Part shown: one piece after another, positions 1 through 64,000 of the stretch
Numbering within the stretch: position 1 is the stretch's first letter
How the letters are laid out: each line of letters opens with the position of its first letter
Assembly (NCBI GenBank): GCA_963627995.1
Contig: CAVGCV010000010.1
Span: forward strand, 954-64,953
Reading direction: 5' to 3'
Length of the DNA stretch: 64,000 nucleotides
Source: a bacterium
GTDB lineage: Bacteria; Bacteroidota; Bacteroidia; Bacteroidales; Bacteroidaceae
The notes under the pieces: generated by a model
Seen by the model: the letters and a program-made list of their open reading frames with translations, nothing else
Told to the model about the DNA's origin: nothing
The model's database searches: none
Made by a program: the position numbers and the translations under genes

Positions 1-580
1 GCTCTATGGCTGCGGGCGGCGCGGCGAGCGACACCATGTCGCGGTTGAGCCTTGCCCACAGCAGGCGCGGGTTTCCCCAGCAGATGTAGGCCTGCCCGTC
101 GTCGTCGATGAAGACGGTGGGGTCGATGTGCTCCCACTTCCCGTCGTCGTAGAGGGGGCGGCCGATGGCGTCGCGGAAGGGGCCTGTGGGCGAGTCGGCG
201 ACGGCCACGCCGATGGCCATGCCGCCCGAGAGTGCGGAGTGGGCGCAGATGTACCAGTAGAACTTGCCGTCGCGCTCCACGCACTGGCCTGCCCACGCGC
301 GGTCGTCGGCCCAGCTGAACGTCTCGAGGGCGAGCGGAGAGCCGTGGTCGGTCCAGTTTACCATGTCCTCCGACGAATAGACGCGCCACTCCTGCATCCA
401 GAAGAAGTCGGCGTTGTCCTCGTCGTGCCCCACGTAGAGGTAGAACCGTCCGCCGTGGACGAGGGGCGCGGGGTCGCCCGTGTAGCAGGTCTGCACCACG
501 GGGTTCTGCGCGCCGGCGCGCGGCGCGGCCATGGCGGCGCACAGGAGGAGGGGCAGGAGGGGGGAGTTGTTTCGTCTCAT
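1..580 (-). CDS. Glycoside hydrolase family 43 protein, N-terminal part (gene continues beyond window start)
   Basis: Own reverse-strand translation from the ATG at complement 578-580: MRRNNSPLLPLLLCAAMAAPRAGAQNPVVQTCYTGDPAPLVHGGRFYLYVGHDEDNADFFWMQEWRVYSSEDMVNWTDHG...DPTVFIDDDGQAYICWGNP. Signal peptide plus GH43 five-bladed-propeller motifs. Not in the ORF track because it runs off the edge. Confidence 0.85.
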   Translation of the reverse strand, partial: MRRNNSPLLPLLLCAAMAAPRAGAQNPVVQTCYTGDPAPLVHGGRFYLYVGHDEDNADFFWMQEWRVYSSEDMVNWTDHGSPLALETFSWADDRAWAGQCVERDGKFYWYICAHSALSGGMAIGVAVADSPTGPFRDAIGRPLYDDGKWEHIDPTVFIDDDGQAYICWGNPRLLWARLNRDMVSLAAPPAAIE

Positions 581-631
581 GTGTTGGGGGTGTTGGGGTT
601 GTCCGTGTTCCTTTGACGTGTGTCGGTGCGG

Positions 632-639
632 CAAAGTTA
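632..639 (-). promoter_or_regulatory. Bacteroidota -7 promoter box TAACTTTG (consensus TAnnTTTG) upstream of the GH43 gene
   Basis: + strand reads caaagtta, whose reverse complement is TAACTTTG. It lies about 52 bp upstream of the ATG at 580. Confidence 0.45.
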
Positions 640-818
640 CGCCGCGCGCGCGGTCCGGGAGTTTTGTCCGCGTAACACGCTTTTGCCGTGGCGGAACAAA
701 TGCGCCCGCACCGGCGCGGGGTCGCGGTGGGACGGGCGCGGACGCGAGCCGGGGCACCCGCGCAGGCTGGCTGCGGCGGATGCCCCGGCTGTGGCCGCCC
801 CGCGCGGAGGCCGCGGCG

Positions 819-2795
819 CTATTGCACGATGAGGAAGGCGCCGTTCTTCGGGATGCTGACCTTCACTTGGCCGCGCCTGCCCACTTTCAGCGCGCGGCGG
901 CTGCCGTTGAGCTGGGCGTCGTCGGCGTAGAGGGTGGCCTCCGCGCCGGGCTGGAGCATGGGCAGGGCGAGTGTCTGCTCCACGGGGCTGTCCTGCGCGT
1001 TGATGCCGGCGACGTACCAGTGCGCGCCCGATCGGCGGGCGATGACGGCGTAGCGGCCGGGATAGCCCGCTATGTAGCGCACTTCGTCCCACGTGGTGGG
1101 CACGGTCTTCATGAAGCCGACGGCCCATGCGGGCGCGTCGGTCAGGTTGTTGGGCGCGAGCGCGAAGTGCTGCACGGGGCTTTGGAACAGCACGGCGGTG
1201 GCGAGCGCGTACACGTCGGACGTGACGCGGCGCGTGCCGCGGCGGTTGTCGGCGCTGTAGTGCTTGTTGAGCGCGCTGCCTCCGAAGTCCATGCTGCCCA
1301 CGGCGTTGCGCACGAAGGGGTGGATGGTGGCGCAGAACGCCTCGCTCTCGCACGCGCGCTGGCTGAAGCGCAGGTTCTCGCTGGCCAGCACGGCCTCGCT
1401 CGCCACGTAGTTGGGGTACATGCGCTCCCAGCCGCGGGGCAGCGTGCAGCCGTGGAAGATGACGAGGATGTCGTGCTCGGCCGCGTCGGCGAGAATCTCC
1501 TCGTAGAGCCGCATCATCTGCTGCTTGTCGCCCCCGAAGAAGTCGACCTTGATGCCCCGGATGCCCGTCTGCTGCATCCAGCGCATCTCTTTGCGCCGCG
1601 CGATGGGGTCGCTCATGATGTTGCGCGGCGTTTGCGGCGCGTCGTTCCACGAGCCGTTGGAGTTGTACCAGAGGTAGAGCGCCACGCCGCGCCCGCGCCC
1701 GTAGTCCGCCAGCTCGGCAATGCGCTCGCGCCCGATTTGCCGGTCCCATTGGGCGTCGATGAGGACGGACTGGTAGCTCATGTCGGCGGCGAAGTCGATG
1801 TAGCGCTTCTGCTCCGCGAAGTTGCAGCTCTGGTCGTCGGCAATGATCCAGCTCCATGTGCCGCGTCCGTACACGTAGTCGGGCTTGCCCTCGTACTTGG
1901 GGCGCACGAGGTCGAAGGGGACGGTGGTCTCGACGATGGGGGCGAGTGTCGTGCCGAGGGTGATGGTGCGCCAGGGCGTCTCGCCCGGGAGCGACATGGA
2001 GGGCGCGACGCTGCCGTCGCCGTTGCCCTCGGCCGCCTGCGGGAATCCGACGGTGTAGAGGCCGCCGGCGTGGCCGATGAGGCGGCAGGCGCAGTAGTTC
2101 GCGTCGGTGCCGGTTTCGGAGACGAGCACCCACACGGTCGTCGGCGTCTTCTGCCTCGCGCCGGGCTGCGCCGCCGTCACCTTGAAGAGGCAGGGGAAGG
2201 TGTAGCCCTCGCCGTTGCCGTTCAGCCCGGTGGGCGCATCGACGGTGTAGGGTGTCTCGTAGCTGGGTGTCGTGCGTGCGAACCCGCCCATCGGCTTCGA
2301 CTGCGGGCAGAGGAACGTGGTGGTCGCCGCCGGCATTTGGAAGCCGCTTGCCTCGCTCGTGACCGCGCAGCAGAGGCGCTCGTTGTTGGGCAGGGGGTGG
2401 ATGCGGTAGCGGAAGGCCACGTCGTGGTTGCCGACGCGGAAGATGACGTCCATCGCCGCCTTGCCGCTCGTCACGCGGCACACGGCCTCGGTGGCGGCAT
2501 AGTCGACGTGGCTCTGCTTGATGGTCCGCAGGTCGTAGCTCTCGCGGATGTCGGCCGTGGCGAACGACGCGATGCTGACGCCCTCGCTCAGGTTACCGAT
2601 GTCGGTGGCGAGGCCGAGGGGCGACGGCGCGACGGCCTCGACGCCGCAGTGCGTGACGCGGTAGGTCAGCTTGCCCTGCTCGTCGCTCAGCACCACGCTG
2701 GTCTGCCCGTCGGGGCTGCTCACGGTGTAGTCGCTGGCTGCGACGCCGGCTGCGGCCAGCAGCAGCGCGAGGGCGGAAAGGAGGGGTCTTTTCAT
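819..2795 (-). CDS. Glycoside hydrolase family 97 (SusB-like alpha-glucosidase/alpha-galactosidase)
   Basis: 658-aa ORF with signal peptide MKRPLLSALALLLAAAGVAAS. N-terminal SPDG...LTYRV beta-sandwich. Catalytic block IRGIKVDFFGGDKQQMMRLYEEILADAAEHDILVIFHGCTLPRGWERMYPNYVASEAV fits the GH97 pattern as I remember it. Confidence 0.75.
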   Translation of the reverse strand: MKRPLLSALALLLAAAGVAASDYTVSSPDGQTSVVLSDEQGKLTYRVTHCGVEAVAPSPLGLATDIGNLSEGVSIASFATADIRESYDLRTIKQSHVDYAATEAVCRVTSGKAAMDVIFRVGNHDVAFRYRIHPLPNNERLCCAVTSEASGFQMPAATTTFLCPQSKPMGGFARTTPSYETPYTVDAPTGLNGNGEGYTFPCLFKVTAAQPGARQKTPTTVWVLVSETGTDANYCACRLIGHAGGLYTVGFPQAAEGNGDGSVAPSMSLPGETPWRTITLGTTLAPIVETTVPFDLVRPKYEGKPDYVYGRGTWSWIIADDQSCNFAEQKRYIDFAADMSYQSVLIDAQWDRQIGRERIAELADYGRGRGVALYLWYNSNGSWNDAPQTPRNIMSDPIARRKEMRWMQQTGIRGIKVDFFGGDKQQMMRLYEEILADAAEHDILVIFHGCTLPRGWERMYPNYVASEAVLASENLRFSQRACESEAFCATIHPFVRNAVGSMDFGGSALNKHYSADNRRGTRRVTSDVYALATAVLFQSPVQHFALAPNNLTDAPAWAVGFMKTVPTTWDEVRYIAGYPGRYAVIARRSGAHWYVAGINAQDSPVEQTLALPMLQPGAEATLYADDAQLNGSRRALKVGRRGQVKVSIPKNGAFLIVQ

Positions 2796-2919
2796 GGGAA
2801 TGGTGTGGTTTGGGTTTGTTGATAATGTCGGATGGTTGGCGGGGGGTGGGAAGGAGGGGGGACGCGGGCGCGGCCGGACGGGCGCGTGCCTGCGTCCCCC
2901 CCTCGTGGGGCGGGTGCGG

Positions 2920-5298
2920 TCAGCGGGATACCAAATCGACGTAAACGGGCTCGGGCAGCCCCTCCACGTCGAGGCGGAGGCGTATGCTGCCGGTGCGCCG
3001 CGTGGCCTGCACCACGGCCATGGCGCGGCCGAAATAGGTCTTGTCCTGCGCCGAGGTGAACGGCGTGGTGCGCCGCAGGTCGCTGTTGATGAGGCCGACG
3101 AGCCGTCCCTCGCCCTCCACGGCGGCGCGCACGGTGCGGTCGGCGTGCTGCACGAGCGTGCCGTCCTTGTCGAGCAGCTCCAGCTGGATGTAGCTCAGGT
3201 CCTGCCCGTCGGCGCGGATCTGCGTGCGGTCGGCCGTCGCCCGCAGTGCCGCGGGGCTGCCGGCGGTGCGGATTTCGAAGGTGGCCACCGTGTCCGTTCC
3301 GTTCACGCCTTTCGCCTGGATGCGCCCCGGGCTGAACGGCACGTTCCAGACGATGGTGTTGTTGGGGAAGTCCTTCGTCGCTTTCACGCCCATTTCGTTG
3401 CCGTTCACGTACAGCGCCACCTTCTCGCAGTTGGTGATGGTGTTCACCTCCATGACGAGGCCGTTGTAGCGCGTGGGGAAGTTCCAGATGCTCGCCATCG
3501 GCGGCCACTGCCACAGGTCGCGCCCGTGGTCGATGTCCAGGCTCTGGTCGCGCACGGCGATGCCGACCACGGGCCGCTCGCTCCACATGGCGCGGTGGTA
3601 GGCTGCGCGCGGCTTCTCCACCATGCAGATGTCGAAAAGTCCGCTGGGCCACCCGTGCGACGGCCACCCGGCCTCGCCGATGTAGTCGATGCCCGACCAG
3701 ATGAAGCCGCCGGCGATGAAGTCGTTCTCCGCGACGATGTTCCAGGGGTTGCGGGTGTCGTAGGAGCGGATGTTGCCCTCCGCGCCGCAGTAGTACGGCA
3801 GCTCCTCGGTCACGAGGAACTTGCGCGCGGGATACTTCTTGTGGTCGCTCAGCATCCGTGCCTCGAGGTAGTTGTAGCCCACCACGTCGGTCACGCCCGA
3901 GAAGCGCTCGTCGTGGCGGTTTTGCGCCGCGAGGCACACTTGGCGGCTCGGCTCGTAGGCGTGGATGAAGTCCTGCAGCATCCTCGCGCGCTCCACGCCC
4001 GTGTTGCCGCCGTCCCACGCCTCCTGCACCTCGTTGCCCTCGCTCCAAAGCACGACGGAGGGGTGGTTGCGGTCGCGTTGCAGCATGTTCTGCAAGTCGG
4101 CGCGCCACCACTCGTCGAAGTATTCGGCGTAGTAGCCCGACTTCCACTTGTCGAAGGCCTCGTCGATGACCACGAAGCCCATGCGGTCGCAGAGGTCGAG
4201 GAACTCGGGCGCGGGCTGGTTGTGGCTGCACCGGATGGCGTTGACGCCGTATTCCTTGATGATTTGCAGCCGGCGTTCCATGGAGCGCAAGGGGAGCGCG
4301 GCGCCGAGGCACGCGTCGTCCTGGTGGAGGCAGAAGCCCTGGAGCTTGAGCCGCTCGCCGTTGAGGAGGAAGCCGTGGTCGGCCGTGAACTCGGCCGTGC
4401 GGATGCCGAATGTGGACGCGTAGGTGTCGAGGAGCTTTCCGCCGCCGCGCCCCTCCTCGCGCAGCTGGGTCTCCACCTGGTAGACGTAGGGCGTGGCGGG
4501 CGACCACAGCCGGCAGTCGCGCAGCGTGAGCTCGCACTGCGCGTCGGCGGTCTTTCCCGCGCCCACGCTGACGACTTGCTTCGCGCTCTTGGCCAGGGTC
4601 TTGCCGTCGGCGTCCTTCACGACCTGCACCACGGCGACCTGCCTGTCCGCCTTGTCGCCGTTTTCCACGGTCGTGCGGATGGACACCGTGCTGCGCTCGC
4701 GGCCCGCCCGGGGCGTGGTGATGTAGGTGCCGTAGGTCTGCACGCGCGTCCGGGAGGTGCTGACGAGCCACGCGTGGCGGTAGATTCCGCCGCCGGTGTA
4801 CCACCGCGCGATGGAGTCGTTGTCGGACGGATTGTTGCAGCGCACCGCGATGGTGTTCCTGCCGCCGTAGTTCAGGAAGTCCGTCAGGTCGTACTCGATG
4901 TAGCAGAAGCCGTAGGGGCGGAAGCCGAGATGGTGGCCGTTCACCCACACGTCGCTGCGGCTGTAGATGCCGTCGAACAGGATGGCGACGCGCCGTCCCT
5001 GCTCGTTCTTCCCGACGGTGAAGTCCTTGCGGTACCACCCGACGCCGCCGGGCAGGTGGCCGTTGCAGCCGCTGAGCTTGCTGTCGAACTGCTGCGAGAT
5101 GCACCAGTCGTGGGGCAGCTGCACGTCCTGCCACGCCGACACGTCGGTCGCGGCGTCCTTGTTTTCCGGTCGGTCGGCGTTGAGGACAAACTTCCAGTCG
5201 AAGTCGAAGTTGGTCGTCGTGCGCGGCTGCGCCATGGCCGGTGTCGCGCAGCAGGCCATGCACAGCGCGGCCGCCAGTAGCTTTTGCTTGAGTTTCAT
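2920..5298 (-). CDS. Glycoside hydrolase family 2 (beta-galactosidase-like)
   Basis: ORF 2920..5811 trimmed to the ATG at 5296-5298 (MKLKQKLLAAALCMACCATPAMAQ signal peptide). Motifs FDFDWKF, WQDVQLPHDW, NAIRCSHNQPAPEFLDLCDRMGFVVIDE, VVLWSEGNEV. 792 aa. Confidence 0.9.
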   Translation of the reverse strand: MKLKQKLLAAALCMACCATPAMAQPRTTTNFDFDWKFVLNADRPENKDAATDVSAWQDVQLPHDWCISQQFDSKLSGCNGHLPGGVGWYRKDFTVGKNEQGRRVAILFDGIYSRSDVWVNGHHLGFRPYGFCYIEYDLTDFLNYGGRNTIAVRCNNPSDNDSIARWYTGGGIYRHAWLVSTSRTRVQTYGTYITTPRAGRERSTVSIRTTVENGDKADRQVAVVQVVKDADGKTLAKSAKQVVSVGAGKTADAQCELTLRDCRLWSPATPYVYQVETQLREEGRGGGKLLDTYASTFGIRTAEFTADHGFLLNGERLKLQGFCLHQDDACLGAALPLRSMERRLQIIKEYGVNAIRCSHNQPAPEFLDLCDRMGFVVIDEAFDKWKSGYYAEYFDEWWRADLQNMLQRDRNHPSVVLWSEGNEVQEAWDGGNTGVERARMLQDFIHAYEPSRQVCLAAQNRHDERFSGVTDVVGYNYLEARMLSDHKKYPARKFLVTEELPYYCGAEGNIRSYDTRNPWNIVAENDFIAGGFIWSGIDYIGEAGWPSHGWPSGLFDICMVEKPRAAYHRAMWSERPVVGIAVRDQSLDIDHGRDLWQWPPMASIWNFPTRYNGLVMEVNTITNCEKVALYVNGNEMGVKATKDFPNNTIVWNVPFSPGRIQAKGVNGTDTVATFEIRTAGSPAALRATADRTQIRADGQDLSYIQLELLDKDGTLVQHADRTVRAAVEGEGRLVGLINSDLRRTTPFTSAQDKTYFGRAMAVVQATRRTGSIRLRLDVEGLPEPVYVDLVSR

Positions 5299-5318
5299 GA
5301 AAAATGGCGTGAGTTTTG

Positions 5319-5326
5319 CAAAGTTA
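5319..5326 (-). promoter_or_regulatory. -7 promoter box TAACTTTG for the GH2 gene
   Basis: + strand caaagtta, reverse complement TAACTTTG, 21 bp upstream of the ATG at 5298. This implies a very short leader. Confidence 0.5.
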
Positions 5327-5565
5327 GGGATTAAATCCAAGGCGCGGGGCGTTGTCCCCCGTCTTTTTTCATGGGCGCAAAGGTAGGAAAAGCCGCCGCC
5401 GCGCAGTTGCCGCCATGTAACAGAAAGTTTTTCCGCTTTTCCCAAAACGCCGCCGGGCGTGGCGCGCCGTCCGCTGGGCGGACTTCGTGCGGCGGCGCGC
5501 CGGCTGTCGGTGTCGTGCTTCGTGCCGTGTAAACTACTTTGATTCAATGGGTTTGCTGCCGTTGG

Positions 5566-5676
5566 AAAAACACTGCGGAGAAGCGTGGGAAATGTCCGCA
5601 GTGAAAACTTTTTTTGTCTGCGGAGAAAAATAATTTTGTCTGCGGAGCGCCGGGATTTTCTCTGCGGAGTTTTTTT
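5566..5676 (+). repeat. Copy 1 of the five-module 22-bp-phased CTGCGGAG intergenic element (module orientation F-R-F-F-F)
   Basis: AAAAACACTGCGGAG (5566-5580), TCCGCAGTG (5595-5603), then TCTGCGGAG at 5617, 5639 and 5661, followed by T7. Spacers are A/T mini-palindromes. Confidence 0.9.
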
Positions 5677-5961
5677 GCGCGTTCCTTGCCGTGTGGTAAA
5701 TCGTTGAAAACAAGCGGTTTCTGCTGATTGTAAAAACTGGGCTTCTCCTCCGCCCGGGGCGCAGGGGCGCTGGCCGCATTGCAGGTGTGCGCGCCGCCTC
5801 GCTCTGCTCAATCGGCCGCAGCGATGGGAGCGTGGAGCGGAAGTGCCGGTTTCTCTGCCATGTTACGCAGCGCAAAAAGAATGACACACGCCGCGCGCGG
5901 GATGTAACTTCGCGGGAACAATCGGGCGTGGCAGGGGAAAGGGGTGTTGGGGCTGATTTCG

Positions 5962-5969
5962 TAATTTTG
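5962..5969 (+). promoter_or_regulatory. -7 promoter box TAATTTTG for the GH43-like/GH115/GH43-CBM6 transcription unit
   Basis: Exact TAnnTTTG match 37 bp upstream of the ATG at 6006. Confidence 0.5.
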
Positions 5970-6005
5970 CAACGGAATCACAATGTGTAAAGCACCAATA
6001 CTGAC

Positions 6006-8075
6006 ATGAAGAAGAAAAGCATGACAACAGCCGCCCTCTGCACCCTGGTGCTGTGGGGCGCATCGTCGCCCATGGCGGCGCAGCAGCCTGCCGCGGCCGG
6101 GCCGTCCGCGTCCGTCGGGACGGGCAACCCCTATCTGCCCCTGTGGGAGCATCTGCCCGACGGCGAGCCGCGCGTTTTCGAGGATCCCGACAATCCCGGC
6201 AAGTACCGCGCCTACATCATCGGCTCGCACGACGTGCGCTTCGACAGCTATTGCGGCCCGGACATCCGCATGTGGTCGGCCCCGGTCGAAGACCTCACGT
6301 CGTGGCGCGACGAGGGTGCCATCTTCACGTACCACATCTCGCAGCAGTGGGACGTGATGTACGCGCCCGACCTTGTGGAAATCCGCAACAAGGAGGGGAA
6401 GAAGGAATACTACCTCTATCCCCACAGCCGCGGGCACCAGCGCGAGGCGATGGTCTGCAAGGGCAGCCGCCCCGACGGCCCCTTCACGCCCGTCAATCTG
6501 AACGCCGACGGCACGCGCACGGTGGAGGGCAGCTTCATCGGCTTCGACCCCTCCGTCTTCGTGGAGGAAATCACCGACAAGCGCGACCCCGACTACAAGA
6601 CCGGCTTCCGCGCCTACGCCTTCTGGGGATACCAGCGGTCGTCGGCCGCCGAGCTTGACCCGCAGACCATGTACTCCGTCCGCCCCGGCACCGAGACGAT
6701 ACCTTATTTCATTCCGGCCAGCCGCCCCGACGGCACTATCCGCGACCCGGAGGGGACGGAGTATCCCGCGCTCTGCAAGGACCAGCGGCCCGGGGACTTC
6801 AACTTCTACGAAGCCTCGTCCATCCGCCGCGTGGGCAACAAGTATGTGATGATATTCTCGGGCTACTCGGGCAGCGAATACGGCGTGGGCAACACGAACT
6901 CGTCGCTGCGCTACGCCTACGGCGACTCGCCCCTCGGCCCGTGGCGCAGCGGCGGCGTGCTCGTCGACTCGCGGGGCGTGGTGCTCAGCGAGGACGGCAG
7001 CCGCCTGCAATGCACCAACGCCGCGCACAACACGCACGGCAGCCTGCAGTGCATCAACGGGCAGTGGTACGTGTTCTACCACCGTCCGCCGCGCGGCTTC
7101 GGCTTTGCGCGCCAGGCCATGGTGGCGCCCGTCGTCGTCCGCTGGGACAAGAAACCAGTTGCCGACGGCGGCAAGGTGGTCATCAGCGGCTGCGACCCCT
7201 ATGCAAAGAACGGCGAATGGACGGCCGCGGCGGCCAACGGCGACCACTATACGGGCGCGGAGGTCACGTCGGAGGGCTTCAACATCTACGGACTGCCTCC
7301 TTACCGCTACTATTCCGCCGGCTACGCCTGCTACCTGTCGGACATCGGCAGCCAGCAGGACTCGTGGGACGTCTGGGACAACAGCATGCCTGTCGCCGTG
7401 TCGCGCGGCAATGTCGTCGGCTACAAGTACTTCGGGTTCGGCGGCTTGAACAAGGCGAAGGCCGGCCTGCCGCCGTTCGAGGGAACGAAGCCGGGCAACG
7501 CAACGCAGTTCAACCTCTTCCTCACGCCCCGTACGGACAAGGCGTTCACCATCGGCGTGTGGGTGGATGGCCCGTGGGACAACGCCACGTGGCGCGGCAC
7601 GAAGCTGGGTGAAATCCGCGTGCCGGCCGGCTCGCCGCAAGAGGTGACGAAGTTCACCCTCGATGTCGCCGGCGTGGTGGACAAGATGGGCAAGAAGCAC
7701 GCCCTCTTTCTCGTGGCCGATGGCGGCGACGGCAAGCTCTGCGACCTTATGGGTCTGGGATTCAGCAAGAAGGGTGCGCCGCTTGACTATCCCGCGCCGC
7801 CGGCAGTGCAAATCCGCGTGGACGGCAAGGACATCGCGATGCCGGCAACCCCCGTGCGCTCGACCAACGAAAACGGCGTCACGGGCTACGACCGCTACGA
7901 GGCCGTCTGCACGCTCGCGGCAGGGACGACGCGCACGCCGGTCGTTACGGCAACGGCGAGCGACCCCGCTGTCCGCATCGACGTCGCGCAGCCCTCGTCG
8001 CGCGATGGCGCGGCTGTCGTGAAGTGCGACTACCATGGCGTGGTGAAGACCTACACCGTGACGTTTACGAAATGA
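6006..8075 (+). CDS. GH43-like five-bladed-propeller glycoside hydrolase with C-terminal beta-sandwich (CBM-like and cadherin-like) modules
   Basis: 689 aa with a signal peptide. GNPYLPLWEHLPDGEPRVFEDPDNPGKYRAYIIGSHD... and YAPDLVE, FDPSVFVEE blocks are typical of GH43-type propellers. C-terminal ...VVKCDYHGVVKTYTVTF looks like a beta-sandwich. Confidence 0.75.
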   Translation: MKKKSMTTAALCTLVLWGASSPMAAQQPAAAGPSASVGTGNPYLPLWEHLPDGEPRVFEDPDNPGKYRAYIIGSHDVRFDSYCGPDIRMWSAPVEDLTSWRDEGAIFTYHISQQWDVMYAPDLVEIRNKEGKKEYYLYPHSRGHQREAMVCKGSRPDGPFTPVNLNADGTRTVEGSFIGFDPSVFVEEITDKRDPDYKTGFRAYAFWGYQRSSAAELDPQTMYSVRPGTETIPYFIPASRPDGTIRDPEGTEYPALCKDQRPGDFNFYEASSIRRVGNKYVMIFSGYSGSEYGVGNTNSSLRYAYGDSPLGPWRSGGVLVDSRGVVLSEDGSRLQCTNAAHNTHGSLQCINGQWYVFYHRPPRGFGFARQAMVAPVVVRWDKKPVADGGKVVISGCDPYAKNGEWTAAAANGDHYTGAEVTSEGFNIYGLPPYRYYSAGYACYLSDIGSQQDSWDVWDNSMPVAVSRGNVVGYKYFGFGGLNKAKAGLPPFEGTKPGNATQFNLFLTPRTDKAFTIGVWVDGPWDNATWRGTKLGEIRVPAGSPQEVTKFTLDVAGVVDKMGKKHALFLVADGGDGKLCDLMGLGFSKKGAPLDYPAPPAVQIRVDGKDIAMPATPVRSTNENGVTGYDRYEAVCTLAAGTTRTPVVTATASDPAVRIDVAQPSSRDGAAVVKCDYHGVVKTYTVTFTK

Positions 8076-8114
8076 CACCCTGCTTCATCCCGAACATCCA
8101 ACCATCCCAAGCTC

Positions 8115-10670
8115 ATGACACGACGAACATTCCTTGCAGTCCTTGTGCTGCTGGCGACACGCTTCGCAGCCGCCCCGCCGGCCCTTGCGGCCGACCGATT
8201 CGTCCTTTTTGAGAAAACGCCCGATGCCGCCGTCTTCACAGAGGGGCGCAGCGCGGTGCGCGTCGAGGTTGACGGCGACGACCACCGTGGCGTGCGCGCC
8301 GCCGTGCACAACCTGCTCGACGACATCGACCGCGCCACGGGCGTGCGCCCCAACGCCGCCTCCTCCGCGCCCATGACCGTTGTCGTCGGCAGCCTCGACC
8401 GCAGCCGCTTCATCAAGGACTTGGTGAAGTCGGGGGCGATCGACGCGAAAGCCCTGCGCGGAAAGACCGAGAAGTTTGTCATCAAGGTCGAGGCCGACCG
8501 CATCGTCATCGCCGGCAGCGACCAGCGCGGCACGATTTACGGCGTTTACGAACTCGCCGAGCAGCTTGGCGTGTCGCCCTGGGCGTGGTGGGCCGACGTG
8601 CCAGTCGCGCGCCACGACGCCGTTTATTTGTCGAAGGGAGAGTACACCGATGGCGAGCCGGCCGTGCGCTACCGGGGCATCTTCATCAACGACGAGGCTC
8701 CTTGCCTCACGTCGTGGGTGAAGAACACCTATGGCACGTCCTATGGCGACCATCGTTTCTATGCGCGCGTGTTCGAGCTCATTCTCCGGCTGCGCGGCAA
8801 CCTCCTGTGGCCCGCCATGTGGAGCTGGGCGTTCTACGCCGACGACCCGGCCAATGGCGCGACGGCCGACAGCCTCGGCGTGGTGATAGGCACGTCGCAC
8901 CACGAGCCCATGGCGCGCAACCACCAGGAGTGGGCGCGCCGCCGCAAGGAGTGGGGTGCGTGGAACTACCGTACCAACCAGGGCGCGATAGACCGGTTCT
9001 TCCGCGAGGGCATCGAGCGCATGAAGGGCACGGAGGACATCGTGACGATAGGCATGCGCGGCGACGGGGACGAGGCGATGAGCAAGGAAACCGACACGCG
9101 GCTGCTGGAGCAGGTGGTGGCCAACCAGCGCAAAATCATACGGCAGGTGACGGGCAAGCCCGCCAGCCAGACGCCGCAAGTGTGGGCGCTCTATAAGGAA
9201 GTGCTCGACTACTACGATGCCGGGATGCGCGTGCCCGACGACGTGACCATGCTCCTGTGCGACGACAACTGGGGCAACATCCGCCGCTTGCCGGACGCTG
9301 CCGAACGCCGCCGTGCGGGAGGGTGGGGCATGTACTACCACGTCGATTACGTGGGTGCGCCCCGCAACTCGAAGTGGCTCTGCAACACCCCCGTCCAAAA
9401 CATGTGGGAGCAGATGACCCTGGCCTACGACTACGGCGTGGACAGGCTGTGGATTCTCAACGTGGGCGACATCAAGCCCATGGAGTACAGCATCAGCGAG
9501 TTTCTCTCCCTTGCCTGGAACCCGCGTGCCTACGATGCCGACAACCTGCTCGACCACACCCGGCGATGGTGCGCCCAGCAGTTCGGCGGCGACGTGGCCG
9601 ACGAGGCGGCGCGCATCCTCAACCTCCAGCTCAAGTACAGCGGGCGGGTGACGGCCGAGATGCTCGACGCGAAGACCTACGACCTCGCCTCGGGAGAATG
9701 GGAGCGCGTGGTGAACGAGTACCGCCAGCTGGAGCTGGACGCGCTGCGGCTGCGCGACCGCGTGGCTCATCGCGACGCCTACTTCCAGCTGATTCTCTTC
9801 CCCGTGCAGGCCATGGCAAACCTCTACGAGCTGTACTATGCTCAGGCCATGAACCACAGGCTCTACGCGGCGTCCGACCCCGAGGCCAACGTCTGGGCTG
9901 ACCGCGCGGAGCGCGCCTTCGGCCGCGACGCCGAGCTTTGCCGCCAGTACAACGAGGAGCTGGCTGGAGGCAAGTGGCGCGGCATGATGACGCAAAAGCA
10001 CATCGGCTACACTTCGTGGAACGACAACTTCCCGCGCGACACCATGCCCGCGGTCTACCGGGTGGGGGTCGTGACCGACGACGGCGCGTCGGCTGCCAAC
10101 CGCGGCAAGTGCGTGTTCACAGCCCGGGACGGGATGGTGGCCATGGAAGCGGAGCATTATTTCCATGCCGCGGCTCCTGCCTCGCCGAAGGCGCACTGGA
10201 CGGTCGTCCCCCACATGGGGCGCACGCTGAGCGGCGTGGCGGTGATGCCCTATACCGAGCCTACCGACGGAGCGGAGCTGACCTACAGGATGCGCGTGCC
10301 GGCTGCGGCGCGCGAGGCTACCGTGCGCGTCATGGTGAAGTCGAACCTTGCTTTCCAGCGCGCCGATGGGCACCGCTATGCCGTGGCCTTCGACGGCGGC
10401 GAGGCACAGACGGTGAACTTCAACGGCCACCTCAACGAGAAGCCCGAGAACATCTATGACGTGTATTATCCCACCGTGGCGCGGCGTGTCGTCACCTCCA
10501 CCCTGCGCTTTGCGCTGACAGGAAAGGGTACGGGCGACGGACTGGTGGAGCGCACGCTCTCCCTGCGCCCGCTCGACCCCGGCGTGGTGTTTGAGAAAAT
10601 CTACATCGACCTCGACGGCACGCACCCCGCCACCTACCTCGGCTACCCCGAGAGTGCGTTCAGCCGCTGA
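8115..10670 (+). CDS. Glycoside hydrolase family 115 (xylan alpha-glucuronidase-like)
   Basis: 851 aa with a signal peptide. GTIYGVYELAEQLGVSPWAWWADVP, YRGIFINDEAPCL, GTSHHEPM, IGMRGDGDEAM and LLCDDNWGN blocks are characteristic of GH115. Confidence 0.85.
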   Translation: MTRRTFLAVLVLLATRFAAAPPALAADRFVLFEKTPDAAVFTEGRSAVRVEVDGDDHRGVRAAVHNLLDDIDRATGVRPNAASSAPMTVVVGSLDRSRFIKDLVKSGAIDAKALRGKTEKFVIKVEADRIVIAGSDQRGTIYGVYELAEQLGVSPWAWWADVPVARHDAVYLSKGEYTDGEPAVRYRGIFINDEAPCLTSWVKNTYGTSYGDHRFYARVFELILRLRGNLLWPAMWSWAFYADDPANGATADSLGVVIGTSHHEPMARNHQEWARRRKEWGAWNYRTNQGAIDRFFREGIERMKGTEDIVTIGMRGDGDEAMSKETDTRLLEQVVANQRKIIRQVTGKPASQTPQVWALYKEVLDYYDAGMRVPDDVTMLLCDDNWGNIRRLPDAAERRRAGGWGMYYHVDYVGAPRNSKWLCNTPVQNMWEQMTLAYDYGVDRLWILNVGDIKPMEYSISEFLSLAWNPRAYDADNLLDHTRRWCAQQFGGDVADEAARILNLQLKYSGRVTAEMLDAKTYDLASGEWERVVNEYRQLELDALRLRDRVAHRDAYFQLILFPVQAMANLYELYYAQAMNHRLYAASDPEANVWADRAERAFGRDAELCRQYNEELAGGKWRGMMTQKHIGYTSWNDNFPRDTMPAVYRVGVVTDDGASAANRGKCVFTARDGMVAMEAEHYFHAAAPASPKAHWTVVPHMGRTLSGVAVMPYTEPTDGAELTYRMRVPAAAREATVRVMVKSNLAFQRADGHRYAVAFDGGEAQTVNFNGHLNEKPENIYDVYYPTVARRVVTSTLRFALTGKGTGDGLVERTLSLRPLDPGVVFEKIYIDLDGTHPATYLGYPESAFSR

Positions 10671-10719
10671 CCCGCGTGCGACACTTCAAACGACACAACG
10701 CAAGAAAAATGCAAGAACG

Positions 10720-12408
10720 ATGGACAAGCACGTGCTCTTTTCTGTCCTGATGGCCATGCCTGGCCTTGCGGCCACGACCCAGACGATGCCTGCGGAGGCG
10801 GTCAAGACTGCCACGCAGACCAATCCGGTCAGCCCCTTCCTCTTCTGCGCCGACCCGACGGCGGTGGAACACGACGGGCGGCTCTACGTCTATGGAACGA
10901 ACGACCACTACCAGTACGTCGCCAACGGTGGAACGGGCAAGAACGGCTACGGAGCCATCAAGTCGCTCGTCGTCCTCTCCACCGACGACATGGTGAACTG
11001 GACGCACCACGGCATCATCGACGTGGGGCGGCTCTGCGGCAGCTGGTGCGCCGCGTCGTGGGCACCCTCCGTCGTTAGCCGGACGGAGGACGACGGGCTG
11101 ACGCATTTCTATCTCTACTTCTCGAACTCCGGCGGGGGTGTCGGCGTATTGACGGCCACGTCGCCCACAGGCCCGTGGACATCCCCGCTCGACCATGCGC
11201 TCATCTCCAAGTCCACGCCCGGCGTGGGCAACTGCTCGTGGCCGTTCGACCCGGGCGTGGCCATCGACGACGACGGAACGGGGTGGATTGCTTTCGGCGG
11301 CGGCAGTGTCACCGCTGGCGGCTCGGAACTCCTGCGCGGCAACGCGCGCATCGCGCAGCTCGGACGCGACATAATTTCGATTGAGGGCAGCGCGGTCGAT
11401 GTGCCCGCCCCCTACCATTTCGAGGCGAACGAGCTGAACGTGATGAACGGAAAACTCGTATTGACCTACTGCTCCTCGTGGTCGGAGCGAACGGAATGGC
11501 CGAAATACGGCAGCCCGCTCGACGCGCCGACAGCGTGCAGCATGTGCTATATGGCGACCGACACGCCGCTCGACCCCTCTTCATGGAAGTACAAAGGGCA
11601 GTACCTCAAGAATCCGGGCGCATTTGGCTATCCCTACAGCAACAACCACACGCACTTGCAGAAGTTCGGCAACGCCTACTACCTTTTCTACCACACGCAG
11701 TGGTTGGAGAACGCGCTCGCCACGGGCGCGAGCGGTTTCCGCAACATTGCCGTGAACCGCGCGTCGGTGGTGGAGCGCTTGCAGCGCGTCGGCGAGGTCA
11801 AGGCCAGCAACAGCGGCGTCTCGCAGCTGAAAAAGGTCAATCCCTACGCACGGCGGCAGGCGGAGTGTTTTGCCACGAGCGGCGGGCTGGACTATGCCAA
11901 CATCTTCAGCGAGCGGCTTGCGTCGCGCAATGACTCGCACCTCAATCAGGTGGTGGGCAAATTGGCTGCCGGGATGTGGACGATGGTGCGCGGGGTTGAT
12001 TTCGGCGGCGACGGCGCGGCGCAGTTCGCGGCGCGCCTGCGCGGCGGCGGTACGCTGGAGGTGCGCCTCGACCGCGTGGATGCCGCGCCTGTGGCGACGC
12101 TGCGGTTCGATAGCCCCGACTTTGCCGAGCATACGGTGGATTTGGCCGACGGCGCAGTAGCTGCGGGCATCCACGACGTGTATTTCGTGTTCACGCGCGC
12201 CGATGGGGATGTCCGTTTCGATACATGGCGGTTTCTTGCCGCCGCTCCCAATGCCGTCGCACATCTTCCCAATGGCAATGGCGCACAGCGGGTGGACTAT
12301 CTTGACCTTGCGGGACGCAATCTGCCGGACGTGCCGGGCCGTGGCGTTGTCCTTCGTCGCACAGTCCTTGGCGACGGAACGGCATGCACGGAAAAGGTCC
12401 GCTTCTAA
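10720..12408 (+). CDS. GH43 arabinofuranosidase/xylosidase-like enzyme with CBM6-like module and a probable T9SS C-terminal sorting tail
   Basis: ORF 10591.. trimmed to MDKHVLFSVLMAMPGLAA (ATG 10720). FCADPTAVEHDGRLYVYGTND, DMVNWTHHG, WAPSVV, FDPGVAIDDDG (GH43). C-terminal ...WTMVRGVDFGGDGAAQFAARLRGGGTLEVRLD...DVYFVF (CBM6-like). Tail RVDYLDLAGRNLPDVPGRGVVLRRTVLGDGTACTEKVRF resembles a Por/T9SS CTD. Confidence 0.85.
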   Translation: MDKHVLFSVLMAMPGLAATTQTMPAEAVKTATQTNPVSPFLFCADPTAVEHDGRLYVYGTNDHYQYVANGGTGKNGYGAIKSLVVLSTDDMVNWTHHGIIDVGRLCGSWCAASWAPSVVSRTEDDGLTHFYLYFSNSGGGVGVLTATSPTGPWTSPLDHALISKSTPGVGNCSWPFDPGVAIDDDGTGWIAFGGGSVTAGGSELLRGNARIAQLGRDIISIEGSAVDVPAPYHFEANELNVMNGKLVLTYCSSWSERTEWPKYGSPLDAPTACSMCYMATDTPLDPSSWKYKGQYLKNPGAFGYPYSNNHTHLQKFGNAYYLFYHTQWLENALATGASGFRNIAVNRASVVERLQRVGEVKASNSGVSQLKKVNPYARRQAECFATSGGLDYANIFSERLASRNDSHLNQVVGKLAAGMWTMVRGVDFGGDGAAQFAARLRGGGTLEVRLDRVDAAPVATLRFDSPDFAEHTVDLADGAVAAGIHDVYFVFTRADGDVRFDTWRFLAAAPNAVAHLPNGNGAQRVDYLDLAGRNLPDVPGRGVVLRRTVLGDGTACTEKVRF

Positions 12409-12440
12409 CGCTTTCCGATAAGCGTCCACACCTTCTTCCC

Positions 12441-12485
12441 AAAAGCTGTGGGGCTGTCAAAACGACACGGCCCCACAGCTTTTTC
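12441..12485. terminator. Hairpin terminator A (AAAAGCTGTGGGGC...GCCCCACAGCTTTTT) after the GH43-CBM6 gene
   Basis: 14-bp perfect stem flanked by A4 and T5, 33 bp after the stop at 12408. Related to the hairpin at 12799-12844. Confidence 0.75.
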
Positions 12486-12618
12486 TTGTTTCCGATGCAA
12501 GCAGAAACGCGAGAAAGGTGCACACGGCTGCGCAAGGCAACGTTCTTTCCGCTTGCGGGATTCGCTCGCTTTTCGGCTTTTGTAAGCCATTGAAAAATAG
12601 AGTGTTGTGCGTTTCTGT

Positions 12619-12728
12619 AAAAACACTGCGGAGCGCGTGTCTTTTCTCTGCGGAGGAAATGGCTTTCGTCCGCAGAGAAAAACTTTTTTCTCCGCAGTGT
12701 CTTTTCCGCCGCTCCGCAGTGTTTTTTT
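12619..12728 (+). repeat. Copy 2 of the five-module CTGCGGAG element (F-F-R-R-R; nested perfect palindromes)
   Basis: Cores at 12625, 12647, 12669, 12691 and 12713, exactly 22 bp apart. Outer 17-bp inverted repeat 12619-12635 / 12710-12726. Inner 13-bp inverted repeat 12642-12654 / 12669-12681. Confidence 0.9.
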
Positions 12729-12798
12729 CTATGATTCTTAATACTTTAATTTCCAGTGGTTTACATCCGATTCGCCTACAAGGGACGCAAGACGACGG

Positions 12799-12844
12799 AA
12801 AAGCTGTGGGGATGTGCCAGAACGACACATCCCCACAGCTTTTT
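12799..12844. terminator. Hairpin terminator B (AAAAGCTGTGGGGATGTG...CACATCCCCACAGCTTTT) after the SusD gene
   Basis: 18-bp perfect stem, 9-nt loop, A/T tracts on both sides, 26 bp beyond the minus-strand stop at 12870. Confidence 0.75.
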
Positions 12845-12869
12845 GAATGGTGAGAGCGCTTTCTTTACT

Positions 12870-14942
12870 TCACTTCACGTTCCATGCGGGTTTTGTGAAA
12901 TACCAAAGGCCGGTGTTGTGGAGCTTTGAGTAAAGGGCTTCGTTGCGCATGATGGCTGGCTGCGAGCCGTCGTCGGACGCCTGGCGGTTGTCGCGGTCGG
13001 CAATTTTGGAGGCCAGCCAGTCGGTGCCGTCGTAGCCGCTGGCATTCTTGTGGGTCGCCATGCGCACGAGGTCGCTGAACCGGTAGCCTTCGAAAGCAAG
13101 CTCGAGGGCGAGCTCGTCGCTGATGACGTTCTCGACAGCGTTGATGATGTCGGCTTTCGATGCGTGTTCCCAGTCGATTCCTTCGGCTTCCAGCCGTGGC
13201 TTAAAGTCGAACACGGTGCTGTCGTTGTAGCCCGTGATGTTGGTGACGGGCGATTCGGTGAGCGACGGCCATGTGTTGAAGCTCCTGTTGTAGTAGGCCA
13301 AGTATCCGCATCCACGGGCATGGATTCCGTAGTTCTTGTCCCAAATCTCGTCGTTGAAGTCGAGGAAGAAGTTGGCCATTTCGGTGGAGTCGACATAGTG
13401 CATGGCTCCGTTGGAATTGTAGCGGGTGTAATGGACGGTCAGTGTTTCGCTGATGACGGCTCCGTTCTCGTCAAGCAGCGCGTTGCCGTCTTCGTCGAGG
13501 TGTACCTTGGTTTCGGTCTTCACGGCCTTGGTGTCGGGGCAGTTGTTCCTGTTGAGTCCGTCCTTCAGGATGGCAAAGGCAACGGATGGATAGCCGGCGC
13601 GGTTGATGGCCTCGGCGAGGCGCAGCCATACGAGCGACTTGCGGTAGACGGGGATTGAATAATAGAACGTGCGCCCCTTGGCTGCCTTGCAGGCAAGCTG
13701 GTAGGTGTTGCCTTCGTAAACGACGGACTGGGTGGCGGAAGCGTAGCGCGCGTCTCCGCACTCGTAGTCTTCGCGCAGCGTGTTGGTGATGTCCCAATTG
13801 ACATAGGTCTGTGCCTTGTTGATGGACTTGTAGCTTTCGGATGCAAGGACTTGGGCGCGGTAGGTGGGGGTGACGGAGATGGCTCCTGACGTGGAAACAC
13901 TCTCATTCCCGCTTTCGTCGGTGGATACTTCGCTGTCGTTTTGGCGCGAAGATGGCGTGTATCCAAAGATGTCGGCCACGCGCATGAGCATGGTTCCGAA
14001 CTGCTTGTTGGCTGACGACGGAATGATTGTGATGACTTCGGACGATGCGGACTTTGTGTAGCTGGAGGCGAAATTGCCCCATCCGTTCATGGCCGTATAG
14101 CCGTACGGATTGTTGCCGCTGGTTCCGAAGCTGGTTTTTTGTGCAAGGCAGTACTGCTGTGTGGTGTTGGTGGATGTGCCTTGCAGGTAGTCGAAGTAGT
14201 ATTGCGCAGCTTTCCGGTAGTCGCTTTCGTCGTTGCCACGGAGCAGGTAAAGGTCGCCCAGCACGAGGCGGACAGGAAAGAAGCAGAGGCTGGACGAAAT
14301 ATCGACGGCTCCGTTGTTGTAGTTGCCGTAGTTGGGGTAGTCGGTGTCGATGTATCTCGTCAGTCCGAGCGCGAGCAGGCGGTCAAGGAGATTGTCTTTG
14401 TTCACCAGGTTGGCCTGGTAGTTGAAGTTCTTTACCACGTCGAGCGAGGCAATCGGCTCGGAAATGAAGGGCACTTCGCCATACATTTCCACCAGCTTGA
14501 GGTAAGTCCACGCGCGGATGGCTTGCACTTGGGCATACTCGGGGAGCATGAACTTGACATTGTTCTTGACGGCATTGGTGTCGGCGTTGGCAATGTAAAG
14601 GTTGCAGTTGTTGATGACGGCGTAGTAGTCGCTGATGTCGAGCATGGAGCAGCTGCCATCGGACGGATTGTCGAAGTTGGCGATGGCGTGGAGCGTGTCG
14701 GTGACGTATTGCGACGGCGAGCAGAGGTCGCCGCGCACCTCGTTGAGAATCACCTGCCGTTCGGCGATGTCCTGTACGTGCTTGAGGATGCCGAGGTAGG
14801 AATAGAGCGTGTCGTTGGCATTGACATAGATTTTGTCGCCCGTGTCGATGGTGAGCATGTCCTCGCAGGAGGTCGTTGCCAGTCCTGTGCTGCAGAGAAT
14901 GGCAAGAAGGCGTATGATGTTCTTAATTTTCATGACTTTCAT
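12870..14942 (-). CDS. SusD/RagB-family outer-membrane lipoprotein (distal pair)
   Basis: 698-aa ORF trimmed to MKVMKIKNIIRLLAILCSTGLATTSCEDML (lipoprotein signal with Cys). Lies 24 bp downstream of a SusC gene. Length and N-terminal C-E-D-M-L-T pattern are typical of SusD-like proteins. Confidence 0.85.
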   Translation of the reverse strand: MKVMKIKNIIRLLAILCSTGLATTSCEDMLTIDTGDKIYVNANDTLYSYLGILKHVQDIAERQVILNEVRGDLCSPSQYVTDTLHAIANFDNPSDGSCSMLDISDYYAVINNCNLYIANADTNAVKNNVKFMLPEYAQVQAIRAWTYLKLVEMYGEVPFISEPIASLDVVKNFNYQANLVNKDNLLDRLLALGLTRYIDTDYPNYGNYNNGAVDISSSLCFFPVRLVLGDLYLLRGNDESDYRKAAQYYFDYLQGTSTNTTQQYCLAQKTSFGTSGNNPYGYTAMNGWGNFASSYTKSASSEVITIIPSSANKQFGTMLMRVADIFGYTPSSRQNDSEVSTDESGNESVSTSGAISVTPTYRAQVLASESYKSINKAQTYVNWDITNTLREDYECGDARYASATQSVVYEGNTYQLACKAAKGRTFYYSIPVYRKSLVWLRLAEAINRAGYPSVAFAILKDGLNRNNCPDTKAVKTETKVHLDEDGNALLDENGAVISETLTVHYTRYNSNGAMHYVDSTEMANFFLDFNDEIWDKNYGIHARGCGYLAYYNRSFNTWPSLTESPVTNITGYNDSTVFDFKPRLEAEGIDWEHASKADIINAVENVISDELALELAFEGYRFSDLVRMATHKNASGYDGTDWLASKIADRDNRQASDDGSQPAIMRNEALYSKLHNTGLWYFTKPAWNVK

Positions 14943-14966
14943 GTTTTGTGTGGTGGTCAATGGCAA

Positions 14967-17900
14967 TTAGAGGTTGATTTTCACCCCGACATTGAAACTA
15001 CGGTTAAGCGGAAGCATCCCCGTGTCGATGCCTTGGTATAGAACACTGTTTCCGCAGGAGAACTCCGGGTCTGTGCCCGTGTAGCGGCTGATGGTGAAAA
15101 GGTCGTTGCTCTCGGCCCAAACCGTGAGCCCTTGAATCCATGAGAGGTTGATGGGCAATTCGTAGGAGAGGCGGACATTTTTCAGCTTGAGGAAACTTCC
15201 ATCCTCAATCCAGCGGTCGGAGAAACGCTCGTTGTTCACCCAGTCGTCGCTCGTCGTGGCGCAGGCTCGCGGGATGTCCGTCACCTGGTTGTCGACCGTC
15301 CAGCGATTGACGGCGGCAATGGTTTGATTGTAGAAGCCATTGAGCGATTCGAGCTGGCTGCGCTGGTAGTTGTAGATGTCGTTGCCAAGCGAGTACTTGA
15401 AGTTGAAAGCCAGTGTCCACCGCTTGTAGTTGAAAGAGGTGTAGATGTTTCCGTAGATGTCGGGATTGGGGTCTCCGATGATGGTCTTGTCGGCTTCGTT
15501 GATGACGCCCAATCCGTCCTCGTCGTTGAGATTGACGAAACGGACGTCGCCGGCGGAAAAGTTCTTGTATGGATTGTTCTTGATGCCTGTAGGATACTTC
15601 AAGAAGTCATTGCCGTTATAGGCGTGGGACGCCTCCTCGTAGGAACTGAACACGCCATTGGTCTTGTAGCCATAGAACACGCCGACAGGCTGTCCGACGG
15701 CTGTCTGGATTTCTGCGCCATAGATGTTGGTCGTGTAGTCCCCCTCAGGCAGGCTGATAATCTTGTTCTTGTAATGGCCGACGGATGCGCCCAGTTGCCA
15801 GTTGAAGTTCTTGTTGTTGATGACAATGGCATTGACATGGACGTCTGCTCCTACGTTGCGGAGCTTTCCTCCGTTTGTCCAATAGGCATCGAGCCCTGTC
15901 AGGTAGTTGTTGGCTTTCAGCGTAAGCAGGTTGCTGGTGTTGGCCACATAGAAGTCCACTCCTGCTTGGATGCGGTTGTTGAGGAACGAGCCTGCGAGTG
16001 CGGCATTGAAACGGCGCGTTGTTTCCCATTGGATTTCGGGATTCTCGATATTAACCAGTTGCAGGGCGGTGGCTTTCTGCAAGAACGATGACGATTGGAA
16101 GTAGGTGCGTGACACGGAGTAGGGGATGGCGTCGTTCCCGCTTTCGTCGTAGCCCAGCGTCAGCTTCAGGTGATTGATTCCTTTTGCCTTTTGCATCCAC
16201 TTTTCGTTGCTAAGAACCCATCCGAGTTGGAGCGACGGGAAAATCCCCCATTTCACGCCGAACATTTTGATTCCTTCGCTGGTGAACTTCCCAAAGCGGG
16301 ACGATGCCTCGGCACTCAGCGTGGCACTCGCGAAATAGGTGTTCTTGAAGTTGTAGGCACCATGTGCGTAATAGGCAAGGTTGCACCACTCGTCATTCGT
16401 TCCCTCCACGCTGCGGAAGCGAAGCGAGTTCTTCATGTCGGGCATCTTGTCGTTTCCCGTCTTGTAGCCCGTCATGTAGTTGTCGGAATAGGTGTTGCGG
16501 GTGAATCGGAAGCCTCCAAAGGCTTCGGCGTTGTGCGCTCCATAGTTGGCTTGCCAGTTGATGCGGAGGTCTTCGTAGATGGCGGTCTCTTTCCCGAAGA
16601 AACTTTTTACGACGGAGGTTACTTCGCCCAATCCTTCCAGGTTGTAGATGGGCGTTCCTGCCTCGGGCAGGTAGTATTTTTCATTGGTTCGGTTGAGCTG
16701 GTAGGCAAAGCGGTTGGTGACGTTGAGGTGCTTGTTGATTTCCCATTTCGGCATGATGTTGAGGTTGAACTGCGTCACCTCCTGGTTGTTTTTGTTGTCG
16801 CCGTCCCCATTGGCGAGAATCCAATAGGGGTTGGCCAATGCCGTGTTGTTGCCGAAACGGGATGCGAAGCTGAATGGATAGTTGTCGTCATTCACGTATT
16901 TTCCCGCATATACCGAGGATTGGTGCAGCTTGAAGTCGTCGCCTTTGTAATAGCTGTATTTGGAAAGGAATGGCGCTTGAATAAGGCCAAGGACATTGGG
17001 CGACGCAATGGTGCTTTCGCCATAGCTCTCGGCCCATCCGTTGTCTCGCAAGTTGTAGCTTAGGCGCGAATAGGTCACGTCGATTTGTGTCTCTAAGTTC
17101 TGGACGAGCTTGATGTCGGTGTTGAATCGGATGTTCAAGCGGCTGAAGTCGTTTTCTTTGGCCGTGGCGTTGGCGTTGGCGTAGCCTAACGAAAGACTGT
17201 ATTTTGCCACGTCGTCTCCTCCCTGTACGTTCACTTTGTAGTTTTGGGTAAAGGCTGTTCGGTAGAGCCCGTCGCTCCAGTCGGTGTTGTGGTGGTACAT
17301 GGGATACCAGTAATAGTCGGGATTGTCGTTGAGGAACGGAATAGAGTAGGCGGCCGTGGCATTCTTTTGTCCGTATTCAGTCGTTCCGATTATTTCGTTG
17401 AGGTAATTCTTGTACTGGTTGCCATTCATCATCTTTGTGTAGCTTGGTGCAAGCTCAAAGCCTCCAAAAAGGGAAACATTGATTTTTGTGGCCATGCTGC
17501 GCCCGCGTTTTGTGTTGATGATGACCACGCCGTTTCCGCCTCGTGCCCCGTAAAGGGCTGTCGCGTTTTTCAGCACCTCGACACTTTCCACATCCTCCGG
17601 GTCAATGCCTGCGAGGACGTTGTTGAAGAATCCTTCGTGAATGGAAGTGCGGTCGAGCTGCATGTCCATCATCATGCCGTCAAGGATGATGAGCGGCTGG
17701 GCGTTGAGGTTGATGGAACTTAGTCCGCGAATGAACATGGCTGCGCCTTGCCCCTGAAGTCCCGTTCGGTTAATGGTGTGGATGTCGCCGCCGAGCGCTT
17801 TCTCTATGTCGCTGTCAATGGAAATGGCACTCGACATGTTGATGGTGGCTGCTTTGTGGGCTGTGATGGACGTCTTTGGCTGGTAAAATCCTTTGAGCTT

Positions 17901-18275
17901 GCTGCTGTAAATGGCTGCGTCGGGAGCGGCGTTCCCGTCAAATGCGATTTGCAGGTCGTTGTATTCCGGGACGGTCACGTAAAGCGATGTGACAAATACG
18001 GGGACTTTGAGCGTGTAGCGTCCGTCCTCTCCCGTCATGGTGGAGTATCGTCCGTCGTTGAATGCTTGCACGCGCGCCCCATCAACGGGCTGCTTTGTTG
18101 CGGCGTCATAGACGAACCCGCTCACCTCTTTCATCTCGTACTTGGGAGCTCGGGACGTGCGTGGTCGCTCTGTAACGGTGCTGTCGGTTGATTCTTGGGC
18201 CAAGAGTGCGATGGAACTTGACAGCAATAGAACGGCTGCCGTGGCTCTCATAGGGCTTTGGGCTATGTTGAACAT
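14967..18275 (-). CDS. SusC/RagA-family TonB-dependent outer-membrane transporter (distal pair)
   Basis: 1102 aa. CarboxypepD_reg-like N-terminus (VSGFVYDAATKQPVDGARVQAF...GRYTLKVP), plug region (AMFIRGLSSINLNAQPLIILDG), and long beta-barrel. Confidence 0.9.
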   Translation of the reverse strand: MFNIAQSPMRATAAVLLLSSSIALLAQESTDSTVTERPRTSRAPKYEMKEVSGFVYDAATKQPVDGARVQAFNDGRYSTMTGEDGRYTLKVPVFVTSLYVTVPEYNDLQIAFDGNAAPDAAIYSSKLKGFYQPKTSITAHKAATINMSSAISIDSDIEKALGGDIHTINRTGLQGQGAAMFIRGLSSINLNAQPLIILDGMMMDMQLDRTSIHEGFFNNVLAGIDPEDVESVEVLKNATALYGARGGNGVVIINTKRGRSMATKINVSLFGGFELAPSYTKMMNGNQYKNYLNEIIGTTEYGQKNATAAYSIPFLNDNPDYYWYPMYHHNTDWSDGLYRTAFTQNYKVNVQGGDDVAKYSLSLGYANANATAKENDFSRLNIRFNTDIKLVQNLETQIDVTYSRLSYNLRDNGWAESYGESTIASPNVLGLIQAPFLSKYSYYKGDDFKLHQSSVYAGKYVNDDNYPFSFASRFGNNTALANPYWILANGDGDNKNNQEVTQFNLNIMPKWEINKHLNVTNRFAYQLNRTNEKYYLPEAGTPIYNLEGLGEVTSVVKSFFGKETAIYEDLRINWQANYGAHNAEAFGGFRFTRNTYSDNYMTGYKTGNDKMPDMKNSLRFRSVEGTNDEWCNLAYYAHGAYNFKNTYFASATLSAEASSRFGKFTSEGIKMFGVKWGIFPSLQLGWVLSNEKWMQKAKGINHLKLTLGYDESGNDAIPYSVSRTYFQSSSFLQKATALQLVNIENPEIQWETTRRFNAALAGSFLNNRIQAGVDFYVANTSNLLTLKANNYLTGLDAYWTNGGKLRNVGADVHVNAIVINNKNFNWQLGASVGHYKNKIISLPEGDYTTNIYGAEIQTAVGQPVGVFYGYKTNGVFSSYEEASHAYNGNDFLKYPTGIKNNPYKNFSAGDVRFVNLNDEDGLGVINEADKTIIGDPNPDIYGNIYTSFNYKRWTLAFNFKYSLGNDIYNYQRSQLESLNGFYNQTIAAVNRWTVDNQVTDIPRACATTSDDWVNNERFSDRWIEDGSFLKLKNVRLSYELPINLSWIQGLTVWAESNDLFTISRYTGTDPEFSCGNSVLYQGIDTGMLPLNRSFNVGVKINL

Positions 18276-18353
18276 AATGGAGGGTTGTTATTTGGGGAGA
18301 GAAAAAGGCTTCTCTCTGGTTTTTCACTTCTGTTGATGGTCGTAAGGATGCGT

Positions 18354-20159
18354 TTACTCCTCTTCGCTGATTTTCGGCACGAGTACGATTTTCTCGATGA
18401 GCAGCTCGTTGGTGTAGAGGTTTCTCTCGCTGCTGGGGCGATAAGACTGGAGGGTCAGCGTGGCGTATGCATAATCGGACAGGCCGTAGTAGCACACGGG
18501 AAACTCGAAGTCCTTGGCCAGCAGCACGCTGTCGCAGTAATGGAATTGGTTGTTTTCATCCACGTAGGGCTCTTTCGTATAAAAGTCTCTCGCCTTTGTC
18601 GTGGGGTCTGTGTACAAAACCTCATTTTTAGTCTTGCTGGATGTCCCGTCATGGTAGGTCATGGTCGCACGAAGGCGGTAGGGCCGCTTTTCGTCGTTGT
18701 TGTAGGCCATGACGGCATAGACGTCATATTTGCAAGAGAGTGTGTTGTGGAGAGCGAACGTGACGGTGTTGTTGACTGTGTAGTTCGCACCCGGCGCTTT
18801 CAGAACAGAGATTCTAATCACGGTGTCGCGAGGTGTGACGATTGTCTTTTCTACCCCGTCTTGCATGACTTGTTCTTTGATGTAGTATGTGTATTTTACA
18901 TTGAGGCGTTGTACACTTGGTCTGATGCATCGGCTATATGTCTCACAATAGTATGCGTTGTAAACTTTTTCTTGTGCCCAAGTGTCCTCTGGTGAAAAGT
19001 TGTAATTGTCCACCACATAGGCATAGCCGTTGCTAAGGACGACGGGTTCGACCTTGTCAAACAGCCTTGCACTTTGAGGGTCTTGGAACACCTTGCCGAC
19101 AGTGTTGGTCAAAGAGTCGCATTTCCCCTCTTGCGAAAAGTCCGTATATGAATGCCCGTATTGCTCGTTCACGTTGAATGTTAAGTTGCGCGTGATGACG
19201 TCTTTCACATTGTATCCCGTGATGGAGTCCAATTCTGCATCCGAGAATTTCTTGGTTCTTGTCTCCTTTGTCTCTGTTCCGTCGGACGCAATGGATGTGA
19301 CGACGCTCTGTGAATATTCGGGCATATACTTGTAATACTTCGCAATTTCCTCGTATGCGGCATCCCATGCCTTGTTGGTGGGCATAACCATTGCATAGAG
19401 ACTGTCCTCGCGATTGAGATGGGCTCTCATCTCGTTGGTAAGGTAAGTGTTCCTGATGGTCGTTACCGAGTCGACCCATGTGATGTTTCCGTCGATGGTG
19501 GGTCCTTGGGTGCTGGCGTCTTCATCGAAAGCAAGCTCTTCGTTCTCTTTGATGAATGCGTTCAGCGAGTCGATGCCCTGGCCGTCAGAAAGGTATTCGT
19601 AGAGATTGGGCTGGTATTCGATCGCTCCGTCCGTGACGTGGAGAACCCCATTCGATGTGCCGATGTTGTGTTGAATAATCTTTTGCCCTTTTATGGTGGC
19701 GTTCCCGCAATCAAAGACGGCTGTCTTGCTGTTGAAGAGGGCAAGCTGTGTGGCATTCCCACCCATGAGCAGATGGCTGAAACGTGTCATGCAATTTCGA
19801 ATGAGTTCTTTTTCAACCTTATAGGCGCTCGACTGCGTCTTGTCGTTGAGCAGGGCGTTCCATCTCTCGTAATCGAATGTGCCGTTTTGAGGTACCCACA
19901 AGGTGAATACCTGGTCGTGATTCAGCAAATCAGCATACGTCTGTGACGTTGTGCTTCCTTCCGATTTTGAATAATGGACTCTCGACAGAATGTCGGCAAA
20001 CTCACTGAGATTTTTTTGCGAGGATATATTCTCCCACAAGGTGGTGCGTCTGGCAACCTCGGGGTCGATGGTGAAATGGTCGTCGGAGCAAGACTGGCCG
20101 CAGAGCATGGATGCTGCCAAAATTGTGCCTGTGCACCATTTGAAAAAACTTTTATTCAT
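18354..20159 (-). CDS. Fasciclin (FAS1) domain lipoprotein
   Basis: 601 aa. Signal plus lipobox (MLCGQSCSDD). FAS1-like signatures NLSEFADILSRV...VFTLWVPQNGTF...SNGVLHVTDGAIEYQP. Confidence 0.75.
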   Translation of the reverse strand: MNKSFFKWCTGTILAASMLCGQSCSDDHFTIDPEVARRTTLWENISSQKNLSEFADILSRVHYSKSEGSTTSQTYADLLNHDQVFTLWVPQNGTFDYERWNALLNDKTQSSAYKVEKELIRNCMTRFSHLLMGGNATQLALFNSKTAVFDCGNATIKGQKIIQHNIGTSNGVLHVTDGAIEYQPNLYEYLSDGQGIDSLNAFIKENEELAFDEDASTQGPTIDGNITWVDSVTTIRNTYLTNEMRAHLNREDSLYAMVMPTNKAWDAAYEEIAKYYKYMPEYSQSVVTSIASDGTETKETRTKKFSDAELDSITGYNVKDVITRNLTFNVNEQYGHSYTDFSQEGKCDSLTNTVGKVFQDPQSARLFDKVEPVVLSNGYAYVVDNYNFSPEDTWAQEKVYNAYYCETYSRCIRPSVQRLNVKYTYYIKEQVMQDGVEKTIVTPRDTVIRISVLKAPGANYTVNNTVTFALHNTLSCKYDVYAVMAYNNDEKRPYRLRATMTYHDGTSSKTKNEVLYTDPTTKARDFYTKEPYVDENNQFHYCDSVLLAKDFEFPVCYYGLSDYAYATLTLQSYRPSSERNLYTNELLIEKIVLVPKISEEE

Positions 20160-20199
20160 ATTGGTCTTGTTTTATCGTAGGGAAATAAGATTTCTTCCT

Positions 20200-22257
20200 T
20201 TACCATTTGTCTTCGGCGACATCCCCATTGTAAATGGACTTGGGAACCAGCTCGAGATAGTCATAGAAGAACTGCGTCTCACTGCTGGAAAGGACGGACT
20301 TGAAACGTATGTAATAGGTCTCTCCGGCATTGAGTTGTCCGGTGAAGATGATTCGGCGTATGCAGTTCTGGTAATTTCGTCCTGGAACTCCTGACGCGGG
20401 GCAGAAGTATTTCGGGCCTTTCATGTAGCTGTTGTTGCGCATTTGCTTGTCAAGTTCGTTGATGGCTTCGTCGGAGCCCAATTCTGCGTCGCTTTTCCAT
20501 CCCACCAAGGGACTGTTGCCGCTGATGCGCAGGTCGAGAGGGATTCCGATGGCTGGCAGGTTGTTGGGGTTTGTTCCGACATACACCTGCGCCATGCCGC
20601 GATTGCCGTTGGCATTGATTCCATATCGGATTTCATAAGTGCCGGTGTAAGGAACAGGGGGGAGTTTCATGACAAAGTCGTATTTTCCACGGATGTTGAA
20701 CTCGTCCGACTGGTAGTTGTCCCACGAGCCTGCACCGCCTGACCCGTTCTTGTTGGGCAGATAGCCGAACACCGTGTTTTGCGACATGGAGGGGATGTTC
20801 TCAAAATAGGTTGCGGGGAAGTACCAGTTGTTCGTGCGATTGAGACGGCATCCTGCGGAAATCATTTCGGGAAGCAAGGAGCAGATGTCGTACCGCATTC
20901 GCTCATTCAGCACTTTGGTTGGAACGTCTTCCGTCCAAAGCAAGAGGTCGTTGATGGGGAAGTAGTATCCGTTCAGCGCATTGTTGTCGTGTGTGCCGTT
21001 GGTTTGGTTAATCGCAATGCCCTCGATGGACACCTGCGACGCAATCTCGCGGTAGTTGGAAAGATTGTATGCGGAGCAGCGGTTGATTCGTTTCTGGTTA
21101 TTGCGGATTCCTGTGATTTTTATGCTGCGGCGATGTTTCCCGATGGTTTCCCAATATTCCCATACATTGACGCGGAACTGCTTTCCGTCGTTCAGCTTTC
21201 CATTGTAGAACCCATACTCGTTCGACCATGTCACCATGTTGCTCCAATCAAGTCCGACGCGCAAGATATGATAGGCGACGAATTGGTTGATGGCATTGTC
21301 CTCACTTTCGTAGTCATCGCCGTAGCTGGTGTTTTCATCGTAGTAGGCGTTATCGCGAAGATAGCCTTTCAGCGACTCTATGTCGGTGATACCCTTCGCG
21401 TTGAACACCGAGTCGGTTTCCACGAACATCGTGTATTTCAAATAGCGATGAAGGGGATACATCCCGGAAAGACCTGCATCGGAGGGATGGGTATAAGCTG
21501 TTCCTGCAATCTTCACCCCATTCCATTCAATTTCATCATAGTCATAGTCGCGGTAGTCGGTCAGTTTCCTTTCCCAGCCGGTCAGCCGTAAAAGACTGCC
21601 GAAGAACTGCGTGTTTTCCGTGCTCTGTACAAGGTCTCCAACCGTTGCGTTTGAGGGCGAAATCACCTTGTTGATGGTATGGATATACCCATTCTCGACC
21701 TCGATGTCTTTCTCGATGACTTTCGAATAGTTGTTGATGTAAATTTCGGTCGCCCCCGTCTCGTCGTTCCCGTAGGTCACCCGAATAGGGCGGTCGTTCA
21801 TGTTGTTGGTTGGCATGGGGTCGTCGAAAGACGTTGAGGCGTAGGCCGTGTTGTTCTCTGTGTCAATGATGCTGTTGAAGACAATTGCCTCGGCAACAGA
21901 GTCGGTGATGGTCTCCAAAGACGGCGACGCAATCGTTCCAATCTGGTAAAGCGAGTCCAAATACTCCTGGATGGCGTCGTTGGTCGGTGCGAAGCAGGTG
22001 TAGTGTCCACGGGCAGAAAGAAGCTCGTGCATGGTGGACACGGAGTGTGCGCTTGGATGAACCCTGTCAAGAATCTGAAGATAGCTGCTGAACGTATTGG
22101 GATTATTGACGAAATGGTCTATCATCATTTCACCCGTGAACGTATAGAGGTCGCTGTCGTCGATGTTCTCCTTGCAGCTGTTGAGGCTGATGCAAGATGC
22201 AACCGCAAGCATCATGCCGCAGACCACTTGTCTGTTGAATATATTCATGTGTTTCAT
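20200..22257 (-). CDS. Fasciclin (FAS1) domain lipoprotein
   Basis: 685 aa. Lipoprotein signal (LAVASCISLNSCKEN). FAS1 signatures FSSYLQILDRV...YTCFAPTNDAIQEYL...NGYIHTINKVISPS. Confidence 0.75.
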   Translation of the reverse strand: MKHMNIFNRQVVCGMMLAVASCISLNSCKENIDDSDLYTFTGEMMIDHFVNNPNTFSSYLQILDRVHPSAHSVSTMHELLSARGHYTCFAPTNDAIQEYLDSLYQIGTIASPSLETITDSVAEAIVFNSIIDTENNTAYASTSFDDPMPTNNMNDRPIRVTYGNDETGATEIYINNYSKVIEKDIEVENGYIHTINKVISPSNATVGDLVQSTENTQFFGSLLRLTGWERKLTDYRDYDYDEIEWNGVKIAGTAYTHPSDAGLSGMYPLHRYLKYTMFVETDSVFNAKGITDIESLKGYLRDNAYYDENTSYGDDYESEDNAINQFVAYHILRVGLDWSNMVTWSNEYGFYNGKLNDGKQFRVNVWEYWETIGKHRRSIKITGIRNNQKRINRCSAYNLSNYREIASQVSIEGIAINQTNGTHDNNALNGYYFPINDLLLWTEDVPTKVLNERMRYDICSLLPEMISAGCRLNRTNNWYFPATYFENIPSMSQNTVFGYLPNKNGSGGAGSWDNYQSDEFNIRGKYDFVMKLPPVPYTGTYEIRYGINANGNRGMAQVYVGTNPNNLPAIGIPLDLRISGNSPLVGWKSDAELGSDEAINELDKQMRNNSYMKGPKYFCPASGVPGRNYQNCIRRIIFTGQLNAGETYYIRFKSVLSSSETQFFYDYLELVPKSIYNGDVAEDKW

Positions 22258-22261
22258 GAGC

Positions 22262-24070
22262 TTAATTTGTTTCGTCGATTCTTGAAGTGTTCTTTGACGT
22301 CTCCCACACCTCGTTTTGGTGAAGTAGCGTGTTGTTCCTCATCTGGTAGGTGTAGATGGGGGAGAAGAGCGACTTCATGGAGGCCAGTTTCGCCATGACC
22401 GCTTTCTTGTTGTCGTTGTATTTCCTAATGAGAAGTGTCAGCATCTCAACCGTGTTGCCTCGACGTTGTGCATAACGGACGAGGTCGAACCATCGCTTCC
22501 CCTCGCCAAAAAACTCGCGCTGGCGTTCAGCCATGACCAGGGACTCGATGCCATCGGGCGTGTTGAATGCTTCAAAGTTGAGCGAGTCTGCAGCCGCTGG
22601 TTTGTTGAGGTAGGCATAGGGGTTGGAGCGTCTGAACACTTCGCGCACCAAGGCGAAAGCCTCTTTCAAGTGTTCTTCGTCAGAGTAGAGTTGGCTCATG
22701 GCCTCGGCCTTCATCAGTACGACATCGCTTAGTCGATAGACAATCCAGTTGGCGGAGTTGGGGAGAGAGCGAGTGGTCGAAGTTGCCGAGATCGCATTGT
22801 TGTCGTTCATGCCCGACCCGCTTGTGCTCGTTTGCCAATAGTGGGAATAGGTGTATTTTGCCATGGGGAAGTCCGTTTGGTCTGCTCCCGTGTAGCGCGC
22901 GGTCTCCCATTTTCTGTAATCTGTTTTTGTGAACACGTGCCCGGGGATAGGGGCATTGGGGCTTTCATCAACGCCCTCTATGATGTTGTTGGAGCAAACC
23001 AATGTCCCGCTCTTCACTTCCTTGATGTTCCAAAAAAGACTGGTCAGCATGGTGTTGGCGTCGTTTGTCCCGTCTAATTGGAGCTCGAAGATACTTTCGC
23101 GTGAGTTGCCTGTTCCAAAAATGGACGTATAAGGGGTTTCGCCATCGAGATACCCATACGTCGAGGCGGATGAGGCGTTCTGTATGAACAGGTCGCTCAA
23201 AGAAACCTCATCCACTCCGCCAATGACTTGGCCGCTTTTGTTGATGGATTTCTTGTAGTCTGCCAACATCTGTTCAATCACCCAGTCGCAGCATTCCACG
23301 CATTTCTGGTAGTCTTCTTCGGCAGGCGACCCCTTGGCCTCCGACATTCCAGCCTTGTAGCTGGCGCGCCAAAGATACACATCGGCCAGCAGCGTATAGA
23401 CCGACTTTTTGGTAATCCGACCTTTGTTCTTGGCGTTGGTGCCGTAGTCGTTCATGGCGATGTCCTTGGCTTCCTCCAAGTCCATGATGATGCTGTCGAG
23501 TACTTCTATTTGTGTGGATTGGGGCAGGCGTAGGTCCTGGCCATTGTTGTTGTAGTCGATGGTGACGTAGGGGATTTCCCCAAACGTGCGGACGAGGTAG
23601 AAATGGCTGAGGGCTCGCAAAGCCAACATCTCGGCTTTGATGGGCTTCCAGTCGCCGACAGAGAAACTTTCATCTTTTGCGATAATTGCATCCCCATGGG
23701 CGAGCACCTTGTTGCAATAGTTGATTTCATTGTAGAAGTCCGTCCAGTCGAACATTCCGTTGGTCGGGAGCAGGTTGGCGTTCATGAGGTTGGTCACATC
23801 GTTGTTGGTGACTCCCGAGTTCTTCTCGAAGTTGTCGGAGCGCATCTCCCCCCACTGAATGTACTTCACGAGCAAGTCCTCTTTGACGAGGCGGCCATAA
23901 CAGGCGTTCACAGTGTTCAGAAGGTCGTTCTTGTCCTCCCAATAGTCTTCCTCCACAATCCTGTTGGTCGGCGTAATGGTGAGGAAGTCTTCGCAGGAAC
24001 AGAGTGTGGCATTTGCGGCCACAGCCATTGTTCCATAGAGGAATATGTTTTTTATGCTATGATACTTCAT
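22262..24070 (-). CDS. SusD/RagB-family outer-membrane lipoprotein (proximal pair)
   Basis: 602 aa. MKYHSIKNIFLYGTMAVAANATLCSCEDFLTITP lipoprotein start. YWEDKNDLLNTVNACYGRL and WGEMRSDN blocks are typical of SusD-like proteins. Directly follows a SusC gene. Confidence 0.9.
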   Translation of the reverse strand: MKYHSIKNIFLYGTMAVAANATLCSCEDFLTITPTNRIVEEDYWEDKNDLLNTVNACYGRLVKEDLLVKYIQWGEMRSDNFEKNSGVTNNDVTNLMNANLLPTNGMFDWTDFYNEINYCNKVLAHGDAIIAKDESFSVGDWKPIKAEMLALRALSHFYLVRTFGEIPYVTIDYNNNGQDLRLPQSTQIEVLDSIIMDLEEAKDIAMNDYGTNAKNKGRITKKSVYTLLADVYLWRASYKAGMSEAKGSPAEEDYQKCVECCDWVIEQMLADYKKSINKSGQVIGGVDEVSLSDLFIQNASSASTYGYLDGETPYTSIFGTGNSRESIFELQLDGTNDANTMLTSLFWNIKEVKSGTLVCSNNIIEGVDESPNAPIPGHVFTKTDYRKWETARYTGADQTDFPMAKYTYSHYWQTSTSGSGMNDNNAISATSTTRSLPNSANWIVYRLSDVVLMKAEAMSQLYSDEEHLKEAFALVREVFRRSNPYAYLNKPAAADSLNFEAFNTPDGIESLVMAERQREFFGEGKRWFDLVRYAQRRGNTVEMLTLLIRKYNDNKKAVMAKLASMKSLFSPIYTYQMRNNTLLHQNEVWETSKNTSRIDETN

Positions 24071-24113
24071 GGGATTGGTTTTTACAGCTTTTTCAATAGG
24101 TATGTAAGGAGCG

Positions 24114-27100
24114 TTAGAATCCTAAAATGGCACTAAGCGTAAAGGACTTGGGGCGTGGGGTCTTGGAGTTGTCGTAGCATACGCCCCAGCTTCCATAGGA
24201 GACTTCCGGATCAACCCCCGTGTACTTTGTCCAGCAGAACAGGTTGTTGGCCGAGGCAGAAAGCCTCAGGCTCTGTATGCCGAAGTTCTTGCAGACTTTT
24301 CCCGGCAGATTGTAGCTCAACTGGCAGTACTGCAAGCGGAGGAAGTCTCCCTTTTCCACATAGCGGTCGTTCCCAAGTGCGTTGTAGGAGTCCCCGATGC
24401 CCGAGTTCATGGCGCGGGGAATCTCTGTGATGTCCCCGTTCTTGCGCCATCTCCAAGCTACGGCCTGGCTTTGGTTGCTGTTCGACCGCATGGACTCGTT
24501 GTTCAGACGGGCCAGGTTCACGATTTTATTGCCAAGGCGGTAGTTGAACGAGAGTTTGAGCGTCCAGTCGCCATAGAAGAAATTCAGTCCGAAACCACCG
24601 TTGAACTTAGGATTGGAGTTTCCAAGATACACGATGTCGAGTTCGTTGATTTGTCCGTCGTGGTTGATGTCTTCATAGATGACATCGCCACCCTTGAACT
24701 CGTAGTTCGTGCCGCCATAGTTGAAGTACATCTTCAGCGGATTTCCCTTTGAATCGTAGAGGATGTTCCCGTTTGCATCGGTCACGATGGGACACGTGTA
24801 GTTCTCGCCGCGTTCACGGGCTGCCGCCGCCGTCTTGTCCCCGTATGTGTTGCGGGAGTCAGCCGTGTATCCGCTGTGTTCATAGTCGTAGCGATAGACA
24901 CCCTTGTAGCGGAATCCATAGATGGAGCCGACGGCATTCCCAATCTGGATGCGTTGCAGGTATGTCCCGTTTTTGTAGTCGTAGTCTCCATTCATGGAGG
25001 AGAGGACGGTCGGATCCATGGCTTTTATCGTGTTGATGTTCTGCGCGATGTTGAACGATGCCGACATGGAGAACTTGCCTTTCTTCAGGAACTTCTTGGT
25101 GTTGGCATAAAGTTCCCATCCCTTGTTCTCCAATTCTCCGACATTTTTCCAGGCCAGCGAGCCGTAGCCCGTTGAGCCGGGAATGCCGACGCCTGCCATG
25201 AGCAGGTCTTTTGTCCTCTTGTTGTAGATGTTGATGTCGAATTGGAACAAATCCTCAAAGAGGTTGAGGTTGAAGCCGAGGTTCCAAGAGTCTGTCGTCT
25301 CCCACTTGAGGTCTGTCAGGCGCAGGTTCTGTGGATTGATGGCGCTGTTGTCGTTCCAGCTCCCATAGATTCCATAGTTCCCGTAAGTGTTGTACATCAG
25401 GTACTCGTTTTGGGGCGGCCGTCCTACGCGTCCCCAGTTTGGACGGAAAGACAGGAGGCTGACATACTTGGTGAGCGGCGCAAAGAACGGTTCGTCGCTG
25501 ATGTTCCACCGGGCGGAGAATGCCGGGAACGTTCCCCACTTGTTGCCGGCTCCGAACTTTGTGGAGCCGTCGTGGCTGACCGTCGTGTCGAACGAGTAGC
25601 GTCCGTTTTTGTAGGCGATGTGAAAAGAGCCCCGGAGTGCCATGTCCCTCCATTCGCTGGTCCCCGACCCCGTGTTGGTCAAGTAGGCATTGGCGATGGA
25701 TGACTCTATGCCTGTCGGAACGCCTGTGTGGCCCACATTCTGGCTTGTTCCGTTTCCCTGTTTAATTTCATAGCGCAGCATGGCGCTGCCGCTCCAGTCG
25801 TCGTTGTTGAAATGTGGCGTGAAGAGAAGCGTCTCGCGATTCGTGATGGCTAGGCTCTTGTATTCACTATTGGATGTCGCATTTACGCCCGAGGACCACG
25901 CGTCGGTTGTCAGGGCATTGGAGTAATAGGTGTTGACCGACTCGTTGTAGATGTCCATATAGACTTCGGCGTTGAGGTCGAGCTGGTGTTGCGAGTCATC
26001 CTTGCCCAGCAGCTTGTAGCGGAGGTTGAATTGCGGTGTGATGCGGTAGGTCGATTGGTTGTTGTAAGCCAAATTGGCAATGGCAACGGGATTCCCGTTC
26101 CGCTTCATGTCGCTCAGGTATTTTGACGAGTATCCATCGGGCGTGCTTCCTTCCGCGTCGTACGTGGGCAGCATCTTGTAGTATTCGCCCGTTTGGTAGG
26201 CTGTCTGGGTGATGGGGTCGTAGGCGTATTCGTAGATGCTCATGTTCGGCATGGCATTGTATGCCTTTCCCAGGATGGATTTTGTGGAGCCTCCGTCCCA
26301 GTTCCGGTGGTTGTCGGTGTAGGTGAGGGCGAAGTTCGTGGAGAAACGGATGCGGTCGCTCACGTCGTAGTCGAGGACGAGGCGGGTGGAGAACCGGTCG
26401 AGCGTCTGCTTGATGATGGTGCCTGTTTGATGGTCGTAGCCGCCCGAGATACGGAACTTCGCTTTTTCTCCGCCGCCCGTGAGCGTCACGTAGTAGTTGT
26501 GCGTCTGTCCGAACTGGTTGACGGCGTCCACCCAATCCGTGTTCTTGTTGAAGTTGTAGTAGTAGGCGGGACGGCTCTTGTCGTAGTTCAGCTCCACCAT
26601 ATTGGACGTGGCGGAACTCTGTTTTGGATTAAAGTAGGCCTCCTTGAGCATCATGGTGTAGCCGTCGCCGTCGAGCATGTTCAGTCCCGATGGAGACCAT
26701 GAGCCTGTGAAGCGATAAGAGAAACTGATTTTTGTCTTTCCGCTGATACCGCGGCGAGTGGTAATCTCGATAACGCCGTTAGCACCCTTCGCTCCCCAAA
26801 TCGCAGCCGAAGCCGCGTCCTTGAGGACCTTGATTTCCTTGATGTCCTCGGGGTTTACGGAAAGCAGGGTGGCGAATTGCTCCTCGTTGTCGAGGTCTTC
26901 AAAGTTTACTTCCGAAACGTCGTCGGGCAAGTCGAAGATGTTGCCATCCACCACGATGAGCGGCTCGGCGCTGCCGTTGATGGTGCTGACGCCACGCATT
27001 CGCATGCTTGTGCCTGAGCCCAGGTTTCCCGAGTTGGAGATGATGTCAAGTCCGGCAATCTTTCCTTGCAGGGCCTCGTCGGCGGATGCGAACGACAGTC

Positions 27101-27524
27101 CCTCCACATCGTCCATGCTCATGGTCTGTGTCGCCATCGACACCTCCTTCATCGGGATGGTCAGTCCGTTGCTTTGCACTTTTGGCGTGGCAGTGACGGT
27201 GACGGTCTGAAGTGTCAGGTTGTCTTTCATCTTGATGTCGAACTTCGTCTGGTTGCCAATCGGAATGCTGACTGTCTGGTAGCCGATGTAGGAGATGGTG
27301 AGCTTGTTCTTGGGATTGACGATGACCAGCGAGAAGTTTCCGTTCATGTCGGTCACCGTTGCCGACACGATGCGGTTGTTCGCGTCCCGCTCCACCACAT
27401 TTGCCATCATCAGCGGCTCGATGTCGTCGTAAACATGGCCCGTGACGCGCCGTTGCTGGCAAAAGGCCTGAGTGCAGAGCGTTAGAAACACTGCGAGGGT
27501 CAGTATATGCTTAAGGTTATTCAT
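24114..27524 (-). CDS. SusC/RagA-family TonB-dependent outer-membrane transporter (proximal pair)
   Basis: 1136 aa. Signal peptide, CarboxypepD_reg-like VTGHVYDD...NGNFSL, plug ALQGKIAGLDI...MRMRGVSTINGSAEPLIVVDG, C-terminal aromatic residue (..ILGF). Confidence 0.92.
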   Translation of the reverse strand: MNNLKHILTLAVFLTLCTQAFCQQRRVTGHVYDDIEPLMMANVVERDANNRIVSATVTDMNGNFSLVIVNPKNKLTISYIGYQTVSIPIGNQTKFDIKMKDNLTLQTVTVTATPKVQSNGLTIPMKEVSMATQTMSMDDVEGLSFASADEALQGKIAGLDIISNSGNLGSGTSMRMRGVSTINGSAEPLIVVDGNIFDLPDDVSEVNFEDLDNEEQFATLLSVNPEDIKEIKVLKDAASAAIWGAKGANGVIEITTRRGISGKTKISFSYRFTGSWSPSGLNMLDGDGYTMMLKEAYFNPKQSSATSNMVELNYDKSRPAYYYNFNKNTDWVDAVNQFGQTHNYYVTLTGGGEKAKFRISGGYDHQTGTIIKQTLDRFSTRLVLDYDVSDRIRFSTNFALTYTDNHRNWDGGSTKSILGKAYNAMPNMSIYEYAYDPITQTAYQTGEYYKMLPTYDAEGSTPDGYSSKYLSDMKRNGNPVAIANLAYNNQSTYRITPQFNLRYKLLGKDDSQHQLDLNAEVYMDIYNESVNTYYSNALTTDAWSSGVNATSNSEYKSLAITNRETLLFTPHFNNDDWSGSAMLRYEIKQGNGTSQNVGHTGVPTGIESSIANAYLTNTGSGTSEWRDMALRGSFHIAYKNGRYSFDTTVSHDGSTKFGAGNKWGTFPAFSARWNISDEPFFAPLTKYVSLLSFRPNWGRVGRPPQNEYLMYNTYGNYGIYGSWNDNSAINPQNLRLTDLKWETTDSWNLGFNLNLFEDLFQFDINIYNKRTKDLLMAGVGIPGSTGYGSLAWKNVGELENKGWELYANTKKFLKKGKFSMSASFNIAQNINTIKAMDPTVLSSMNGDYDYKNGTYLQRIQIGNAVGSIYGFRYKGVYRYDYEHSGYTADSRNTYGDKTAAAARERGENYTCPIVTDANGNILYDSKGNPLKMYFNYGGTNYEFKGGDVIYEDINHDGQINELDIVYLGNSNPKFNGGFGLNFFYGDWTLKLSFNYRLGNKIVNLARLNNESMRSNSNQSQAVAWRWRKNGDITEIPRAMNSGIGDSYNALGNDRYVEKGDFLRLQYCQLSYNLPGKVCKNFGIQSLRLSASANNLFCWTKYTGVDPEVSYGSWGVCYDNSKTPRPKSFTLSAILGF

Positions 27525-27537
27525 GTTCTGGTTGAAG

Positions 27538-30471
27538 TTATTGGGTAATACGATACTTGTGCAAATACCTGCGCGCGGAGGCCGCGTCCGTCCAGTCGGA
27601 GTCGTAGCGTCCGTTGGCCAAAGTCTTGTAGTTCAACACGCCGTTGATGCCGTGCATGACAGCAAACGAGGACGCGGATATGCGGTTCGATGAGATGATG
27701 TAGTCGCGGACGAGGACATTCTTGAAGTTGTTGTCCACGCCGTATGTCTCATTCGTCGCGTCTCTCACGCTGAGCGTGTTGTTCCCGCTGGAAAAGACTT
27801 TCACCTTGCAATAGATGCCGGTCGCGCTGTTGAGCGTTGCCGTTTCGTATTCGCTGGTGCTGATGGCCGCCTTGTCGGCGAAGATGGAGTTGTCCTGGAA
27901 ATGGTATTTGATGAAGTTGATAAGGGTCGTCACCATCGCGGAGGCTTTTTGGAAGCGTTCGATTTCCTCCGCCTCTGAATATTCCGTGCGGTCTTCGGGC
28001 TCTTTGTCCAGCTCCAAATACGACCGGATGCTTTCCCATGTGGGCAGTCCCTTTGCAATGGCCTGCTCAATGGCCTCGTTGGATGGTACATACACCGTGT
28101 AGCGGTAGTTGTTGAAGAAACGGACGTTGGTGGCTGTGGCCACTCGCGTTCCTGTCTTTTGGTCATAGCAGGGGATGCCTCCGTTGTTCTTGAAGATGGC
28201 GAAATGCTCCTTGTAGTCGTTGTCGCTTGGATAGAGGCGTTCGGTGGTAGAGCCTTCTTGCAGCGGGTTCAGGTAGGTCTTCAGTATGTCGAGAATCTCG
28301 TCGTTGTCTGCAAGGCAAAGCTCCAGGAATTTTCCATATTTGTCTTGGTTGTTGTACAGCGCGCTGTACACGGACTCTATGGTCGGGACGATGGGCGCGT
28401 CTATTTGGTAGGCCATCCCGTTGCCGTTGCCGTTTGTCTCGCGCGTCTTGTCGTCGAAGCGGATGACCGAGCACCCCTCTTCATGCTGCATTCCCCAGCC
28501 GCCTTTCACGGTCATGCCGTTGCTGCGGCTCGTGGCGTTCTCCACGAATACGGGGGCGCCGTTTTTTGACAGGAAGTAGTGCTGGTCGCACTCCACGCCA
28601 GTTGCGGTCTCGTCAATGCCCGTCGTGCTCGTGTGGTCTTCGTGCACAATCGTATGGGTCTCCAGTATGTCGTTGAGGCGGTCGTAGAGCTCGTCTGTTG
28701 TTGCCGCCTGGTTGCCGGATAGGGGGGTGTTGGTGTCGATTTCGTAGGAGCCGGTTGCGAAATCATAGGTGAGGGGGTAGGATGTGCCCCTCACGGCGTT
28801 GGTCCGGTCGTTCCATTCAAAATAGATGGCGCGTAGGCGGTCGGTGCCCAGGCTGAACGAAACGGGGTCGATGTACCAGAAGCCGTCTTTGGGGACGAAC
28901 AGGCTGAACCGCGAGCTCATGGCGAGCAGGTAGGCGTAGAAGTTCTTGGCCGCCCCGTTCCATTTAAGCTGTTGGATGGCGTAGCGCATGACCCTCATGT
29001 CGTCGCTGACGTACGACGGCGCCGACACGGCCGCGTACTGGGCAGGGGTGAGCACCTCGTCCATGAGGTAGATGATGCCATTGTTGGCCAGCAGCACGGT
29101 CTTGATGCGCTCTATATGCGTCTCGTCGAGCATGGGGTCGAGCGCGTCGTCCTTGATGCTCTCGAACTTGCTGGGGACGGCCTCGCAGAATTCTTCTTTC
29201 ATCAAGTTCCTAAGGAGGGCCTGGATGACGTTCCTCGGGATTTGGTCGATGGCGCGGTAGATGTTCTCAAGGTCCTGCTCGTTTTTCACGTTCTTCATTT
29301 CCTCTGGCGCGTAGGCTTCCAGCAGAAACTTTCCGCCGCCGTTGTCCGCGAAGAAATAATCGTAGAGGCGGGCGTCCGTCGGTACGAAAATCACCGCCAT
29401 GTCCTGCTCCTTGCTAATCTTGTTGTTGGGCTGATAGGTGTTCCACCCGGGGTCGAAGGCCAGTCCGTAGTCTACCGTGTTTCCGTTCGGGTTGCCCACG
29501 GGGTCGGTGCCTTTGTCGTTGGTAAGAGAAAAGTTCTCCAAGACGTTGAAATAGCGCTTTTCAAAGACGGAATCGACGTCGTTGCCATACAGCAGGCGGT
29601 AGCGGCTGGTGAGCGACGCGCTGTAGAAAGGGGCGGAGAAGCGGTCGAGCATGTGGCTGAAAATCTTGGTCGCCCCGTTCGTGCGGAGCACTTCCGCCAT
29701 GTTCTGCGGCGTGATGAGCACTTTGTCCAGCTGGTTGATGTAGCCGTTCTGGCAGGTGATGTCCTGCTGCAGCACCTTGCTGTCGTAGATGTAGGCGTCG
29801 TTATGGTCGCGCGTTTTTCCGACGATGATCCTGAAGTCCTCGTCGGTGATGCGCTTGTTGCTCATCTGCGTGGCGAGGAAGTGGGTCATCATCGGCGGCG
29901 TGTTGTCGAGGGCAAGGTAAATCCCCCCCTTGGCGGGGGTGCGGAAACGCGCCCAATAGTCCTTGTCTTCCGCGTTGTAAGAGGTGGGCAGTTCATCGGC
30001 GCTGAAATGGGGGACTGAGTCGAGGACATCGGCGGCGGTCTCCCGGCGCAGGCACTGGCCGGCGTTCGGCCCCGTCGTGCTCGACATCATTTCGATGAGG
30101 TAGGCGTTGTTCACCATCGCGGAGTTCAGAATCAGCTTCTTTTGATTCTGCGTCAGCTGGCTGTAACTGCTCACCCCCCAGTCGTTGTTGGCATAGAACG
30201 TGCTGAACGCGTCGTCGTTGGCCACGAACAATGTCTTGCTGCCAGTCTTGTCCAGCACTTCCGAATAGCCCAAGTCGTCGATGAGTTTGACGAAGTTGGT
30301 GTAGTTCCCGTCTTTTTGCAGGTAGTCGTAGATGCTGGAGTTCAGATAGCCGGGCGTGGTGTCGTCCCATTTATAGTCATCCGAACATGCGCAGAACATA
30401 CCGCAAATTGAAACGACGCACATGGCCTGAGACCACGAACGCCCCAGTTTACACAGGTGTTTGTCCTTCAT
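27538..30471 (-). CDS. Large multi-repeat fasciclin (FAS1) domain lipoprotein, first gene of the operon
   Basis: 977 aa. Lipoprotein signal (ICGMFCACSDD). Repeated FAS1-like signatures: YDYLQKDGNYTNFVKLIDDLGY...KTLFVANDDAFSTF; NGYINQLDKVLITPQ; MAEVLRTNGATKIFSHMLDRF; NGIIYLMDEVLTP; YTVYVPSNEAIEQAI; HGINGVLNY. Confidence 0.75.
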   Translation of the reverse strand: MKDKHLCKLGRSWSQAMCVVSICGMFCACSDDYKWDDTTPGYLNSSIYDYLQKDGNYTNFVKLIDDLGYSEVLDKTGSKTLFVANDDAFSTFYANNDWGVSSYSQLTQNQKKLILNSAMVNNAYLIEMMSSTTGPNAGQCLRRETAADVLDSVPHFSADELPTSYNAEDKDYWARFRTPAKGGIYLALDNTPPMMTHFLATQMSNKRITDEDFRIIVGKTRDHNDAYIYDSKVLQQDITCQNGYINQLDKVLITPQNMAEVLRTNGATKIFSHMLDRFSAPFYSASLTSRYRLLYGNDVDSVFEKRYFNVLENFSLTNDKGTDPVGNPNGNTVDYGLAFDPGWNTYQPNNKISKEQDMAVIFVPTDARLYDYFFADNGGGKFLLEAYAPEEMKNVKNEQDLENIYRAIDQIPRNVIQALLRNLMKEEFCEAVPSKFESIKDDALDPMLDETHIERIKTVLLANNGIIYLMDEVLTPAQYAAVSAPSYVSDDMRVMRYAIQQLKWNGAAKNFYAYLLAMSSRFSLFVPKDGFWYIDPVSFSLGTDRLRAIYFEWNDRTNAVRGTSYPLTYDFATGSYEIDTNTPLSGNQAATTDELYDRLNDILETHTIVHEDHTSTTGIDETATGVECDQHYFLSKNGAPVFVENATSRSNGMTVKGGWGMQHEEGCSVIRFDDKTRETNGNGNGMAYQIDAPIVPTIESVYSALYNNQDKYGKFLELCLADNDEILDILKTYLNPLQEGSTTERLYPSDNDYKEHFAIFKNNGGIPCYDQKTGTRVATATNVRFFNNYRYTVYVPSNEAIEQAIAKGLPTWESIRSYLELDKEPEDRTEYSEAEEIERFQKASAMVTTLINFIKYHFQDNSIFADKAAISTSEYETATLNSATGIYCKVKVFSSGNNTLSVRDATNETYGVDNNFKNVLVRDYIISSNRISASSFAVMHGINGVLNYKTLANGRYDSDWTDAASARRYLHKYRITQ

Positions 30472-30592
30472 GTCTTAATCTTATGGTTTTACTCGTTAGT
30501 TAGTCGCTCTCAAGGCGGTAGTTAGGGCTGCGGGCAAGGGGCACTCCCCCAAGGCTGACGCGCCTTCTTTCTTTGTTTTAATGGAAGTCCTG

Positions 30593-30600
30593 CAAACTTA
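30593..30600 (-). promoter_or_regulatory. Candidate -7 promoter box TAAGTTTG for the FAS1/SusCD operon
   Basis: + strand caaactta, reverse complement TAAGTTTG, 122 bp upstream of the ATG at 30471. A second candidate (TACCTTTG) is at 30726-30733. Confidence 0.4.
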
Positions 30601-30893
30601 ACAAAAATAAACACGCCGCGAAACTTTGTCCGCCACGTAGCGCGCGATTTTATATTATTTAACATTTTGCGCGGTCGCGGATTCCGCGCTCCGCCGTCTG
30701 TGCCGCGCTGGCGCTATGGCGGCGACAAAGGTAGGGGATGGTGTCCGGCCGGGGTGATAGGATTGCTTCCCCAACCTCCAAATATCGTGATTGGCGCATT
30801 TTTCCCCCTCTTTTCCTCATTTTTCCCGCCTACCGTCTCCGCTGGCTCTGGAATGTGGCTGTGGAGGCGGTGCTTGCTGCGGCGGTAAAAGGA

Positions 30894-30931
30894 AAAGGCT
30901 GCAAGCGGAGAAGTCTCTGCTTGCAGCCTTT
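30894..30931 (-). terminator. Rho-independent terminator after the 976-aa hydrolase gene
   Basis: AAAGGCTGCAAGC / GCTTGCAGCCTTT 13-bp stem with a 12-nt loop. A T-rich run follows on the minus strand. Lies 45 bp past the stop at 30976. Confidence 0.7.
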
Positions 30932-30975
30932 GGAGGATTGTCGGCGAACCCTCGTCCGGGTTCTTTTCGCGGTCT

Positions 30976-33906
30976 TTATTTTACAAGAATCTTGGCGATT
31001 TTCCCGCCAGCGCGCACAATGTAGATGCCGGGTTCCTGGGTGGCGTTTGCTGCCGCGCGAATGCCGTTGATGGTGTAGAGCTCGAAGTCCTTGTAGCCAT
31101 CGACATAGACAATGCGGTTGATGACCTCGACATTGAGCGGATTCTCGCTTGTGAAGACTTGCGGCTTGTCGATGCCGACGGGCGCGTAGTCGGGCGTTTG
31201 GTGGACAACCACCCAGCCCAGCGTGTCGGCCGTTTGCAAGGTCTCTGTAATGCTTGCCTCGCCACTCTCGTCCAGAATGCGGCGGACGCGGAAGCCCGTG
31301 GTGCGTCCTTCGAGCTGTCCGTCTTCATTGAGGATGCTGGCCTTGATGGTCGTCGTCTTGCGCAGGGTGGTAGGTACGTCGATGTTCGCTGTCTGGAACT
31401 CCCCGAAGATGTAGGGGTCCACCAGCTTCAGCGTGTCGCTCGTCTCCGCATCCTTGCCAACGGTGAAGTAGGCAGCTTTTGCAATCCTGTACACGGGGTT
31501 GCCGCCGAAGCCTGCGGCGATATGGATGTTCTGGCTTCCGTCCACGCAGGCATGTCCCGGGGTGACGGCCATGTAGGCAACGGTCTGGTTGGCGACCACC
31601 CGGCTGTTGCTTCCCAGCTCATACTTCACGGTGCATCGGAAGCCCGTGTTCGTCACGTCCCACACCTTGTGCGTGATGGCGCGGGAGGAGATGGGGGCAT
31701 TGTTCACCGTGGCGATGACAACGGGCGTGACGCCATCGGGGAAAGGATGCTCGAACTTCACCTCCGTCGTGTCCTTCAGGGCTATCGACCCGACCTCGAC
31801 ATCCATGTCCCCGTACGTGTAGTGGCCGTAGGGCATCGTCATGTAGGGGATGGTTTCCATCGCCTCGTAGCTCTCGGTCGCATCGGGCTGGTACGCCCAT
31901 GTCTTGCCGAGGTAGTTGAAGTACTTGGTGGTGATGTTGGCGTATTTCAGCATGGGGGTGGTGGTCGTCGTTGCGTTGTTGCTGGAAATCAGTCCCATGA
32001 ACACGGCGGGCTTCCCCTTGTCCACTTCCTTCCCGCTTTCGTCGACGTAGGTGTAGGGGTGGGTGAAGTCCACCCTGACGGACTGCGACGCGTCGGTCAG
32101 CGTGATGGCTCCGAACTGGAGGTCGCTGTTGCCTTTCGACTGCCCGATCGACACATAGGCCTCGCCCGAATAGCGCTGGCGGCCGTCGGAGTCGAACGTG
32201 TGGATGCGGTAGGTGACAAGGCCCGACACGTCGGTCAGCGTGTCGGCGTTGAACGTCTGCTCGCTGGACGACGCAAGCCCTTTCTTGCCGATGACCGTCC
32301 AGTCGGCCTCGCCCTCGACCTTGCGCTCCACGTAGGTGGAGTCGGTCTGCTTGCCGTTTTGGTTCGTCCATTGCAGGATGGCGCGGCGCGTCTTGTCGGT
32401 GTAGAGGACTTTCAGGTCGGTCGGGCCTTTGTGCCGCCAGCTCATGAAGTACTCGTTCTGCTCGCTGTAGGCGAATCCCGACTTGAAGTCGGCGTACAGC
32501 TTCCCTCCGTCGGTCAGGCTGCCGTTGGTCACGACCTCGCGCTTGGCCTGTACGGCGTTGTAGACGGCCAGACGCTCCAGCCACGGCTCGCTGTCGGCGC
32601 GGCGCAGCACGTCGGTCAGCCATGTGCCGTTCTTCTGGGAGTCGTTGCCGCTCCCCCACGAGTACCAGCCCGCGTCGGTGCTGAAGCCGCTCTCGCTCGT
32701 CCAGTTGGCGCCGTTGTTCCATTCTGTCGCCCACACGGGAAGCCCCGTGGCCGTGTACAGCGCCTTGAGGCGGCTGATGCAGCCGGCCGGGCTTTGACCG
32801 CCGATATAGAAGTGGGTGGCCACGAAGTCGACGCGGATGTTGTTCTCGCGACACCAGTTCACGTACTCCGTCACCCATCCCGTGCTGGGGTTGCAGCAGG
32901 CGAACGTGCCGATGCGCATGCCGCTGTACAGGAACTCGGCGGCGTGGTCGGTGAGGGTGGAGGTGGCGCAGTTCGTGCGCGGGTTGTCGGGAATCTTGCT
33001 GACGTAGGTGTAGACCTCGCCCGCGCCGCTCGTGTTGTCGGGCTCGTTCTGCCCCAGGATGTGCGTGCAGGTGGCGTCGGCGGCGTTGATGGTCCCCCAG
33101 CTCGACCACGCGCCTTTCCAGCCTTGGCTGTTGCTGTTGCCCGCCTCGTGGTGGCGCTGTGGGACATACTCGTAGTCCGTGCCCGAGCTCGAGCCCGCGC
33201 CCCAGTTGTAGTGCCACGAGGCGTTGAGCTTGTCGGGGGCTACGTCGCACGAGCCCTTCTTGGCCGGCCACTGCCAGCGGAAGATGCGGAAGAATCCCAC
33301 TTTGCTCGCCAGCTCCTTGCGCAGCTGTACCTCGATGTCCTTGGAGTTGGCGATGTAGCAGTGGCTGTAGCCCGTTCCGTCGCTCATGTTGGCGACGGTG
33401 AGCATGTAGCCGCGCTTCAGCTTGAACGAGCGCATGGCGTCCACCCACGGCCCGGCTGTCTGCCGGCTTCCGCCGTTGTACTGGTAGCTGTCGCCCGTGA
33501 AGTTGTCGCCCAGGTACACGGTCAGCGGGTAGAAGTCCGTGCCGTCGGCGTTCTTCGTGTCGCTGTGGGGCAGCACGATGGAGCCGTGGCGGTAGATGCT
33601 GACGCGGCAGTTGGTGTTGTTGGTCAGCGTGCTGCCGTTCGAGGTGACATAGCGGAGGTATTTGCTGATGACCTCCGACGGCTTGATGTTTTGGAAGATG
33701 ACGGCGGCGTCGGCGTTGGCGATGTCGATGCTGCCCGCCGTGGCGAATGGCGTGGTGCCCGTGACGGTGTAGTCCACGGCCTCGTCGAGCGTCACGGCGC
33801 TGGTGACTTGCGCCACCGTCCTCACGGGGTTCTGAGCCCATGCATTGGGCACGTTGGCTGCCAAGGGCAGGACGGACGCGCAGATGATGGCTGTTAGCTT
33901 GTTCAT
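30976..33906 (-). CDS. Secreted multidomain glycoside hydrolase: clan GH-A 'glycosyl hydrolase catalytic core' (GH128-like), Fn3-like, three lectin-like beta-sandwich modules, and a T9SS C-terminal sorting domain
   Basis: 976 aa with a signal peptide. Catalytic-core motifs ASWHYNWG, ILGQNEPD, VDFVATHFY, VWATEWN. One module FEHPFPDGVTPVVIATVNNAPISSRAITHKVWDVTNTGFRCTVKYE resembles an H-type lectin. Tail ...FELYTINGIRAAANATQEPGIYIVRAGGKIAKILVK is a typical Por/T9SS CTD. Confidence 0.75.
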   Translation of the reverse strand: MNKLTAIICASVLPLAANVPNAWAQNPVRTVAQVTSAVTLDEAVDYTVTGTTPFATAGSIDIANADAAVIFQNIKPSEVISKYLRYVTSNGSTLTNNTNCRVSIYRHGSIVLPHSDTKNADGTDFYPLTVYLGDNFTGDSYQYNGGSRQTAGPWVDAMRSFKLKRGYMLTVANMSDGTGYSHCYIANSKDIEVQLRKELASKVGFFRIFRWQWPAKKGSCDVAPDKLNASWHYNWGAGSSSGTDYEYVPQRHHEAGNSNSQGWKGAWSSWGTINAADATCTHILGQNEPDNTSGAGEVYTYVSKIPDNPRTNCATSTLTDHAAEFLYSGMRIGTFACCNPSTGWVTEYVNWCRENNIRVDFVATHFYIGGQSPAGCISRLKALYTATGLPVWATEWNNGANWTSESGFSTDAGWYSWGSGNDSQKNGTWLTDVLRRADSEPWLERLAVYNAVQAKREVVTNGSLTDGGKLYADFKSGFAYSEQNEYFMSWRHKGPTDLKVLYTDKTRRAILQWTNQNGKQTDSTYVERKVEGEADWTVIGKKGLASSSEQTFNADTLTDVSGLVTYRIHTFDSDGRQRYSGEAYVSIGQSKGNSDLQFGAITLTDASQSVRVDFTHPYTYVDESGKEVDKGKPAVFMGLISSNNATTTTTPMLKYANITTKYFNYLGKTWAYQPDATESYEAMETIPYMTMPYGHYTYGDMDVEVGSIALKDTTEVKFEHPFPDGVTPVVIATVNNAPISSRAITHKVWDVTNTGFRCTVKYELGSNSRVVANQTVAYMAVTPGHACVDGSQNIHIAAGFGGNPVYRIAKAAYFTVGKDAETSDTLKLVDPYIFGEFQTANIDVPTTLRKTTTIKASILNEDGQLEGRTTGFRVRRILDESGEASITETLQTADTLGWVVVHQTPDYAPVGIDKPQVFTSENPLNVEVINRIVYVDGYKDFELYTINGIRAAANATQEPGIYIVRAGGKIAKILVK

Positions 33907-34006
33907 GTTAGTCGTTAGGTTTTATGTGACTGCTGTTATGTATATAAATATGGTGTCAGGCAGGCGCCGGCCAGGGGAAAGCCGGGAACGCGGCGGTTTT
34001 CCGCTG

Positions 34007-34014
34007 CAAAAATA
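34007..34014 (-). promoter_or_regulatory. -7 promoter box TATTTTTG for the 976-aa hydrolase gene
   Basis: + strand caaaaata, reverse complement TATTTTTG, about 100 bp upstream of the ATG at 33906. Confidence 0.45.
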
Positions 34015-34126
34015 CGGTTTTTCTACGCGTTTTGACACCGTTTCCCCTTTAAAAAACCAATATTCACGTATTGTGGCCCATGTTTTAACAAATGGAGGCG
34101 TACGGCGCACGGAATCAGCGCGTTAT

Positions 34127-34234
34127 AAAACACTGCGGAGCGGCTGGAAAATGTCCGCAGAGCGGAGACCCGCGCTCCGCAGAGAAAATGTTTTTCCTCT
34201 GCGGACGAAAAATATTTTCTCTGCGGAGATTTTC
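34127..34234 (+). repeat. Copy 3 of the five-module CTGCGGAG element (F-R-R-F-F)
   Basis: AAAACACTGCGGAG (34127-34140). Cores at 34132, 34154, 34176, 34198 and 34220, all 22 bp apart. Confidence 0.9.
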
Positions 34235-34392
34235 AGTGGATTCTGAACATCTGGAAATCAGTGTGTTGCGTATTCGGTGAAAATGCGGCCTTGTCTTCGC
34301 CCCTCTTTTTTGGAGGGTGCGGGCTGCGGGAGGCTGGGGATGCCGGCATTTGAAAAACGGGGGGAAAACATTGGCATCTCGAAAAACTTTCC

Positions 34393-34400
34393 TAAATTTG
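34393..34400 (+). promoter_or_regulatory. -7 promoter box TAAATTTG for the lpxD operon
   Basis: Exact TAnnTTTG match 87 bp upstream of the lpxD ATG. Confidence 0.45.
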
Positions 34401-34486
34401 CGGCTTAATGGTAGTGGCAAACACTTCATTCCGAAACAGATAAATCCTTGCTACTGATAGAAACATAACACTTTACTGAAAAGCGA

Positions 34487-35527
34487 ATGACAATTACTGC
34501 CGAGCAAATCGCAGTCTATGCGGGCGGAACCATCGAGGGCGACAAGAATGCCATCGTGACGAGTTTCGCCAAAATAGAGGAGGGGGTGAAAGGCGCGATT
34601 TCCTTTCTCGCCAATCCCAAATACGAACATTACCTTTATCGGACGAAGTCGAGCGTGGTGCTCGTCAATCGCGACTTCGTGCCGCAGCAGCCCGTCCGGG
34701 CCACGCTGATTCGCGTGGACAACGCCTACGAGGCCGTGGGGCGGCTGCTGGCGCTGTACGAGTCGATGAAGGCGAAGAAGACGGGCGTGAGCGAGCATGC
34801 CTACATCGCGCCGTCGGCGCAGTTGGGCGAGGACTGCTACGTGGGCCCGTTCGCCTACATCGGCGAGAACGTGAAGATAGGGCGCGGAACGGCGGTCTAT
34901 CCCCATGCCGTGGTGTGTGAGAACGCGGAGGTCGGCGAGGACTGCGTGGTGTATCCTCATGCCACGATTTACCACGACTGCAAGGTCGGCTCGCGCGTCA
35001 TCCTCCACGCGGGCGCGGTCATCGGCGCGGACGGCTTCGGCTTCGCCCCGACGGCCGCGGGCTACGAGAAGATACCCCAGATTGGCATCGTGACGGTTGA
35101 GGACGACGTGGAAATCGGCGCCAACACGTGCGTGGACCGCTCCACGATGGGCTCCACGTACGTCCGCCGCGGCGTGAAGCTCGACAACCTTGTCCAGATT
35201 GCGCACAATGTGGAGATAGGGGCCAACACGGTCATCTCCTCGCAGACGGGCGTCGCCGGCAGCGCGAAGGTGGGGGAGTGGTGCATGTTCGGCGGCCAAG
35301 TGGGCATTGCCGGGCACATCGAGATAGGCTCCCGCACGAACCTCGGCGCAAAAGCCGGGCTGGCCGGCGGAAACACCGCGCGCAAGGGCGGCGTCACGCT
35401 GATGGGCTATCCAGCGGTGGAGCACAAGACATGGGCGAAGCAGTCGGTGGCCCTGAAGTTCCTGCCCGACATGATGAAGGAGCTGGAGCTGCTGCGCCGG
35501 GAAGTTGAAGAACTAAAAAAGAAATAG
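34487..35527 (+). CDS. lpxD: UDP-3-O-acylglucosamine N-acyltransferase
   Basis: 346 aa. N-terminal LpxD domain followed by left-handed beta-helix hexapeptide repeats ([30 protein letters not shown]). Confidence 0.95.
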
Positions 35528-35529
35528 AC

Positions 35530-36912
35530 ATGCAAAAGCAACTTACGCTGAAAGAGAGTTTCACGGTCCGGGGAAAGGGCCTGCATACGGGGCAGTTCAT
35601 CACGGCCACGTTCCAGCCCGCAGCCGAGGACCACGGCTACAAGATTCAGCGTATCGATATGGAGGGGCAGCCCGTCATCGACTGCCTCGCGGAGAACGTG
35701 GGCGACACCCAGCGCGGAACGGTGCTCGTGAAGGGCGACGTCAAGGTGAGCACGGTGGAGCACGCCATGGCGGCGCTCTACGCCTCGGGCATCGACAACT
35801 GCCTCATCCAGCTCGACGGGCCGGAAATGCCGATTCTCGACGGGTCGGCACTGGTCTTCATCCAGGAAATCCAGCGCGTGGGGCTCGTGGCGCAGAATGC
35901 GAACAAGGACTTCTATGTGGTGAAGCGCAAGATGGAGGTGAAGGGCGAGAAGGGGGAGCACCTGATTTTCGTGCCGGACGACGAGTTCTGCGTCAATGCG
36001 ATGATTGCGTTCGACTCGCGCATCCTTGCCAGCCAGTTCGCCTCGCTCGACCACATGCGGGACTTCCCTGCGGAAATCGCCTCGGCGCGCACTTTCGTGT
36101 TCGTGCGCGAGATAGAGCCGCTCCTGCAGCTCGGCCTCATCAAGGGCGGCGACCTTGACAACGCGATTGTCATCTATGAAAACGAGCTTTCGCAGGAGCG
36201 CTACGATGCGCTGGCCGACCAGATAGGCATACCCCACAAGGACGCATCCCAGCTGGGCTACCTCAACAACAAGCCGCTGACTTGGCCCAACGAGACGGCG
36301 CGCCACAAACTGCTGGACATCATCGGCGACCTCGCCTTGATTGGGAAGCCGGTGCGCGGGCGCGTGATAGCCACCAAGCCGGGGCACACCATCAACAATA
36401 AGTTCGCGCGCGAAATCCGCCGCGACATCCGCAAGCACGAGGTGCAGTGCCCGGACTACGACCCGAACCAGCAGCCCGTCATGGACGTGAACCGCATCCG
36501 CGAGCTCCTGCCGCACCGCTACCCGATGCAGCTGGTGGACAAAATCGTGGCGATTGATGAAAACTATATCGTCGGAGTGAAGAACGTCACGTCCAACGAA
36601 CCGTTCTTCACGGGCCACTTCCCCCAGGAGCCCGTGATGCCGGGCGTGCTGCTGGTGGAGGCCATGGCGCAGGCGGGCGGGCTGCTCGTCCTCAACACGC
36701 TGGAGGAGCCAGAGCGCTGGAGTACGTACTTCATGAAAATCGACAACGTGAAGTTCCGTCGCAAGGTCGTTCCGGGCGACACGCTGATTTTCAAAGTGAA
36801 GCTGCTGGATGCCGTCCGTCGCGGCATCTCGTCCATGCGGGGGCTCATCTTTGTCGGCGACACGCTTGTGGCGGAGGCCGAGTTCACGGCGCAAATCATC
36901 AAGAACAAATAA
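35530..36912 (+). CDS. lpxC/fabZ: Bifunctional UDP-3-O-acyl-GlcNAc deacetylase / 3-hydroxyacyl-ACP dehydratase (LpxC-FabZ fusion)
   Basis: 460 aa. LpxC motifs (VSTVEHAMAALYASGIDN, PILDGSA, HKLLDIIGDL) followed by FabZ motifs (LPHRYPMQLVDKI, FTGHFPQEPVMPGVLLVEAMAQ). This fusion is typical of Bacteroidota. Confidence 0.97.
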   Translation: MQKQLTLKESFTVRGKGLHTGQFITATFQPAAEDHGYKIQRIDMEGQPVIDCLAENVGDTQRGTVLVKGDVKVSTVEHAMAALYASGIDNCLIQLDGPEMPILDGSALVFIQEIQRVGLVAQNANKDFYVVKRKMEVKGEKGEHLIFVPDDEFCVNAMIAFDSRILASQFASLDHMRDFPAEIASARTFVFVREIEPLLQLGLIKGGDLDNAIVIYENELSQERYDALADQIGIPHKDASQLGYLNNKPLTWPNETARHKLLDIIGDLALIGKPVRGRVIATKPGHTINNKFAREIRRDIRKHEVQCPDYDPNQQPVMDVNRIRELLPHRYPMQLVDKIVAIDENYIVGVKNVTSNEPFFTGHFPQEPVMPGVLLVEAMAQAGGLLVLNTLEEPERWSTYFMKIDNVKFRRKVVPGDTLIFKVKLLDAVRRGISSMRGLIFVGDTLVAEAEFTAQIIKNK

Positions 36913-36927
36913 GAATACAGACACAGT

Positions 36928-37701
36928 ATGGCGAAGATAAGTCCGTTGGCTTTCATTGACCCGGAGGCTCGAATTGGAGATAACTGCGAGATCGGGCCGT
37001 TCTGCTTCATTGACAAGAATGTGGTGGTGGGCGACAACAACACGTTGATGAACAGCGTCACCCTCCTTGACGGAACGCGCCTCGGCAACGGCAACGTCCT
37101 GTTCCCCGGGGCGGTCATCGGGGCAATCCCGCAGGACTTGAAGTTCCATGGCGAGGAGACGACGGCGGAGATAGGCGACAACAACAAGATTCGCGAGAAT
37201 GTCACGATACACCGCGGGACAGCCTCGAGGGGCAAGACCGTGGTGGGCAGCGGCAATCTGATCATGGAGAATGCCCACATCGCGCACGACTGCGTGGTGG
37301 GCAGTGGCGTCATCATGGGCAATTCCACGAAGCTGGCGGGCGAGGTCGTGATTGACGACTACGCCATCATCAGCGCCGTCGTGCTCATCCACCAGTTCTG
37401 CCGGATTGGCGGCTATACGATGGTGCAGGGCGGAAGCCGCACCAGCAAGGACATCCCTCCGTTCATCATTGGCGGAAAGGAGCCGATAGCCTTTGCCGGA
37501 CTGAACATCGTGGGGCTGCGCCGCCGCCAGTTCCCGCGCGACATCATTGAGAACATCCACGACGCCTACCGCCTGATTTATAACAGCAACCTGACGGTGC
37601 AGGAGGCGATAGAGCAAATCAAGTTCGGCATCCCGATGGGCAAGGAGGTGCAGTACATCGTTGATTTCGTAAGTAACTCGCAGCGGGGCATCATCCGCTA
37701 A
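36928..37701 (+). CDS. lpxA: Acyl-ACP--UDP-GlcNAc O-acyltransferase
   Basis: 257 aa. Hexapeptide-repeat protein with an LpxA C-terminal domain (GLNIVGLRRRQF...I..AYRLIY). Confidence 0.95.
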   Translation: MAKISPLAFIDPEARIGDNCEIGPFCFIDKNVVVGDNNTLMNSVTLLDGTRLGNGNVLFPGAVIGAIPQDLKFHGEETTAEIGDNNKIRENVTIHRGTASRGKTVVGSGNLIMENAHIAHDCVVGSGVIMGNSTKLAGEVVIDDYAIISAVVLIHQFCRIGGYTMVQGGSRTSKDIPPFIIGGKEPIAFAGLNIVGLRRRQFPRDIIENIHDAYRLIYNSNLTVQEAIEQIKFGIPMGKEVQYIVDFVSNSQRGIIR

Positions 37702-37715
37702 ATCGCAGCAGGGCC

Positions 37716-38267
37716 ATGGTTTTTCGTTTTATCCTGATTTCAAATGAAGTGGAAGACTTCATGCGCGAAATCCAAATCGACGCGGATGCCACTTTCCTCG
37801 ATTTCCACAGGACGATTGTCGCGACGTGCGGCTACTCCGACGACCAGATAACGTCGTTTACCGTCTGTGAGAACGGATGGGAAAAAGTGCAGGAAATCAC
37901 ACTGGAGGACATGAGCACGGGCAGCGACGAGGATTCCTACGTGATGGCGACCACGCGGCTGAGCGACTTCCTGGATGAGGAGAAGCAGCACCTGCTTTAC
38001 ACGTTCGACCAGCTGGGCGAACGCGTGTTCTTCATCGAGCTTTCGGAAATCATCACGGGAAAGTCCCTGAAAGCCCCGAAGGTGACGCGCCAGCAGGGCA
38101 ATCCGCCCCCGCAGGCGCTCGACTTCGACGAACTGTTCGCCCGGAATCCTGTCGCGCAGGGCGCGTCGGAGGCGTTCGAGGCGGACGAGGACATGTTCGG
38201 CGACGGCATCAGCGAGGAGGACATCGACCTTGAGGGTCTGGACGTGAGCGATGGAGAGCCCTTCTAA
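37716..38267 (+). CDS. Small acidic protein resembling the pRiA4b ORF-3-like (PRiA4_ORF3) family; function unknown
   Basis: 183 aa. MVFRFILISNEVEDFMREIQIDADATFLDFHRTIVATCGY... fits my memory of this family. Acidic C-terminal tail. The 3' end overlaps the miaA start by 17 nt. Confidence 0.6.
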   Translation: MVFRFILISNEVEDFMREIQIDADATFLDFHRTIVATCGYSDDQITSFTVCENGWEKVQEITLEDMSTGSDEDSYVMATTRLSDFLDEEKQHLLYTFDQLGERVFFIELSEIITGKSLKAPKVTRQQGNPPPQALDFDELFARNPVAQGASEAFEADEDMFGDGISEEDIDLEGLDVSDGEPF

Positions 38268-39177
38268 GCTGCTCCTTGTTCTTCTCGGCCCTACGGCAGT
38301 GGGCAAGACGGAGCTTAGCCTGCGATTGGCCAAGCTCTTGTCTTGTCCCGTCATCTCGGCCGACTCGCGCCAAATCTACGACACCATCCGCATCGGGACG
38401 GCCACGCCAACAGCCGAACAGCTGGCGCAGGCACAACATTTCTTTGTCGGCAAACTCCACCTCGACCAGTATTACAGTGCCGCCCAGTACGAGCGCGAAG
38501 TCCTGCAGCTGCTTGACCAGCACTTCCGGCACAACGACACAGCCCTTCTTGCGGGCGGAAGCATGATGTACATCGACGCTGTCTGCAAGGGCATCGACGA
38601 CATCCCGACCATCCATGACGACACCCGGGCGTTCCTCCGCCGGAAGCTGGACGAGCAGGGGCCGGACGCCCTGCTCGCCGAATTGCGGCTGCTCGACCCC
38701 GACTACTATGCGATTGCCGACCTCAAAAACACACGGCGGATTGTGCACGCGCTGGAGGTGTACTATCAGACGGGAAAAAGCTACACGGCGTTCCGAACGC
38801 GGTCGCAAAAGCCGCGTCCTTTCCGCGTCTTGAAAGTGGGGCTGACCCGCCACAGGGAGAGCCTGTTCTCGCGAATCAACCAGCGGGTGGAAGCCATGAT
38901 GCGGGAGGGACTGCTGGAGGAAGCGCGCTCGGTTTATCCCCTTCGCCACCTCAACTCGCTGAACACCGTTGGCTATAAGGAACTGTTCCGTGTGCTTGCC
39001 GGGGAGTGGGAGCTGCCCATGGCCGTGGAGCGAATCAAGAAGAACACCCGCGTGTACGCCAAGAAGCAGCTGACATGGTTCAGGCGCGATGACGGCATCC
39101 ATTGGCTGAACCTCGACGAATGTTCCACGGATGACGCGCTTGGCCGCATCGCCGCGCTCATGCGGGAGGGAAAATGA
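38251..39177 (+). CDS. miaA: tRNA dimethylallyltransferase
   Basis: 308 aa. P-loop LLGPTAVGKT, SADSRQIY, IGTATP, and a typical MiaA C-terminal region. Confidence 0.95.
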   Translation: MESPSKLLLVLLGPTAVGKTELSLRLAKLLSCPVISADSRQIYDTIRIGTATPTAEQLAQAQHFFVGKLHLDQYYSAAQYEREVLQLLDQHFRHNDTALLAGGSMMYIDAVCKGIDDIPTIHDDTRAFLRRKLDEQGPDALLAELRLLDPDYYAIADLKNTRRIVHALEVYYQTGKSYTAFRTRSQKPRPFRVLKVGLTRHRESLFSRINQRVEAMMREGLLEEARSVYPLRHLNSLNTVGYKELFRVLAGEWELPMAVERIKKNTRVYAKKQLTWFRRDDGIHWLNLDECSTDDALGRIAALMREGK

Positions 39178-39230
39178 AGACCCGAGCTTCCTTTTTTCCG
39201 CAGAACTTTGGCGGACGGCGCGAATAAACG

Positions 39231-39238
39231 TAACTTTG
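39231..39238 (+). promoter_or_regulatory. -7 promoter box TAACTTTG for tRNA-Arg
   Basis: Exact TAnnTTTG match 34 bp upstream of the mature tRNA 5' end. Confidence 0.5.
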
Positions 39239-39271
39239 CACGCAGAAAAACAAAGAAAACTTGTTTGACGA

Positions 39272-39348
39272 GGCTCGTTAGCTCAACTGAATAGAGCATC
39301 TGACTACGGATCAGAAGGTTATAGGTTTGAATCCTATACGAGTCACCA
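39272..39348 (+). tRNA. tRNA-Arg (anticodon ACG), CCA encoded
   Basis: Hand-folded cloverleaf: acceptor GGCTCGT/ACGAGTC (one G-U pair), D stem GCTC/GAGC, anticodon stem TCTGA/TCAGA with loop CTACGGA, T stem ATAGG/CCTAT with loop TTTGAAT, discriminator A, then CCA. 77 nt. Confidence 0.92.
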
Positions 39349-39351
39349 TCG

Positions 39352-39398
39352 AAGTGAAAGGCCCGCCCGCCCGAGGTCGGCTTTTCACTTTTCTTTTT
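39352..39398 (+). terminator. Terminator hairpin after tRNA-Arg
   Basis: AAGTGAAAGGCC / GGCTTTTCACTT stem (one G-U pair) followed by TTCTTTTT. Confidence 0.55.
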
Positions 39399-39414
39399 AT
39401 CAAAACCAACAGCG

Positions 39415-39891
39415 ATGGCAGAAACTTTGCAGATTGCGCAGGGGACAAAGGCGCAGAAATACGACTGCTTGTACCCGCAGGTGGCGGCGGTTGTTGCCGG
39501 CGAGGACGACATGACGGCCAACATGGCCAATGTCGCGGCGATGATTCACGAAACGTTCCGTTTCCTGTGGACGGGATTCTACCGCGTTGCGGACGACGAG
39601 ACGCTGGTGCTTGGCCCGTTCCAGGGGCCGCTGGCATGCACGCGCATCCGGAAGGGGCGCGGCGTGTGTGGGGCGGCGTGGGCGAGCGGAACCGCCCAGG
39701 TCGTGGCGGATGTGGATGCTTTCCCGGGGCACATTGCGTGCAGCAGCTTGTCGAAGAGCGAGATTGTCGTTCCTGTTCGGAATGCCGCCGGGAAGGTCGT
39801 GGCGGTGCTCGACATCGACTCCGCCGAACCGGCTGCGTTCGACGAAGTCGATAGGGCCGGATTGGAGCGTATCGTGGCTTTGCTTCGATAG
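39415..39891 (+). CDS. GAF-domain protein (free methionine-(R)-sulfoxide reductase / YebR-like)
   Basis: 158 aa. WTGFYRV..., LVLGPFQGPLACTRIRKGRGVCGAAW, FPGHIACSSLSKSEIVVPV and VLDIDS are characteristic of the fRMsr GAF family. Confidence 0.85.
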   Translation: MAETLQIAQGTKAQKYDCLYPQVAAVVAGEDDMTANMANVAAMIHETFRFLWTGFYRVADDETLVLGPFQGPLACTRIRKGRGVCGAAWASGTAQVVADVDAFPGHIACSSLSKSEIVVPVRNAAGKVVAVLDIDSAEPAAFDEVDRAGLERIVALLR

Positions 39892-39910
39892 TCCTCCATC
39901 CGCCAGAAGG

Positions 39911-39960
39911 AAACCGCCCCATGCACGCCGGTCCCTGTACGGCGTGCATGGGGCGGTTTT
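39911..39960. terminator. Strong bidirectional terminator hairpin between convergent genes
   Basis: Perfect 19-bp stem AAACCGCCCCATGCACGCC / GGCGTGCATGGGGCGGTTT with an 11-nt loop, flanked by A3 and T4. Confidence 0.8.
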
Positions 39961-39986
39961 CCGTTAAGCCCTTTCCGCCCTCCGAA

Positions 39987-40616
39987 TCACTCTGCCGGGA
40001 ATCCTACGGGGTTGTTAAGCAGGGGCGTCTGCTGCTCGCCGAGGTGGAGCAGTTCCCGAATCTTGCCTGCTTCCATCGAGCCGCGAGGAACGGTGGCCAG
40101 TCCGGCGGCCGCGCAGTAAAGGCTGATGTTCTCGGACACGATGCCCGCGTCGATGGCGACTGTCATCCGCGCGTGCGTGTCGTCGCGCCCGAACTTCTCC
40201 ATGTCGCCAACCAGGACGATGCACACTGGCGCCTTGGCCACTGACTCCTGCCGCCCGGCAACGATGGAACGGTGGTCGCCGTCAGCCTTGTGGATGAGGG
40301 CGTTTTTCACGGCGTCGTATTCGTACACGGCTGCCGGCATGAACACGAACAGCCGGATTTCTTTACGGTTCATGGCGGACGGAGCGGTGCGGTGGTCGTT
40401 GTCGCGGCTGACACCGCAAGCCGCCCACAGCAGGTCGGCCACGTCTTGCTGCGAGAGCTGCTTGTCCTGGAACTGGCGGACAGACTTCCGCTGCGCCAGC
40501 GCCTGCATGGTGGGGAGGGTTTGTCGGCCCATGTCGGGAGCGGGTAGCGAGATGTCCTGCGCCGAAACGCAGAGGCTTGTTGCGAACAGCGCCGCAAGGA
40601 GGATGTTTCGTTTCAT
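39987..40616 (-). CDS. Nitroreductase-family (SagB-type) protein with an N-terminal signal peptide
   Basis: ORF trimmed to MKRNILLAALFATSLCVSAQ (ATG complement 40614-40616). RKSVRQFQDKQLSQQDVADLLWAACGVSR...RTAPSA and a C-terminal GFP are typical of the family. 209 aa. Confidence 0.85.
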   Translation of the reverse strand: MKRNILLAALFATSLCVSAQDISLPAPDMGRQTLPTMQALAQRKSVRQFQDKQLSQQDVADLLWAACGVSRDNDHRTAPSAMNRKEIRLFVFMPAAVYEYDAVKNALIHKADGDHRSIVAGRQESVAKAPVCIVLVGDMEKFGRDDTHARMTVAIDAGIVSENISLYCAAAGLATVPRGSMEAGKIRELLHLGEQQTPLLNNPVGFPAE

Positions 40617-40646
40617 TTGGGATTGATTTTTTGGATTGGGTGTTTG

Positions 40647-40654
40647 CAAATGTA
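40647..40654 (-). promoter_or_regulatory. -7 promoter box TACATTTG for the nitroreductase gene
   Basis: + strand caaatgta, reverse complement TACATTTG, 31 bp upstream of the ATG. Confidence 0.45.
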
Positions 40655-40844
40655 CGAAAAACGATGGGCTTGCCATGATTTTCCTGCGGAAAAAACCATG
40701 GATGGACGGAATTCCATGTTTTCCCGGGATTGGGCGGGAAGGCGAGGCTTCGCGTATTTCTCATAGGAGGGAAAACGCCGCCCTCTTGGTTTGGTTGCAA
40801 ATGCCTGTGTATCATCATTTTGCGCATACCTTGCCTCCGCGCCG

Positions 40845-40952
40845 AAAAACACTGCGGAGGAAAGTCCCGCGCTCCGCAGAGAAAATATATTTTGTCTGCG
40901 GACGAAAAATATTTTCTCTGCGGACGTTTTTTCGCTCCTCCGCAGTGTTTTT
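40845..40952 (+). repeat. Copy 4 of the five-module CTGCGGAG element (F-R-F-F-R; 17-bp perfect terminal inverted repeats)
   Basis: Cores at 40851, 40873, 40895, 40917 and 40939, all 22 bp apart. GAAAAACACTGCGGAGG (40844-40860) is the exact reverse complement of 40937-40953. Confidence 0.9.
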
Positions 40953-41169
40953 CTTTGACGTTCTAAGTCGTTGAACGACAGTGTCTTTGAATGTCGCCGC
41001 TCGAGGTGCCGACTTCCTCTGGATGTTGCGCCGCAAGGCGTGAAAGCCGGCAGTGTTGGGAATTTCGTAAAAAATGTTCTTTTATGGCTTTTTCACAAAG
41101 TCCGCTTTGTCGGTGTTGGGCAAATGCCTAATTTAGCACTCCGAAAAGAATACCAATCTTTAATCCAAC

Positions 41170-42255
41170 ATGAAGAATAACAATAACTATTGTGTTATTT
41201 TAGCGGGAGGCATCGGTACTCGTCTCTGGCCGTCGAGCCGCCAGCAAAGGCCCAAGCAATTTCTTGATTTTTTCAACAACGGAGAAACGCTCCTGCAGAT
41301 GACCTACAAGCGTTACCTCCGCTTTATAGACAGGGAGAACATCCTTGTCATCTCCAACCACCAGTATGAGGCCCTTGTCCGGGAGCAGTTGCCGGCCCTG
41401 TCCGACGGTAACCTGCTGCTGGAGCCGATGCGGCGCGACACCGTGCCCAGCGTGGCCTGGGCGGCGGTGGAGATTGCCCGCCGCAATCCCGAGGCCTGCA
41501 TGGTGGTCACTCCGGCCGACCAGGTGATAACGAAGGGCGCGGCGTTCGAGGAGGACATCCTCCTGGGCCTCGACTATGTGCGCCGCCACGCGCGCCTGCT
41601 GACCTTGGGCATCGTGCCCACCCGCCCCGAGACCGCCTATGGCTACATACAGATGGCGGACAAGATGGAGCAGGACATCTACCGCGTGCAGTCGTTCACG
41701 GAGAAGCCCGAGCAGGAGTTCGCGCGGCTGTTTGTCGAGAACAAGGAGTTTCTGTGGAACACGGGGCTGTTCATCTGGGGCGTCCAGACGTTCGTCTCGA
41801 CCATGCGCGAGCAGTTCGACCTGTTCGAGACCATGATGGAGGACGCGGAGACGTGCCTGGAGCGGGGAACGGCCATCGGGAAGCTGGTGGAGAACGCCTT
41901 TGCCGTGTGCCCCAATGTGTCGCTGGAGCAGGGCGTGCTGGAGAAGATGGACAATGTGGACGTGATGCTCTGCCATTTCGGGTGGTCGGACATCGGCACG
42001 TGGGACGCCCTTTACGACGTCCTCCCCAAGACGTCGGGCAACAACGTGGTCATGTCGTCCCGGGCCATGCTCTACGACTGCAAGGACTGCATCGTCAAGC
42101 TGCCGTCGGGGAAAATCGCCGTTGTGCAGGGACTGGAGGACTACGTGGTGGCCGACGAGGGGAACATCCTCGTGATTTGCCGCAAGGACGACCAGGGCGC
42201 AATCCGCAAATTCGTGAACGACGTGCAGCTCACCGCCGGCGACGAGTTCGTCTGA
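41170..42255 (+). CDS. Mannose-1-phosphate guanylyltransferase
   Basis: 361 aa. YCVILAGGIGTRLWPSSRQQRPKQF nucleotidyltransferase motif, EPMRRDT, YGYIQ. No C-terminal PMI/cupin extension recognised. Confidence 0.88.
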   Translation: MKNNNNYCVILAGGIGTRLWPSSRQQRPKQFLDFFNNGETLLQMTYKRYLRFIDRENILVISNHQYEALVREQLPALSDGNLLLEPMRRDTVPSVAWAAVEIARRNPEACMVVTPADQVITKGAAFEEDILLGLDYVRRHARLLTLGIVPTRPETAYGYIQMADKMEQDIYRVQSFTEKPEQEFARLFVENKEFLWNTGLFIWGVQTFVSTMREQFDLFETMMEDAETCLERGTAIGKLVENAFAVCPNVSLEQGVLEKMDNVDVMLCHFGWSDIGTWDALYDVLPKTSGNNVVMSSRAMLYDCKDCIVKLPSGKIAVVQGLEDYVVADEGNILVICRKDDQGAIRKFVNDVQLTAGDEFV

Positions 42256-42288
42256 TTCAGGGGGAGCGCGGTTCTTGACGTGACAAAA

Positions 42289-42332
42289 CGCAGCAGGGGG
42301 ATTCGCCATTGCCGGCGAATCCCCCTGCTGCG
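42289..42332. terminator. Strong hairpin between convergent genes (T-tract on the minus-strand side)
   Basis: Perfect 19-bp stem CGCAGCAGGGGGATTCGCC / GGCGAATCCCCCTGCTGCG with a 6-nt loop. Confidence 0.7.
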
Positions 42333-42344
42333 CGATGGCGCCGC

Positions 42345-43493
42345 TTACAGTAGCTTCTGGATTTCAGTCTCCAGGTTCTGCACTGCGTCGCTGCGCTTCA
42401 CGATTTCGTTCTCCCTGTTGATGAGGAAGAACGTCGGCAGTGCCTGGACGCCATAGGTCTTGGTGGCCGTTCCGTTCGTCTCGTGTACGCAAATCCATGG
42501 CAGGTTCTCGACGGAGAACTGCCAGAAGTGGATGTCGTCGTCCAGGGACACTTGGTAAATCTCCAGCCCGCGCTCGTGGTACTTGTCGTACAGCTCGCGC
42601 ATCATGCGCGTGCGGACGGCCGAGTCCTTTCCGCCGTACATCGTGAAGTCGAGCAGCACGACTTTCCCCTTCAGCCCCGACAGCGTGTGCAGCTTGCTGT
42701 GGATGTCGGGCAGTTCCATGTCGATGATTCCTGTTTCCGTGATTTTCGACTCGTCGATGTCGATGGCCCGCTGTTGCCGCGGGGCCGTGTTCTCCATTCC
42801 TCGGATGGCTGCCTGGCAGATGCGCTCGGTGCGGGGAGCGTCGTGGTACAGTCCGTCCCAGGCCGTGGCGATGGTGGCGTAGCACTTCACGTCCTCGCGG
42901 CTGTTCATGGGGTCGAATAGCAGGTGGGTGCCGAACAGGTCGGTAATCGACTGGCAAACGGCGTAGTAGGCGTATGCTTCTTGCGGTGCTTTGAAGATGT
43001 AGTCGTTCCGCATCTTCTCCTTGTAGCTTCTGACGAGGCTGTCGATTTCGTCCGCCTTGTCGCCGGGCAGCATCTCCTCGTTGCGCTCAATCGCCACCAC
43101 CTTTCGCTGCAATTCCTGCTGGAGCGTGTGGATTTCCTTAATCTTTAAGGCACTTTCCGAGCCTTCCACTTCGTAGTCGCTCATCATCGTCGGGTAGGAC
43201 GCGCGCAGTGTGACCGTCTCTGTCGAGTCGATGGAGAAATAAATGTGTTTCCTCCCGACGCGAAGCATGTAGAACTCGGGCGTCTCACTGCGGTTCCTCC
43301 GAAACTCGAATTTTCCGTCTTCTTTCAGCCTTACGGAGTCGATGGCTTCGAACACGTTGTCCAGATTCATCACCTCCATATACAGCGTACTGTCCTTCGC
43401 TCCCCCGATAGAACCCTGCACGCAGAACTGCGGCTGCCTGTCGCAGGCGGCAAGCGTGAGGATGGCAGAAATGCCCAACAAAAATTTCTTCAT
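42345..43493 (-). CDS. DUF4369-like / thioredoxin-fold (TlpA-like) lipoprotein lacking the CXXC active site
   Basis: 382 aa. Lipoprotein signal LTLAACD. N-terminal region like the DUF4369 domain found on Bacteroidota TlpA-like proteins. C-terminal Trx fold (GKVVLLDFTMYGGKDSAVRTRMMRELYDKY...ALPTFFLINRENEIV) has MYGGKDS where WCxxC is expected. Confidence 0.75.
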   Translation of the reverse strand: MKKFLLGISAILTLAACDRQPQFCVQGSIGGAKDSTLYMEVMNLDNVFEAIDSVRLKEDGKFEFRRNRSETPEFYMLRVGRKHIYFSIDSTETVTLRASYPTMMSDYEVEGSESALKIKEIHTLQQELQRKVVAIERNEEMLPGDKADEIDSLVRSYKEKMRNDYIFKAPQEAYAYYAVCQSITDLFGTHLLFDPMNSREDVKCYATIATAWDGLYHDAPRTERICQAAIRGMENTAPRQQRAIDIDESKITETGIIDMELPDIHSKLHTLSGLKGKVVLLDFTMYGGKDSAVRTRMMRELYDKYHERGLEIYQVSLDDDIHFWQFSVENLPWICVHETNGTATKTYGVQALPTFFLINRENEIVKRSDAVQNLETEIQKLL

Positions 43494-43517
43494 TTTTCTT
43501 GTTTTTCAGAATGGTTG

Positions 43518-43525
43518 CAAATTTA
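43518..43525 (-). promoter_or_regulatory. -7 promoter box TAAATTTG for the thioredoxin-fold lipoprotein gene
   Basis: + strand caaattta, reverse complement TAAATTTG, 25 bp upstream of the ATG at 43493. Confidence 0.45.
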
Positions 43526-43609
43526 GCGTTTTTCCCAAGCACAGCCGTTGTTGAGGCTGCCCTTTTGCAAAAAAGACAGCGGAACGTTGCGCAAGCGGCG
43601 GAAAAGTCG

Positions 43610-43617
43610 TAATTTTG
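43610..43617 (+). promoter_or_regulatory. -7 promoter box TAATTTTG for tig
   Basis: Exact TAnnTTTG match 91 bp upstream of the ATG at 43708. Confidence 0.45.
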
Positions 43618-43707
43618 CATCTCGTTTGTGTTCCGCTCTTTCGCAGCGGGTTACGGCGGTGCGGTTTGAAACAATGTCGAAATAAAACTATTACAGACAA
43701 TAACAAG

Positions 43708-45057
43708 ATGAATATCTCATTGCAGAAGGCCGACGCGCTCAATGGCACGATGACTGTCGTGGTTGAGCCGGCTGATTACGAAGAGAAGGTGGCAAAAGCC
43801 ATCAAGGATTATAGCAAGAAAGTGAACATGCCGGGCTTCCGTCCGGGAAAAGTTCCCGCTATGCTGGTGAAGAAGCAGTATGGAGCGTCGATTCTGGCGG
43901 AGGAAGTGAACAAGATTCTTCAGGATGGGCTTTACAACTATGTCCGCGACAAAAAGGTGAACATGCTGGGCGAGCCGCTTTCCACGGAGGAAAACAGCAA
44001 GGTGGAGCTGGTTGATGGCGGGACGTTCACTTTTACGTTCGACCTCGCCTTTGCGCCGGAGTTCAAGGTGGCGCTGTCGGACAAGGACAACGTGCCTTAC
44101 TACGACGTGACGGTCAGCGCCGAGATGGTGGACAATCAGGTGCAGATGTACCGCCAGCGTGGCGGACGCTATGACAAGGTGGACTCTTACGAGGAGAACG
44201 ACATGGTCAAGGGCGTCGTCACGGAGCTTGACGAGGCTGGCAGCGCGAAAGAGGGCGGCATCGAGGCCAAGGACGTTGTGATGCTTCCCAAGTATTTCAG
44301 GAACGACGCCCAGAAGGCCCTGTTTGCTGGCGCAAAGCCGAACGACGTGGTGAGGTTCAACCCGTCGGTGGCCTACGATGGCAGCGAGACGGAGCTTGCC
44401 AGTCTGCTGAAGATCGGAAAGGAAAGCGTGGCCGACCACAAGGGAGACTTCAATTTCCAAATCACGGAGATTACGCGCTACGTTCCGGGCGACTTGAACC
44501 AGGAGCTGTTCGACAACGTGTTCCCGAAGGGCACGGTGACGACCGCCGAGGGCTTTGCCGCCAAGATTAAGGAAGAGATTGAACGGCAGTTCAGAAAAGA
44601 CAGCGACTACAAGTTCTTGACCGACCTGCGTAAGTACATCACGGCAAAGGTCGGAAAGCTGGAGTTCCCGGAAGAGAAACTGAAGCGCATCATGCTGAAC
44701 AATGCGAACAACGACGCGAAGAAAGTGGACGAGAACTATGAGAAGAGCCTCGAGGAGCTGAAGTGGCACCTGATTAAGGAGCAGCTGGTGGAGCAGACCG
44801 GTGTGAAAGTTGACGACAAGGACGTGGTGGAGATGGCCAAGGAGGTGACGCGCATGCAGTTCGCCCAATACGGGATGCTCAACGTTCCCGATGAATACAT
44901 CGACAATTCGGTGAAGGAGATGATGAAGAAGCGCGAGACGGTGGACAACCTTGTCAACCGCAGCATCGAGGTGAAACTGGGCAGTGCGCTGAAAGAAAAG
45001 GTGACGCTTGACCATAAGCAGGTGACGGCGGAGGAGTTCAACAAGATGTTCGAGTAA
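43708..45057 (+). CDS. tig: Trigger factor
   Basis: ORF 43615.. trimmed to MNISLQKADALNGTMTVVVEPADYEEKV (ATG 43708). PGFRPGKVP motif. 449 aa. Sits upstream of clpP-clpX as in many bacteria. Confidence 0.93.
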   Translation: MNISLQKADALNGTMTVVVEPADYEEKVAKAIKDYSKKVNMPGFRPGKVPAMLVKKQYGASILAEEVNKILQDGLYNYVRDKKVNMLGEPLSTEENSKVELVDGGTFTFTFDLAFAPEFKVALSDKDNVPYYDVTVSAEMVDNQVQMYRQRGGRYDKVDSYEENDMVKGVVTELDEAGSAKEGGIEAKDVVMLPKYFRNDAQKALFAGAKPNDVVRFNPSVAYDGSETELASLLKIGKESVADHKGDFNFQITEITRYVPGDLNQELFDNVFPKGTVTTAEGFAAKIKEEIERQFRKDSDYKFLTDLRKYITAKVGKLEFPEEKLKRIMLNNANNDAKKVDENYEKSLEELKWHLIKEQLVEQTGVKVDDKDVVEMAKEVTRMQFAQYGMLNVPDEYIDNSVKEMMKKRETVDNLVNRSIEVKLGSALKEKVTLDHKQVTAEEFNKMFE

Positions 45058-45099
45058 GCCGGAACTCCACGTGCGGCCTCGGCTGCTGAGGAAAATGAA

Positions 45100-45135
45100 A
45101 AAATCGCAGGTAGGGCGTCTTACTTGCGATTTTTC
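45100..45135 (+). terminator. Rho-independent terminator after tig
   Basis: AAAATCGCAGGTA / TACTTGCGATTTT stem (one G-U pair), 8-nt loop, T-tract. Confidence 0.65.
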
Positions 45136-45137
45136 GT

Positions 45138-45145
45138 TATCTTTG
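45138..45145 (+). promoter_or_regulatory. -7 promoter box TATCTTTG for clpP-clpX
   Basis: Exact TAnnTTTG match 85 bp upstream of the clpP ATG. Confidence 0.45.
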
Positions 45146-45229
45146 CACGAAATTCTGCCTTCTTGGCGAGGTGGCGCATGGCGGTTGCCGCGTGTTCGGA
45201 GGCTTCTTTGTGTATAAACAGGATACAAG

Positions 45230-45898
45230 ATGATTAACGATTTCAAAAAGTATGCGACAGGCCATCTGGGCATCAACAGCATGGTTCTCGACGATGTGGT
45301 GAAGTCGCAGGCCGGATACTTGAACCCATACATTCTTGAGGAGAGGCAGTTGAACGTGACCCAGTTGGATGTGTTTTCTCGTTTGATGATGGACCGCATC
45401 ATCTTTTTGGGAACGGAAGTGAACGATTATACGGCGAACGTGCTGCAGGCGCAGATGCTCTACCTCGACTCGGTGGACAGCGGGAAGGACATCAGCATTT
45501 ACATCAATTCCCCCGGAGGCAGTGTGAGCGCAGGGCTTGGCATCTACGACACCATGCAGTTCATCAACTCCGACGTGCAGACCATCTGCACGGGGATGGC
45601 TGCGTCAATGGCAGCCGTGCTGCTGGTGGCCGGGCAGAAAGGCAAACGCTCGGCCCTGCCCCATAGCCGCGTGATGATTCACCAGCCGATGGGTGGCGCC
45701 CAGGGGCAGGCCAGCGACATTGAAATCACGGCGCGGGAAATCCAGAAGCTGAAGAAAGAGCTCTATACCATCATAGCCGACCATTCGGGGCAGCCTTTCG
45801 ACAAGGTGTGGGCGGACTCGGACCGCGACTATTGGATGACGGCTGATGAGGCCAAGGAGTATGGCATGATAGACGATGTCCTTGCGAGAAAAAAATAA
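45230..45898 (+). CDS. clpP: ATP-dependent Clp protease proteolytic subunit
   Basis: 222 aa. [31 protein letters not shown] (active-site Ser), HQPMGG. Confidence 0.97.
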
Positions 45899-45907
45899 GG
45901 AGAGAGC

Positions 45908-47140
45908 ATGGCGAAAGAACAAAGGTGCGTACTCTGTGGCAGGAGCAGTCGGGAAGTGGACTTGCTGATCAATGGCTCTGAGGGGTGTGTGTGCGGAGAA
46001 TGCGTGGAGGATGCCCATCGGATTGTCTTGGAGAACAGCAAGTCGAAAGCGCCGGCCCTGCGGCTGACGAAACTGCCGAAGCCGACGGAAATCAAGGCTT
46101 ATTTGGACCAGTACGTAATAGGGCAGGACGATGCGAAGAAAGCCCTTTCCGTGGCGGTCTACAACCATTATAAACGTTTGCGCGAAGGCGACCATTCGGC
46201 GGATGACGAAGTGGAGCTGGAGAAGTCGAACATCATCATGGTGGGGAGTACGGGAACGGGCAAGACACTGCTGGCCAAGACGATAGCGCGGCTGCTGGTT
46301 GTTCCTTTCACGATTGTCGATGCGACGGTCCTGACGGAGGCCGGCTATGTGGGGGAAGATGTGGAGAGCTTGCTCTCGCGGCTGCTTCAGGAATGCGACT
46401 ACGACCCGAAGCGGGCGGAGCAGGGCATTGTCTTTATTGACGAAATCGACAAAATTGCACGCAAGGGCGACAACCCGTCGATTACGCGCGACGTGAGCGG
46501 CGAGGGCGTGCAGCAGGGGTTGCTGAAGCTTCTGGAGGGTTCGGTCGTCAATGTCCCTCCCTATGGCGGGCGGAAGCATCCCGAGCAGAAGTTCATCCAA
46601 GTAGATACGAAGAATATTCTTTTCATTTGCGGCGGCGCGTTCGATGGGATAGAAAAGCGTATCGCGCAACGGTTGAACACCCACGTCGTGGGCTTTGATG
46701 CAGTGCAGAACGTGACCAAAATCGACAAGTCGAACCTGATGCAGTACATCGCGCCGATGGACTTGAAGGCGTTCGGTCTGATTCCTGAAATCATAGGGCG
46801 TATGCCGATTTTGACCCACCTTGAGCCCCTTGACCGCACTGCGCTGCGGTCGATTCTGACCGAGCCGAAGAACTCGATAGTCAAGCAGTATGTACGGCTG
46901 TTCGACTTGGATGGTGTGAAGCTGACGTTTGAGGACGCGGCTTTGGACTATGTGGTGGATAAGGCTGTCGAATACCATTTGGGCGCCAGGGGCTTGCGCT
47001 CTATTGTCGAGTCCATCATGATGGATCCGATGTTTGAAATACCTGCGCGGAACGTGGCGGAATTTAAGGTGACGCTTGACTTTGCAAAGAAACAGATAGA
47101 AAAGACAAATATGGCTGTGCTGCAAGAGCGGCAGGGGTAG
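45908..47140 (+). CDS. clpX: ATP-dependent Clp protease ATP-binding subunit ClpX
   Basis: 410 aa. N-terminal zinc finger CVLCG...CVCGEC, Walker [12 protein letters not shown], Walker [11 protein letters not shown]. Confidence 0.97.
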
Positions 47141-47297
47141 TTTCCTTTGGGCGTAGATGCGGGCGGCGGGGTCTTGATGCCTTTTTGTACGGCAAAGAAT
47201 CGAAGCTCGAGAATCTTATATTGCCAACATTGATAAATAGATTGTTCTCTTTATTCATTTTTTCTTGGATTTATTTGCAAGTTTCACTTTGGACAAA

Positions 47298-47305
47298 TAA
47301 CTTTG
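47298..47305 (+). promoter_or_regulatory. -7 promoter box TAACTTTG for recQ
   Basis: Exact TAnnTTTG match 25 bp upstream of the ATG at 47330 (40 bp upstream of the alternative ATG at 47345). Confidence 0.45.
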
Positions 47306-47329
47306 TTTCCCATAGGTGGCTCGTAGGCC

Positions 47330-49528
47330 ATGAAAGGTGAAACTATGACCAAAGTGACTAAAAACCTGTCCCTGCAAGAGGCTCTAAAATATTATTTTGG
47401 TTTTGACACGTTCAAGGGCGATCAGGCGAAAATCATCCAATGCCTGCTTGATGGCCATGACACGTTCGTGCTGATGCCGACGGGTGGCGGCAAGTCGCTG
47501 TGCTACCAGCTGCCGGCTTTGTTGATGGACGGAACGGCCATTGTCATCTCACCCCTGATTGCCTTGATGAAGAACCAGGTCGATGCCCTTAAACATTATA
47601 GCGAAGAGGACAGTGTCGCCCATTTCATCAACTCGTCTTTGAATAAGGGAAGTATTGAGCAGGTGAAGCAGGACGTGCTTTCGGGTAAGACGAAGCTCTT
47701 GTATGTCGCTCCCGAGTCGCTGACGAAAGACGAATACGTGGAGTTCCTGCGTGGCGTGAAAATATCATTCTATGCGATTGACGAGGCGCATTGCATCTCG
47801 GAGTGGGGGCATGACTTCCGCCCGGAGTACCGGAGGATACGTCCGATTATCAATGAAATAGGCGCAGCCCCCATCATAGCTCTGACGGCGACGGCTACGG
47901 ACAAGGTTCGTGCCGACATCAAAAAGAATCTTGGAATTGTTGATGCCGTGGACTTTAAGTCCTCGTTCAACCGCCCCAACCTCTATTACGAGGTGCGCCC
48001 CAAGACGAAGGACGTGGATAAGGAGGTCATCAAGTTCATCAAACAGAACGAGGGGAAGAGTGGCATCATCTATTGCCTTAGTCGGAAAAAGGTGGAAGAG
48101 CTTGCGGGCATATTGCAGGCGAACGAAATCAAGGCGACGGCCTATCATGCGGGCCTTGATGCGACAACGCGCTCGCAGGCGCAGGACGACTTCATCATGG
48201 AGCGAACCGATGTGATTGTCGCGACGATAGCGTTTGGCATGGGCATTGACAAGCCCGATGTGCGGTTTGTCATACATTATGACATTCCCAAAAGCCTGGA
48301 GGGGTATTATCAGGAAACCGGGCGCGCGGGGCGCGATGGCGGTGAGGGCAAGTGCGTTGCTTTCTTTACCCGCAAGGACCTCCAGAAACTGGAGAAGTTT
48401 ATGGAGGGAAAGCCTATCGCGGAGCAAGACATAGGCCGCCAGCTGTTGCGGGAAACGGCCAACTATTGTGAGTCGTCGGTTTGCCGTCGGAAATTACTGC
48501 TCCATTATTTTGGGGAGAACTATGAGCCCGACAATTGCGAGAATTGCGACAACTGCCTGTATCCCAAGAAAAAGGTGGAGGCAAAAAATGAGCTGCTGCT
48601 GCTGCTGAAAACCATTGCTGCTGTCAAGGAAAAATTCAAGACAGAGTATATCATCGACATCCTTATGGGCCATGAAACTGAAACCATCTTGGCTCATAAG
48701 CATGACAAGCTGGAGATGTTTGGCGAGGGTAGTGACGTGGAGGAAACCATGTGGACTGCGGTCGTCAATCAAGCCATGCTGTCAGAGTATGTCAAAAAGG
48801 ATGTCGAGAACTATGGGATTCTGAAAGTAACCAAGGACGGAGCAAAGTTCATGAAAAAGCCGATTTCCTTCTTGGTGAAAGAAGACAACGACTTTGACGA
48901 CGAATACGACATCATGGATGGCGATGGGGACGGCGGTGTGGACAAGGTGCTTTATGGAATGCTGATTGATTTGAGGAAGTCTTTGTCGAAGAAACTGCAA
49001 ATTCCGCCCTATGTGATTTTCCAGGACAACTCTCTTGAGGCCATGTCCACTTTCTATCCGATTTCGCTGGAGGAGCTACAGAACATTCCGGGGGTAGGTG
49101 TGGGAAAAGCCAAGCGCTATGGGTCTGAATTTTGCGAGTTGATTAAGCGCCATTGCGAGGAAAACGAAATTGAACGTCCAACGGATATGCGTGTGCGGAC
49201 TGTTGCCAACAAGTCGAAAATCAAGGTGAGCATCATTCAGAGCGTCGATAGGCAGGTGGCTCTCGACGACATCGCCCTGATGAAGGGCATAGAGTTTAGC
49301 GAGGTGCTTGACGAAATAGAGGCGATTGTGTATAGCGGCACCAAACTGAACATCGACTATTTCTTGGACGAGGTGATGGATGAAGACCGCATTGAGGACA
49401 TTTATGAGTATTTCCGAGAGAGTGAAACCGATGACCTAGAAACTGCCATGGAGAGCCTTGACGAGGACTATACCGAGGATGAGGTGCGTTTGGTGAGAAT
49501 CAAGTTTATTTCGGAAATGGCAAATTGA
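47330..49528 (+). CDS. recQ: ATP-dependent DNA helicase RecQ
   Basis: 732 aa. YFGFDTFKGDQ, MPTGGGKSLCYQLPA, DEAHCISEWGHDFRPEY, zinc-binding CRRK..C..CDNC, C-terminal HRDC region. The start could be 47345. Confidence 0.95.
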   Translation: MKGETMTKVTKNLSLQEALKYYFGFDTFKGDQAKIIQCLLDGHDTFVLMPTGGGKSLCYQLPALLMDGTAIVISPLIALMKNQVDALKHYSEEDSVAHFINSSLNKGSIEQVKQDVLSGKTKLLYVAPESLTKDEYVEFLRGVKISFYAIDEAHCISEWGHDFRPEYRRIRPIINEIGAAPIIALTATATDKVRADIKKNLGIVDAVDFKSSFNRPNLYYEVRPKTKDVDKEVIKFIKQNEGKSGIIYCLSRKKVEELAGILQANEIKATAYHAGLDATTRSQAQDDFIMERTDVIVATIAFGMGIDKPDVRFVIHYDIPKSLEGYYQETGRAGRDGGEGKCVAFFTRKDLQKLEKFMEGKPIAEQDIGRQLLRETANYCESSVCRRKLLLHYFGENYEPDNCENCDNCLYPKKKVEAKNELLLLLKTIAAVKEKFKTEYIIDILMGHETETILAHKHDKLEMFGEGSDVEETMWTAVVNQAMLSEYVKKDVENYGILKVTKDGAKFMKKPISFLVKEDNDFDDEYDIMDGDGDGGVDKVLYGMLIDLRKSLSKKLQIPPYVIFQDNSLEAMSTFYPISLEELQNIPGVGVGKAKRYGSEFCELIKRHCEENEIERPTDMRVRTVANKSKIKVSIIQSVDRQVALDDIALMKGIEFSEVLDEIEAIVYSGTKLNIDYFLDEVMDEDRIEDIYEYFRESETDDLETAMESLDEDYTEDEVRLVRIKFISEMAN

Positions 49529-51145
<1,617 letters not shown>

Positions 51146-51346
51146 TTGGTGCTGATGTGCGGCTATAGGCGGACATTTGCGTTGGGAAGCCATGTGGTGT
51201 AGATGTCGCCGTGATGTCTGCGTTCGGAATTGTTAAAAAACTCTTATATAGGTGGCTGTCAAAAAAACTGGCAGCCATTTATTGTTTTTTTGCGTAACTT
51301 CGCGACGTATTTGTTTTTGCGTATCAACAAAAAACACAATTGGAAA

Positions 51347-52768
51347 ATGAAAAGACTTAGCTTGGTGTCAGTAGGCTTGCTCTTTGGGATGAATGTCATG
51401 GCGCAAACGAATGCCGACCCAATTATCATGCGTATCAACAACATTCCGGTTACTCGATCCGAGTTCGAATATTCCTACAATAAAAACAATTCTGACGGCG
51501 TGCTCGACAAAAAGGGCGTAAAGGACTATGTCCCGTTGTTCATTGACTTCAAACTCAAGGTGGAGGCCGCAAAAGATGCGGGTATAGACACTCTCTCGTC
51601 CATTCGCACCGAATTGTATGGCTATCGTGAGCAGATGGTGATTCCAACGGTTGTGGATAGTGGCTACATTGAGCGCGAGGCTCGCAAGACCTACGACGAC
51701 ACGGCCGCTCGCTTTGGCGGCGAGGATTTGCTGAATGCCTCCCATATTTTGGTGCTGTTGCGCCAGGACGCCGATGAGTCGGAGGAGGTGAAAGCAAAAG
51801 CACGCATCGATTCCATCTACAAGGTGCTGAAGGACGGTGCAGACTTTGCAGACGTGGCCAAAGCTTGCTCCGACGACAAAGGGTCGGCTGCGCGCGGTGG
51901 GTTGCTCGGGCAGTTTGGCAAGGGAATGATGATTCCTGATTTCGAAAAAGCCGCTTATGCGATGCAGTCTGGCGAGATGTCCGCTCCAGTTAAGACGACA
52001 GTGGGGTGGCACATCATCAAAATGAACGACCGGCATCCGTTTGAACCTTATGAATACCACCGTTCCAATATCATCAAGTTTCTTGAACAACGTGGCGTGC
52101 GGGATATGGCGGCCAATGCTTACATTGATTCCCTCGCACGGCAAGGTGGTGTAGAACGCCAGGCGGTGGTCGATAGCTTGTTCGGAGCACTCGTTGCGCG
52201 CGATGCGGAGTCGAAAAATCTTGCCCAAGAATATTATGACGGGACGCTCATGTATGAGATTTGTAAGGCGCAGATTTGGGATAAGGCCGCGAAAGATTCT
52301 GATGGCATGGCGGCCTATTTCAAGGCCAACCGTGCGAAGTACGCATGGACAGAGCCTCGTTATCGTGGAATTGTGATTCATGCTAAAGATGCCGCAGCCG
52401 TAAAACGGGCAAAGAAAGTCATCAAGGGGGTAAATGAAGACGAGTGGTCGAAGACTATTGTCGAGGCTCTCAATAATGATTCTGTTAAACTCGTCCGTGT
52501 GGAGCGTGGACTTTACAAAAAAGGCGAGAATAAAGCAATAGACAAATTTGTGTTCAAGACTGTTACAGCCTACGAAGGGATGAAAGACTATCCTGCTACG
52601 GCCGTTTGTGGCAAGAAGCTCAAACAGCCACAAACATACATGGATGTGCGCGGTCAGGTGGCCACGGATTATCAAACGGAGCAGGAAAAGCGTTGGGTGG
52701 AGACGCTCCGTCAGAAATATACGTACAGCGTGGACGACTCCGTACTGGAGACTGTCAATAATCATTGA
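51347..52768 (+). CDS. Periplasmic peptidyl-prolyl cis-trans isomerase (parvulin/PpiC-type, SurA/PpiD-like)
   Basis: ORF trimmed to MKRLSLVSVGLLFGMNVMAQ (ATG 51347). Parvulin block ASHILVLL...GGLLGQFGKGMMIPDFEKAAYAM..GEMSAPVKTTVGWHIIK. 473 aa. Confidence 0.88.
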   Translation: MKRLSLVSVGLLFGMNVMAQTNADPIIMRINNIPVTRSEFEYSYNKNNSDGVLDKKGVKDYVPLFIDFKLKVEAAKDAGIDTLSSIRTELYGYREQMVIPTVVDSGYIEREARKTYDDTAARFGGEDLLNASHILVLLRQDADESEEVKAKARIDSIYKVLKDGADFADVAKACSDDKGSAARGGLLGQFGKGMMIPDFEKAAYAMQSGEMSAPVKTTVGWHIIKMNDRHPFEPYEYHRSNIIKFLEQRGVRDMAANAYIDSLARQGGVERQAVVDSLFGALVARDAESKNLAQEYYDGTLMYEICKAQIWDKAAKDSDGMAAYFKANRAKYAWTEPRYRGIVIHAKDAAAVKRAKKVIKGVNEDEWSKTIVEALNNDSVKLVRVERGLYKKGENKAIDKFVFKTVTAYEGMKDYPATAVCGKKLKQPQTYMDVRGQVATDYQTEQEKRWVETLRQKYTYSVDDSVLETVNNH

Positions 52769-52775
52769 ATTTGAA

Positions 52776-54143
52776 ATGAAAATATTAAGAGGTCTTGCAC
52801 TTGTGTTGCTCATGCCCCTTTCGCTGGCTTGGGGATGGGCGCAGGATAATGTGATTGACGAGGTTATTTGGGTGGTGGGAGAAGAAGCCATTTTGAAATC
52901 CGACGTAGAGCAGGCGCGTATTGAGGCACAAGTGCAAAGACAACATTTGGCTGGTGATCCTTACTGCGTTATCCCTGAACAGCTGGCCATTCAAAAATTG
53001 TTTCTTCATCAGGCCGCCATCGATAGTATTGAGGTGACTGACAGTGAAGTACTGCAGAAAGTAGAGGAGCAGATGGACTACTATGTTCAAAAGATCGGCT
53101 CGAAAGAGAAAATGGAGGAGTATTTCGGACGAACGTCGTCGCAGATACGGGAACAGCTTTTCCAGCGTGTCAAGGAGGAAATGATTATCAGCGAGGTGCG
53201 CCTTAAGCTGGCGGGCGACTTGAAAGTGACACCAGCACAAGTGCGTCGCTACGTTAAGGAACTCCCCGAGGACAGCTTGCCTTTCATCCCAACTCAACTT
53301 GAGGTGCAGATTCTTGTGCGCAAACCAGTGGTCGCGCCGGCGGAGATAGAGCGTGTGAAGAACGAACTCCGTGACTACACCGAACGTGTGAATTCTGGCC
53401 AATCGCAGTTCTCGACGCTGGCACTGCTTCATTCCGAAAATCGCGAGACGGGAGCGCGTGGTGGAGAATGGGGCTTTACGGGACGGCGGCTGCTTACTCC
53501 CGAGTTTGCGTCTGTTGCGTTCAATCTCACCGACCCCAAGACCGTGTCGAAGATAGTGGAGGATGAGTATGGCTTCCACATCATACAACTGATTGAGAAA
53601 CGAGGCGATCGCGTGAATGTTCGTCACATTTTGCGCAAACCGCGTGTGAGCGATGCCGAACTCACCGCTTGCTTGAATCAGATGGATAGTATCCTTGCCT
53701 ACGTCACCGACAACAAGTGTACATTTGAAGAGGCTGTGACCAACACGTCTCAAGACCCCGATACCAGGGCCAACTATGGTATCATGGTGAATAAGAATGA
53801 GGAAAGCTCTCTCTATGGAACTCCGCGTTTTGAAATGAAAGATTTGCCGACGGAAGTTGCCCGGGCTGTGGCCAATCTTAAAACGGGGGAAACTTCCAAA
53901 GCCTTTGTCATGGTGGATAAGAACGGCAAAGAAGTGGTTGCAGTCGTTAAGTTGCGCAATCGTGTCAATGGGCATCGTGCGACCATGCGTGACGACTATC
54001 AGGCGTTGCAAAATGCTTTGCTCGATAAACTTGGAGAGGAAAAAACAGACGAATGGATACGCAAAATGCAGAAAACCACCTACATCCGTATCAATGAAGA
54101 CTGGAAAAACTGTGAATTCCGTTATCCTGGCTGGGTGAAGTAA
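52776..54143 (+). CDS. SurA-like periplasmic chaperone / parvulin-type PPIase
   Basis: ORF trimmed to MKILRGLALVLLMPLSLAWGWAQ (ATG 52776). SurA_N-like region followed by a parvulin block (VQILVRKP...GGEWGFTGRRLLTPEFASVAF...YGFHIIQLIEKR). 455 aa. Confidence 0.85.
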   Translation: MKILRGLALVLLMPLSLAWGWAQDNVIDEVIWVVGEEAILKSDVEQARIEAQVQRQHLAGDPYCVIPEQLAIQKLFLHQAAIDSIEVTDSEVLQKVEEQMDYYVQKIGSKEKMEEYFGRTSSQIREQLFQRVKEEMIISEVRLKLAGDLKVTPAQVRRYVKELPEDSLPFIPTQLEVQILVRKPVVAPAEIERVKNELRDYTERVNSGQSQFSTLALLHSENRETGARGGEWGFTGRRLLTPEFASVAFNLTDPKTVSKIVEDEYGFHIIQLIEKRGDRVNVRHILRKPRVSDAELTACLNQMDSILAYVTDNKCTFEEAVTNTSQDPDTRANYGIMVNKNEESSLYGTPRFEMKDLPTEVARAVANLKTGETSKAFVMVDKNGKEVVAVVKLRNRVNGHRATMRDDYQALQNALLDKLGEEKTDEWIRKMQKTTYIRINEDWKNCEFRYPGWVK

Positions 54144-54312
54144 TTGGATGTTTGTGTGGACGGGTGGCTCGTGGTGCAGGATTTGTGGTTTTTAGCATCA
54201 ATCCGTAATGTGTTCAGCGGCCTCGATGTGGCGATGTAGTGAAAAGACTTTCTTTTCACGGCGATTCTTGATTTTTCTTTTTGCGCGACCGTTGTGAACG
54301 GACAGGGATAAA

Positions 54313-55965
54313 ATGGAAAAAAATAAAAGAACGACGACAAGATGCAGTACGAGGCTGCTTTTCAGTCTCGCATTGCTTTTGTTTTCTGTGGCAGCCGTGG
54401 CTGTGATGCCGGATAAGCGTCCGCGTCGCTCTCCTACGGACAAGCGCATTCATCTTATCCACAGCGATGTACTCTATAAGAATTGGGAAGATCCACGCGC
54501 GGAGGTGCTGGTGGGCCATGTGCAGCTTAGCCACGAAGGCGTGTTCATGGACTGCGATAGCGCCAAATTCTATCGTGAGGATAATTCTTTCGACGCTTTT
54601 GGTAATGTGCGCATGATGCAAGGCGACACGCTGAAACTGTTTTGTGACACGCTCTATTACGATGGCTTCGAGATGCGGGCGCGCGCCCGGGGAAAAGTCG
54701 TCATGCATCACAAAAAGACACGCCTTGAAACTGAAAATCTTGACTACGACCGCGCTTATGGCGTGGGCATGTATATGGATGGCGGCACGCTCTACGACGC
54801 TGACAACGTGCTGGTGTCCGACTGGGGGCAATACACGCCGTCGGCGCACGAGGCGTTTTTTACTGACAATGTACATCTGACCAACCCCCGCTTTTCGCTT
54901 GTCTCAGATACCCTTTTTTATTATACGGACACGGAGCGGGCGCGCATCCTTTCGCCCACCAATATTACTTCGCACGACGGCACTTTCGTTTACGGCATTC
55001 GTGGCGACTACGACACGAAGTCGGGAAAGGCAAGTCTGATGGACCGCTCGTACATTATCAAGGACATGCGGCGCATCGAGGGGGACAGCCTCTACAGCGA
55101 CAAGGAAACAGGGGTGGACGAGGCTTTTGGCCATGTCGTCCTGACCGACGAGGAGAACGATTGCAAGCTGACGGGAAACTATTGCAAGTATTTCGAACAG
55201 ACGGGCGATGCCGTGGCGACGGACAGCGCGGTCGTCTATGAGTATTCGTCGGGCGACACGCTGTATGTGCACGCCGACACCCTGAAGATGTTTACGTTTA
55301 ACCTTGGCACGGACTCCGTGACGCGCAACCTCCATGCCTACCATCATGTGCGGATGTACCGCACCGATGTGCAGGGCGTGTGCGATTCTTTGGTCACCAT
55401 CCAGCACGACTCTTGCACCTACATGTATGGACAGCCCATTCTTTGGAACGACGAACAGCAGGTGTTCGGCGAGGAAATTCGCATCTACAACAATGATAGC
55501 ACCATCGACTGGATCCACATCATCAACCAGGCCATGACGGTGGAGCGGAAGGACTCCGTCTCCTTCAACCAGGTGGCGGCGCGTGAGATGTTCTGCTACT
55601 TTCGTGGCGGCGAGATAGAGCGGAACGAGGCGCATGGCAATGTCTATGTGGTTTATTTCATTGACGAGGACGATGGCTATCGCATCGGGATGAACTATAC
55701 GGAAACCACCGACATGAAGATGTACATGGCCAATCGGAAGGTGGAGCGAATATGGATGCCTACGTCGTCAGGCACGATGTTCCCCGACTTGAAAATACCC
55801 TCGGACAAACGCTACCTCGCTGGCTTCGCGTGGTTCGACTACATACGCCCCCGTGACAAGCACGACATCTACGAATGGCGGGCGAAGGACAGCAAGAATG
55901 TCCTGAAGAAGACAGCTCCGCGCACAGTCCCGTTGCAGAAGCTCGGCGATGTCGGGCGTGATTGA
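54313..55965 (+). CDS. OstA-like (LptA/LptD N-terminal-like) repeat protein
   Basis: 550 aa. N-terminal membrane anchor or signal. Repeated beta-jellyroll-like segments (IHLIHSDVLY...GHVQLSHEGVFMDCDSAKFYREDNSFDAFGNVRMMQGDT...). Sits next to SurA-like genes, consistent with an envelope-biogenesis context. Confidence 0.7.
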   Translation: MEKNKRTTTRCSTRLLFSLALLLFSVAAVAVMPDKRPRRSPTDKRIHLIHSDVLYKNWEDPRAEVLVGHVQLSHEGVFMDCDSAKFYREDNSFDAFGNVRMMQGDTLKLFCDTLYYDGFEMRARARGKVVMHHKKTRLETENLDYDRAYGVGMYMDGGTLYDADNVLVSDWGQYTPSAHEAFFTDNVHLTNPRFSLVSDTLFYYTDTERARILSPTNITSHDGTFVYGIRGDYDTKSGKASLMDRSYIIKDMRRIEGDSLYSDKETGVDEAFGHVVLTDEENDCKLTGNYCKYFEQTGDAVATDSAVVYEYSSGDTLYVHADTLKMFTFNLGTDSVTRNLHAYHHVRMYRTDVQGVCDSLVTIQHDSCTYMYGQPILWNDEQQVFGEEIRIYNNDSTIDWIHIINQAMTVERKDSVSFNQVAAREMFCYFRGGEIERNEAHGNVYVVYFIDEDDGYRIGMNYTETTDMKMYMANRKVERIWMPTSSGTMFPDLKIPSDKRYLAGFAWFDYIRPRDKHDIYEWRAKDSKNVLKKTAPRTVPLQKLGDVGRD

Positions 55966-56009
55966 GGCTGCCGACCCAATGTGTTGTCCGAACTTAAACC
56001 AAAGGAAAC

Positions 56010-56303
56010 ATGAGCTTGTTCAGAGTAAGAAAACCACGCGCATTCCACCACAACTACATCTATTACGACCCGCGCAAGGAGAAATTGCAAAAGATTAAGG
56101 AGGGGGCGGAGCGTGACCTTGGCATGCGTCCCCCGAAAGAATTTACCCCGGAGGATATTCGCGGGAAGTTCGTGAACGCCACGAGCCACCTGCGCCGTCG
56201 CAAGGAAAGCAAGCGGAAGCACCTTTCCAGTGGCGTGCTGATACTGATTATCGTGGGGCTCATCCTGTTGATGCGGTATCTTTACACGGGACGCGTGTTT
56301 TGA
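56010..56303 (+). CDS. Small basic tail-anchored membrane protein of unknown function
   Basis: 97 aa. Lys/Arg-rich N-terminal part and a single C-terminal TM helix (GVLILIIVGLILLMRYL). Packed between the OstA-like gene and mutL with 44- and 36-bp gaps. No antisense gene explains it. Confidence 0.6.
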   Translation: MSLFRVRKPRAFHHNYIYYDPRKEKLQKIKEGAERDLGMRPPKEFTPEDIRGKFVNATSHLRRRKESKRKHLSSGVLILIIVGLILLMRYLYTGRVF

Positions 56304-56339
56304 CACCGGGACATCGAGGACTGACAACTGTGCACGCTT

Positions 56340-58241
56340 ATGGACGACATCATACATCTTTTGCCCGACTCCGTCGCCAACCAAATTGCGGCGGGTGAAG
56401 TGGTTCAGCGCCCGGCCTCCATTGTGAAAGAAATGGTGGAGAACGCCATTGATGCGGGCGCGACCCGTGTGCAGGTGCTGGCGACCGACGGGGGGAAGAC
56501 GTGCGTCCAGGTTATCGACGACGGGAAGGGTATGTCGGAGACCGACGCACGCCTTTCTTTTGAGCGCCATGCGACATCGAAGATTTCTTCCGCTGCCGAT
56601 TTGTTCAGCCTGCACACCATGGGGTTCCGTGGCGAGGCGCTGGCTTCGATTGCCGCCGTTGCGCAGGTGGACTTGAAGACGCGCCGTGCGGTCGACGAAC
56701 TGGGGACGTACATCCAGGTTGCCGGATCGAAGGTGGAACGCCAAGAACCCATTGCGTGTCCCGTGGGAAGCAATTTCGCCGTAAAAAATCTGTTCTTCAA
56801 TGTTCCCGCTCGCAGGAAATTCTTAAAATCGAACCAAACGGAGATGTCGAACATCGTGTCGGAGTTCGAGCGCATCGCCTTGGTCTATCCCGACATCGCT
56901 TTCACCCTGTGCAACAATGGGACGGAAGTCTATCGGCTGGATGCGTCCTCTGCCCGCCAGCGGATTCTCGACGTGTTCGGCAGGAAGGTGAACACCGACT
57001 TGCTGTCGATAGGCGCGGAAACCTCCATTGTCAGAATCTCCGGCTATGTGGGCAAGCCCGAGTCGGCGCGGAAAAAAGGCTCTCACCAGTTCTTCTTTGT
57101 AAACGGGCGCTACATGAAGAACCCCTATTTCCATAGCGCGGTGATGCACGCATTCGACAACCTCGTGCCTGCGGGCGAGCACGTTTCCTACTTCATCTAC
57201 CTGACGGTGGAGGCATCGACCATCGATGTGAATGTCCATCCAACGAAGACGGAAATCAAGTTCGACAACGAGCGCGAGATATGGCAGATTCTGTCGGCCG
57301 TGGTCAAAGAGGCTTTGGGGAAGTACAGCAATGTGCCGGTCATCGATTTCGACGTGGCCGACCGCCCGGACATTCCCGCCATGGGGCAGGGCAATCCAGC
57401 CCCGAAGATGCCGCAAAGTACGGGCTTTTACAACCCTTTTGAGGCCGCAGGCCGAAAGAAAGACCCGTACCGCTCGGAATGGCAGCGGCTCTACTCCGGC
57501 TTGGAGACCTTCGAGCGGAAGCCGGATGCCGGAAAGGCTGTTCGCGGCAGCCTGTTGAACGCCGAGGAGGAAGTCGTGCTGGAGGGGCTTGTGCGCGCCC
57601 GGGGGGACGAGGCGCAGCCGACGCTGTGGAGCGACGCGGAGGCCGACGCCGTGAAGAACATGGACGCCGATGAAATCGCGCAGCTTCCGTGCTTCCAATA
57701 CAGGGGGCGCTTCCTTGTGCTGCCATCCCCGAACGGCTTGATGTTTGTCGACCAGCACCGGGCGCATGTGCGCATCCTGTACGAGGAGTATATGCAGCGC
57801 ATCACGACCCGCAGCAGGGTGTCACAACGGCTTCTCTTCCCGGAAGTCGTCCAGTTCTCCCAGAACGAGTGCTTGACGGTAGAGGCGGTCATGGACGAGC
57901 TGGAGAGCATCGGCTTTGAGCTGTCGAACCTTGGCGGCGGCTCCTACTCCGTCATGGGCGTCCCGTCGGGCATCGACGGCCTTAACCCCGAAAAGCTCCT
58001 TCACGACTTGGTGTATGTGGCGATGGAGCGAGGCACAAGCGTGAAGAGCGAGGTGGGGGAGTCCATTGCGCTGGCCATGGCGCAGTCGGCCGCAATCGTG
58101 TATGGCCAAGTGCTGACGGCCGACGAAAGCTCGCACTTGCTTTCCCAACTGTTCCGCCTGCCCACCCCGATGCGCACGCCCGACGGGAAAATCGTATTCA
58201 ACTTTGTGGAACATCGCGCCATTGAACACCTGTTCGGGTAG
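56340..58241 (+). CDS. mutL: DNA mismatch repair protein MutL
   Basis: 633 aa. LPDSVANQIAAGEVVQRPASIVKEMVENAIDAG, DDGKGM, HATSKI, GFRGEALASI (GHKL ATPase) and a C-terminal dimerisation domain. Confidence 0.97.
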   Translation: MDDIIHLLPDSVANQIAAGEVVQRPASIVKEMVENAIDAGATRVQVLATDGGKTCVQVIDDGKGMSETDARLSFERHATSKISSAADLFSLHTMGFRGEALASIAAVAQVDLKTRRAVDELGTYIQVAGSKVERQEPIACPVGSNFAVKNLFFNVPARRKFLKSNQTEMSNIVSEFERIALVYPDIAFTLCNNGTEVYRLDASSARQRILDVFGRKVNTDLLSIGAETSIVRISGYVGKPESARKKGSHQFFFVNGRYMKNPYFHSAVMHAFDNLVPAGEHVSYFIYLTVEASTIDVNVHPTKTEIKFDNEREIWQILSAVVKEALGKYSNVPVIDFDVADRPDIPAMGQGNPAPKMPQSTGFYNPFEAAGRKKDPYRSEWQRLYSGLETFERKPDAGKAVRGSLLNAEEEVVLEGLVRARGDEAQPTLWSDAEADAVKNMDADEIAQLPCFQYRGRFLVLPSPNGLMFVDQHRAHVRILYEEYMQRITTRSRVSQRLLFPEVVQFSQNECLTVEAVMDELESIGFELSNLGGGSYSVMGVPSGIDGLNPEKLLHDLVYVAMERGTSVKSEVGESIALAMAQSAAIVYGQVLTADESSHLLSQLFRLPTPMRTPDGKIVFNFVEHRAIEHLFG

Positions 58242-58294
58242 GATGCTTCCAAGCCTTTTCTAAAGTTTTTATAATCAACCTCTTGCGTGTTCTT

Positions 58295-58406
58295 AAAAAA
58301 ACACTGCGGAGGGGGCCGGAAAACGTCTGCGGAGAAAATAATTTTTGTCCGCGGACGAAATGTATTTTGTCCGCGGAGCGCGGGACTTTTCTCTGCGGAG
58401 TTTTTT
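58295..58406 (+). repeat. Copy 5 of the five-module CTGCGGAG element (all five modules direct, F-F-F-F-F)
   Basis: AAAAAAACACTGCGGAG (58295-58311). Cores TCTGCGGAG 58326, TCCGCGGAC 58348, TCCGCGGAG 58370, TCTGCGGAG 58392, exactly 22 bp apart, followed by T6. Confidence 0.9.
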
Positions 58407-58617
58407 ACGGCATTTTTGCGCGCTGCAAGTACTTGATTTCCAGTAGGGCCTGTCGTTGCAAGGAAGAACGGCCCGCTCGCCCCCGCTATGGGGCATTGCG
58501 TGCGCTTTTCCGTTTGTTCTTCACGGGAAATCGGCATCTGGCTCTTTTAACGCTACTTAAATGTTAAAAAAACGTTTTTTTTGAGCGGAACGTTGTGCGG
58601 CATTAAAGAATAAATAG

Positions 58618-58625
58618 TATTTTTG
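58618..58625 (+). promoter_or_regulatory. -7 promoter box TATTTTTG for ompA (long leader)
   Basis: Exact TAnnTTTG match 163 bp upstream of the ATG at 58788. Confidence 0.4.
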
Positions 58626-58787
58626 CACAAAAGTTGGAGCGGATTATGTCCTTTTGTCCGTAAAGAGGGAAGATGTTAGAGTGTTCTTTTACTCTTGTGA
58701 TGTGGGGCTAATCTCACGGAGATTTGAGACGAAATGCTTGGCTTGAAAGATAACTAAAATATTTGTTGTTTTATTAAAAAAGTATTT

Positions 58788-59981
58788 ATGAAAAAGTTAA
58801 TGGTTGCGCTGGCTATTGCTGGCCTTGGCACTGCAGCTGCAAATGCTCAGTCCACGTCGATCGAAACTCCTTCTAAGTACACCGTTGCAACAAACTCGTT
58901 CTGGAGCAACTGGTATGTACAGGTTGGTGTTGACATGGCACTTCAGAACCCTTATGGCGCAAAAGACTGGTCCGACAACGTGTTCCCTAACGGTAAGTCG
59001 TTCGGCGTTGACGTTGCTTTGGGCAAGTGGTTCACACCTGGTCTCGGGCTCCGCGGCAAGCTGCTGTGGGAGAACGGCATCATTGAGAACAAGCACCAGA
59101 ACTACAGCGGCAACTACGGCGGCCGTACCGGCAACTCCCAGTGGACTCCCGAGTACGACGACGGTGGCTACGCTGCTCTCTATGGCGACGTGATGTTCAA
59201 CCTCAGCAACATGTTCTGCGGTTACAGCGAGACTCGCGTTTGGAACTTCATCCCCTACCTCCGTGCCGGTGTCCTCCGCAGCTTCCAGTACAGCCAGTAC
59301 ACTCCGGCTCTCGGCGGCGGTATCGAGAACACTTGGCGTCTGTCCAAGCATGTCAACGTCTACCTTGACCTTGCTTACACGACAACGACAGCTCGTTTCG
59401 TTGGCTACCACGCAGCTCCCGACCACGACCACGCTACAAACCATGGCATCGTGACCGCAGACCTCGGTGTGCAGTTCAACCTTGGCAAGAGCACGTTCGA
59501 CAAGGCCGTTTCTCTCAGCGCATACAACGCACTTGCAGCCCAGAGCGAAGAGGCTCTTGCTAAGCTCCGTGCAGAGCTCGACCGCGAGCGCGCTATCAAC
59601 GCCGACCTCCGCGCTCAGCTTGCCAAGAAGCCCACGTCCACTGTCCAGACCGAGAAGATTGTTGCAAGCTCGGCTACTTCCGTATTCTTCGACCTCAACT
59701 CCACGAAGATCAACTCTCAGAAGGATCTCGTGAACCTCGACGCTGTTGCCAAGGTTGCCAAGGATTCTGGCGCTAAGGTTGTCGTTACGGGTTCTGCCGA
59801 CAGCAAGACGGGTTCTTCCGCTTGGAACCAGAAGCTGTCTGAAGGCCGTGCGCAGGCCGCTGTTAATGCGCTCGTTGAGCGTGGCGTAAGCCGTGACAAG
59901 ATTGAGGTGAAGGCCGTTGGTGGCATCAACGAGGTAAGCCCGTATCCCCTCAACCGCCGTGCCGTTATCGAGCTGAAGTAA
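58788..59981 (+). CDS. ompA: OmpA-family outer-membrane protein (beta-barrel, coiled-coil linker, OmpA_C peptidoglycan-binding domain)
   Basis: 397 aa. Signal peptide MKKLMVALAIAGLGTAAANAQ. Coiled-coil EEALAKLRAELDRERAINADLRAQLAKK. C-terminal VVVTGSADSKTGSSAWNQKLSEGRAQAAVNALVERGVS...NRRAVIEL. Confidence 0.92.
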   Translation: MKKLMVALAIAGLGTAAANAQSTSIETPSKYTVATNSFWSNWYVQVGVDMALQNPYGAKDWSDNVFPNGKSFGVDVALGKWFTPGLGLRGKLLWENGIIENKHQNYSGNYGGRTGNSQWTPEYDDGGYAALYGDVMFNLSNMFCGYSETRVWNFIPYLRAGVLRSFQYSQYTPALGGGIENTWRLSKHVNVYLDLAYTTTTARFVGYHAAPDHDHATNHGIVTADLGVQFNLGKSTFDKAVSLSAYNALAAQSEEALAKLRAELDRERAINADLRAQLAKKPTSTVQTEKIVASSATSVFFDLNSTKINSQKDLVNLDAVAKVAKDSGAKVVVTGSADSKTGSSAWNQKLSEGRAQAAVNALVERGVSRDKIEVKAVGGINEVSPYPLNRRAVIELK

Positions 59982-60006
59982 TCTCTGCTGCCAGAGTTGG
60001 CAAGTC

Positions 60007-60040
60007 AAGGGGTGTTGCCACAACGGCGACACCCCTTTTT
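60007..60040 (+). terminator. Rho-independent terminator after ompA
   Basis: AGGGGTGTTGCC / GGCGACACCCCT stem (one G-U pair), 5-nt loop, T5 tract, 26 bp after the stop. Confidence 0.8.
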
Positions 60041-60110
60041 GCTGCGCGCGGCCGGCGGATGACGCTGGCGAAAAACCGACCGGTTTGTTTGCCTGTTGGG
60101 AAAAAAGCCG

Positions 60111-60118
60111 TACCTTTG
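60111..60118 (+). promoter_or_regulatory. -7 promoter box TACCTTTG for the tRNA-Pro/tRNA-Val unit
   Basis: Exact TAnnTTTG match 59 bp upstream of tRNA-Pro. Confidence 0.45.
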
Positions 60119-60176
60119 CATGGCTTTTGGAGGAGGGCGCGCGGCCCGCTTCCTTAGGGCCAAGACAAACGGGAGA

Positions 60177-60249
60177 CGGGGTATAGCGCAGTTGGTAGCG
60201 TTCCTGGTTTGGGACCAGGCGGTCGCGTGTTCGAGTCACGCTGCCCCGA
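60177..60249 (+). tRNA. tRNA-Pro (anticodon TGG), CCA not encoded
   Basis: Hand-folded: acceptor CGGGGTA/TGCCCCG, D stem GCGC/GCGT, anticodon stem CCTGG/CCAGG with loop TTTGGGA, T stem GCGTG/CACGC with loop TTCGAGT, discriminator A. 73 nt. Confidence 0.9.
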
Positions 60250-60263
60250 CAGATGAAAGACGG

Positions 60264-60338
60264 GGGCGTTTAGCTCAGCTGGTTCAGAGCGTCTGCCTTA
60301 CAAGCAGAGGGTCGGCGGTTCGAATCCGTCAACGCCCA
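60264..60338 (+). tRNA. tRNA-Val (anticodon TAC), CCA not encoded
   Basis: Hand-folded: acceptor GGGCGTT/AACGCCC, D stem GCTC/GAGC, anticodon stem TCTGC/GCAGA with loop CTTACAA, T stem GGCGG/CCGTC with loop TTCGAAT, discriminator A. 75 nt. Confidence 0.9.
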
Positions 60339-60440
60339 CATTCGAGAGGAATAGCCCCCAAGAGGGTTCGTTCCTCTTTTCTTGTTGATGGGCCAAGTCT
60401 TTGGCTTGTGAAACCGGCAATGCCGGCACTTTGGACCGAT

Positions 60441-60782
60441 ATGGCGCGAGACAACAACTGGAAAGAACGGCTGGGAATGGTGTACTCCACCAATCCCCGT
60501 TTTGACTTCGACACCGGCGAGGGACTGGAGCAGGAGACGCTTCCGAAGGAGCGGCAGGAACTGCGCGTGTCCATCGAGAAGGCCGGAAGGGGCGGCAAGG
60601 TCGTCACGCTGGTCAAAGGCTTCGTGGGGGCGGAGGCTGACCTGAAGGCTCTTGGCAAACTGCTGAAGACGAAATGCGGCGTAGGGGGCAGCGCGAAGGA
60701 TGGCGAAATCCTGGTTCAGGGCGACCACAGGCCGAAGGTGCTCCAGCTGCTGCTGGCAGAGGGCTATACCCGTTCAAAGTGA
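60441..60782 (+). CDS. yciH: Translation initiation factor SUI1/YciH family
   Basis: ORF 60096.. (which reads through both tRNAs) trimmed to MARDNNWKERLGMVYSTNPRFDF...RVSIEKAGRGGKVVTLVKGF...LKTKCGVGGSAKDGEILVQGDHR. 113 aa. Confidence 0.88.
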   Translation: MARDNNWKERLGMVYSTNPRFDFDTGEGLEQETLPKERQELRVSIEKAGRGGKVVTLVKGFVGAEADLKALGKLLKTKCGVGGSAKDGEILVQGDHRPKVLQLLLAEGYTRSK

Positions 60783-60905
60783 TTCTCCCTCCGCTTCTCT
60801 CGGCGTTTTGAGGCAGGACGGAGCAAGGGGGGGCTGTGAGGGCTAACAGGTTGCCAGTCTCTGCATTAAAAAATGCAAATCATCCGATAATATACGGAAA
60901 AGTCG

Positions 60906-60913
60906 TATCTTTG
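60906..60913 (+). promoter_or_regulatory. -7 promoter box TATCTTTG for parA-parB
   Basis: Exact TAnnTTTG match 73 bp upstream of the ATG at 60986. Confidence 0.45.
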
Positions 60914-60985
60914 CAAGCGTATTGAGAATATACGGAGGGGGAATGGCGCGGGAATTTGCACGTTCTCCTGCTAAACAGAAAGACT

Positions 60986-61792
60986 ATGAGCAAAATCATT
61001 GCATTGGCCAACCAGAAGGGCGGGGTAGGAAAGACCACGACAACCATCAACCTTGCGGCATCGTTGGCAACGATGGAACAGAAAGTGCTGGTCGTCGATG
61101 CCGACCCACAGGCTAATGCGTCGTCCGGCTTGGGCGTTGATATCCAATCTGTTGAAACTTCCATATACGACTGCATCATCAGTAATGTTATCAGCGCCTC
61201 CAACCGGCAGGAGAAGCCCATAGACCCGCACGAGGCCATCTACACGTCCGACATCGAGGGGCTGGACATCATCCCCAGCCACATCAACCTCGTGGGGGCG
61301 GAAGTGGAGATGATCAACCTCTCCCACCGGGAACTGGTGCTGCGCAACGTGCTTGAGCCATTGAGAAAAGAATACGACTACATCCTGATTGACTGCTCCC
61401 CCTCCCTGGGCTTGATTACGACCAACTCGCTGACTGCTGCGGACTCGGTGATTATCCCAGTCCAGTGCGAGTATTTTGCCTTGGAGGGAATCAGCAAGCT
61501 GTTGCAGACCATCAAGATTATCAAGTCGAAACTGAATCCGAGTTTGGAAATCGAGGGCTTCCTGCTGACCATGTTCGACTCTCGTCTGAAACTGGCCAAC
61601 CAGGTGTACGACGAGGTGAAGCGGCATTTTCAGGAGCTTGTCTTCAAGACCGTCATCCAGCGCAACGTCAAGTTGAGCGAGGCTCCGGGGCATGGAATCC
61701 CCTGCCTGCTGTATGACATCACGTCGGTGGGCGCAAAGAACTATTTGGCGCTGGCCAAGGAGGTGATAGAGAAGAATGCGCCGAAATCCTGA
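60986..61792 (+). CDS. parA: Chromosome partitioning ATPase ParA/Soj
   Basis: ORF trimmed to MSKIIALANQKGGVGKTTTTINLAASLA (deviant Walker A). VVDADPQANAS, IIDCSPSLG. 268 aa. Confidence 0.95.
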   Translation: MSKIIALANQKGGVGKTTTTINLAASLATMEQKVLVVDADPQANASSGLGVDIQSVETSIYDCIISNVISASNRQEKPIDPHEAIYTSDIEGLDIIPSHINLVGAEVEMINLSHRELVLRNVLEPLRKEYDYILIDCSPSLGLITTNSLTAADSVIIPVQCEYFALEGISKLLQTIKIIKSKLNPSLEIEGFLLTMFDSRLKLANQVYDEVKRHFQELVFKTVIQRNVKLSEAPGHGIPCLLYDITSVGAKNYLALAKEVIEKNAPKS

Positions 61793-61810
61793 TTCTTTTG
61801 GTTCTTAACA

Positions 61811-62692
61811 ATGGCAGTAAAGAAAAAATACAGCGGGGCTCTCGGCCGCGGCCTTGACGCCCTGATTTCTACCGAGGACATCCGCACGGAAGGCTCCTCC
61901 ACCATCAACGAAGTCGATATCCGCCTGATAGATGCCAATCCGCACCAGCCGCGTCGGGAGTTCGACGAAGAGGCTTTGCAGGAACTGGCCGACTCCATCG
62001 CGGAAATTGGGATTATCCAGCCCATCACCCTCCGGCAGATGGAAAACGGACGCTACCAGATCATTGCGGGAGAGCGCCGCTGGCGGGCGTCGCAAAAAGC
62101 CAATTTGACATCCATCCCTGCCTATATTCGCACGGCGGACGACGAGAACGTGATGGAAATGGCGCTGATTGAGAACATCCAGCGTCAGGACTTGAACTCT
62201 GTAGAGATAGCCCTTGCCTATCAGCATCTGATTGACCAGTACGGACTTACGCAGGAAAAGCTCGCCGACCGCGTCGGGAAGAAGCGGACGACCGTGGCCA
62301 ACTTCCTGCGCCTGCTGAAACTGCCGGCTCCCGTGCAGGTGGCCCTTCAGAATCACGAGATAGACACGGGCCACGCGCGGGCCTTGCTCGCCCTCGACAA
62401 TCCGAAGCAGCAGGTGAAGCTGTTTAAGGAAATCCAGCAGAAAGGCTATTCTGTCCGCAAGGTGGAGGAACTGATTCGGGGGCTGAAAGAGGGCGATTCC
62501 GATGGCTCTCCCCGTCCGGTGTCGGCGAAGACGCAACTTTCGGGCGAATATGAGGCGATGAGGCAACAGTTGGCCGACACTCTTGGAACGGCGGTGAAGA
62601 TGACCTGCTCTCCCAAGGGCGCGGGAAAAGTTACGTTCTCTTTTAATGACGTGGACGAGTTGAGGAGAATACTTGCTTTGATTGCAAAGTAG
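61811..62692 (+). CDS. parB: Chromosome partitioning protein ParB/Spo0J
   Basis: 293 aa. GRGLDALI, NPHQPRREFDEEALQELADSI...GIIQPITLR, IIAGERRWRAS, HTH region. Confidence 0.95.
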   Translation: MAVKKKYSGALGRGLDALISTEDIRTEGSSTINEVDIRLIDANPHQPRREFDEEALQELADSIAEIGIIQPITLRQMENGRYQIIAGERRWRASQKANLTSIPAYIRTADDENVMEMALIENIQRQDLNSVEIALAYQHLIDQYGLTQEKLADRVGKKRTTVANFLRLLKLPAPVQVALQNHEIDTGHARALLALDNPKQQVKLFKEIQQKGYSVRKVEELIRGLKEGDSDGSPRPVSAKTQLSGEYEAMRQQLADTLGTAVKMTCSPKGAGKVTFSFNDVDELRRILALIAK

Positions 62693-62716
62693 TTCTCTTA
62701 ATGCCAGGTGGAAGTG

Positions 62717-63463
62717 ATGTCGCTGTATAGGATGCTCATTGCCGTTGCGCTGCTTTTGCCTTTTGGCGGCGAGGGCTTCGCACAGGAGCAGTCGGGGGAT
62801 TCACTGGCGGCAGAAACAAGGGCGGACAGCCTGTATAAGGAGATAGACATAGCGGGGGAGGCGGACTCGTTGGTGGAAGAGGCCGGGCGCTTGTTGGAGG
62901 CCTCTGCCGACTCGTTGCAGCAGATGCAGGCCGTGCTGGCGAAAAGCCTGCAATGGCAGCCCGACCCGAAAAAGGCCATGTGGCTTGCCATCGTCTTTCC
63001 CGGAGGGGGGCAGATATACAATCGCAAGTACTGGAAATTGCCGCTGTTTTATGGCGGATTCATTGGCTGCATTTATGCCATGAACTGGAACAACACGATG
63101 TACCACGATTACTCTCAGGCCTACATCGACATCATGGACGACGATCCGAACACCAAGAGCTATGAGAACTTCCTGCCTTCGTCGTATGACGTGAATGCCA
63201 ACATGGAGCGTTTGCAGACGCTTTTCCAGCGGAAAAAGAACTATTACCGGCGCTACCGCGACCTTAGCATCTTCTGCATGATTGGCGTTTATGCACTCTC
63301 CATCATCGACGCATACGTGGATGCGGAGCTGTCGAGTTTCGACATCGGCCCGGACTTGAGCATGAAGGTGCGCCCGTCGGTGTTTTCCGACCGCCAAACC
63401 GCCATGCGTCCGACGGGGAACACGTCGAATCATTACGGAGTGCAATGCTCGCTTACTTTCTGA
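62717..63463 (+). CDS. DUF5683-like membrane/periplasmic protein conserved downstream of parB in Bacteroidota
   Basis: ORF 62708 (GTG) trimmed to the ATG at 62717. Signal peptide. Block AMWLAIVFPGGGQIYNRKYWKLPLFYGGFIGCIYAMNWN...YRRYRDLSIFCMIGVYALSIIDAYVDAEL matches my memory of DUF5683. Confidence 0.7.
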   Translation: MSLYRMLIAVALLLPFGGEGFAQEQSGDSLAAETRADSLYKEIDIAGEADSLVEEAGRLLEASADSLQQMQAVLAKSLQWQPDPKKAMWLAIVFPGGGQIYNRKYWKLPLFYGGFIGCIYAMNWNNTMYHDYSQAYIDIMDDDPNTKSYENFLPSSYDVNANMERLQTLFQRKKNYYRRYRDLSIFCMIGVYALSIIDAYVDAELSSFDIGPDLSMKVRPSVFSDRQTAMRPTGNTSNHYGVQCSLTF

Positions 63464-63475
63464 CCCCATCAAGAT

Positions 63476-64000
63476 ATGTACAGAACCATGGAACGAACAT
63501 TTTTGATATTACTCTTTTCCCTATTGGCGACGTGTGGCGTTCGCGCGCAAACGGAACAGCCTTTTGCCGGCACTGTTGCCAATGGCGACAGCATTGATTT
63601 GACGGCGGGCATGGCTGCGGACGAAGACGAGCTGATGAACGATTACAACAACCGGACGAACCTGTCCGAGGGCGTAGCCGTGGCGCGCGACCTGCCTTAT
63701 GACGACCAGCTGATTCTTAATCGCCTCTCGCGCATCCCGACAACCATCGACCTCCCTCTTAACGACGTGACCCGCAAGTACATCGACACGTACAGCAACC
63801 GCATGCGCCGCTCCGTGTCCATCATGCTGGGGGCGGCCAACTTCTATATGCCCATCTTTGAGGAGGCGCTCGAGCGCTACAGCCTCCCTCTTGAGTTGAA
63901 ATATCTTCCCGTCATCGAGTCGGCCCTTCGTCCGTCGGCCACCTCTCGCGCCGGCGCGTCGGGGCTTTGGCAGTTCATGCCGGCAACGGGAAAGCACTAC
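63476..64000 (+). CDS. Lytic murein transglycosylase (SLT domain, MltD-like), N-terminal part; continues beyond window end
   Basis: Own translation from the ATG at 63476: MYRTMERTFLILLFSLLATCGVRAQ...PLNDVTRKYIDTYSNRMRRSVSIMLGAANFYMPIFEEALERYSLPLELKYLPVIESALRPSATSRAGASGLWQFMPATGKHY. Contains the ES...GLWQFM SLT motif. Not in the ORF track because it has no stop within the window. Confidence 0.88.
   Translation, partial: MYRTMERTFLILLFSLLATCGVRAQTEQPFAGTVANGDSIDLTAGMAADEDELMNDYNNRTNLSEGVAVARDLPYDDQLILNRLSRIPTTIDLPLNDVTRKYIDTYSNRMRRSVSIMLGAANFYMPIFEEALERYSLPLELKYLPVIESALRPSATSRAGASGLWQFMPATGKHY

Follow-up and report, generated by a model that had tools for sequence, protein, structure and literature searches.

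Prevotella-type bacteria are the dominant group in the rumen and in many human guts on a fibre-based diet, and for most of their uptake loci no substrate is known. In the 64,000-nucleotide stretch of bacterial DNA analysed here (the window), seven co-directional minus-strand genes at positions 12870–30471 encode two SusC/SusD pairs and three lipoproteins with fasciclin (FAS1) domains, for which we know of few defined ligands anywhere in bacteria. This raises the question of what the cassette imports, and what its FAS1 proteins do. We favour, with somewhat better than even confidence, a two-transporter Sus-like glycan import system, encoded in a single operon and using FAS1-based surface glycan-binding lipoproteins. 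The cassette departs genuinely, but only moderately, from the well-known Sus-like system; its new part is a set of accessory, predicted surface lipoproteins built from FAS1 domains, for which no role has been defined in any Sus-like system that we know of. The original prediction had noted that no FAS1 ligand is defined in such systems, and a full-text literature search indeed found no functional study of FAS1 proteins in Sus-like loci.

An ORF listing reproduced exactly the gene order and sizes first described: FASa, SusC1, SusD1, FASb, FASc, SusC2 and SusD2 (Table 1). The start codon of SusD2 is most likely the ATG listed there, and a near-identical database protein has the same length of 690 aa. 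From FASa to SusD2 the intergenic gaps are 13, 43, 4, 40, 78 and 0–24 bp, with 43 bp (pair 1) and 0–24 bp (pair 2) between susC and susD, 4 bp between susD1 and FASb, and the widest gap, which in this window holds a small hairpin, between FASc and susC2. The seven genes probably form one operon with a transcript of ~17.8 kb, for which two overlapping Bacteroidetes-type –7 motifs upstream of FASa are the candidate start, and a palindrome with 100% complementary arms, a putative bidirectional intrinsic terminator, is the candidate end. The motif TAnnTTTG, which we take from established knowledge of Bacteroides promoters to be their consensus, occurs within 400 nt 5′ of FASa in 48 of 50 loci, compared to 9.0 ± 2.6 in shuffles. 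A sigma-70 promoter scan was uninformative (7 matches against 11 expected), sigma-70 being the wrong model for Bacteroidota.

Table 1. Positions of the seven cassette genes, the putative transcription signals and the neighbouring carbohydrate-active enzyme genes in the window.
Feature	Position	Strand	Remarks
Neighbouring CAZyme cluster	819-12408	.	outside the operon; genome-specific
GH97	819-2795	-	
GH2	2920-5298	-	
GH43-like	6006-8075	+	689 aa; PDB match TerARA GH43, E 1e-27
GH115	8115-10670	+	
GH43+CBM6	~10720-12408	+	PDB match 3C7G, E 6e-87
Putative terminator palindrome	12799-12843	.	perfect 18-bp stem, AAAA/TTTT flanks; 27 nt past the susD2 stop
SusD2	12870-14942	-	690 aa from ATG 14942; ORF from TTG, 12870-14966, 698 aa
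SusC2	14967-18275	-	1102 aa
FASc	18354-20159	-	601 aa
FASb	20200-22257	-	685 aa
SusD1	22262-24070	-	602 aa
SusC1	24114-27524	-	1136 aa
FASa	27538-30471	-	977 aa
Putative promoter	30593-30609	-	two overlapping –7 motifs, TATTTTTG and TAAGTTTG; ~130 nt 5′ of the FASa start codon
Terminator-like hairpin	30884-30928	-	GGCTGCAAGC...GCTTGCAGCC and T-tract; 3′ of the GH-A-like gene
Secreted clan GH-A-like protein	30976-33906	-	976 aa; Pfam Glyco_hydro_cc PF11790, 66.4 bits

The transporter genes were assigned by profile searches, in which the Fasciclin, SusD, plug and CarboxypepD_reg families named in the original prediction were all matched. SusC1 (TIGR04056, E 5.6e-202, with the TIGR04057 signature; Plug and CarbopepD_reg_2 in Pfam, giving a CarboxypepD_reg-like domain, a plug and a barrel) and SusC2 (TIGR04056, E 8.3e-175; Plug and CarboxypepD_reg) are, as shown by profile, SusC/RagA-type TonB-dependent transporters, and Pfam detected an STN domain in neither. 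SusD1 matches SusD-like_3 (E 1.7e-21), SusD_RagB (E 7.4e-20) and solved SusD homologues in the PDB. SusD2 is a divergent SusD-family lipoprotein that scores 28.4 bits for SusD_RagB, barely over the cut-off of 23.1, and matches no NCBIfam model. The adjacent susC/susD genes characteristic of a Sus-like PUL therefore occur twice, with TIGR04056 transporters beside SusD-family lipoproteins. The claim that they belong to two paralogous complexes did not hold: SusC1 and SusC2 share 26% identity, and SusD1 and SusD2 can be aligned over the N-terminal 177 aa only. Judged from these alignments, the two pairs are old, distinct and co-inherited rather than close paralogues.

The divergence of the two pairs, together with the wide, hairpin-containing gap before susC2, would also be expected if two independent PULs and a stray FAS1 gene had become adjacent by accident in this genome. 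We regard this as very improbable, since 50 of 80 related species-level loci, with proteins that differ down to 40–75% identity, keep the same seven-gene order, the FASc–susC2 gap is only 25 bp in the median across related loci, half-cassettes were seen among these loci only at contig ends, and strong promoter and terminator signals lie at the two ends of the operon. With 11 further loci among the 80 interrupted by contig ends, the arrangement is far beyond chance, and the view of the seven genes as one conserved, tightly packed unit is upheld. The median gap across related loci is 11–39 bp in each interval, with no internal boundary, so that the proposed division into two modules, each with FAS1 gene(s) upstream of its own susCD, is an arbitrary parse. 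FASb and FASc had been assigned to the second half; both lie just downstream of susD1, in the canonical position of surface glycan-binding proteins (SGBPs). SusC1 is the best-conserved gene of the set (median 76% identity to its orthologues) and FASc the fastest-evolving (median 41%).

The cassette was found in at least 50 gut or rumen Prevotella-type species-level genomes, from samples of cattle, sheep, goat, buffalo, deer, horse and human, and this wide occurrence makes it likely to be ecologically important. Recent horizontal transfer was considered as a reading of its lower G+C content and rejected as unproven, since the GC3 of housekeeping genes is equally variable (0.56–0.87) and the cassette adjoins lpxD-lpxC/fabZ-lpxA in several genomes.

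All three accessory proteins score above the Pfam gathering cut-off of 22 bits for Fasciclin (PF02469; FASa 52.1, FASb 47.4 and FASc 29.0 bits) and carry a lipobox Cys, in agreement with their initial description as FAS1 lipoproteins. NCBIfam has no model matching any of the three, and PDB sequence searches with FASa and FASb retrieved distant eukaryotic FAS1 proteins only. The proteins have only FAS1 motifs in common, and hhalign among them picks up the first FAS1 domain only; by these comparisons, the later repeats and the C-terminal domains have diverged too far to be related by sequence profiles. In all five lipoproteins of the cassette the lipobox Cys is followed by acidic residues, conserved in orthologues (..FCAC/SDD in FASa, LCSC/EDF in SusD1 and TTSC/EDM in SusD2, with the slash after the Cys). 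Acidic residues just after the anchor Cys are the known surface-export pattern of Bacteroidota lipoproteins, and FASa, FASb, FASc, SusD1 and SusD2 are accordingly predicted to be located at the cell surface.

The domain architectures were examined using AF2 models and Foldseek. The model of FASa (pLDDT 81.9, pTM 0.74) matched TGFBIp/periostin over ~935 columns (E 1e-16) at 12–14% sequence identity, and H1-like motifs lie at 80, 360, 523 and 792. The predicted structure and the motifs confirm four tandem expanded FAS1 domains of ~210–230 aa each, as anticipated by the original prediction of at least four modules, and Foldseek of the model found no CBM-like domain. The model of FASb (pLDDT 85.4, pTM 0.80) comprises a FAS1 pair (~residues 45–440), which matched periostin, TGFBIp and fasciclin I (E 1e-12 to 3e-10), and a C-terminal beta-jelly-roll (~480–685), which matched CBM35, CBM6 and MiXBM (E 2e-4 to 2e-3, TM to target 0.5–0.6). 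The modelled C-terminal domain resembles CBM6/CBM35 with moderate structural similarity, and no CBM family was matched in FASb by Pfam. For FASc, hhalign aligned the N-terminal FAS1 domain with the N-terminus of FASb (probability 97%, E 4e-11), and a second module is seen at motif level (H2 SNGYAY and H1 PTN..AW, both kept in orthologues), followed by a C-terminal domain of ~200 aa. FASc would therefore contain one Pfam-supported FAS1 domain and a second FAS1-like module.

FAS1 is classically a cell-adhesion domain, and the FAS1 proteins studied in most detail have proteins (integrins, matrix) or hydrophobic molecules as their ligands, not defined glycans. The three lipoproteins might therefore serve as adhesins or scaffolds rather than glycan binders, tethering the cell to plant particles or to host or microbial surfaces, or holding both SusCD pairs together, while recognition is left to SusD1 and SusD2. 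This explanation fits the structural neighbours of the FAS1 domains (periostin, TGFBIp and fasciclin I) and the composition of FASa, which consists purely of four FAS1 domains without a CBM-like module. In 18 of the 80 loci, moreover, FASb-like genes stand alone amid housekeeping genes, distant from any susC/susD, which suggests a function untied to a transporter. However, at least 50 genomes carry the three FAS genes strictly together with both SusCD pairs, with gaps of 4–40 bp, FASb has a distal CBM6/35-like domain, and the genes of FASb and FASc stand in the position of SGBP genes; we consider adhesion or scaffolding rather unlikely as the main role. The idea, put forward originally, that the FAS1 lipoproteins are surface capture components is still plausible, and is strengthened by the CBM6/35-like domain of FASb. 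A 2007 fold survey grouped FAS1 with the beta-grasp domains that bind soluble ligands and sugars (PMC1949818).

The operon had been described as lacking both enzymes and regulators. Pfam and NCBIfam found no GH, lyase, peptidase, HTCS or sigma/anti-sigma gene within the seven genes, and no HTCS, SusR-like or ECF sigma/anti-sigma regulator was found among the scanned ORFs of the window, which cover part of the small ORFs; HTCS-type domains adjoin the cassette in few related loci only. The statement on regulators is thus borne out for the ORFs scanned, whereas that on enzymes is true of the seven genes but not of the DNA directly upstream, where a gene for a secreted clan GH-A-like protein lies 504 bp away on the same strand. 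The protein weakly matched GH39 beta-xylosidases and GH128 in the PDB, and its NEP (E287) and TEW (E394) motifs, kept in three full-length homologues, would at motif level provide the catalytic acid/base and nucleophile Glu residues expected of clan GH-A, the latter after strand 7. A member of its family lies immediately upstream in 24–27 of 44 related loci, and it is the one recurrent enzyme partner of the cassette. The gene appears to be transcribed apart from the operon, with the terminator-like hairpin probably parting it from the FASa promoter.

Downstream of the operon lies a cluster of CAZyme genes, whose families were assigned by Pfam and NCBIfam; the strand of the 689-aa GH43-like gene was set by GC3 and gene calls. 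The PDB match of the GH43+CBM6 protein, 3C7G, is an arabinoxylan arabinofuranohydrolase of B. subtilis. Together, the neighbours in this window (GH43+CBM6, GH115, GH43-like, GH2 and GH97) suggest a plant cell-wall glycan that contains arabinose, xylose or galactose. The carbohydrate-active neighbours seen in this and some other genomes include GH51, GH2, GH31, GH28, CBM6 and DUF5013, while in many other genomes the flanks lack any CAZyme; the supply of enzymes in trans by neighbouring genes is therefore genome-specific. These flanking hydrolases had also been thought to be T9SS-secreted, which was not borne out: neither whole proteins nor isolated C-termini matched Por_Secre_tail (PF18962) or TIGR04183 at permissive thresholds. 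For the C-termini of the GH-A-like and GH43+CBM6 proteins, a resemblance to a CTD is seen by eye only.

Some SusCD-type systems, such as RagAB, import peptides, and carotenoids or other small molecules are ligands of certain FAS1 proteins, for example AstaP, which appears together with CupS among the Foldseek matches of the FAS models. With an operon that has no enzyme or carbohydrate-sensing regulator, and CAZymes on neither flank in several genomes, the imported nutrient could be non-glycan or only partly glycan (peptides, glycopeptides, or a hydrophobic or cofactor-like molecule), with FAS1 domains as the ligand-binding modules. We think this quite improbable given the recurrent upstream GH-like gene with its catalytic motifs intact and the CBM-like domain of FASb. 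The informative neighbours, too, are CAZymes, and no peptidase recurs among the neighbours of related loci. An Rfam scan of 12300–34500 gave nothing meaningful and no riboswitch, and hence no riboswitch hint of a ligand or cofactor substrate.

In the glycan import system that we favour, the promoter ~130 nt 5′ of FASa would drive the long transcript, ending at the hairpin 27 nt past susD2, and its products would be two distinct SusC TonB-dependent barrels, two SusD lids and three FAS1 lipoproteins. FASb, and FASc as far as its motifs tell, would hold a FAS1 pair close to the membrane anchor and, distally, a beta-sandwich. Both may act as SGBPs, taking up the substrate at the surface and passing it on to SusD/SusC, like the proteins encoded in the SusE/F position of other PULs and the accessory utilisome lipoproteins; that they are surface lipoproteins encoded next to susD holds at the level of sequence. 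FASa could be an extended capture arm or a scaffold. Initial cleavage would probably be the task of enzymes encoded outside the operon, the candidates being the recurrent upstream secreted GH-A-like enzyme and, depending on the genome, other enzymes of the cell or community. The moderate CBM similarity, the CBM-free FASa, the orphan FASb-like genes, the variable flanking enzymes, the protein or hydrophobic ligands of the best-studied FAS1 proteins and the failure to find a regulator among the scanned ORFs of the window are points against this reading.

A bolder proposal, which we put forward tentatively and consider doubtful, is that FAS1-repeat lipoproteins are a new structural class of utilisome component, in which an ancient cell-adhesion domain captures substrate and hands it over to a dual SusCD system without an enzyme in the operon. 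The cell would then scavenge a specific plant-derived (or other) oligomer freed by the GH-A-type partner or the community. Were the FAS1 domains themselves to bind, and not just the CBM-like tail, this would provide the first defined ligand and mechanism for bacterial multi-FAS1 proteins, and a model for ligand recognition by FAS1 arrays of the TGFBIp/periostin type. Identification of the substrate would in any case annotate a large family (FASb alone has relatives in 279 cluster representatives, at 50% identity clustering and E ≤ 1e-30) and widen the repertoire of SGBP architectures. It could also explain the use of a SusCD operon free of enzymes and regulators, for example in scavenging products freed by others.

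Compared to canonical Sus-like PULs and utilisomes, such as those of B. thetaiotaomicron for starch, levan and dextran, the cassette has in common the adjacent susC/susD genes, lipoprotein genes directly 3′ of susD, the surface-export signature and, in this window, nearby CAZymes. It differs in that the accessory lipoproteins are FAS1 proteins, instead of the Ig-like/beta-sandwich SusE/F type or other described SGBP folds, that one FAS1 gene precedes susC, and that two SusCD pairs share an operon without an enzyme or regulator gene.

Tandem susC/susD xylan clusters occur in Prevotella/Segatella and Bacteroides, examples being the xus cluster of P. bryantii B14 and PUL17 of S. copri (PMC11784079). 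They share with the cassette two SusC/SusD pairs that are co-conserved in Prevotellaceae and co-transcribed (as predicted for the cassette), and in this window also neighbours for xylan side chains (the AXH-like GH43+CBM6 and GH115). In the cassette, however, two FAS1 genes split the pairs, a third stands in front, and the neighbouring enzymes are not kept across genomes. The cassette does not have the composition of a Xus-type cluster, in which xusE and a GH10 endo-xylanase come after tandem susC/D and an HTCS is present; neither an endo-xylanase of GH10 or GH5_21 nor an HTCS was found in or beside the operon.

Among FAS1 proteins, FASa shares the predicted four-tandem-FAS1 architecture and the H1/H2 motifs with the eukaryotic matricellular proteins TGFBIp (beta-ig-h3) and periostin and with insect fasciclin I. 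Unlike these, it is a bacterial lipoprotein with expanded FAS1 domains, no EMI or cysteine-rich N-terminal domain, and a transporter gene context. M. tuberculosis MPB70/MPT70 and Rhodobacter Fdp have the fold in common (weaker Foldseek matches, 1nyo and 1w7d), but are small secreted single-domain proteins without a lipid anchor, a CBM-like domain or linkage to a transporter. A FAS1 gene has also been drawn in a hemicellulose-type PUL of the flavobacterium Gramella (PMC4891872); that case is an annotation only, of one FAS1 gene and not of the seven-gene cassette, and it indicates that FAS1 in a SusC/D locus is not unique to the lineage carrying the cassette.

The seven open reading frames of the cassette face the same way and are separated, in gene order, by 13, 43, 4, 40, 78 and 0-24 bp. 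The three proteins other than SusC and SusD (FASa, FASb and FASc) score 52.1, 47.4 and 29.0 bits against the Pfam Fasciclin (FAS1) family, whose curated cut-off is 22 bits. SusC1 and SusC2 match TIGR04056 with E-values of 6e-202 and 8e-175, and SusD2 (28.4 bits against SusD_RagB, cut-off 23.1) is a divergent SusD, for which the ATG start is more likely than the TTG. In Bacteroidota, acidic residues after the lipobox cysteine form a lipoprotein export signal that predicts surface exposure. Such residues follow the cysteine in all five lipoproteins (C-SDD, C-KENIDDSD, C-SDD, C-ED and C-ED) and are invariant or nearly so among orthologues; the five are therefore predicted to be surface-exposed. 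The original prediction of a seven-gene FAS1/SusCD arrangement was thus accurate, with open reading frames, Fasciclin, TIGR04056, SusD and lipobox matches in agreement.

Positions and assignments of the features discussed (window coordinates unless a related locus from another genome, L-number, is named)
Feature	Position	Strand	Length	Remarks
FASa	first gene of seven	-	977 aa
SusC1	second gene	-	1136 aa	NCBIfam TIGR04056
SusD1	third gene	-	602 aa	matches both SusD Pfam families
FASb	fourth gene	-	685 aa	Pfam Fasciclin
FASc	fifth gene	-	601 aa	Pfam Fasciclin
SusC2	sixth gene	-	1102 aa	NCBIfam TIGR04056
SusD2	seventh gene	-	698 aa from TTG; 690 aa from ATG 14942	SusD_RagB
Seven-gene cassette	12870-30471	-		third-codon G+C 0.64-0.81, lowest in middle genes
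Left CAZyme genes	819-12408			third-codon G+C 0.79-0.95
Right-hand housekeeping genes	34487-51145			third-codon G+C 0.56-0.87
lpxD-lpxC/fabZ-lpxA-(PRiA4_ORF3 domain gene)-miaA	34487-39177			also beside cassette in L081-L085, L087, L018, L050
GH-A-like gene	30976-33906	-	976 aa	secreted; Pfam Glyco_hydro_cc, 66 bits
GH43+CBM6	~10720-12408			match: B. subtilis arabinoxylan arabinofuranohydrolase 3C7G, E 6e-87
GH115	downstream of operon			Pfam/NCBIfam
GH2, GalA/GalB-like	downstream of operon			Pfam/NCBIfam
GH97	downstream of operon			Pfam/NCBIfam
689-aa protein	6006-8075	+	689 aa	related to GH43 arabinofuranosidase/xylosidase, E 1e-27
Antisense ORF	5808-8078			as long as the 689-aa ORF
Terminator-like hairpin	30884-30928			end of gene upstream of FASa
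Two overlapping -7 motifs (TAnnTTTG)	30593-30609			~130 nt before FASa start
FASc-susC2 gap	18276-18353		78 bp	widest inside operon
Convergent intergenic region	12409-12869
Palindrome past susD2	12799-12843			perfect 18-bp stem between A and T runs, 27 nt past susD2
Palindrome past GH43+CBM6	12441-12483
Further inverted repeats	12619-12726
H-type-lectin-like/DUF642-like upstream neighbours	L003 + 12 other loci; L086 6678-9557; L087 6439-9594
FASb-like loci without SusC/SusD	L012, L047, L060-L062, L064, L066, L068-L072, L074-L079

A one-genome-per-species scan yielded 216 stretches with FASb relatives, 80 of which were compared using the window proteins as tblastn queries. The order FASa-SusC1-SusD1-FASb-FASc-SusC2-SusD2 is identical in 50 of the 80 loci, and 11 more, interrupted by contig ends, are consistent with it. 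The carriers are uncultured metagenome-assembled genomes labelled Prevotellaceae or Bacteroidaceae, from cattle, sheep, goat, buffalo, deer, yak, horse and human gut. Median orthologue identity to the window proteins falls from 76% (SusC1) to 41% (FASc), intergenic intervals are short everywhere (medians 11-39 bp), and no half-cassettes were seen among the related loci. The window is not a chimera, since at least 23 contigs assembled independently of one another show its arrangement. Both the seven-gene conservation and the gap statistics speak against two unrelated polysaccharide utilization loci (PULs) lying side by side, a reading we consider highly improbable; that the cassette is a conserved Sus-like import operon is nearly certain. 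On comparison of these loci it appears to be an old unit, vertically maintained. In the window and several other genomes, lpxD-lpxC/fabZ-lpxA-miaA lies upstream, beyond the GH-A-like gene, suggesting a conserved chromosomal anchor and vertical inheritance; in the lpx-adjoining loci, which include several diverged genomes, the GH-A-like gene is present or absent. The strong contrast in third-codon G+C between regions does not clearly point to horizontal transfer. Two variant cassettes were observed: in L092 (GCA_045640545.1) a single FAS gene separates susD1 from susC2, and GH51, GH2, GH2 and GH31 come after the cassette, while L080 has two FASb-like genes and a GH43-like stretch upstream of FASa-susC1. 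Contigs L057, L064, L071 and L072, filed as Roseburia sp., Lactococcus garvieae, Bacteroides thetaiotaomicron and Anaerovoracaceae, contain Prevotellaceae-type loci or FASb-like genes at ~40% identity; mis-binning or mislabelling in the source assemblies is the probable cause.

The two halves had been proposed to be paralogous modules, but they are not recent duplicates: SusC1 and SusC2 share 26% identity, SusD1 and SusD2 are alignable only over the first 177 residues (29%), and the three FAS proteins have FAS1 motifs alone in common. They are instead two distinct transporter pairs kept together. FASb starts 4 bp past susD1, and across genomes the FASc-susC2 gap shows no consistent excess over the other intervals; the sequences accommodate equally FAS genes upstream of each pair and FASb/FASc as SusE/F-positioned surface glycan-binding proteins (SGBPs) of pair 1.

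The AlphaFold2 model of FASb (pLDDT 85.4, pTM 0.80) contains a FAS1 pair like that of periostin, TGFBIp and insect fasciclin I (Foldseek against PDB, E 1e-12 to 3e-10), and its C-terminal ~200 residues resemble CBM35, CBM6, the MiXBM entry 7ehg and Cry-toxin domain III (E 2e-4 to 2e-3). At E<=1e-30 the FASb family counts 279 cluster representatives (clustered at 50% identity); its architecture is kept, with full-length alignments down to ~30% identity. The N-terminus of FASc matches that of FASb (hhalign probability 97%), and a second pair of the FAS1 motifs H1 and H2, kept among orthologues, suggests a second FAS1 module. The FASa model (pLDDT 81.9, pTM 0.74) aligns with the four-FAS1 proteins TGFBIp and periostin over ~935 columns (E 1e-16), with no other fold found by Foldseek. 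Together with four H1-like motifs (residues 80, 360, 523 and 792), this bears out the prediction of at least four modules, each an expanded domain of ~210-230 aa. No solved structure of a close FASa or FASb relative was found by PDB sequence searches.

The FAS proteins could also be adhesins or scaffolds, the classical FAS1 role; FASa is without a CBM-like domain, and in 18 of the 80 loci a lone FASb-like gene (38-61% identity) stands among unrelated genes, without SusC/SusD within up to 10 kb or the contig extent. We consider this unlikely. The lone genes are orphan paralogues; in L012 and L060 they adjoin GH88, peptidases, CCA-adding enzyme, cyclophilin and DPP-IV, and L069 has two in tandem.

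The absence of any enzyme or regulator, as originally predicted, holds inside the seven genes (Pfam, NCBIfam), but a recurrent enzyme gene lies directly upstream. This GH-A-like gene, which the first reading did not single out, is 504 bp from the operon. Its product has weak similarity to GH39 beta-xylosidases and GH128, and the clan GH-A catalytic motifs NEP (E287) and TEW (E394) are kept in three full-length homologues. Among 44 related loci, a family member directly precedes the cassette on the same strand in 24 by phmmer and in 27 by profile search, and in one further genome a member lies two genes distant; the family is the one recurrent enzyme partner of the cassette. Many homologues have a region like the H-type lectin domain of eukaryotic lectins that bind GalNAc, and one interposed neighbour of 1051 aa is weakly DUF642-like at its N-terminus; both regions may be substrate clues.

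The downstream enzymes of the window would fit debranching of arabinoxylan-like or arabinogalactan-like glycans. This set is not conserved in other genomes, where the neighbours are DUF5013 proteins (8/44), GH28 (4/44), GH2 (3/44) or GH51+GH2+GH2+GH31; on several long contigs they are solely housekeeping, efflux or signalling genes. An operon without enzyme or regulator, flanks without CAZymes in some genomes, and structural neighbours that include FAS1 proteins binding small ligands, AstaP for instance, would also suit a non-glycan or glycopeptide substrate, which we regard as improbable. HTCS-type domains adjoin the cassette in only a few loci and were absent from the window ORFs scanned; no STN domain was detected by Pfam in SusC1 or SusC2. 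The proposal that the flanking hydrolases are T9SS cargo found no support in Pfam or NCBIfam, isolated C-termini included. By eye, the C-terminal ~45 residues of the GH-A-like protein (…PGIYIVRAGGKIAKILVK) and GH43+CBM6 (…GRGVVLRRTVLGDGTACTEKVRF) are T9SS sorting domain-like. As listed, the GH43+CBM6 ORF (TTG 10591) overlaps with GH115; translation more likely begins at the Met of MDKHVLFSV…, with a signal peptide. The secreted 689-aa protein has no Pfam or NCBIfam match; it is related to a termite-gut GH43 arabinofuranosidase/xylosidase (PDB 9no3). The GC3 test marks its antisense ORF, and similar ones throughout the high-GC left flank, as artefacts.

We hypothesize, with confidence slightly better than even, that a single operon supplies two SusCD transporters and three surface FAS1 lipoproteins acting on a glycan. 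FASb, and probably FASc, would hold a distal CBM-like beta-sandwich out on a FAS1 stalk, and FASa would form a four-FAS1 arm. In complex with the transporters, these lipoproteins would catch the glycan or keep it there for SusD/SusC and TonB-driven import. Enzymes encoded elsewhere would perform the cleavage, namely the recurrent secreted GH-A-like protein together with others of the cell or community, and periplasmic exo-enzymes would complete breakdown.

The cassette would work like a PUL/utilisome. It falls within the operational PUL definition; under the fuller one no linked regulator was found among the window ORFs scanned, and the enzyme content is ambiguous, with none inside the seven genes, the GH-A-like gene directly upstream in those 24-27 of 44 loci, and other CAZymes adjacent in some genomes. 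It differs from the Xus-type xylan PUL, an identity ruled out by the missing GH10, xusE and HTCS. Given the structural diversity of SGBPs and the precedent of tandem SusCD pairs, the cassette would not astonish a PUL specialist. Tandem-susCD xylan loci of Prevotella/Segatella likewise keep two transporter pairs together (PMC11784079), and one FAS1 gene appears in a Gramella PUL figure (PMC4891872). Databases annotate FAS1 genes inside SusC/D loci as "fasciclin domain-containing protein". A literature search short on subscription-journal papers found neither a description of the seven-gene cassette nor a structural, binding, genetic or expression study of such proteins. Many members of a group that dominates ecologically carry the cassette, which uses an accessory fold uncharacterised in a Sus-like role and is itself directly testable.

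Signals at both ends suggest that the seven genes form one transcription unit. Between the upstream terminator-like hairpin and FASa lie Bacteroidetes-type -7 motifs; of 50 loci, 48 have TAnnTTTG in the 400 nt preceding FASa, whereas shuffled sequence gives 9.0 +/- 2.6. An Rfam scan of 12300-34500, leader included, returned no element, hence no riboswitch. The palindrome past susD2 is one of two near-identical, A/T-flanked copies (AAAAGCTGTGGGG...CCCCACAGCTTTT) in the convergent intergenic region; they resemble bidirectional terminators that have been duplicated, or else a small repeat element. Within the FASc-susC2 gap, whose length varies across genomes, is a small hairpin (AGAGAGAAGCCTTTTTCTCTC) that no T-run follows; it may act in RNA processing or stability, or have no role.

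What the first reader, a model, noticed from the sequence alone, without database searches (positions are those of the whole stretch)
58295..58406. Dispersed ~110-bp intergenic element built from five 22-bp modules (core TCTGCGGAG); five copies in 64 kb
Seen directly: five regions share one architecture (5566-5676, 12619-12728, 34127-34234, 40845-40952, 58295-58406). Each begins on the + strand with A(4-7)CACTGCGGAG. Each contains exactly five copies of a 9-mer core [T/A]C[T/C]GCGGA[G/C] or its reverse complement (CTCCGCAGA / CTCCGCAGTG). Core start positions are 22 bp apart, for example 58326/58348/58370/58392, 12625/12647/12669/12691/12713, 34132/34154/34176/34198/34220 and 40851/40873/40895/40917/40939. 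Copies 1 and 5 have a single 23-bp first step. The 13-bp spacers are A-tract/T-tract mini-palindromes (GAAAAATATTTTC, AGAAAATATATTTTG, GAAAAATAATTTTG), so A/T tracts recur every two helical turns. All copies are intergenic but in different contexts: divergent promoters (5.6, 34.1, 40.9 kb), a convergent terminator zone (12.6 kb) and a co-directional gap (58.3 kb). All five share the same strand polarity of the first module. Inference: this is a REP/MITE-like family or an array of phased protein-binding sites on one DNA face, possibly on intrinsically bent DNA. I do not recognise it as any named element, and five copies per 64 kb would extrapolate to hundreds per genome.
Basis: seen in the sequence. 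Interest (0 to 1): 0.8.

Follow-up and report, generated by a model that had tools for sequence, protein, structure and literature searches.

The report
Modular palindromic intergenic repeat in Bacteroidales
The five ~110-bp repeats are real: they form a previously undescribed, species-fixed family of non-coding palindromic repeats of the REP/MITE kind, each built from five 22-bp hairpin-forming modules, in an uncultured high-GC gut or rumen-type Bacteroidales bacterium. This is an interesting but not revolutionary addition to known bacterial intergenic repeats.

Summary
There are five copies, each with five cores whose centres are exactly 22 bp apart, and this is far beyond chance (5 matches against 0 in shuffles).

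Each copy reads A-run, then five quasi-palindromic cores (S-W-CTGCGGA-S or its complement) separated by 14-nt spacers, then a T-run. The inner spacers are A/T palindromes. The outer spacers are half GC-rich and half A/T-tract. The unit is itself a dyad (9-nt arm, 4-nt centre, 9-nt arm = 22 nt), so a whole copy folds into one long hairpin (z-scores -4 to -11).

By spacer architecture, copies 1 and 5 are inverted relative to copy 4, and core orientation is uncoupled from spacer orientation.

All five sites are occupied and nearly identical in about ten strains of the same species (99% nucleotide identity). The window contains no transposase. I found no target-site duplication, and no match in Rfam, plasmids, phages, viral contigs or JGI metagenomes. 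Arrays built on the same 22-bp unit (TCTGCGGACGAAAnnnTTTCG) occur in other Prevotellaceae-like genome bins.

My best reading is a REP/BIME- or MITE-like modular repeat whose phased cores are recognition sites for a trans-acting protein. Copy 5 probably doubles as the mutL terminator. How the family spread is inferred, not shown. The genome-wide copy number remains untested.

The parts
58295..58406 (.). Copy 5, the finding itself. A7 (58295-58301); terminal core CACTGCGGAG (58302-58311); cores at 58326, 58348, 58370 and 58392 (8-mers TCTGCGGA, TCCGCGGA, TCCGCGGA, TCTGCGGA); T6 (58401-58406). It lies 54 bp after the mutL stop (58241). The + strand RNA hairpin followed by a U-run looks like the mutL terminator.
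   Evidence: + strand -51.4 kcal/mol, z -5.4; - strand -37.9; orthologous copies in 10 strain contigs
5566..5676 (.). Copy 1. Core states + - + + +; first step 23 bp; 79% identical to copy 5 over 110 nt. It sits between the divergent GH2 (-, start 5298) and an unknown + gene (start 6021).
   Evidence: (D2)
12619..12728 (.). Copy 2. Core states + + - - -, with perfect 17-bp terminal inverted repeats AAAAACACTGCGGAGCG / CGCTCCGCAGTGTTTTT. It lies between the convergent GH43 (stop 12408) and SusD (stop 12870), inside a pair of separate terminator hairpins.
   Evidence: (z -6.9 / -9.2)
34127..34234 (.). Copy 3. Core states + - - + +. Its modules 2-5 correspond to modules 1-4 of copy 4, and its first module is the inverted complement of copy 4's last module. 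It sits between the divergent GH (-, start 33906) and lpxD (+, 34487).
   Evidence: (D1 83%, I10 83%)
40845..40952 (.). Copy 4. Core states + - + + -. This is the most perfect whole-element palindrome: core 1 pairs with core 5, core 2 with core 4, and core 3 forms the apex. It sits between the divergent nitroreductase (-, start 40615) and NTP-transferase (+, 41170).
   Evidence: (-69.9 kcal/mol, z -10.6)

Best explanation
This is a lineage-specific family of non-coding, non-autonomous repeats of the REP/BIME or palindromic-MITE kind.

Structure (shown): the building block is a 22-bp quasi-palindrome, with a 9-nt arm ending in ..TC, a 4-nt centre TGCG, and a 9-nt arm starting GA... Five blocks are joined head to tail between an A-run and a T-run. 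Because each block and each inner spacer is a dyad, the element can extrude as one long hairpin or cruciform, or as a row of small hairpins. The invariant cores sit exactly two helical turns apart.

Mechanism (inferred): the cores are phased recognition sites for one trans-acting protein. The most likely candidate is the transposase that once spread the element. An HUH/Y1 (RAYT/IS200-type) enzyme acting on single-stranded hairpins would fit the absence of target-site duplications. The copies are now static and fixed in the species.

Side effects depend on where a copy landed (inferred). Copy 5 supplies the hairpin-plus-U-run terminator for mutL. Copies in divergent promoter regions sit at least 218 bp from start codons and are probably near-neutral.
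For: Repeat status and intergenic position.

Common descent rather than convergent sites: similarity extends through the spacers (79-85% over 86-110 nt between some copies).

Conserved termini: AAAAACACTGCGGAG occurs at 7 of 10 ends, and copies 2 and 4 have 15-17-bp terminal inverted repeats.

Strong whole-element hairpins: z -3.9 to -10.6.

Constraint on cores and phasing: six core positions are invariant in 25 of 25 cores. Spacers are 14 nt in 18 of 20 cases although their A-runs and T-runs vary between 3 and 7 nt, and although the GC-rich outer spacers are unrelated in sequence and lie in the internal loop of the predicted whole-element hairpins (copies 1 and 4), not in a stem.

No functional coherence among neighbouring genes.

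Copy 2 lies between two independent terminators, so it is not needed there as a terminator.

The same 22-bp unit forms 3-6-module intergenic arrays, several per genome, in other Prevotellaceae-like bins of similar GC (L011, L032, L038).

Five independent k-mer-based assemblies break at the same base inside copy 5. A second near-identical module elsewhere in the genome would explain this.

Bacteroidota are known to be rich in genus-specific MITEs (PMC11602168). They also carry RAYT subclass 2.6 genes flanked by 'atypical secondary structures' that recur in the genome (PMC6006769).
Against: No transposase or RAYT-like ORF is present in the 64-kb window or in the related loci.

I found no target-site duplication under any boundary. 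The A-run and T-run are part of the palindrome.

There is no presence/absence polymorphism among strains at 99% identity, so mobility is not demonstrated.

Copies are only 63-85% alike, which is unlike a recently active MITE.

Three of five copies lack true terminal inverted repeats.

Copy number beyond these five is unknown.
Confidence: 0.55

Rival explanations
1. Host-function array. The five cores are operator-like sites for a host DNA-binding protein (a nucleoid-associated, topology-related or global regulatory protein). The protein would bind cooperatively on one face of the helix, helped by phased A/T tracts. On this view the arrays are kept by selection in place rather than being relics of transposition.
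For: Cores are invariant and the 22-bp phasing is strict, even where spacers are unrelated in sequence and unpaired in the hairpin model. The TC-TGCG-GA core with a 22-23-bp period recurs in several Bacteroidales lineages with different spacers. All sites are conserved across strains. A second 22-bp-phased palindromic array with a different core (CCAAGTACTTGG) but the same GAAAAATATTTC spacer lies just outside the window, which shows that the layout is reused.
Against: Flanking genes share no function. One copy sits in a non-promoter convergent zone between two terminators. Similarity extends through the spacers and includes element-like ends. Strain conservation at 99% identity is no greater than that of the flanks, so it is uninformative. 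The related arrays were selected by my own search pattern, so recurrence of the core is partly circular.
Confidence: 0.2
2. RNA-level element. The arrays are primarily transcribed structures, either bidirectional intrinsic terminators or mRNA-stabilising 3' hairpins. Each module would be a 9-bp stem capped by a C(UGCG)G loop, which belongs to the UNCG tetraloop family.
For: Layout: an A-run, a GC-rich hairpin, then a T-run on both strands. Copy 5 lies 54 bp after the mutL stop, with no other hairpin in that gap on reading the 53 nt. For copies 1 and 5 the + strand folds much better than the - strand (-44.7 vs -27.4 and -51.4 vs -37.9 kcal/mol), because mismatches are G-U on one strand. The same asymmetry appears in the related arrays. 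Core state is strongly coupled: T..G 15, C..A 8, C..G 2, T..A 0 (Fisher p = 4e-5). So 23 of 25 cores give a UGCG loop on one strand or the other. The module arithmetic 9+4+9 = 22 nt also fits.
Against: Three of five copies lie between divergent genes, at least 218 bp upstream of both starts, where a terminator has no obvious role. Copy 2 is bracketed by two dedicated terminators. The fixed 14-nt length of the unpaired outer spacers is not explained by RNA folding. The T..G/C..A coupling has another possible cause: both palindromic alternatives, CCGCGG and CTGCAG, are about 2-fold under-represented in the rest of the window (17 vs 32.6 and 11 vs 24.3). No transcription data are available.
Confidence: 0.15
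3. Independent local minisatellites or chance. Each array arose in place by slippage of a 22-bp unit, with no shared origin or function.
For: Tandem 22-23-bp arrays containing CTGCGGA turn up in many unrelated genomes when 596 Gb is scanned.
Against: Five loci share the same ends, the same module count and homologous non-repetitive outer spacers. Modules within a copy differ too much for recent slippage. Shuffles give no matches.
Confidence: 0.03

Closest known systems
REP / BIME clusters of Enterobacteria and Pseudomonas (mobilised by RAYT/TnpA-REP)
   Same: Short (about 22-35 nt) imperfect palindromic units. They are strictly extragenic and clustered at fixed spacings with units in either orientation. 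G-T/G-U mismatches mark unit orientation. No target-site duplication. Host roles can be co-opted (terminator, mRNA stabiliser, protein binding).
   Different: There is no unpaired GTAG or CGTC 5' tag (PMC3733652). No RAYT gene was found nearby. Every copy has a fixed five-unit format with specialised terminal modules and A/T-run ends. Three of five copies sit between divergent genes, which as I recall is not the usual REP position (most REPs lie after 3' ends of genes).
Palindromic MITEs such as ERIC (Enterobacteria) and Correia/NEMIS (Neisseria)
   Same: About 100-150 bp, non-coding and intergenic. The whole element is an imperfect palindrome that folds as one long hairpin. Copies can act as terminators or processing sites depending on context.
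   Different: Those elements have defined terminal inverted repeats in all copies and a TA target duplication (from my own knowledge). Here only 2 of 5 copies have terminal inverted repeats, there is no duplication, and the element has an internal 22-bp periodic build.
BrickBuilt MITE of Porphyromonas gingivalis (PMC4596501)
   Same: Found in a Bacteroidales host. It has a 22-23-nt tandem unit inside a dispersed intergenic element, is always intergenic, has a limited host range and occurs at tens of copies.
   Different: BrickBuilt has 1 to 22.8 direct 23-nt repeats with no dyad symmetry described. [quoted passage not shown] It shows no sequence similarity to this element.
Multi-site transposon ends (Mu, Tn7) and plasmid iterons
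   Same: Several protein-binding sites of about 22 bp at fixed phase. Copy 2's + + - - - pattern looks like a left end fused to a right end.
   Different: Mu and Tn7 make 5-bp target duplications and end in TG..CA (from my own knowledge), and neither feature is seen here. Iterons sit next to a rep gene and an AT-rich origin, and there is none here. This is an analogy of layout only.

Membership tests
REP/BIME (RAYT-associated) | Unit is a 20-40-nt imperfect palindrome, extragenic and multi-copy | tested here: met
   22-nt dyad unit. The central module folds as a 12-bp stem with one internal mismatch, closed by a 4-nt loop, z -4.5. There are 25 units in five intergenic arrays.
REP/BIME (RAYT-associated) | Conserved unpaired 5' tetranucleotide tag (GTAG or CGTC) at the foot of the hairpin | tested here: not met
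   No GTAG. CGTC occurs at only 6 of 25 cores, and there it lies inside the stem, not as an unpaired tag.
REP/BIME (RAYT-associated) | Cognate RAYT (HUH/Y1) gene flanked by the repeats somewhere in the genome | not testable with these tools
   None in the window or in the related Bacteroidales loci (Pfam). The rest of the genome could not be reached.
MITE (DDE-transposase derived) | Terminal inverted repeats | tested here: inconclusive
   Repeats of 15-17 bp are present in copies 2 and 4 only. Copies 1, 3 and 5 end in the same orientation at both ends.
MITE (DDE-transposase derived) | Target-site duplication flanking the element | tested here: not met
   Flanks were read directly. The only near-match is TTCTGT / TTCTAT at copy 2. 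Nothing comparable is present at the other copies.
MITE (DDE-transposase derived) | Presence/absence polymorphism at orthologous sites, or a parent IS with the same ends | tested here: not met
   All five sites are occupied in every strain contig examined. No IS is present in the window. The strains are only about 1% diverged, so this test is weak.
BrickBuilt (P. gingivalis) | 23-nt direct repeats with leader and tail segments and IS5-like terminal repeats GAGACCTTTGCA | tested here: not met
   The period is 22 bp, there are no leader or tail segments, and the ends differ.
Intrinsic (bidirectional) terminator | GC-rich hairpin followed by a T-run, placed at the 3' end of a transcription unit | tested here: inconclusive
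   The sequence features are met on at least one strand in all copies. The position fits only copy 5, and loosely copy 2, which already has dedicated terminators on both sides. It does not fit copies 1, 3 and 4.
Rfam RNA families | Match at or above a family's gathering score | tested here: not met
   At gathering thresholds only three tRNAs matched. The permissive scans gave only generic miRNA-hairpin hits at 18-28 bits against thresholds of 44-114.
CRISPR array | Repeats separated by unique spacers of similar length, usually near cas genes | tested here: not met
   The period is 22 bp with 14-nt conserved spacers, the same array recurs at five loci, and no cas genes are present.

The most novel reading that the evidence does not exclude
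The TC-TGCG-GA core held at exactly two helical turns recurs in several Bacteroidales lineages with otherwise different spacers. On the most novel reading, it marks arrays bound by a conserved, still unknown DNA-binding protein, either a host factor or a domesticated transposase. That would be a Bacteroidales counterpart of the REP/BIME-gyrase/IHF system, organising or insulating intergenic DNA. The second array type with a different core but the same spacer would then be another client of the same scaffold.
Probability: 0.15. Interest if true: 0.7.

Novelty: new variant of a known kind. Interest (0 to 1): 0.4.

Why it matters
Intergenic repeats of uncultured Bacteroidales are almost undescribed, yet they break assemblies. 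Five independent assemblies stop at the same base inside copy 5. They also create spurious ORFs and can supply terminators or structured DNA next to polysaccharide-utilisation and housekeeping genes.

This family has an unusually regular, modular design, with invariant cores, strict 22-bp phasing and reshuffled modules. That makes it a tractable handle for finding the protein that recognises it. It is also a potential species marker. The five loci are fixed and near-identical across every strain contig I examined (contigs from more than 20 samples carry the flanking genes).

Tried and rejected
1. Species-representative genomes, scan for the terminal motif plus two cores: 0 hits.
2. JGI metagenome scan: 8 hits, all chance, none an array.
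3. Viral contigs, plasmids and phages: nothing.
4. Search of 5.8 billion predicted proteins with a concatenate of all six-frame translations of the five copies, hoping to catch spurious ORFs over other copies: no hit.
5. Walking outward with exact window proteins: LpxA, ParB and GH97 were not on record. Cluster variants worked instead.
6. The nearest other species (MutL 72% identical) has no such arrays within 18 kb. It carries a different repeat after mutL, so no 'empty site' comparison was possible.
7. RAYT motif scan (HUH ... YIxxNP) over all held DNA: only one cyanobacterial chance locus.
8. Bacteroidetes promoter idea (-7 TAnnTTTG, consensus from my own knowledge): by reading the spacers, the motif fits only one (copy 1), and the 22-bp period does not fit the -33/-7 spacing. 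Rejected.
9. DnaA-box idea: the best resemblance, TGTGGATGA, occurs only in related arrays, not in the window, and five dispersed arrays are not an origin. Rejected.
10. Cur/BT4338 22-bp operator: unrelated sequence.
11. CGTC-tagged REPs: different anatomy.
12. Similarity to the Tn7 end (GCGGACAAAATAG, recalled from memory): confined to one terminal site in Tn7. Treated as coincidence.
13. The simple terminator scan did not single out the elements.

Full report
**Observation.** The five regions read exactly as described. CACTGCGGAG occurs 8 times against 0.10 expected. A pattern of three cores about 22 bp apart matches 5 times (in four of the five copies, copy 4 on both strands) against 0 in 100 shuffles. 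A relaxed scan for at least two cores at 21-23 bp finds only these five arrays in 64 kb. In the register N-C-Y-G-C-R-G-N, core starts are 22 bp apart in 18 of 20 steps. They are 23 bp apart in the first step of copies 1 and 5.

**Organism.** The window is a Bacteroidales chromosome segment with 50-69% GC. It carries polysaccharide-utilisation genes (SusC/D, GH2, GH43, GH97, GH115) and housekeeping genes (lpxD-fabZ/lpxC-lpxA, tig-clpP-clpX-recQ, mutL, parAB). The nearest named MutL relatives, at about 60% identity, are labelled Prevotellaceae or Bacteroidaceae.

**Anatomy.**
- Oriented to one state, the core is S-W-C-T-G-C-G-G-A-S, and six positions are invariant in 25 of 25 cores.
- The 8-mer is a quasi-palindrome. 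Its 'orientation' is carried only by positions 3 and 6 (and, more weakly, by the first base and the flanking bases). The counts are T..G 15, C..A 8 (the reverse complement of T..G), the perfect palindrome C..G 2, and T..A 0. This coupling is strong (Fisher p = 4e-5).
- Spacers are 14 nt in 18 of 20 cases. Their A-runs and T-runs vary from 3 to 7 nt, so the total length is conserved while its parts are not.
- Inner spacers are A/T palindromes of the form GAAAA-n-TTTTC. Outer spacers are of two unrelated kinds: gaaaGTCCCGCGc, and gTTTTTcGCnCC next to the terminal CTCCGCAGTG.
- By spacer architecture, copy 4, the reverse complement of copy 5 and the reverse complement of copy 1 are collinear (85% and 77% complementary). 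Copy 2 has one outer module inverted.
- Copy 3 is copy 4 shifted by one module, with copy 4's last module inverted at its left end (D1, I10).
Core state is also uncoupled from spacer orientation.
- Ends: AAAAACACTGCGGAG occurs at 7 of 10 termini. Copies 2 and 4 have 15-17-bp terminal inverted repeats. No direct target duplication is visible.

**Folding.** The unit is a dyad (9 + 4 + 9 = 22 nt) and so are the inner spacers, so a whole copy is an imperfect palindrome. As RNA the copies fold at -44.7 to -69.9 kcal/mol with z-scores of -3.9 to -10.6. In copies 1 and 4, core 1 pairs with core 5, core 2 pairs with core 4, and core 3 forms the apex. The other copies use different core pairings. The outer spacers lie in an internal loop in copies 1 and 4. 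For copies 1 and 5 the + strand is 14-17 kcal/mol more stable than the - strand, because same-state cores pair through G-U on one strand and C-A on the other.

**Context.** Gene calls from sister-strain contigs place copies 1, 3 and 4 in the middle of 550-720-bp divergent intergenic regions, 218-345 bp from each start codon. Copy 2 lies between convergent genes, each of which already has its own terminator hairpin (12441-12488 and 12799-12846). Copy 5 lies 54 bp after the mutL stop, with no other hairpin in that gap on reading the 53 nt. It plausibly serves as the mutL terminator. The neighbouring genes share no function. The window holds no transposase.

**Other strains.** Cluster variants of window proteins led to contigs of the same species at 99% nucleotide identity, drawn from more than 20 samples.
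- All five sites are occupied and almost identical.
- The polymorphisms are few but informative. Core 3 of copy 5 is TCCGCGGA in some strains and TCTGCGGA in others, so core states change by single transitions. The window's 23-bp step in copy 5 is a private 1-nt insertion.
- No further copy lies in about 13 kb of extra flanking DNA.
- Five k-mer-based (Logan) assemblies all stop at the same base inside copy 5. This suggests another near-identical module elsewhere in the genome.

**Other species.**
- The exact family is absent from the species-representative genomes, JGI metagenomes, viral contigs, plasmids and phages.
- A generic three-core scan found many chance hits. It also found intergenic arrays built on practically the same unit in Prevotellaceae-like genome bins of similar GC. 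Those arrays have 3-6 modules of TCTGCGGACGAAAAAAATTTCG, compared with the window's TCTGCGGACGAAAAATATTTTC, and occur several times per genome (L011, L032, L038).
- Looser relatives occur in Paraprevotella, Tannerellaceae and Parabacteroides bins. In those arrays all cores point the same way, and the UCUGCGGA strand folds better.
- The nearest other species (MutL 72% identical) lacks the arrays but has a different repeat after mutL.

**Interpretation.** Three features point to a dispersed repeat family of common descent rather than independently evolved binding sites or slippage products:
- element-like ends;
- similarity that runs through the spacers;
- unrelated gene neighbourhoods.

The invariant cores and the fixed 14-nt spacing hold even for outer spacers that are unrelated in sequence and unpaired in the whole-element hairpins. 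This points to recognition by a protein that reads phased sites on duplex or hairpin DNA. The most economical candidate is the transposase that spread the element. An HUH/Y1 enzyme would explain the lack of target duplications. Bacteroidetes RAYTs of subclass 2.6 are reported to be flanked by atypical structures that recur in the genome (PMC6006769). This step is inferred. No such gene was seen, and no insertion polymorphism was found.

A host-protein array and an RNA-level role remain open. The T..G/C..A coupling can be read in two ways. It could reflect selection for a C(UGCG)G loop of the UNCG type on one strand. It could instead reflect avoidance of the two palindromic hexamers CCGCGG and CTGCAG, which are both about 2-fold depleted in the rest of the window. 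I cannot separate these two readings.

**Comparison with known elements.** The closest known kinds are REP/BIME clusters, ERIC/Correia-type palindromic MITEs and the BrickBuilt MITE of P. gingivalis.
- Strict REP membership fails, because there is no GTAG or CGTC tag (PMC3733652).
- Strict MITE membership fails, because there is no duplication and terminal inverted repeats occur in only 2 of 5 copies.
- BrickBuilt membership fails on period, ends and leader/tail segments.
- No Rfam family matches, and literature searches found no description.

I therefore file it as a new variant of a known kind. I set interest at about 0.4. The regular modular design and the cross-lineage core are notable. 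However, lineage-specific MITE-like repeats are already known to be abundant in Bacteroidota (PMC11602168).

Noticed in passing
window 12441-12488 and 12799-12846: Two homologous terminator-type hairpins (AAAAGCTGTGGGG ... CCCCACAGCTTTTT, loops sharing AACGACAC). Each sits just after the stop of one of the convergent genes GH43 and SusD, and together they bracket copy 2. The motif occurs nowhere else in the window. It may be a small repeat family of its own or a local duplication.
   Followed up: partly
L089 13690-13770 (about 1 kb to the left of window position 1, same species): A different 22-bp-phased array. Three palindromic cores (CCAAGTACTTGG / CTAAGTACTTGA) are separated by the same GAAAAATATTTC-type spacer. 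The array lies at the centre of a GC-armed palindrome of about 250 bp, between a GH43 and a GH95 gene. It was seen at this one locus only, in six strain contigs. It could be an operator array or another modular palindrome.
   Followed up: partly
L001, L072, L073, L075, L077 (contig ends): Five independent Logan assemblies of this species end at exactly the same base, the A of core 5 of copy 5, whereas SPAdes assemblies read through. The element breaks short-k assemblies.
   Followed up: partly
L064 11953-12390 and 17604-18126: In the nearest other species (MutL 72% identical, GC 0.50), the region after mutL carries an unrelated dispersed repeat. One 109-nt stretch is 96% identical between the two places, with further direct and inverted matching pieces. 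Different repeat families occupy similar intergenic spots in related Bacteroidales.
   Followed up: no
window, whole (elements masked): Palindromic hexamers are depleted relative to a maximal-order Markov expectation: GGCGCC 13 vs 38, CTGCAG 11 vs 24.3, CCGCGG 17 vs 32.6. The non-palindromic CTGCGG and CCGCAG are at expectation. This may be a trace of restriction-modification systems.
   Followed up: no
window 1-12000 versus 16000-24000 and 48000-56000: GC content ranges from 0.65-0.69 in the glycoside-hydrolase block at the left end to about 0.51 in the SusC/SusD-fasciclin block and the recQ-guaB-ppiC block. This is a large heterogeneity for one chromosome segment. In the high-GC part, long spurious ORFs cover both strands.
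   Followed up: no
L010, L013, L049 (Ignavibacteria Bin_45), L002 (Saprospiraceae) and L012, L043, L054 (Parabacteroides bin): Long tandem arrays with about 22-23-bp periods contain CTGCGGA-type cores (for example GTCTGCGGAATCTGCGAGAGC repeated more than 10 times, and CCTCTGCGGAGG units). Several arrays occur per genome. I cannot tell whether they are related to the window's family or are coincidental minisatellites picked out by my search pattern.
   Followed up: no
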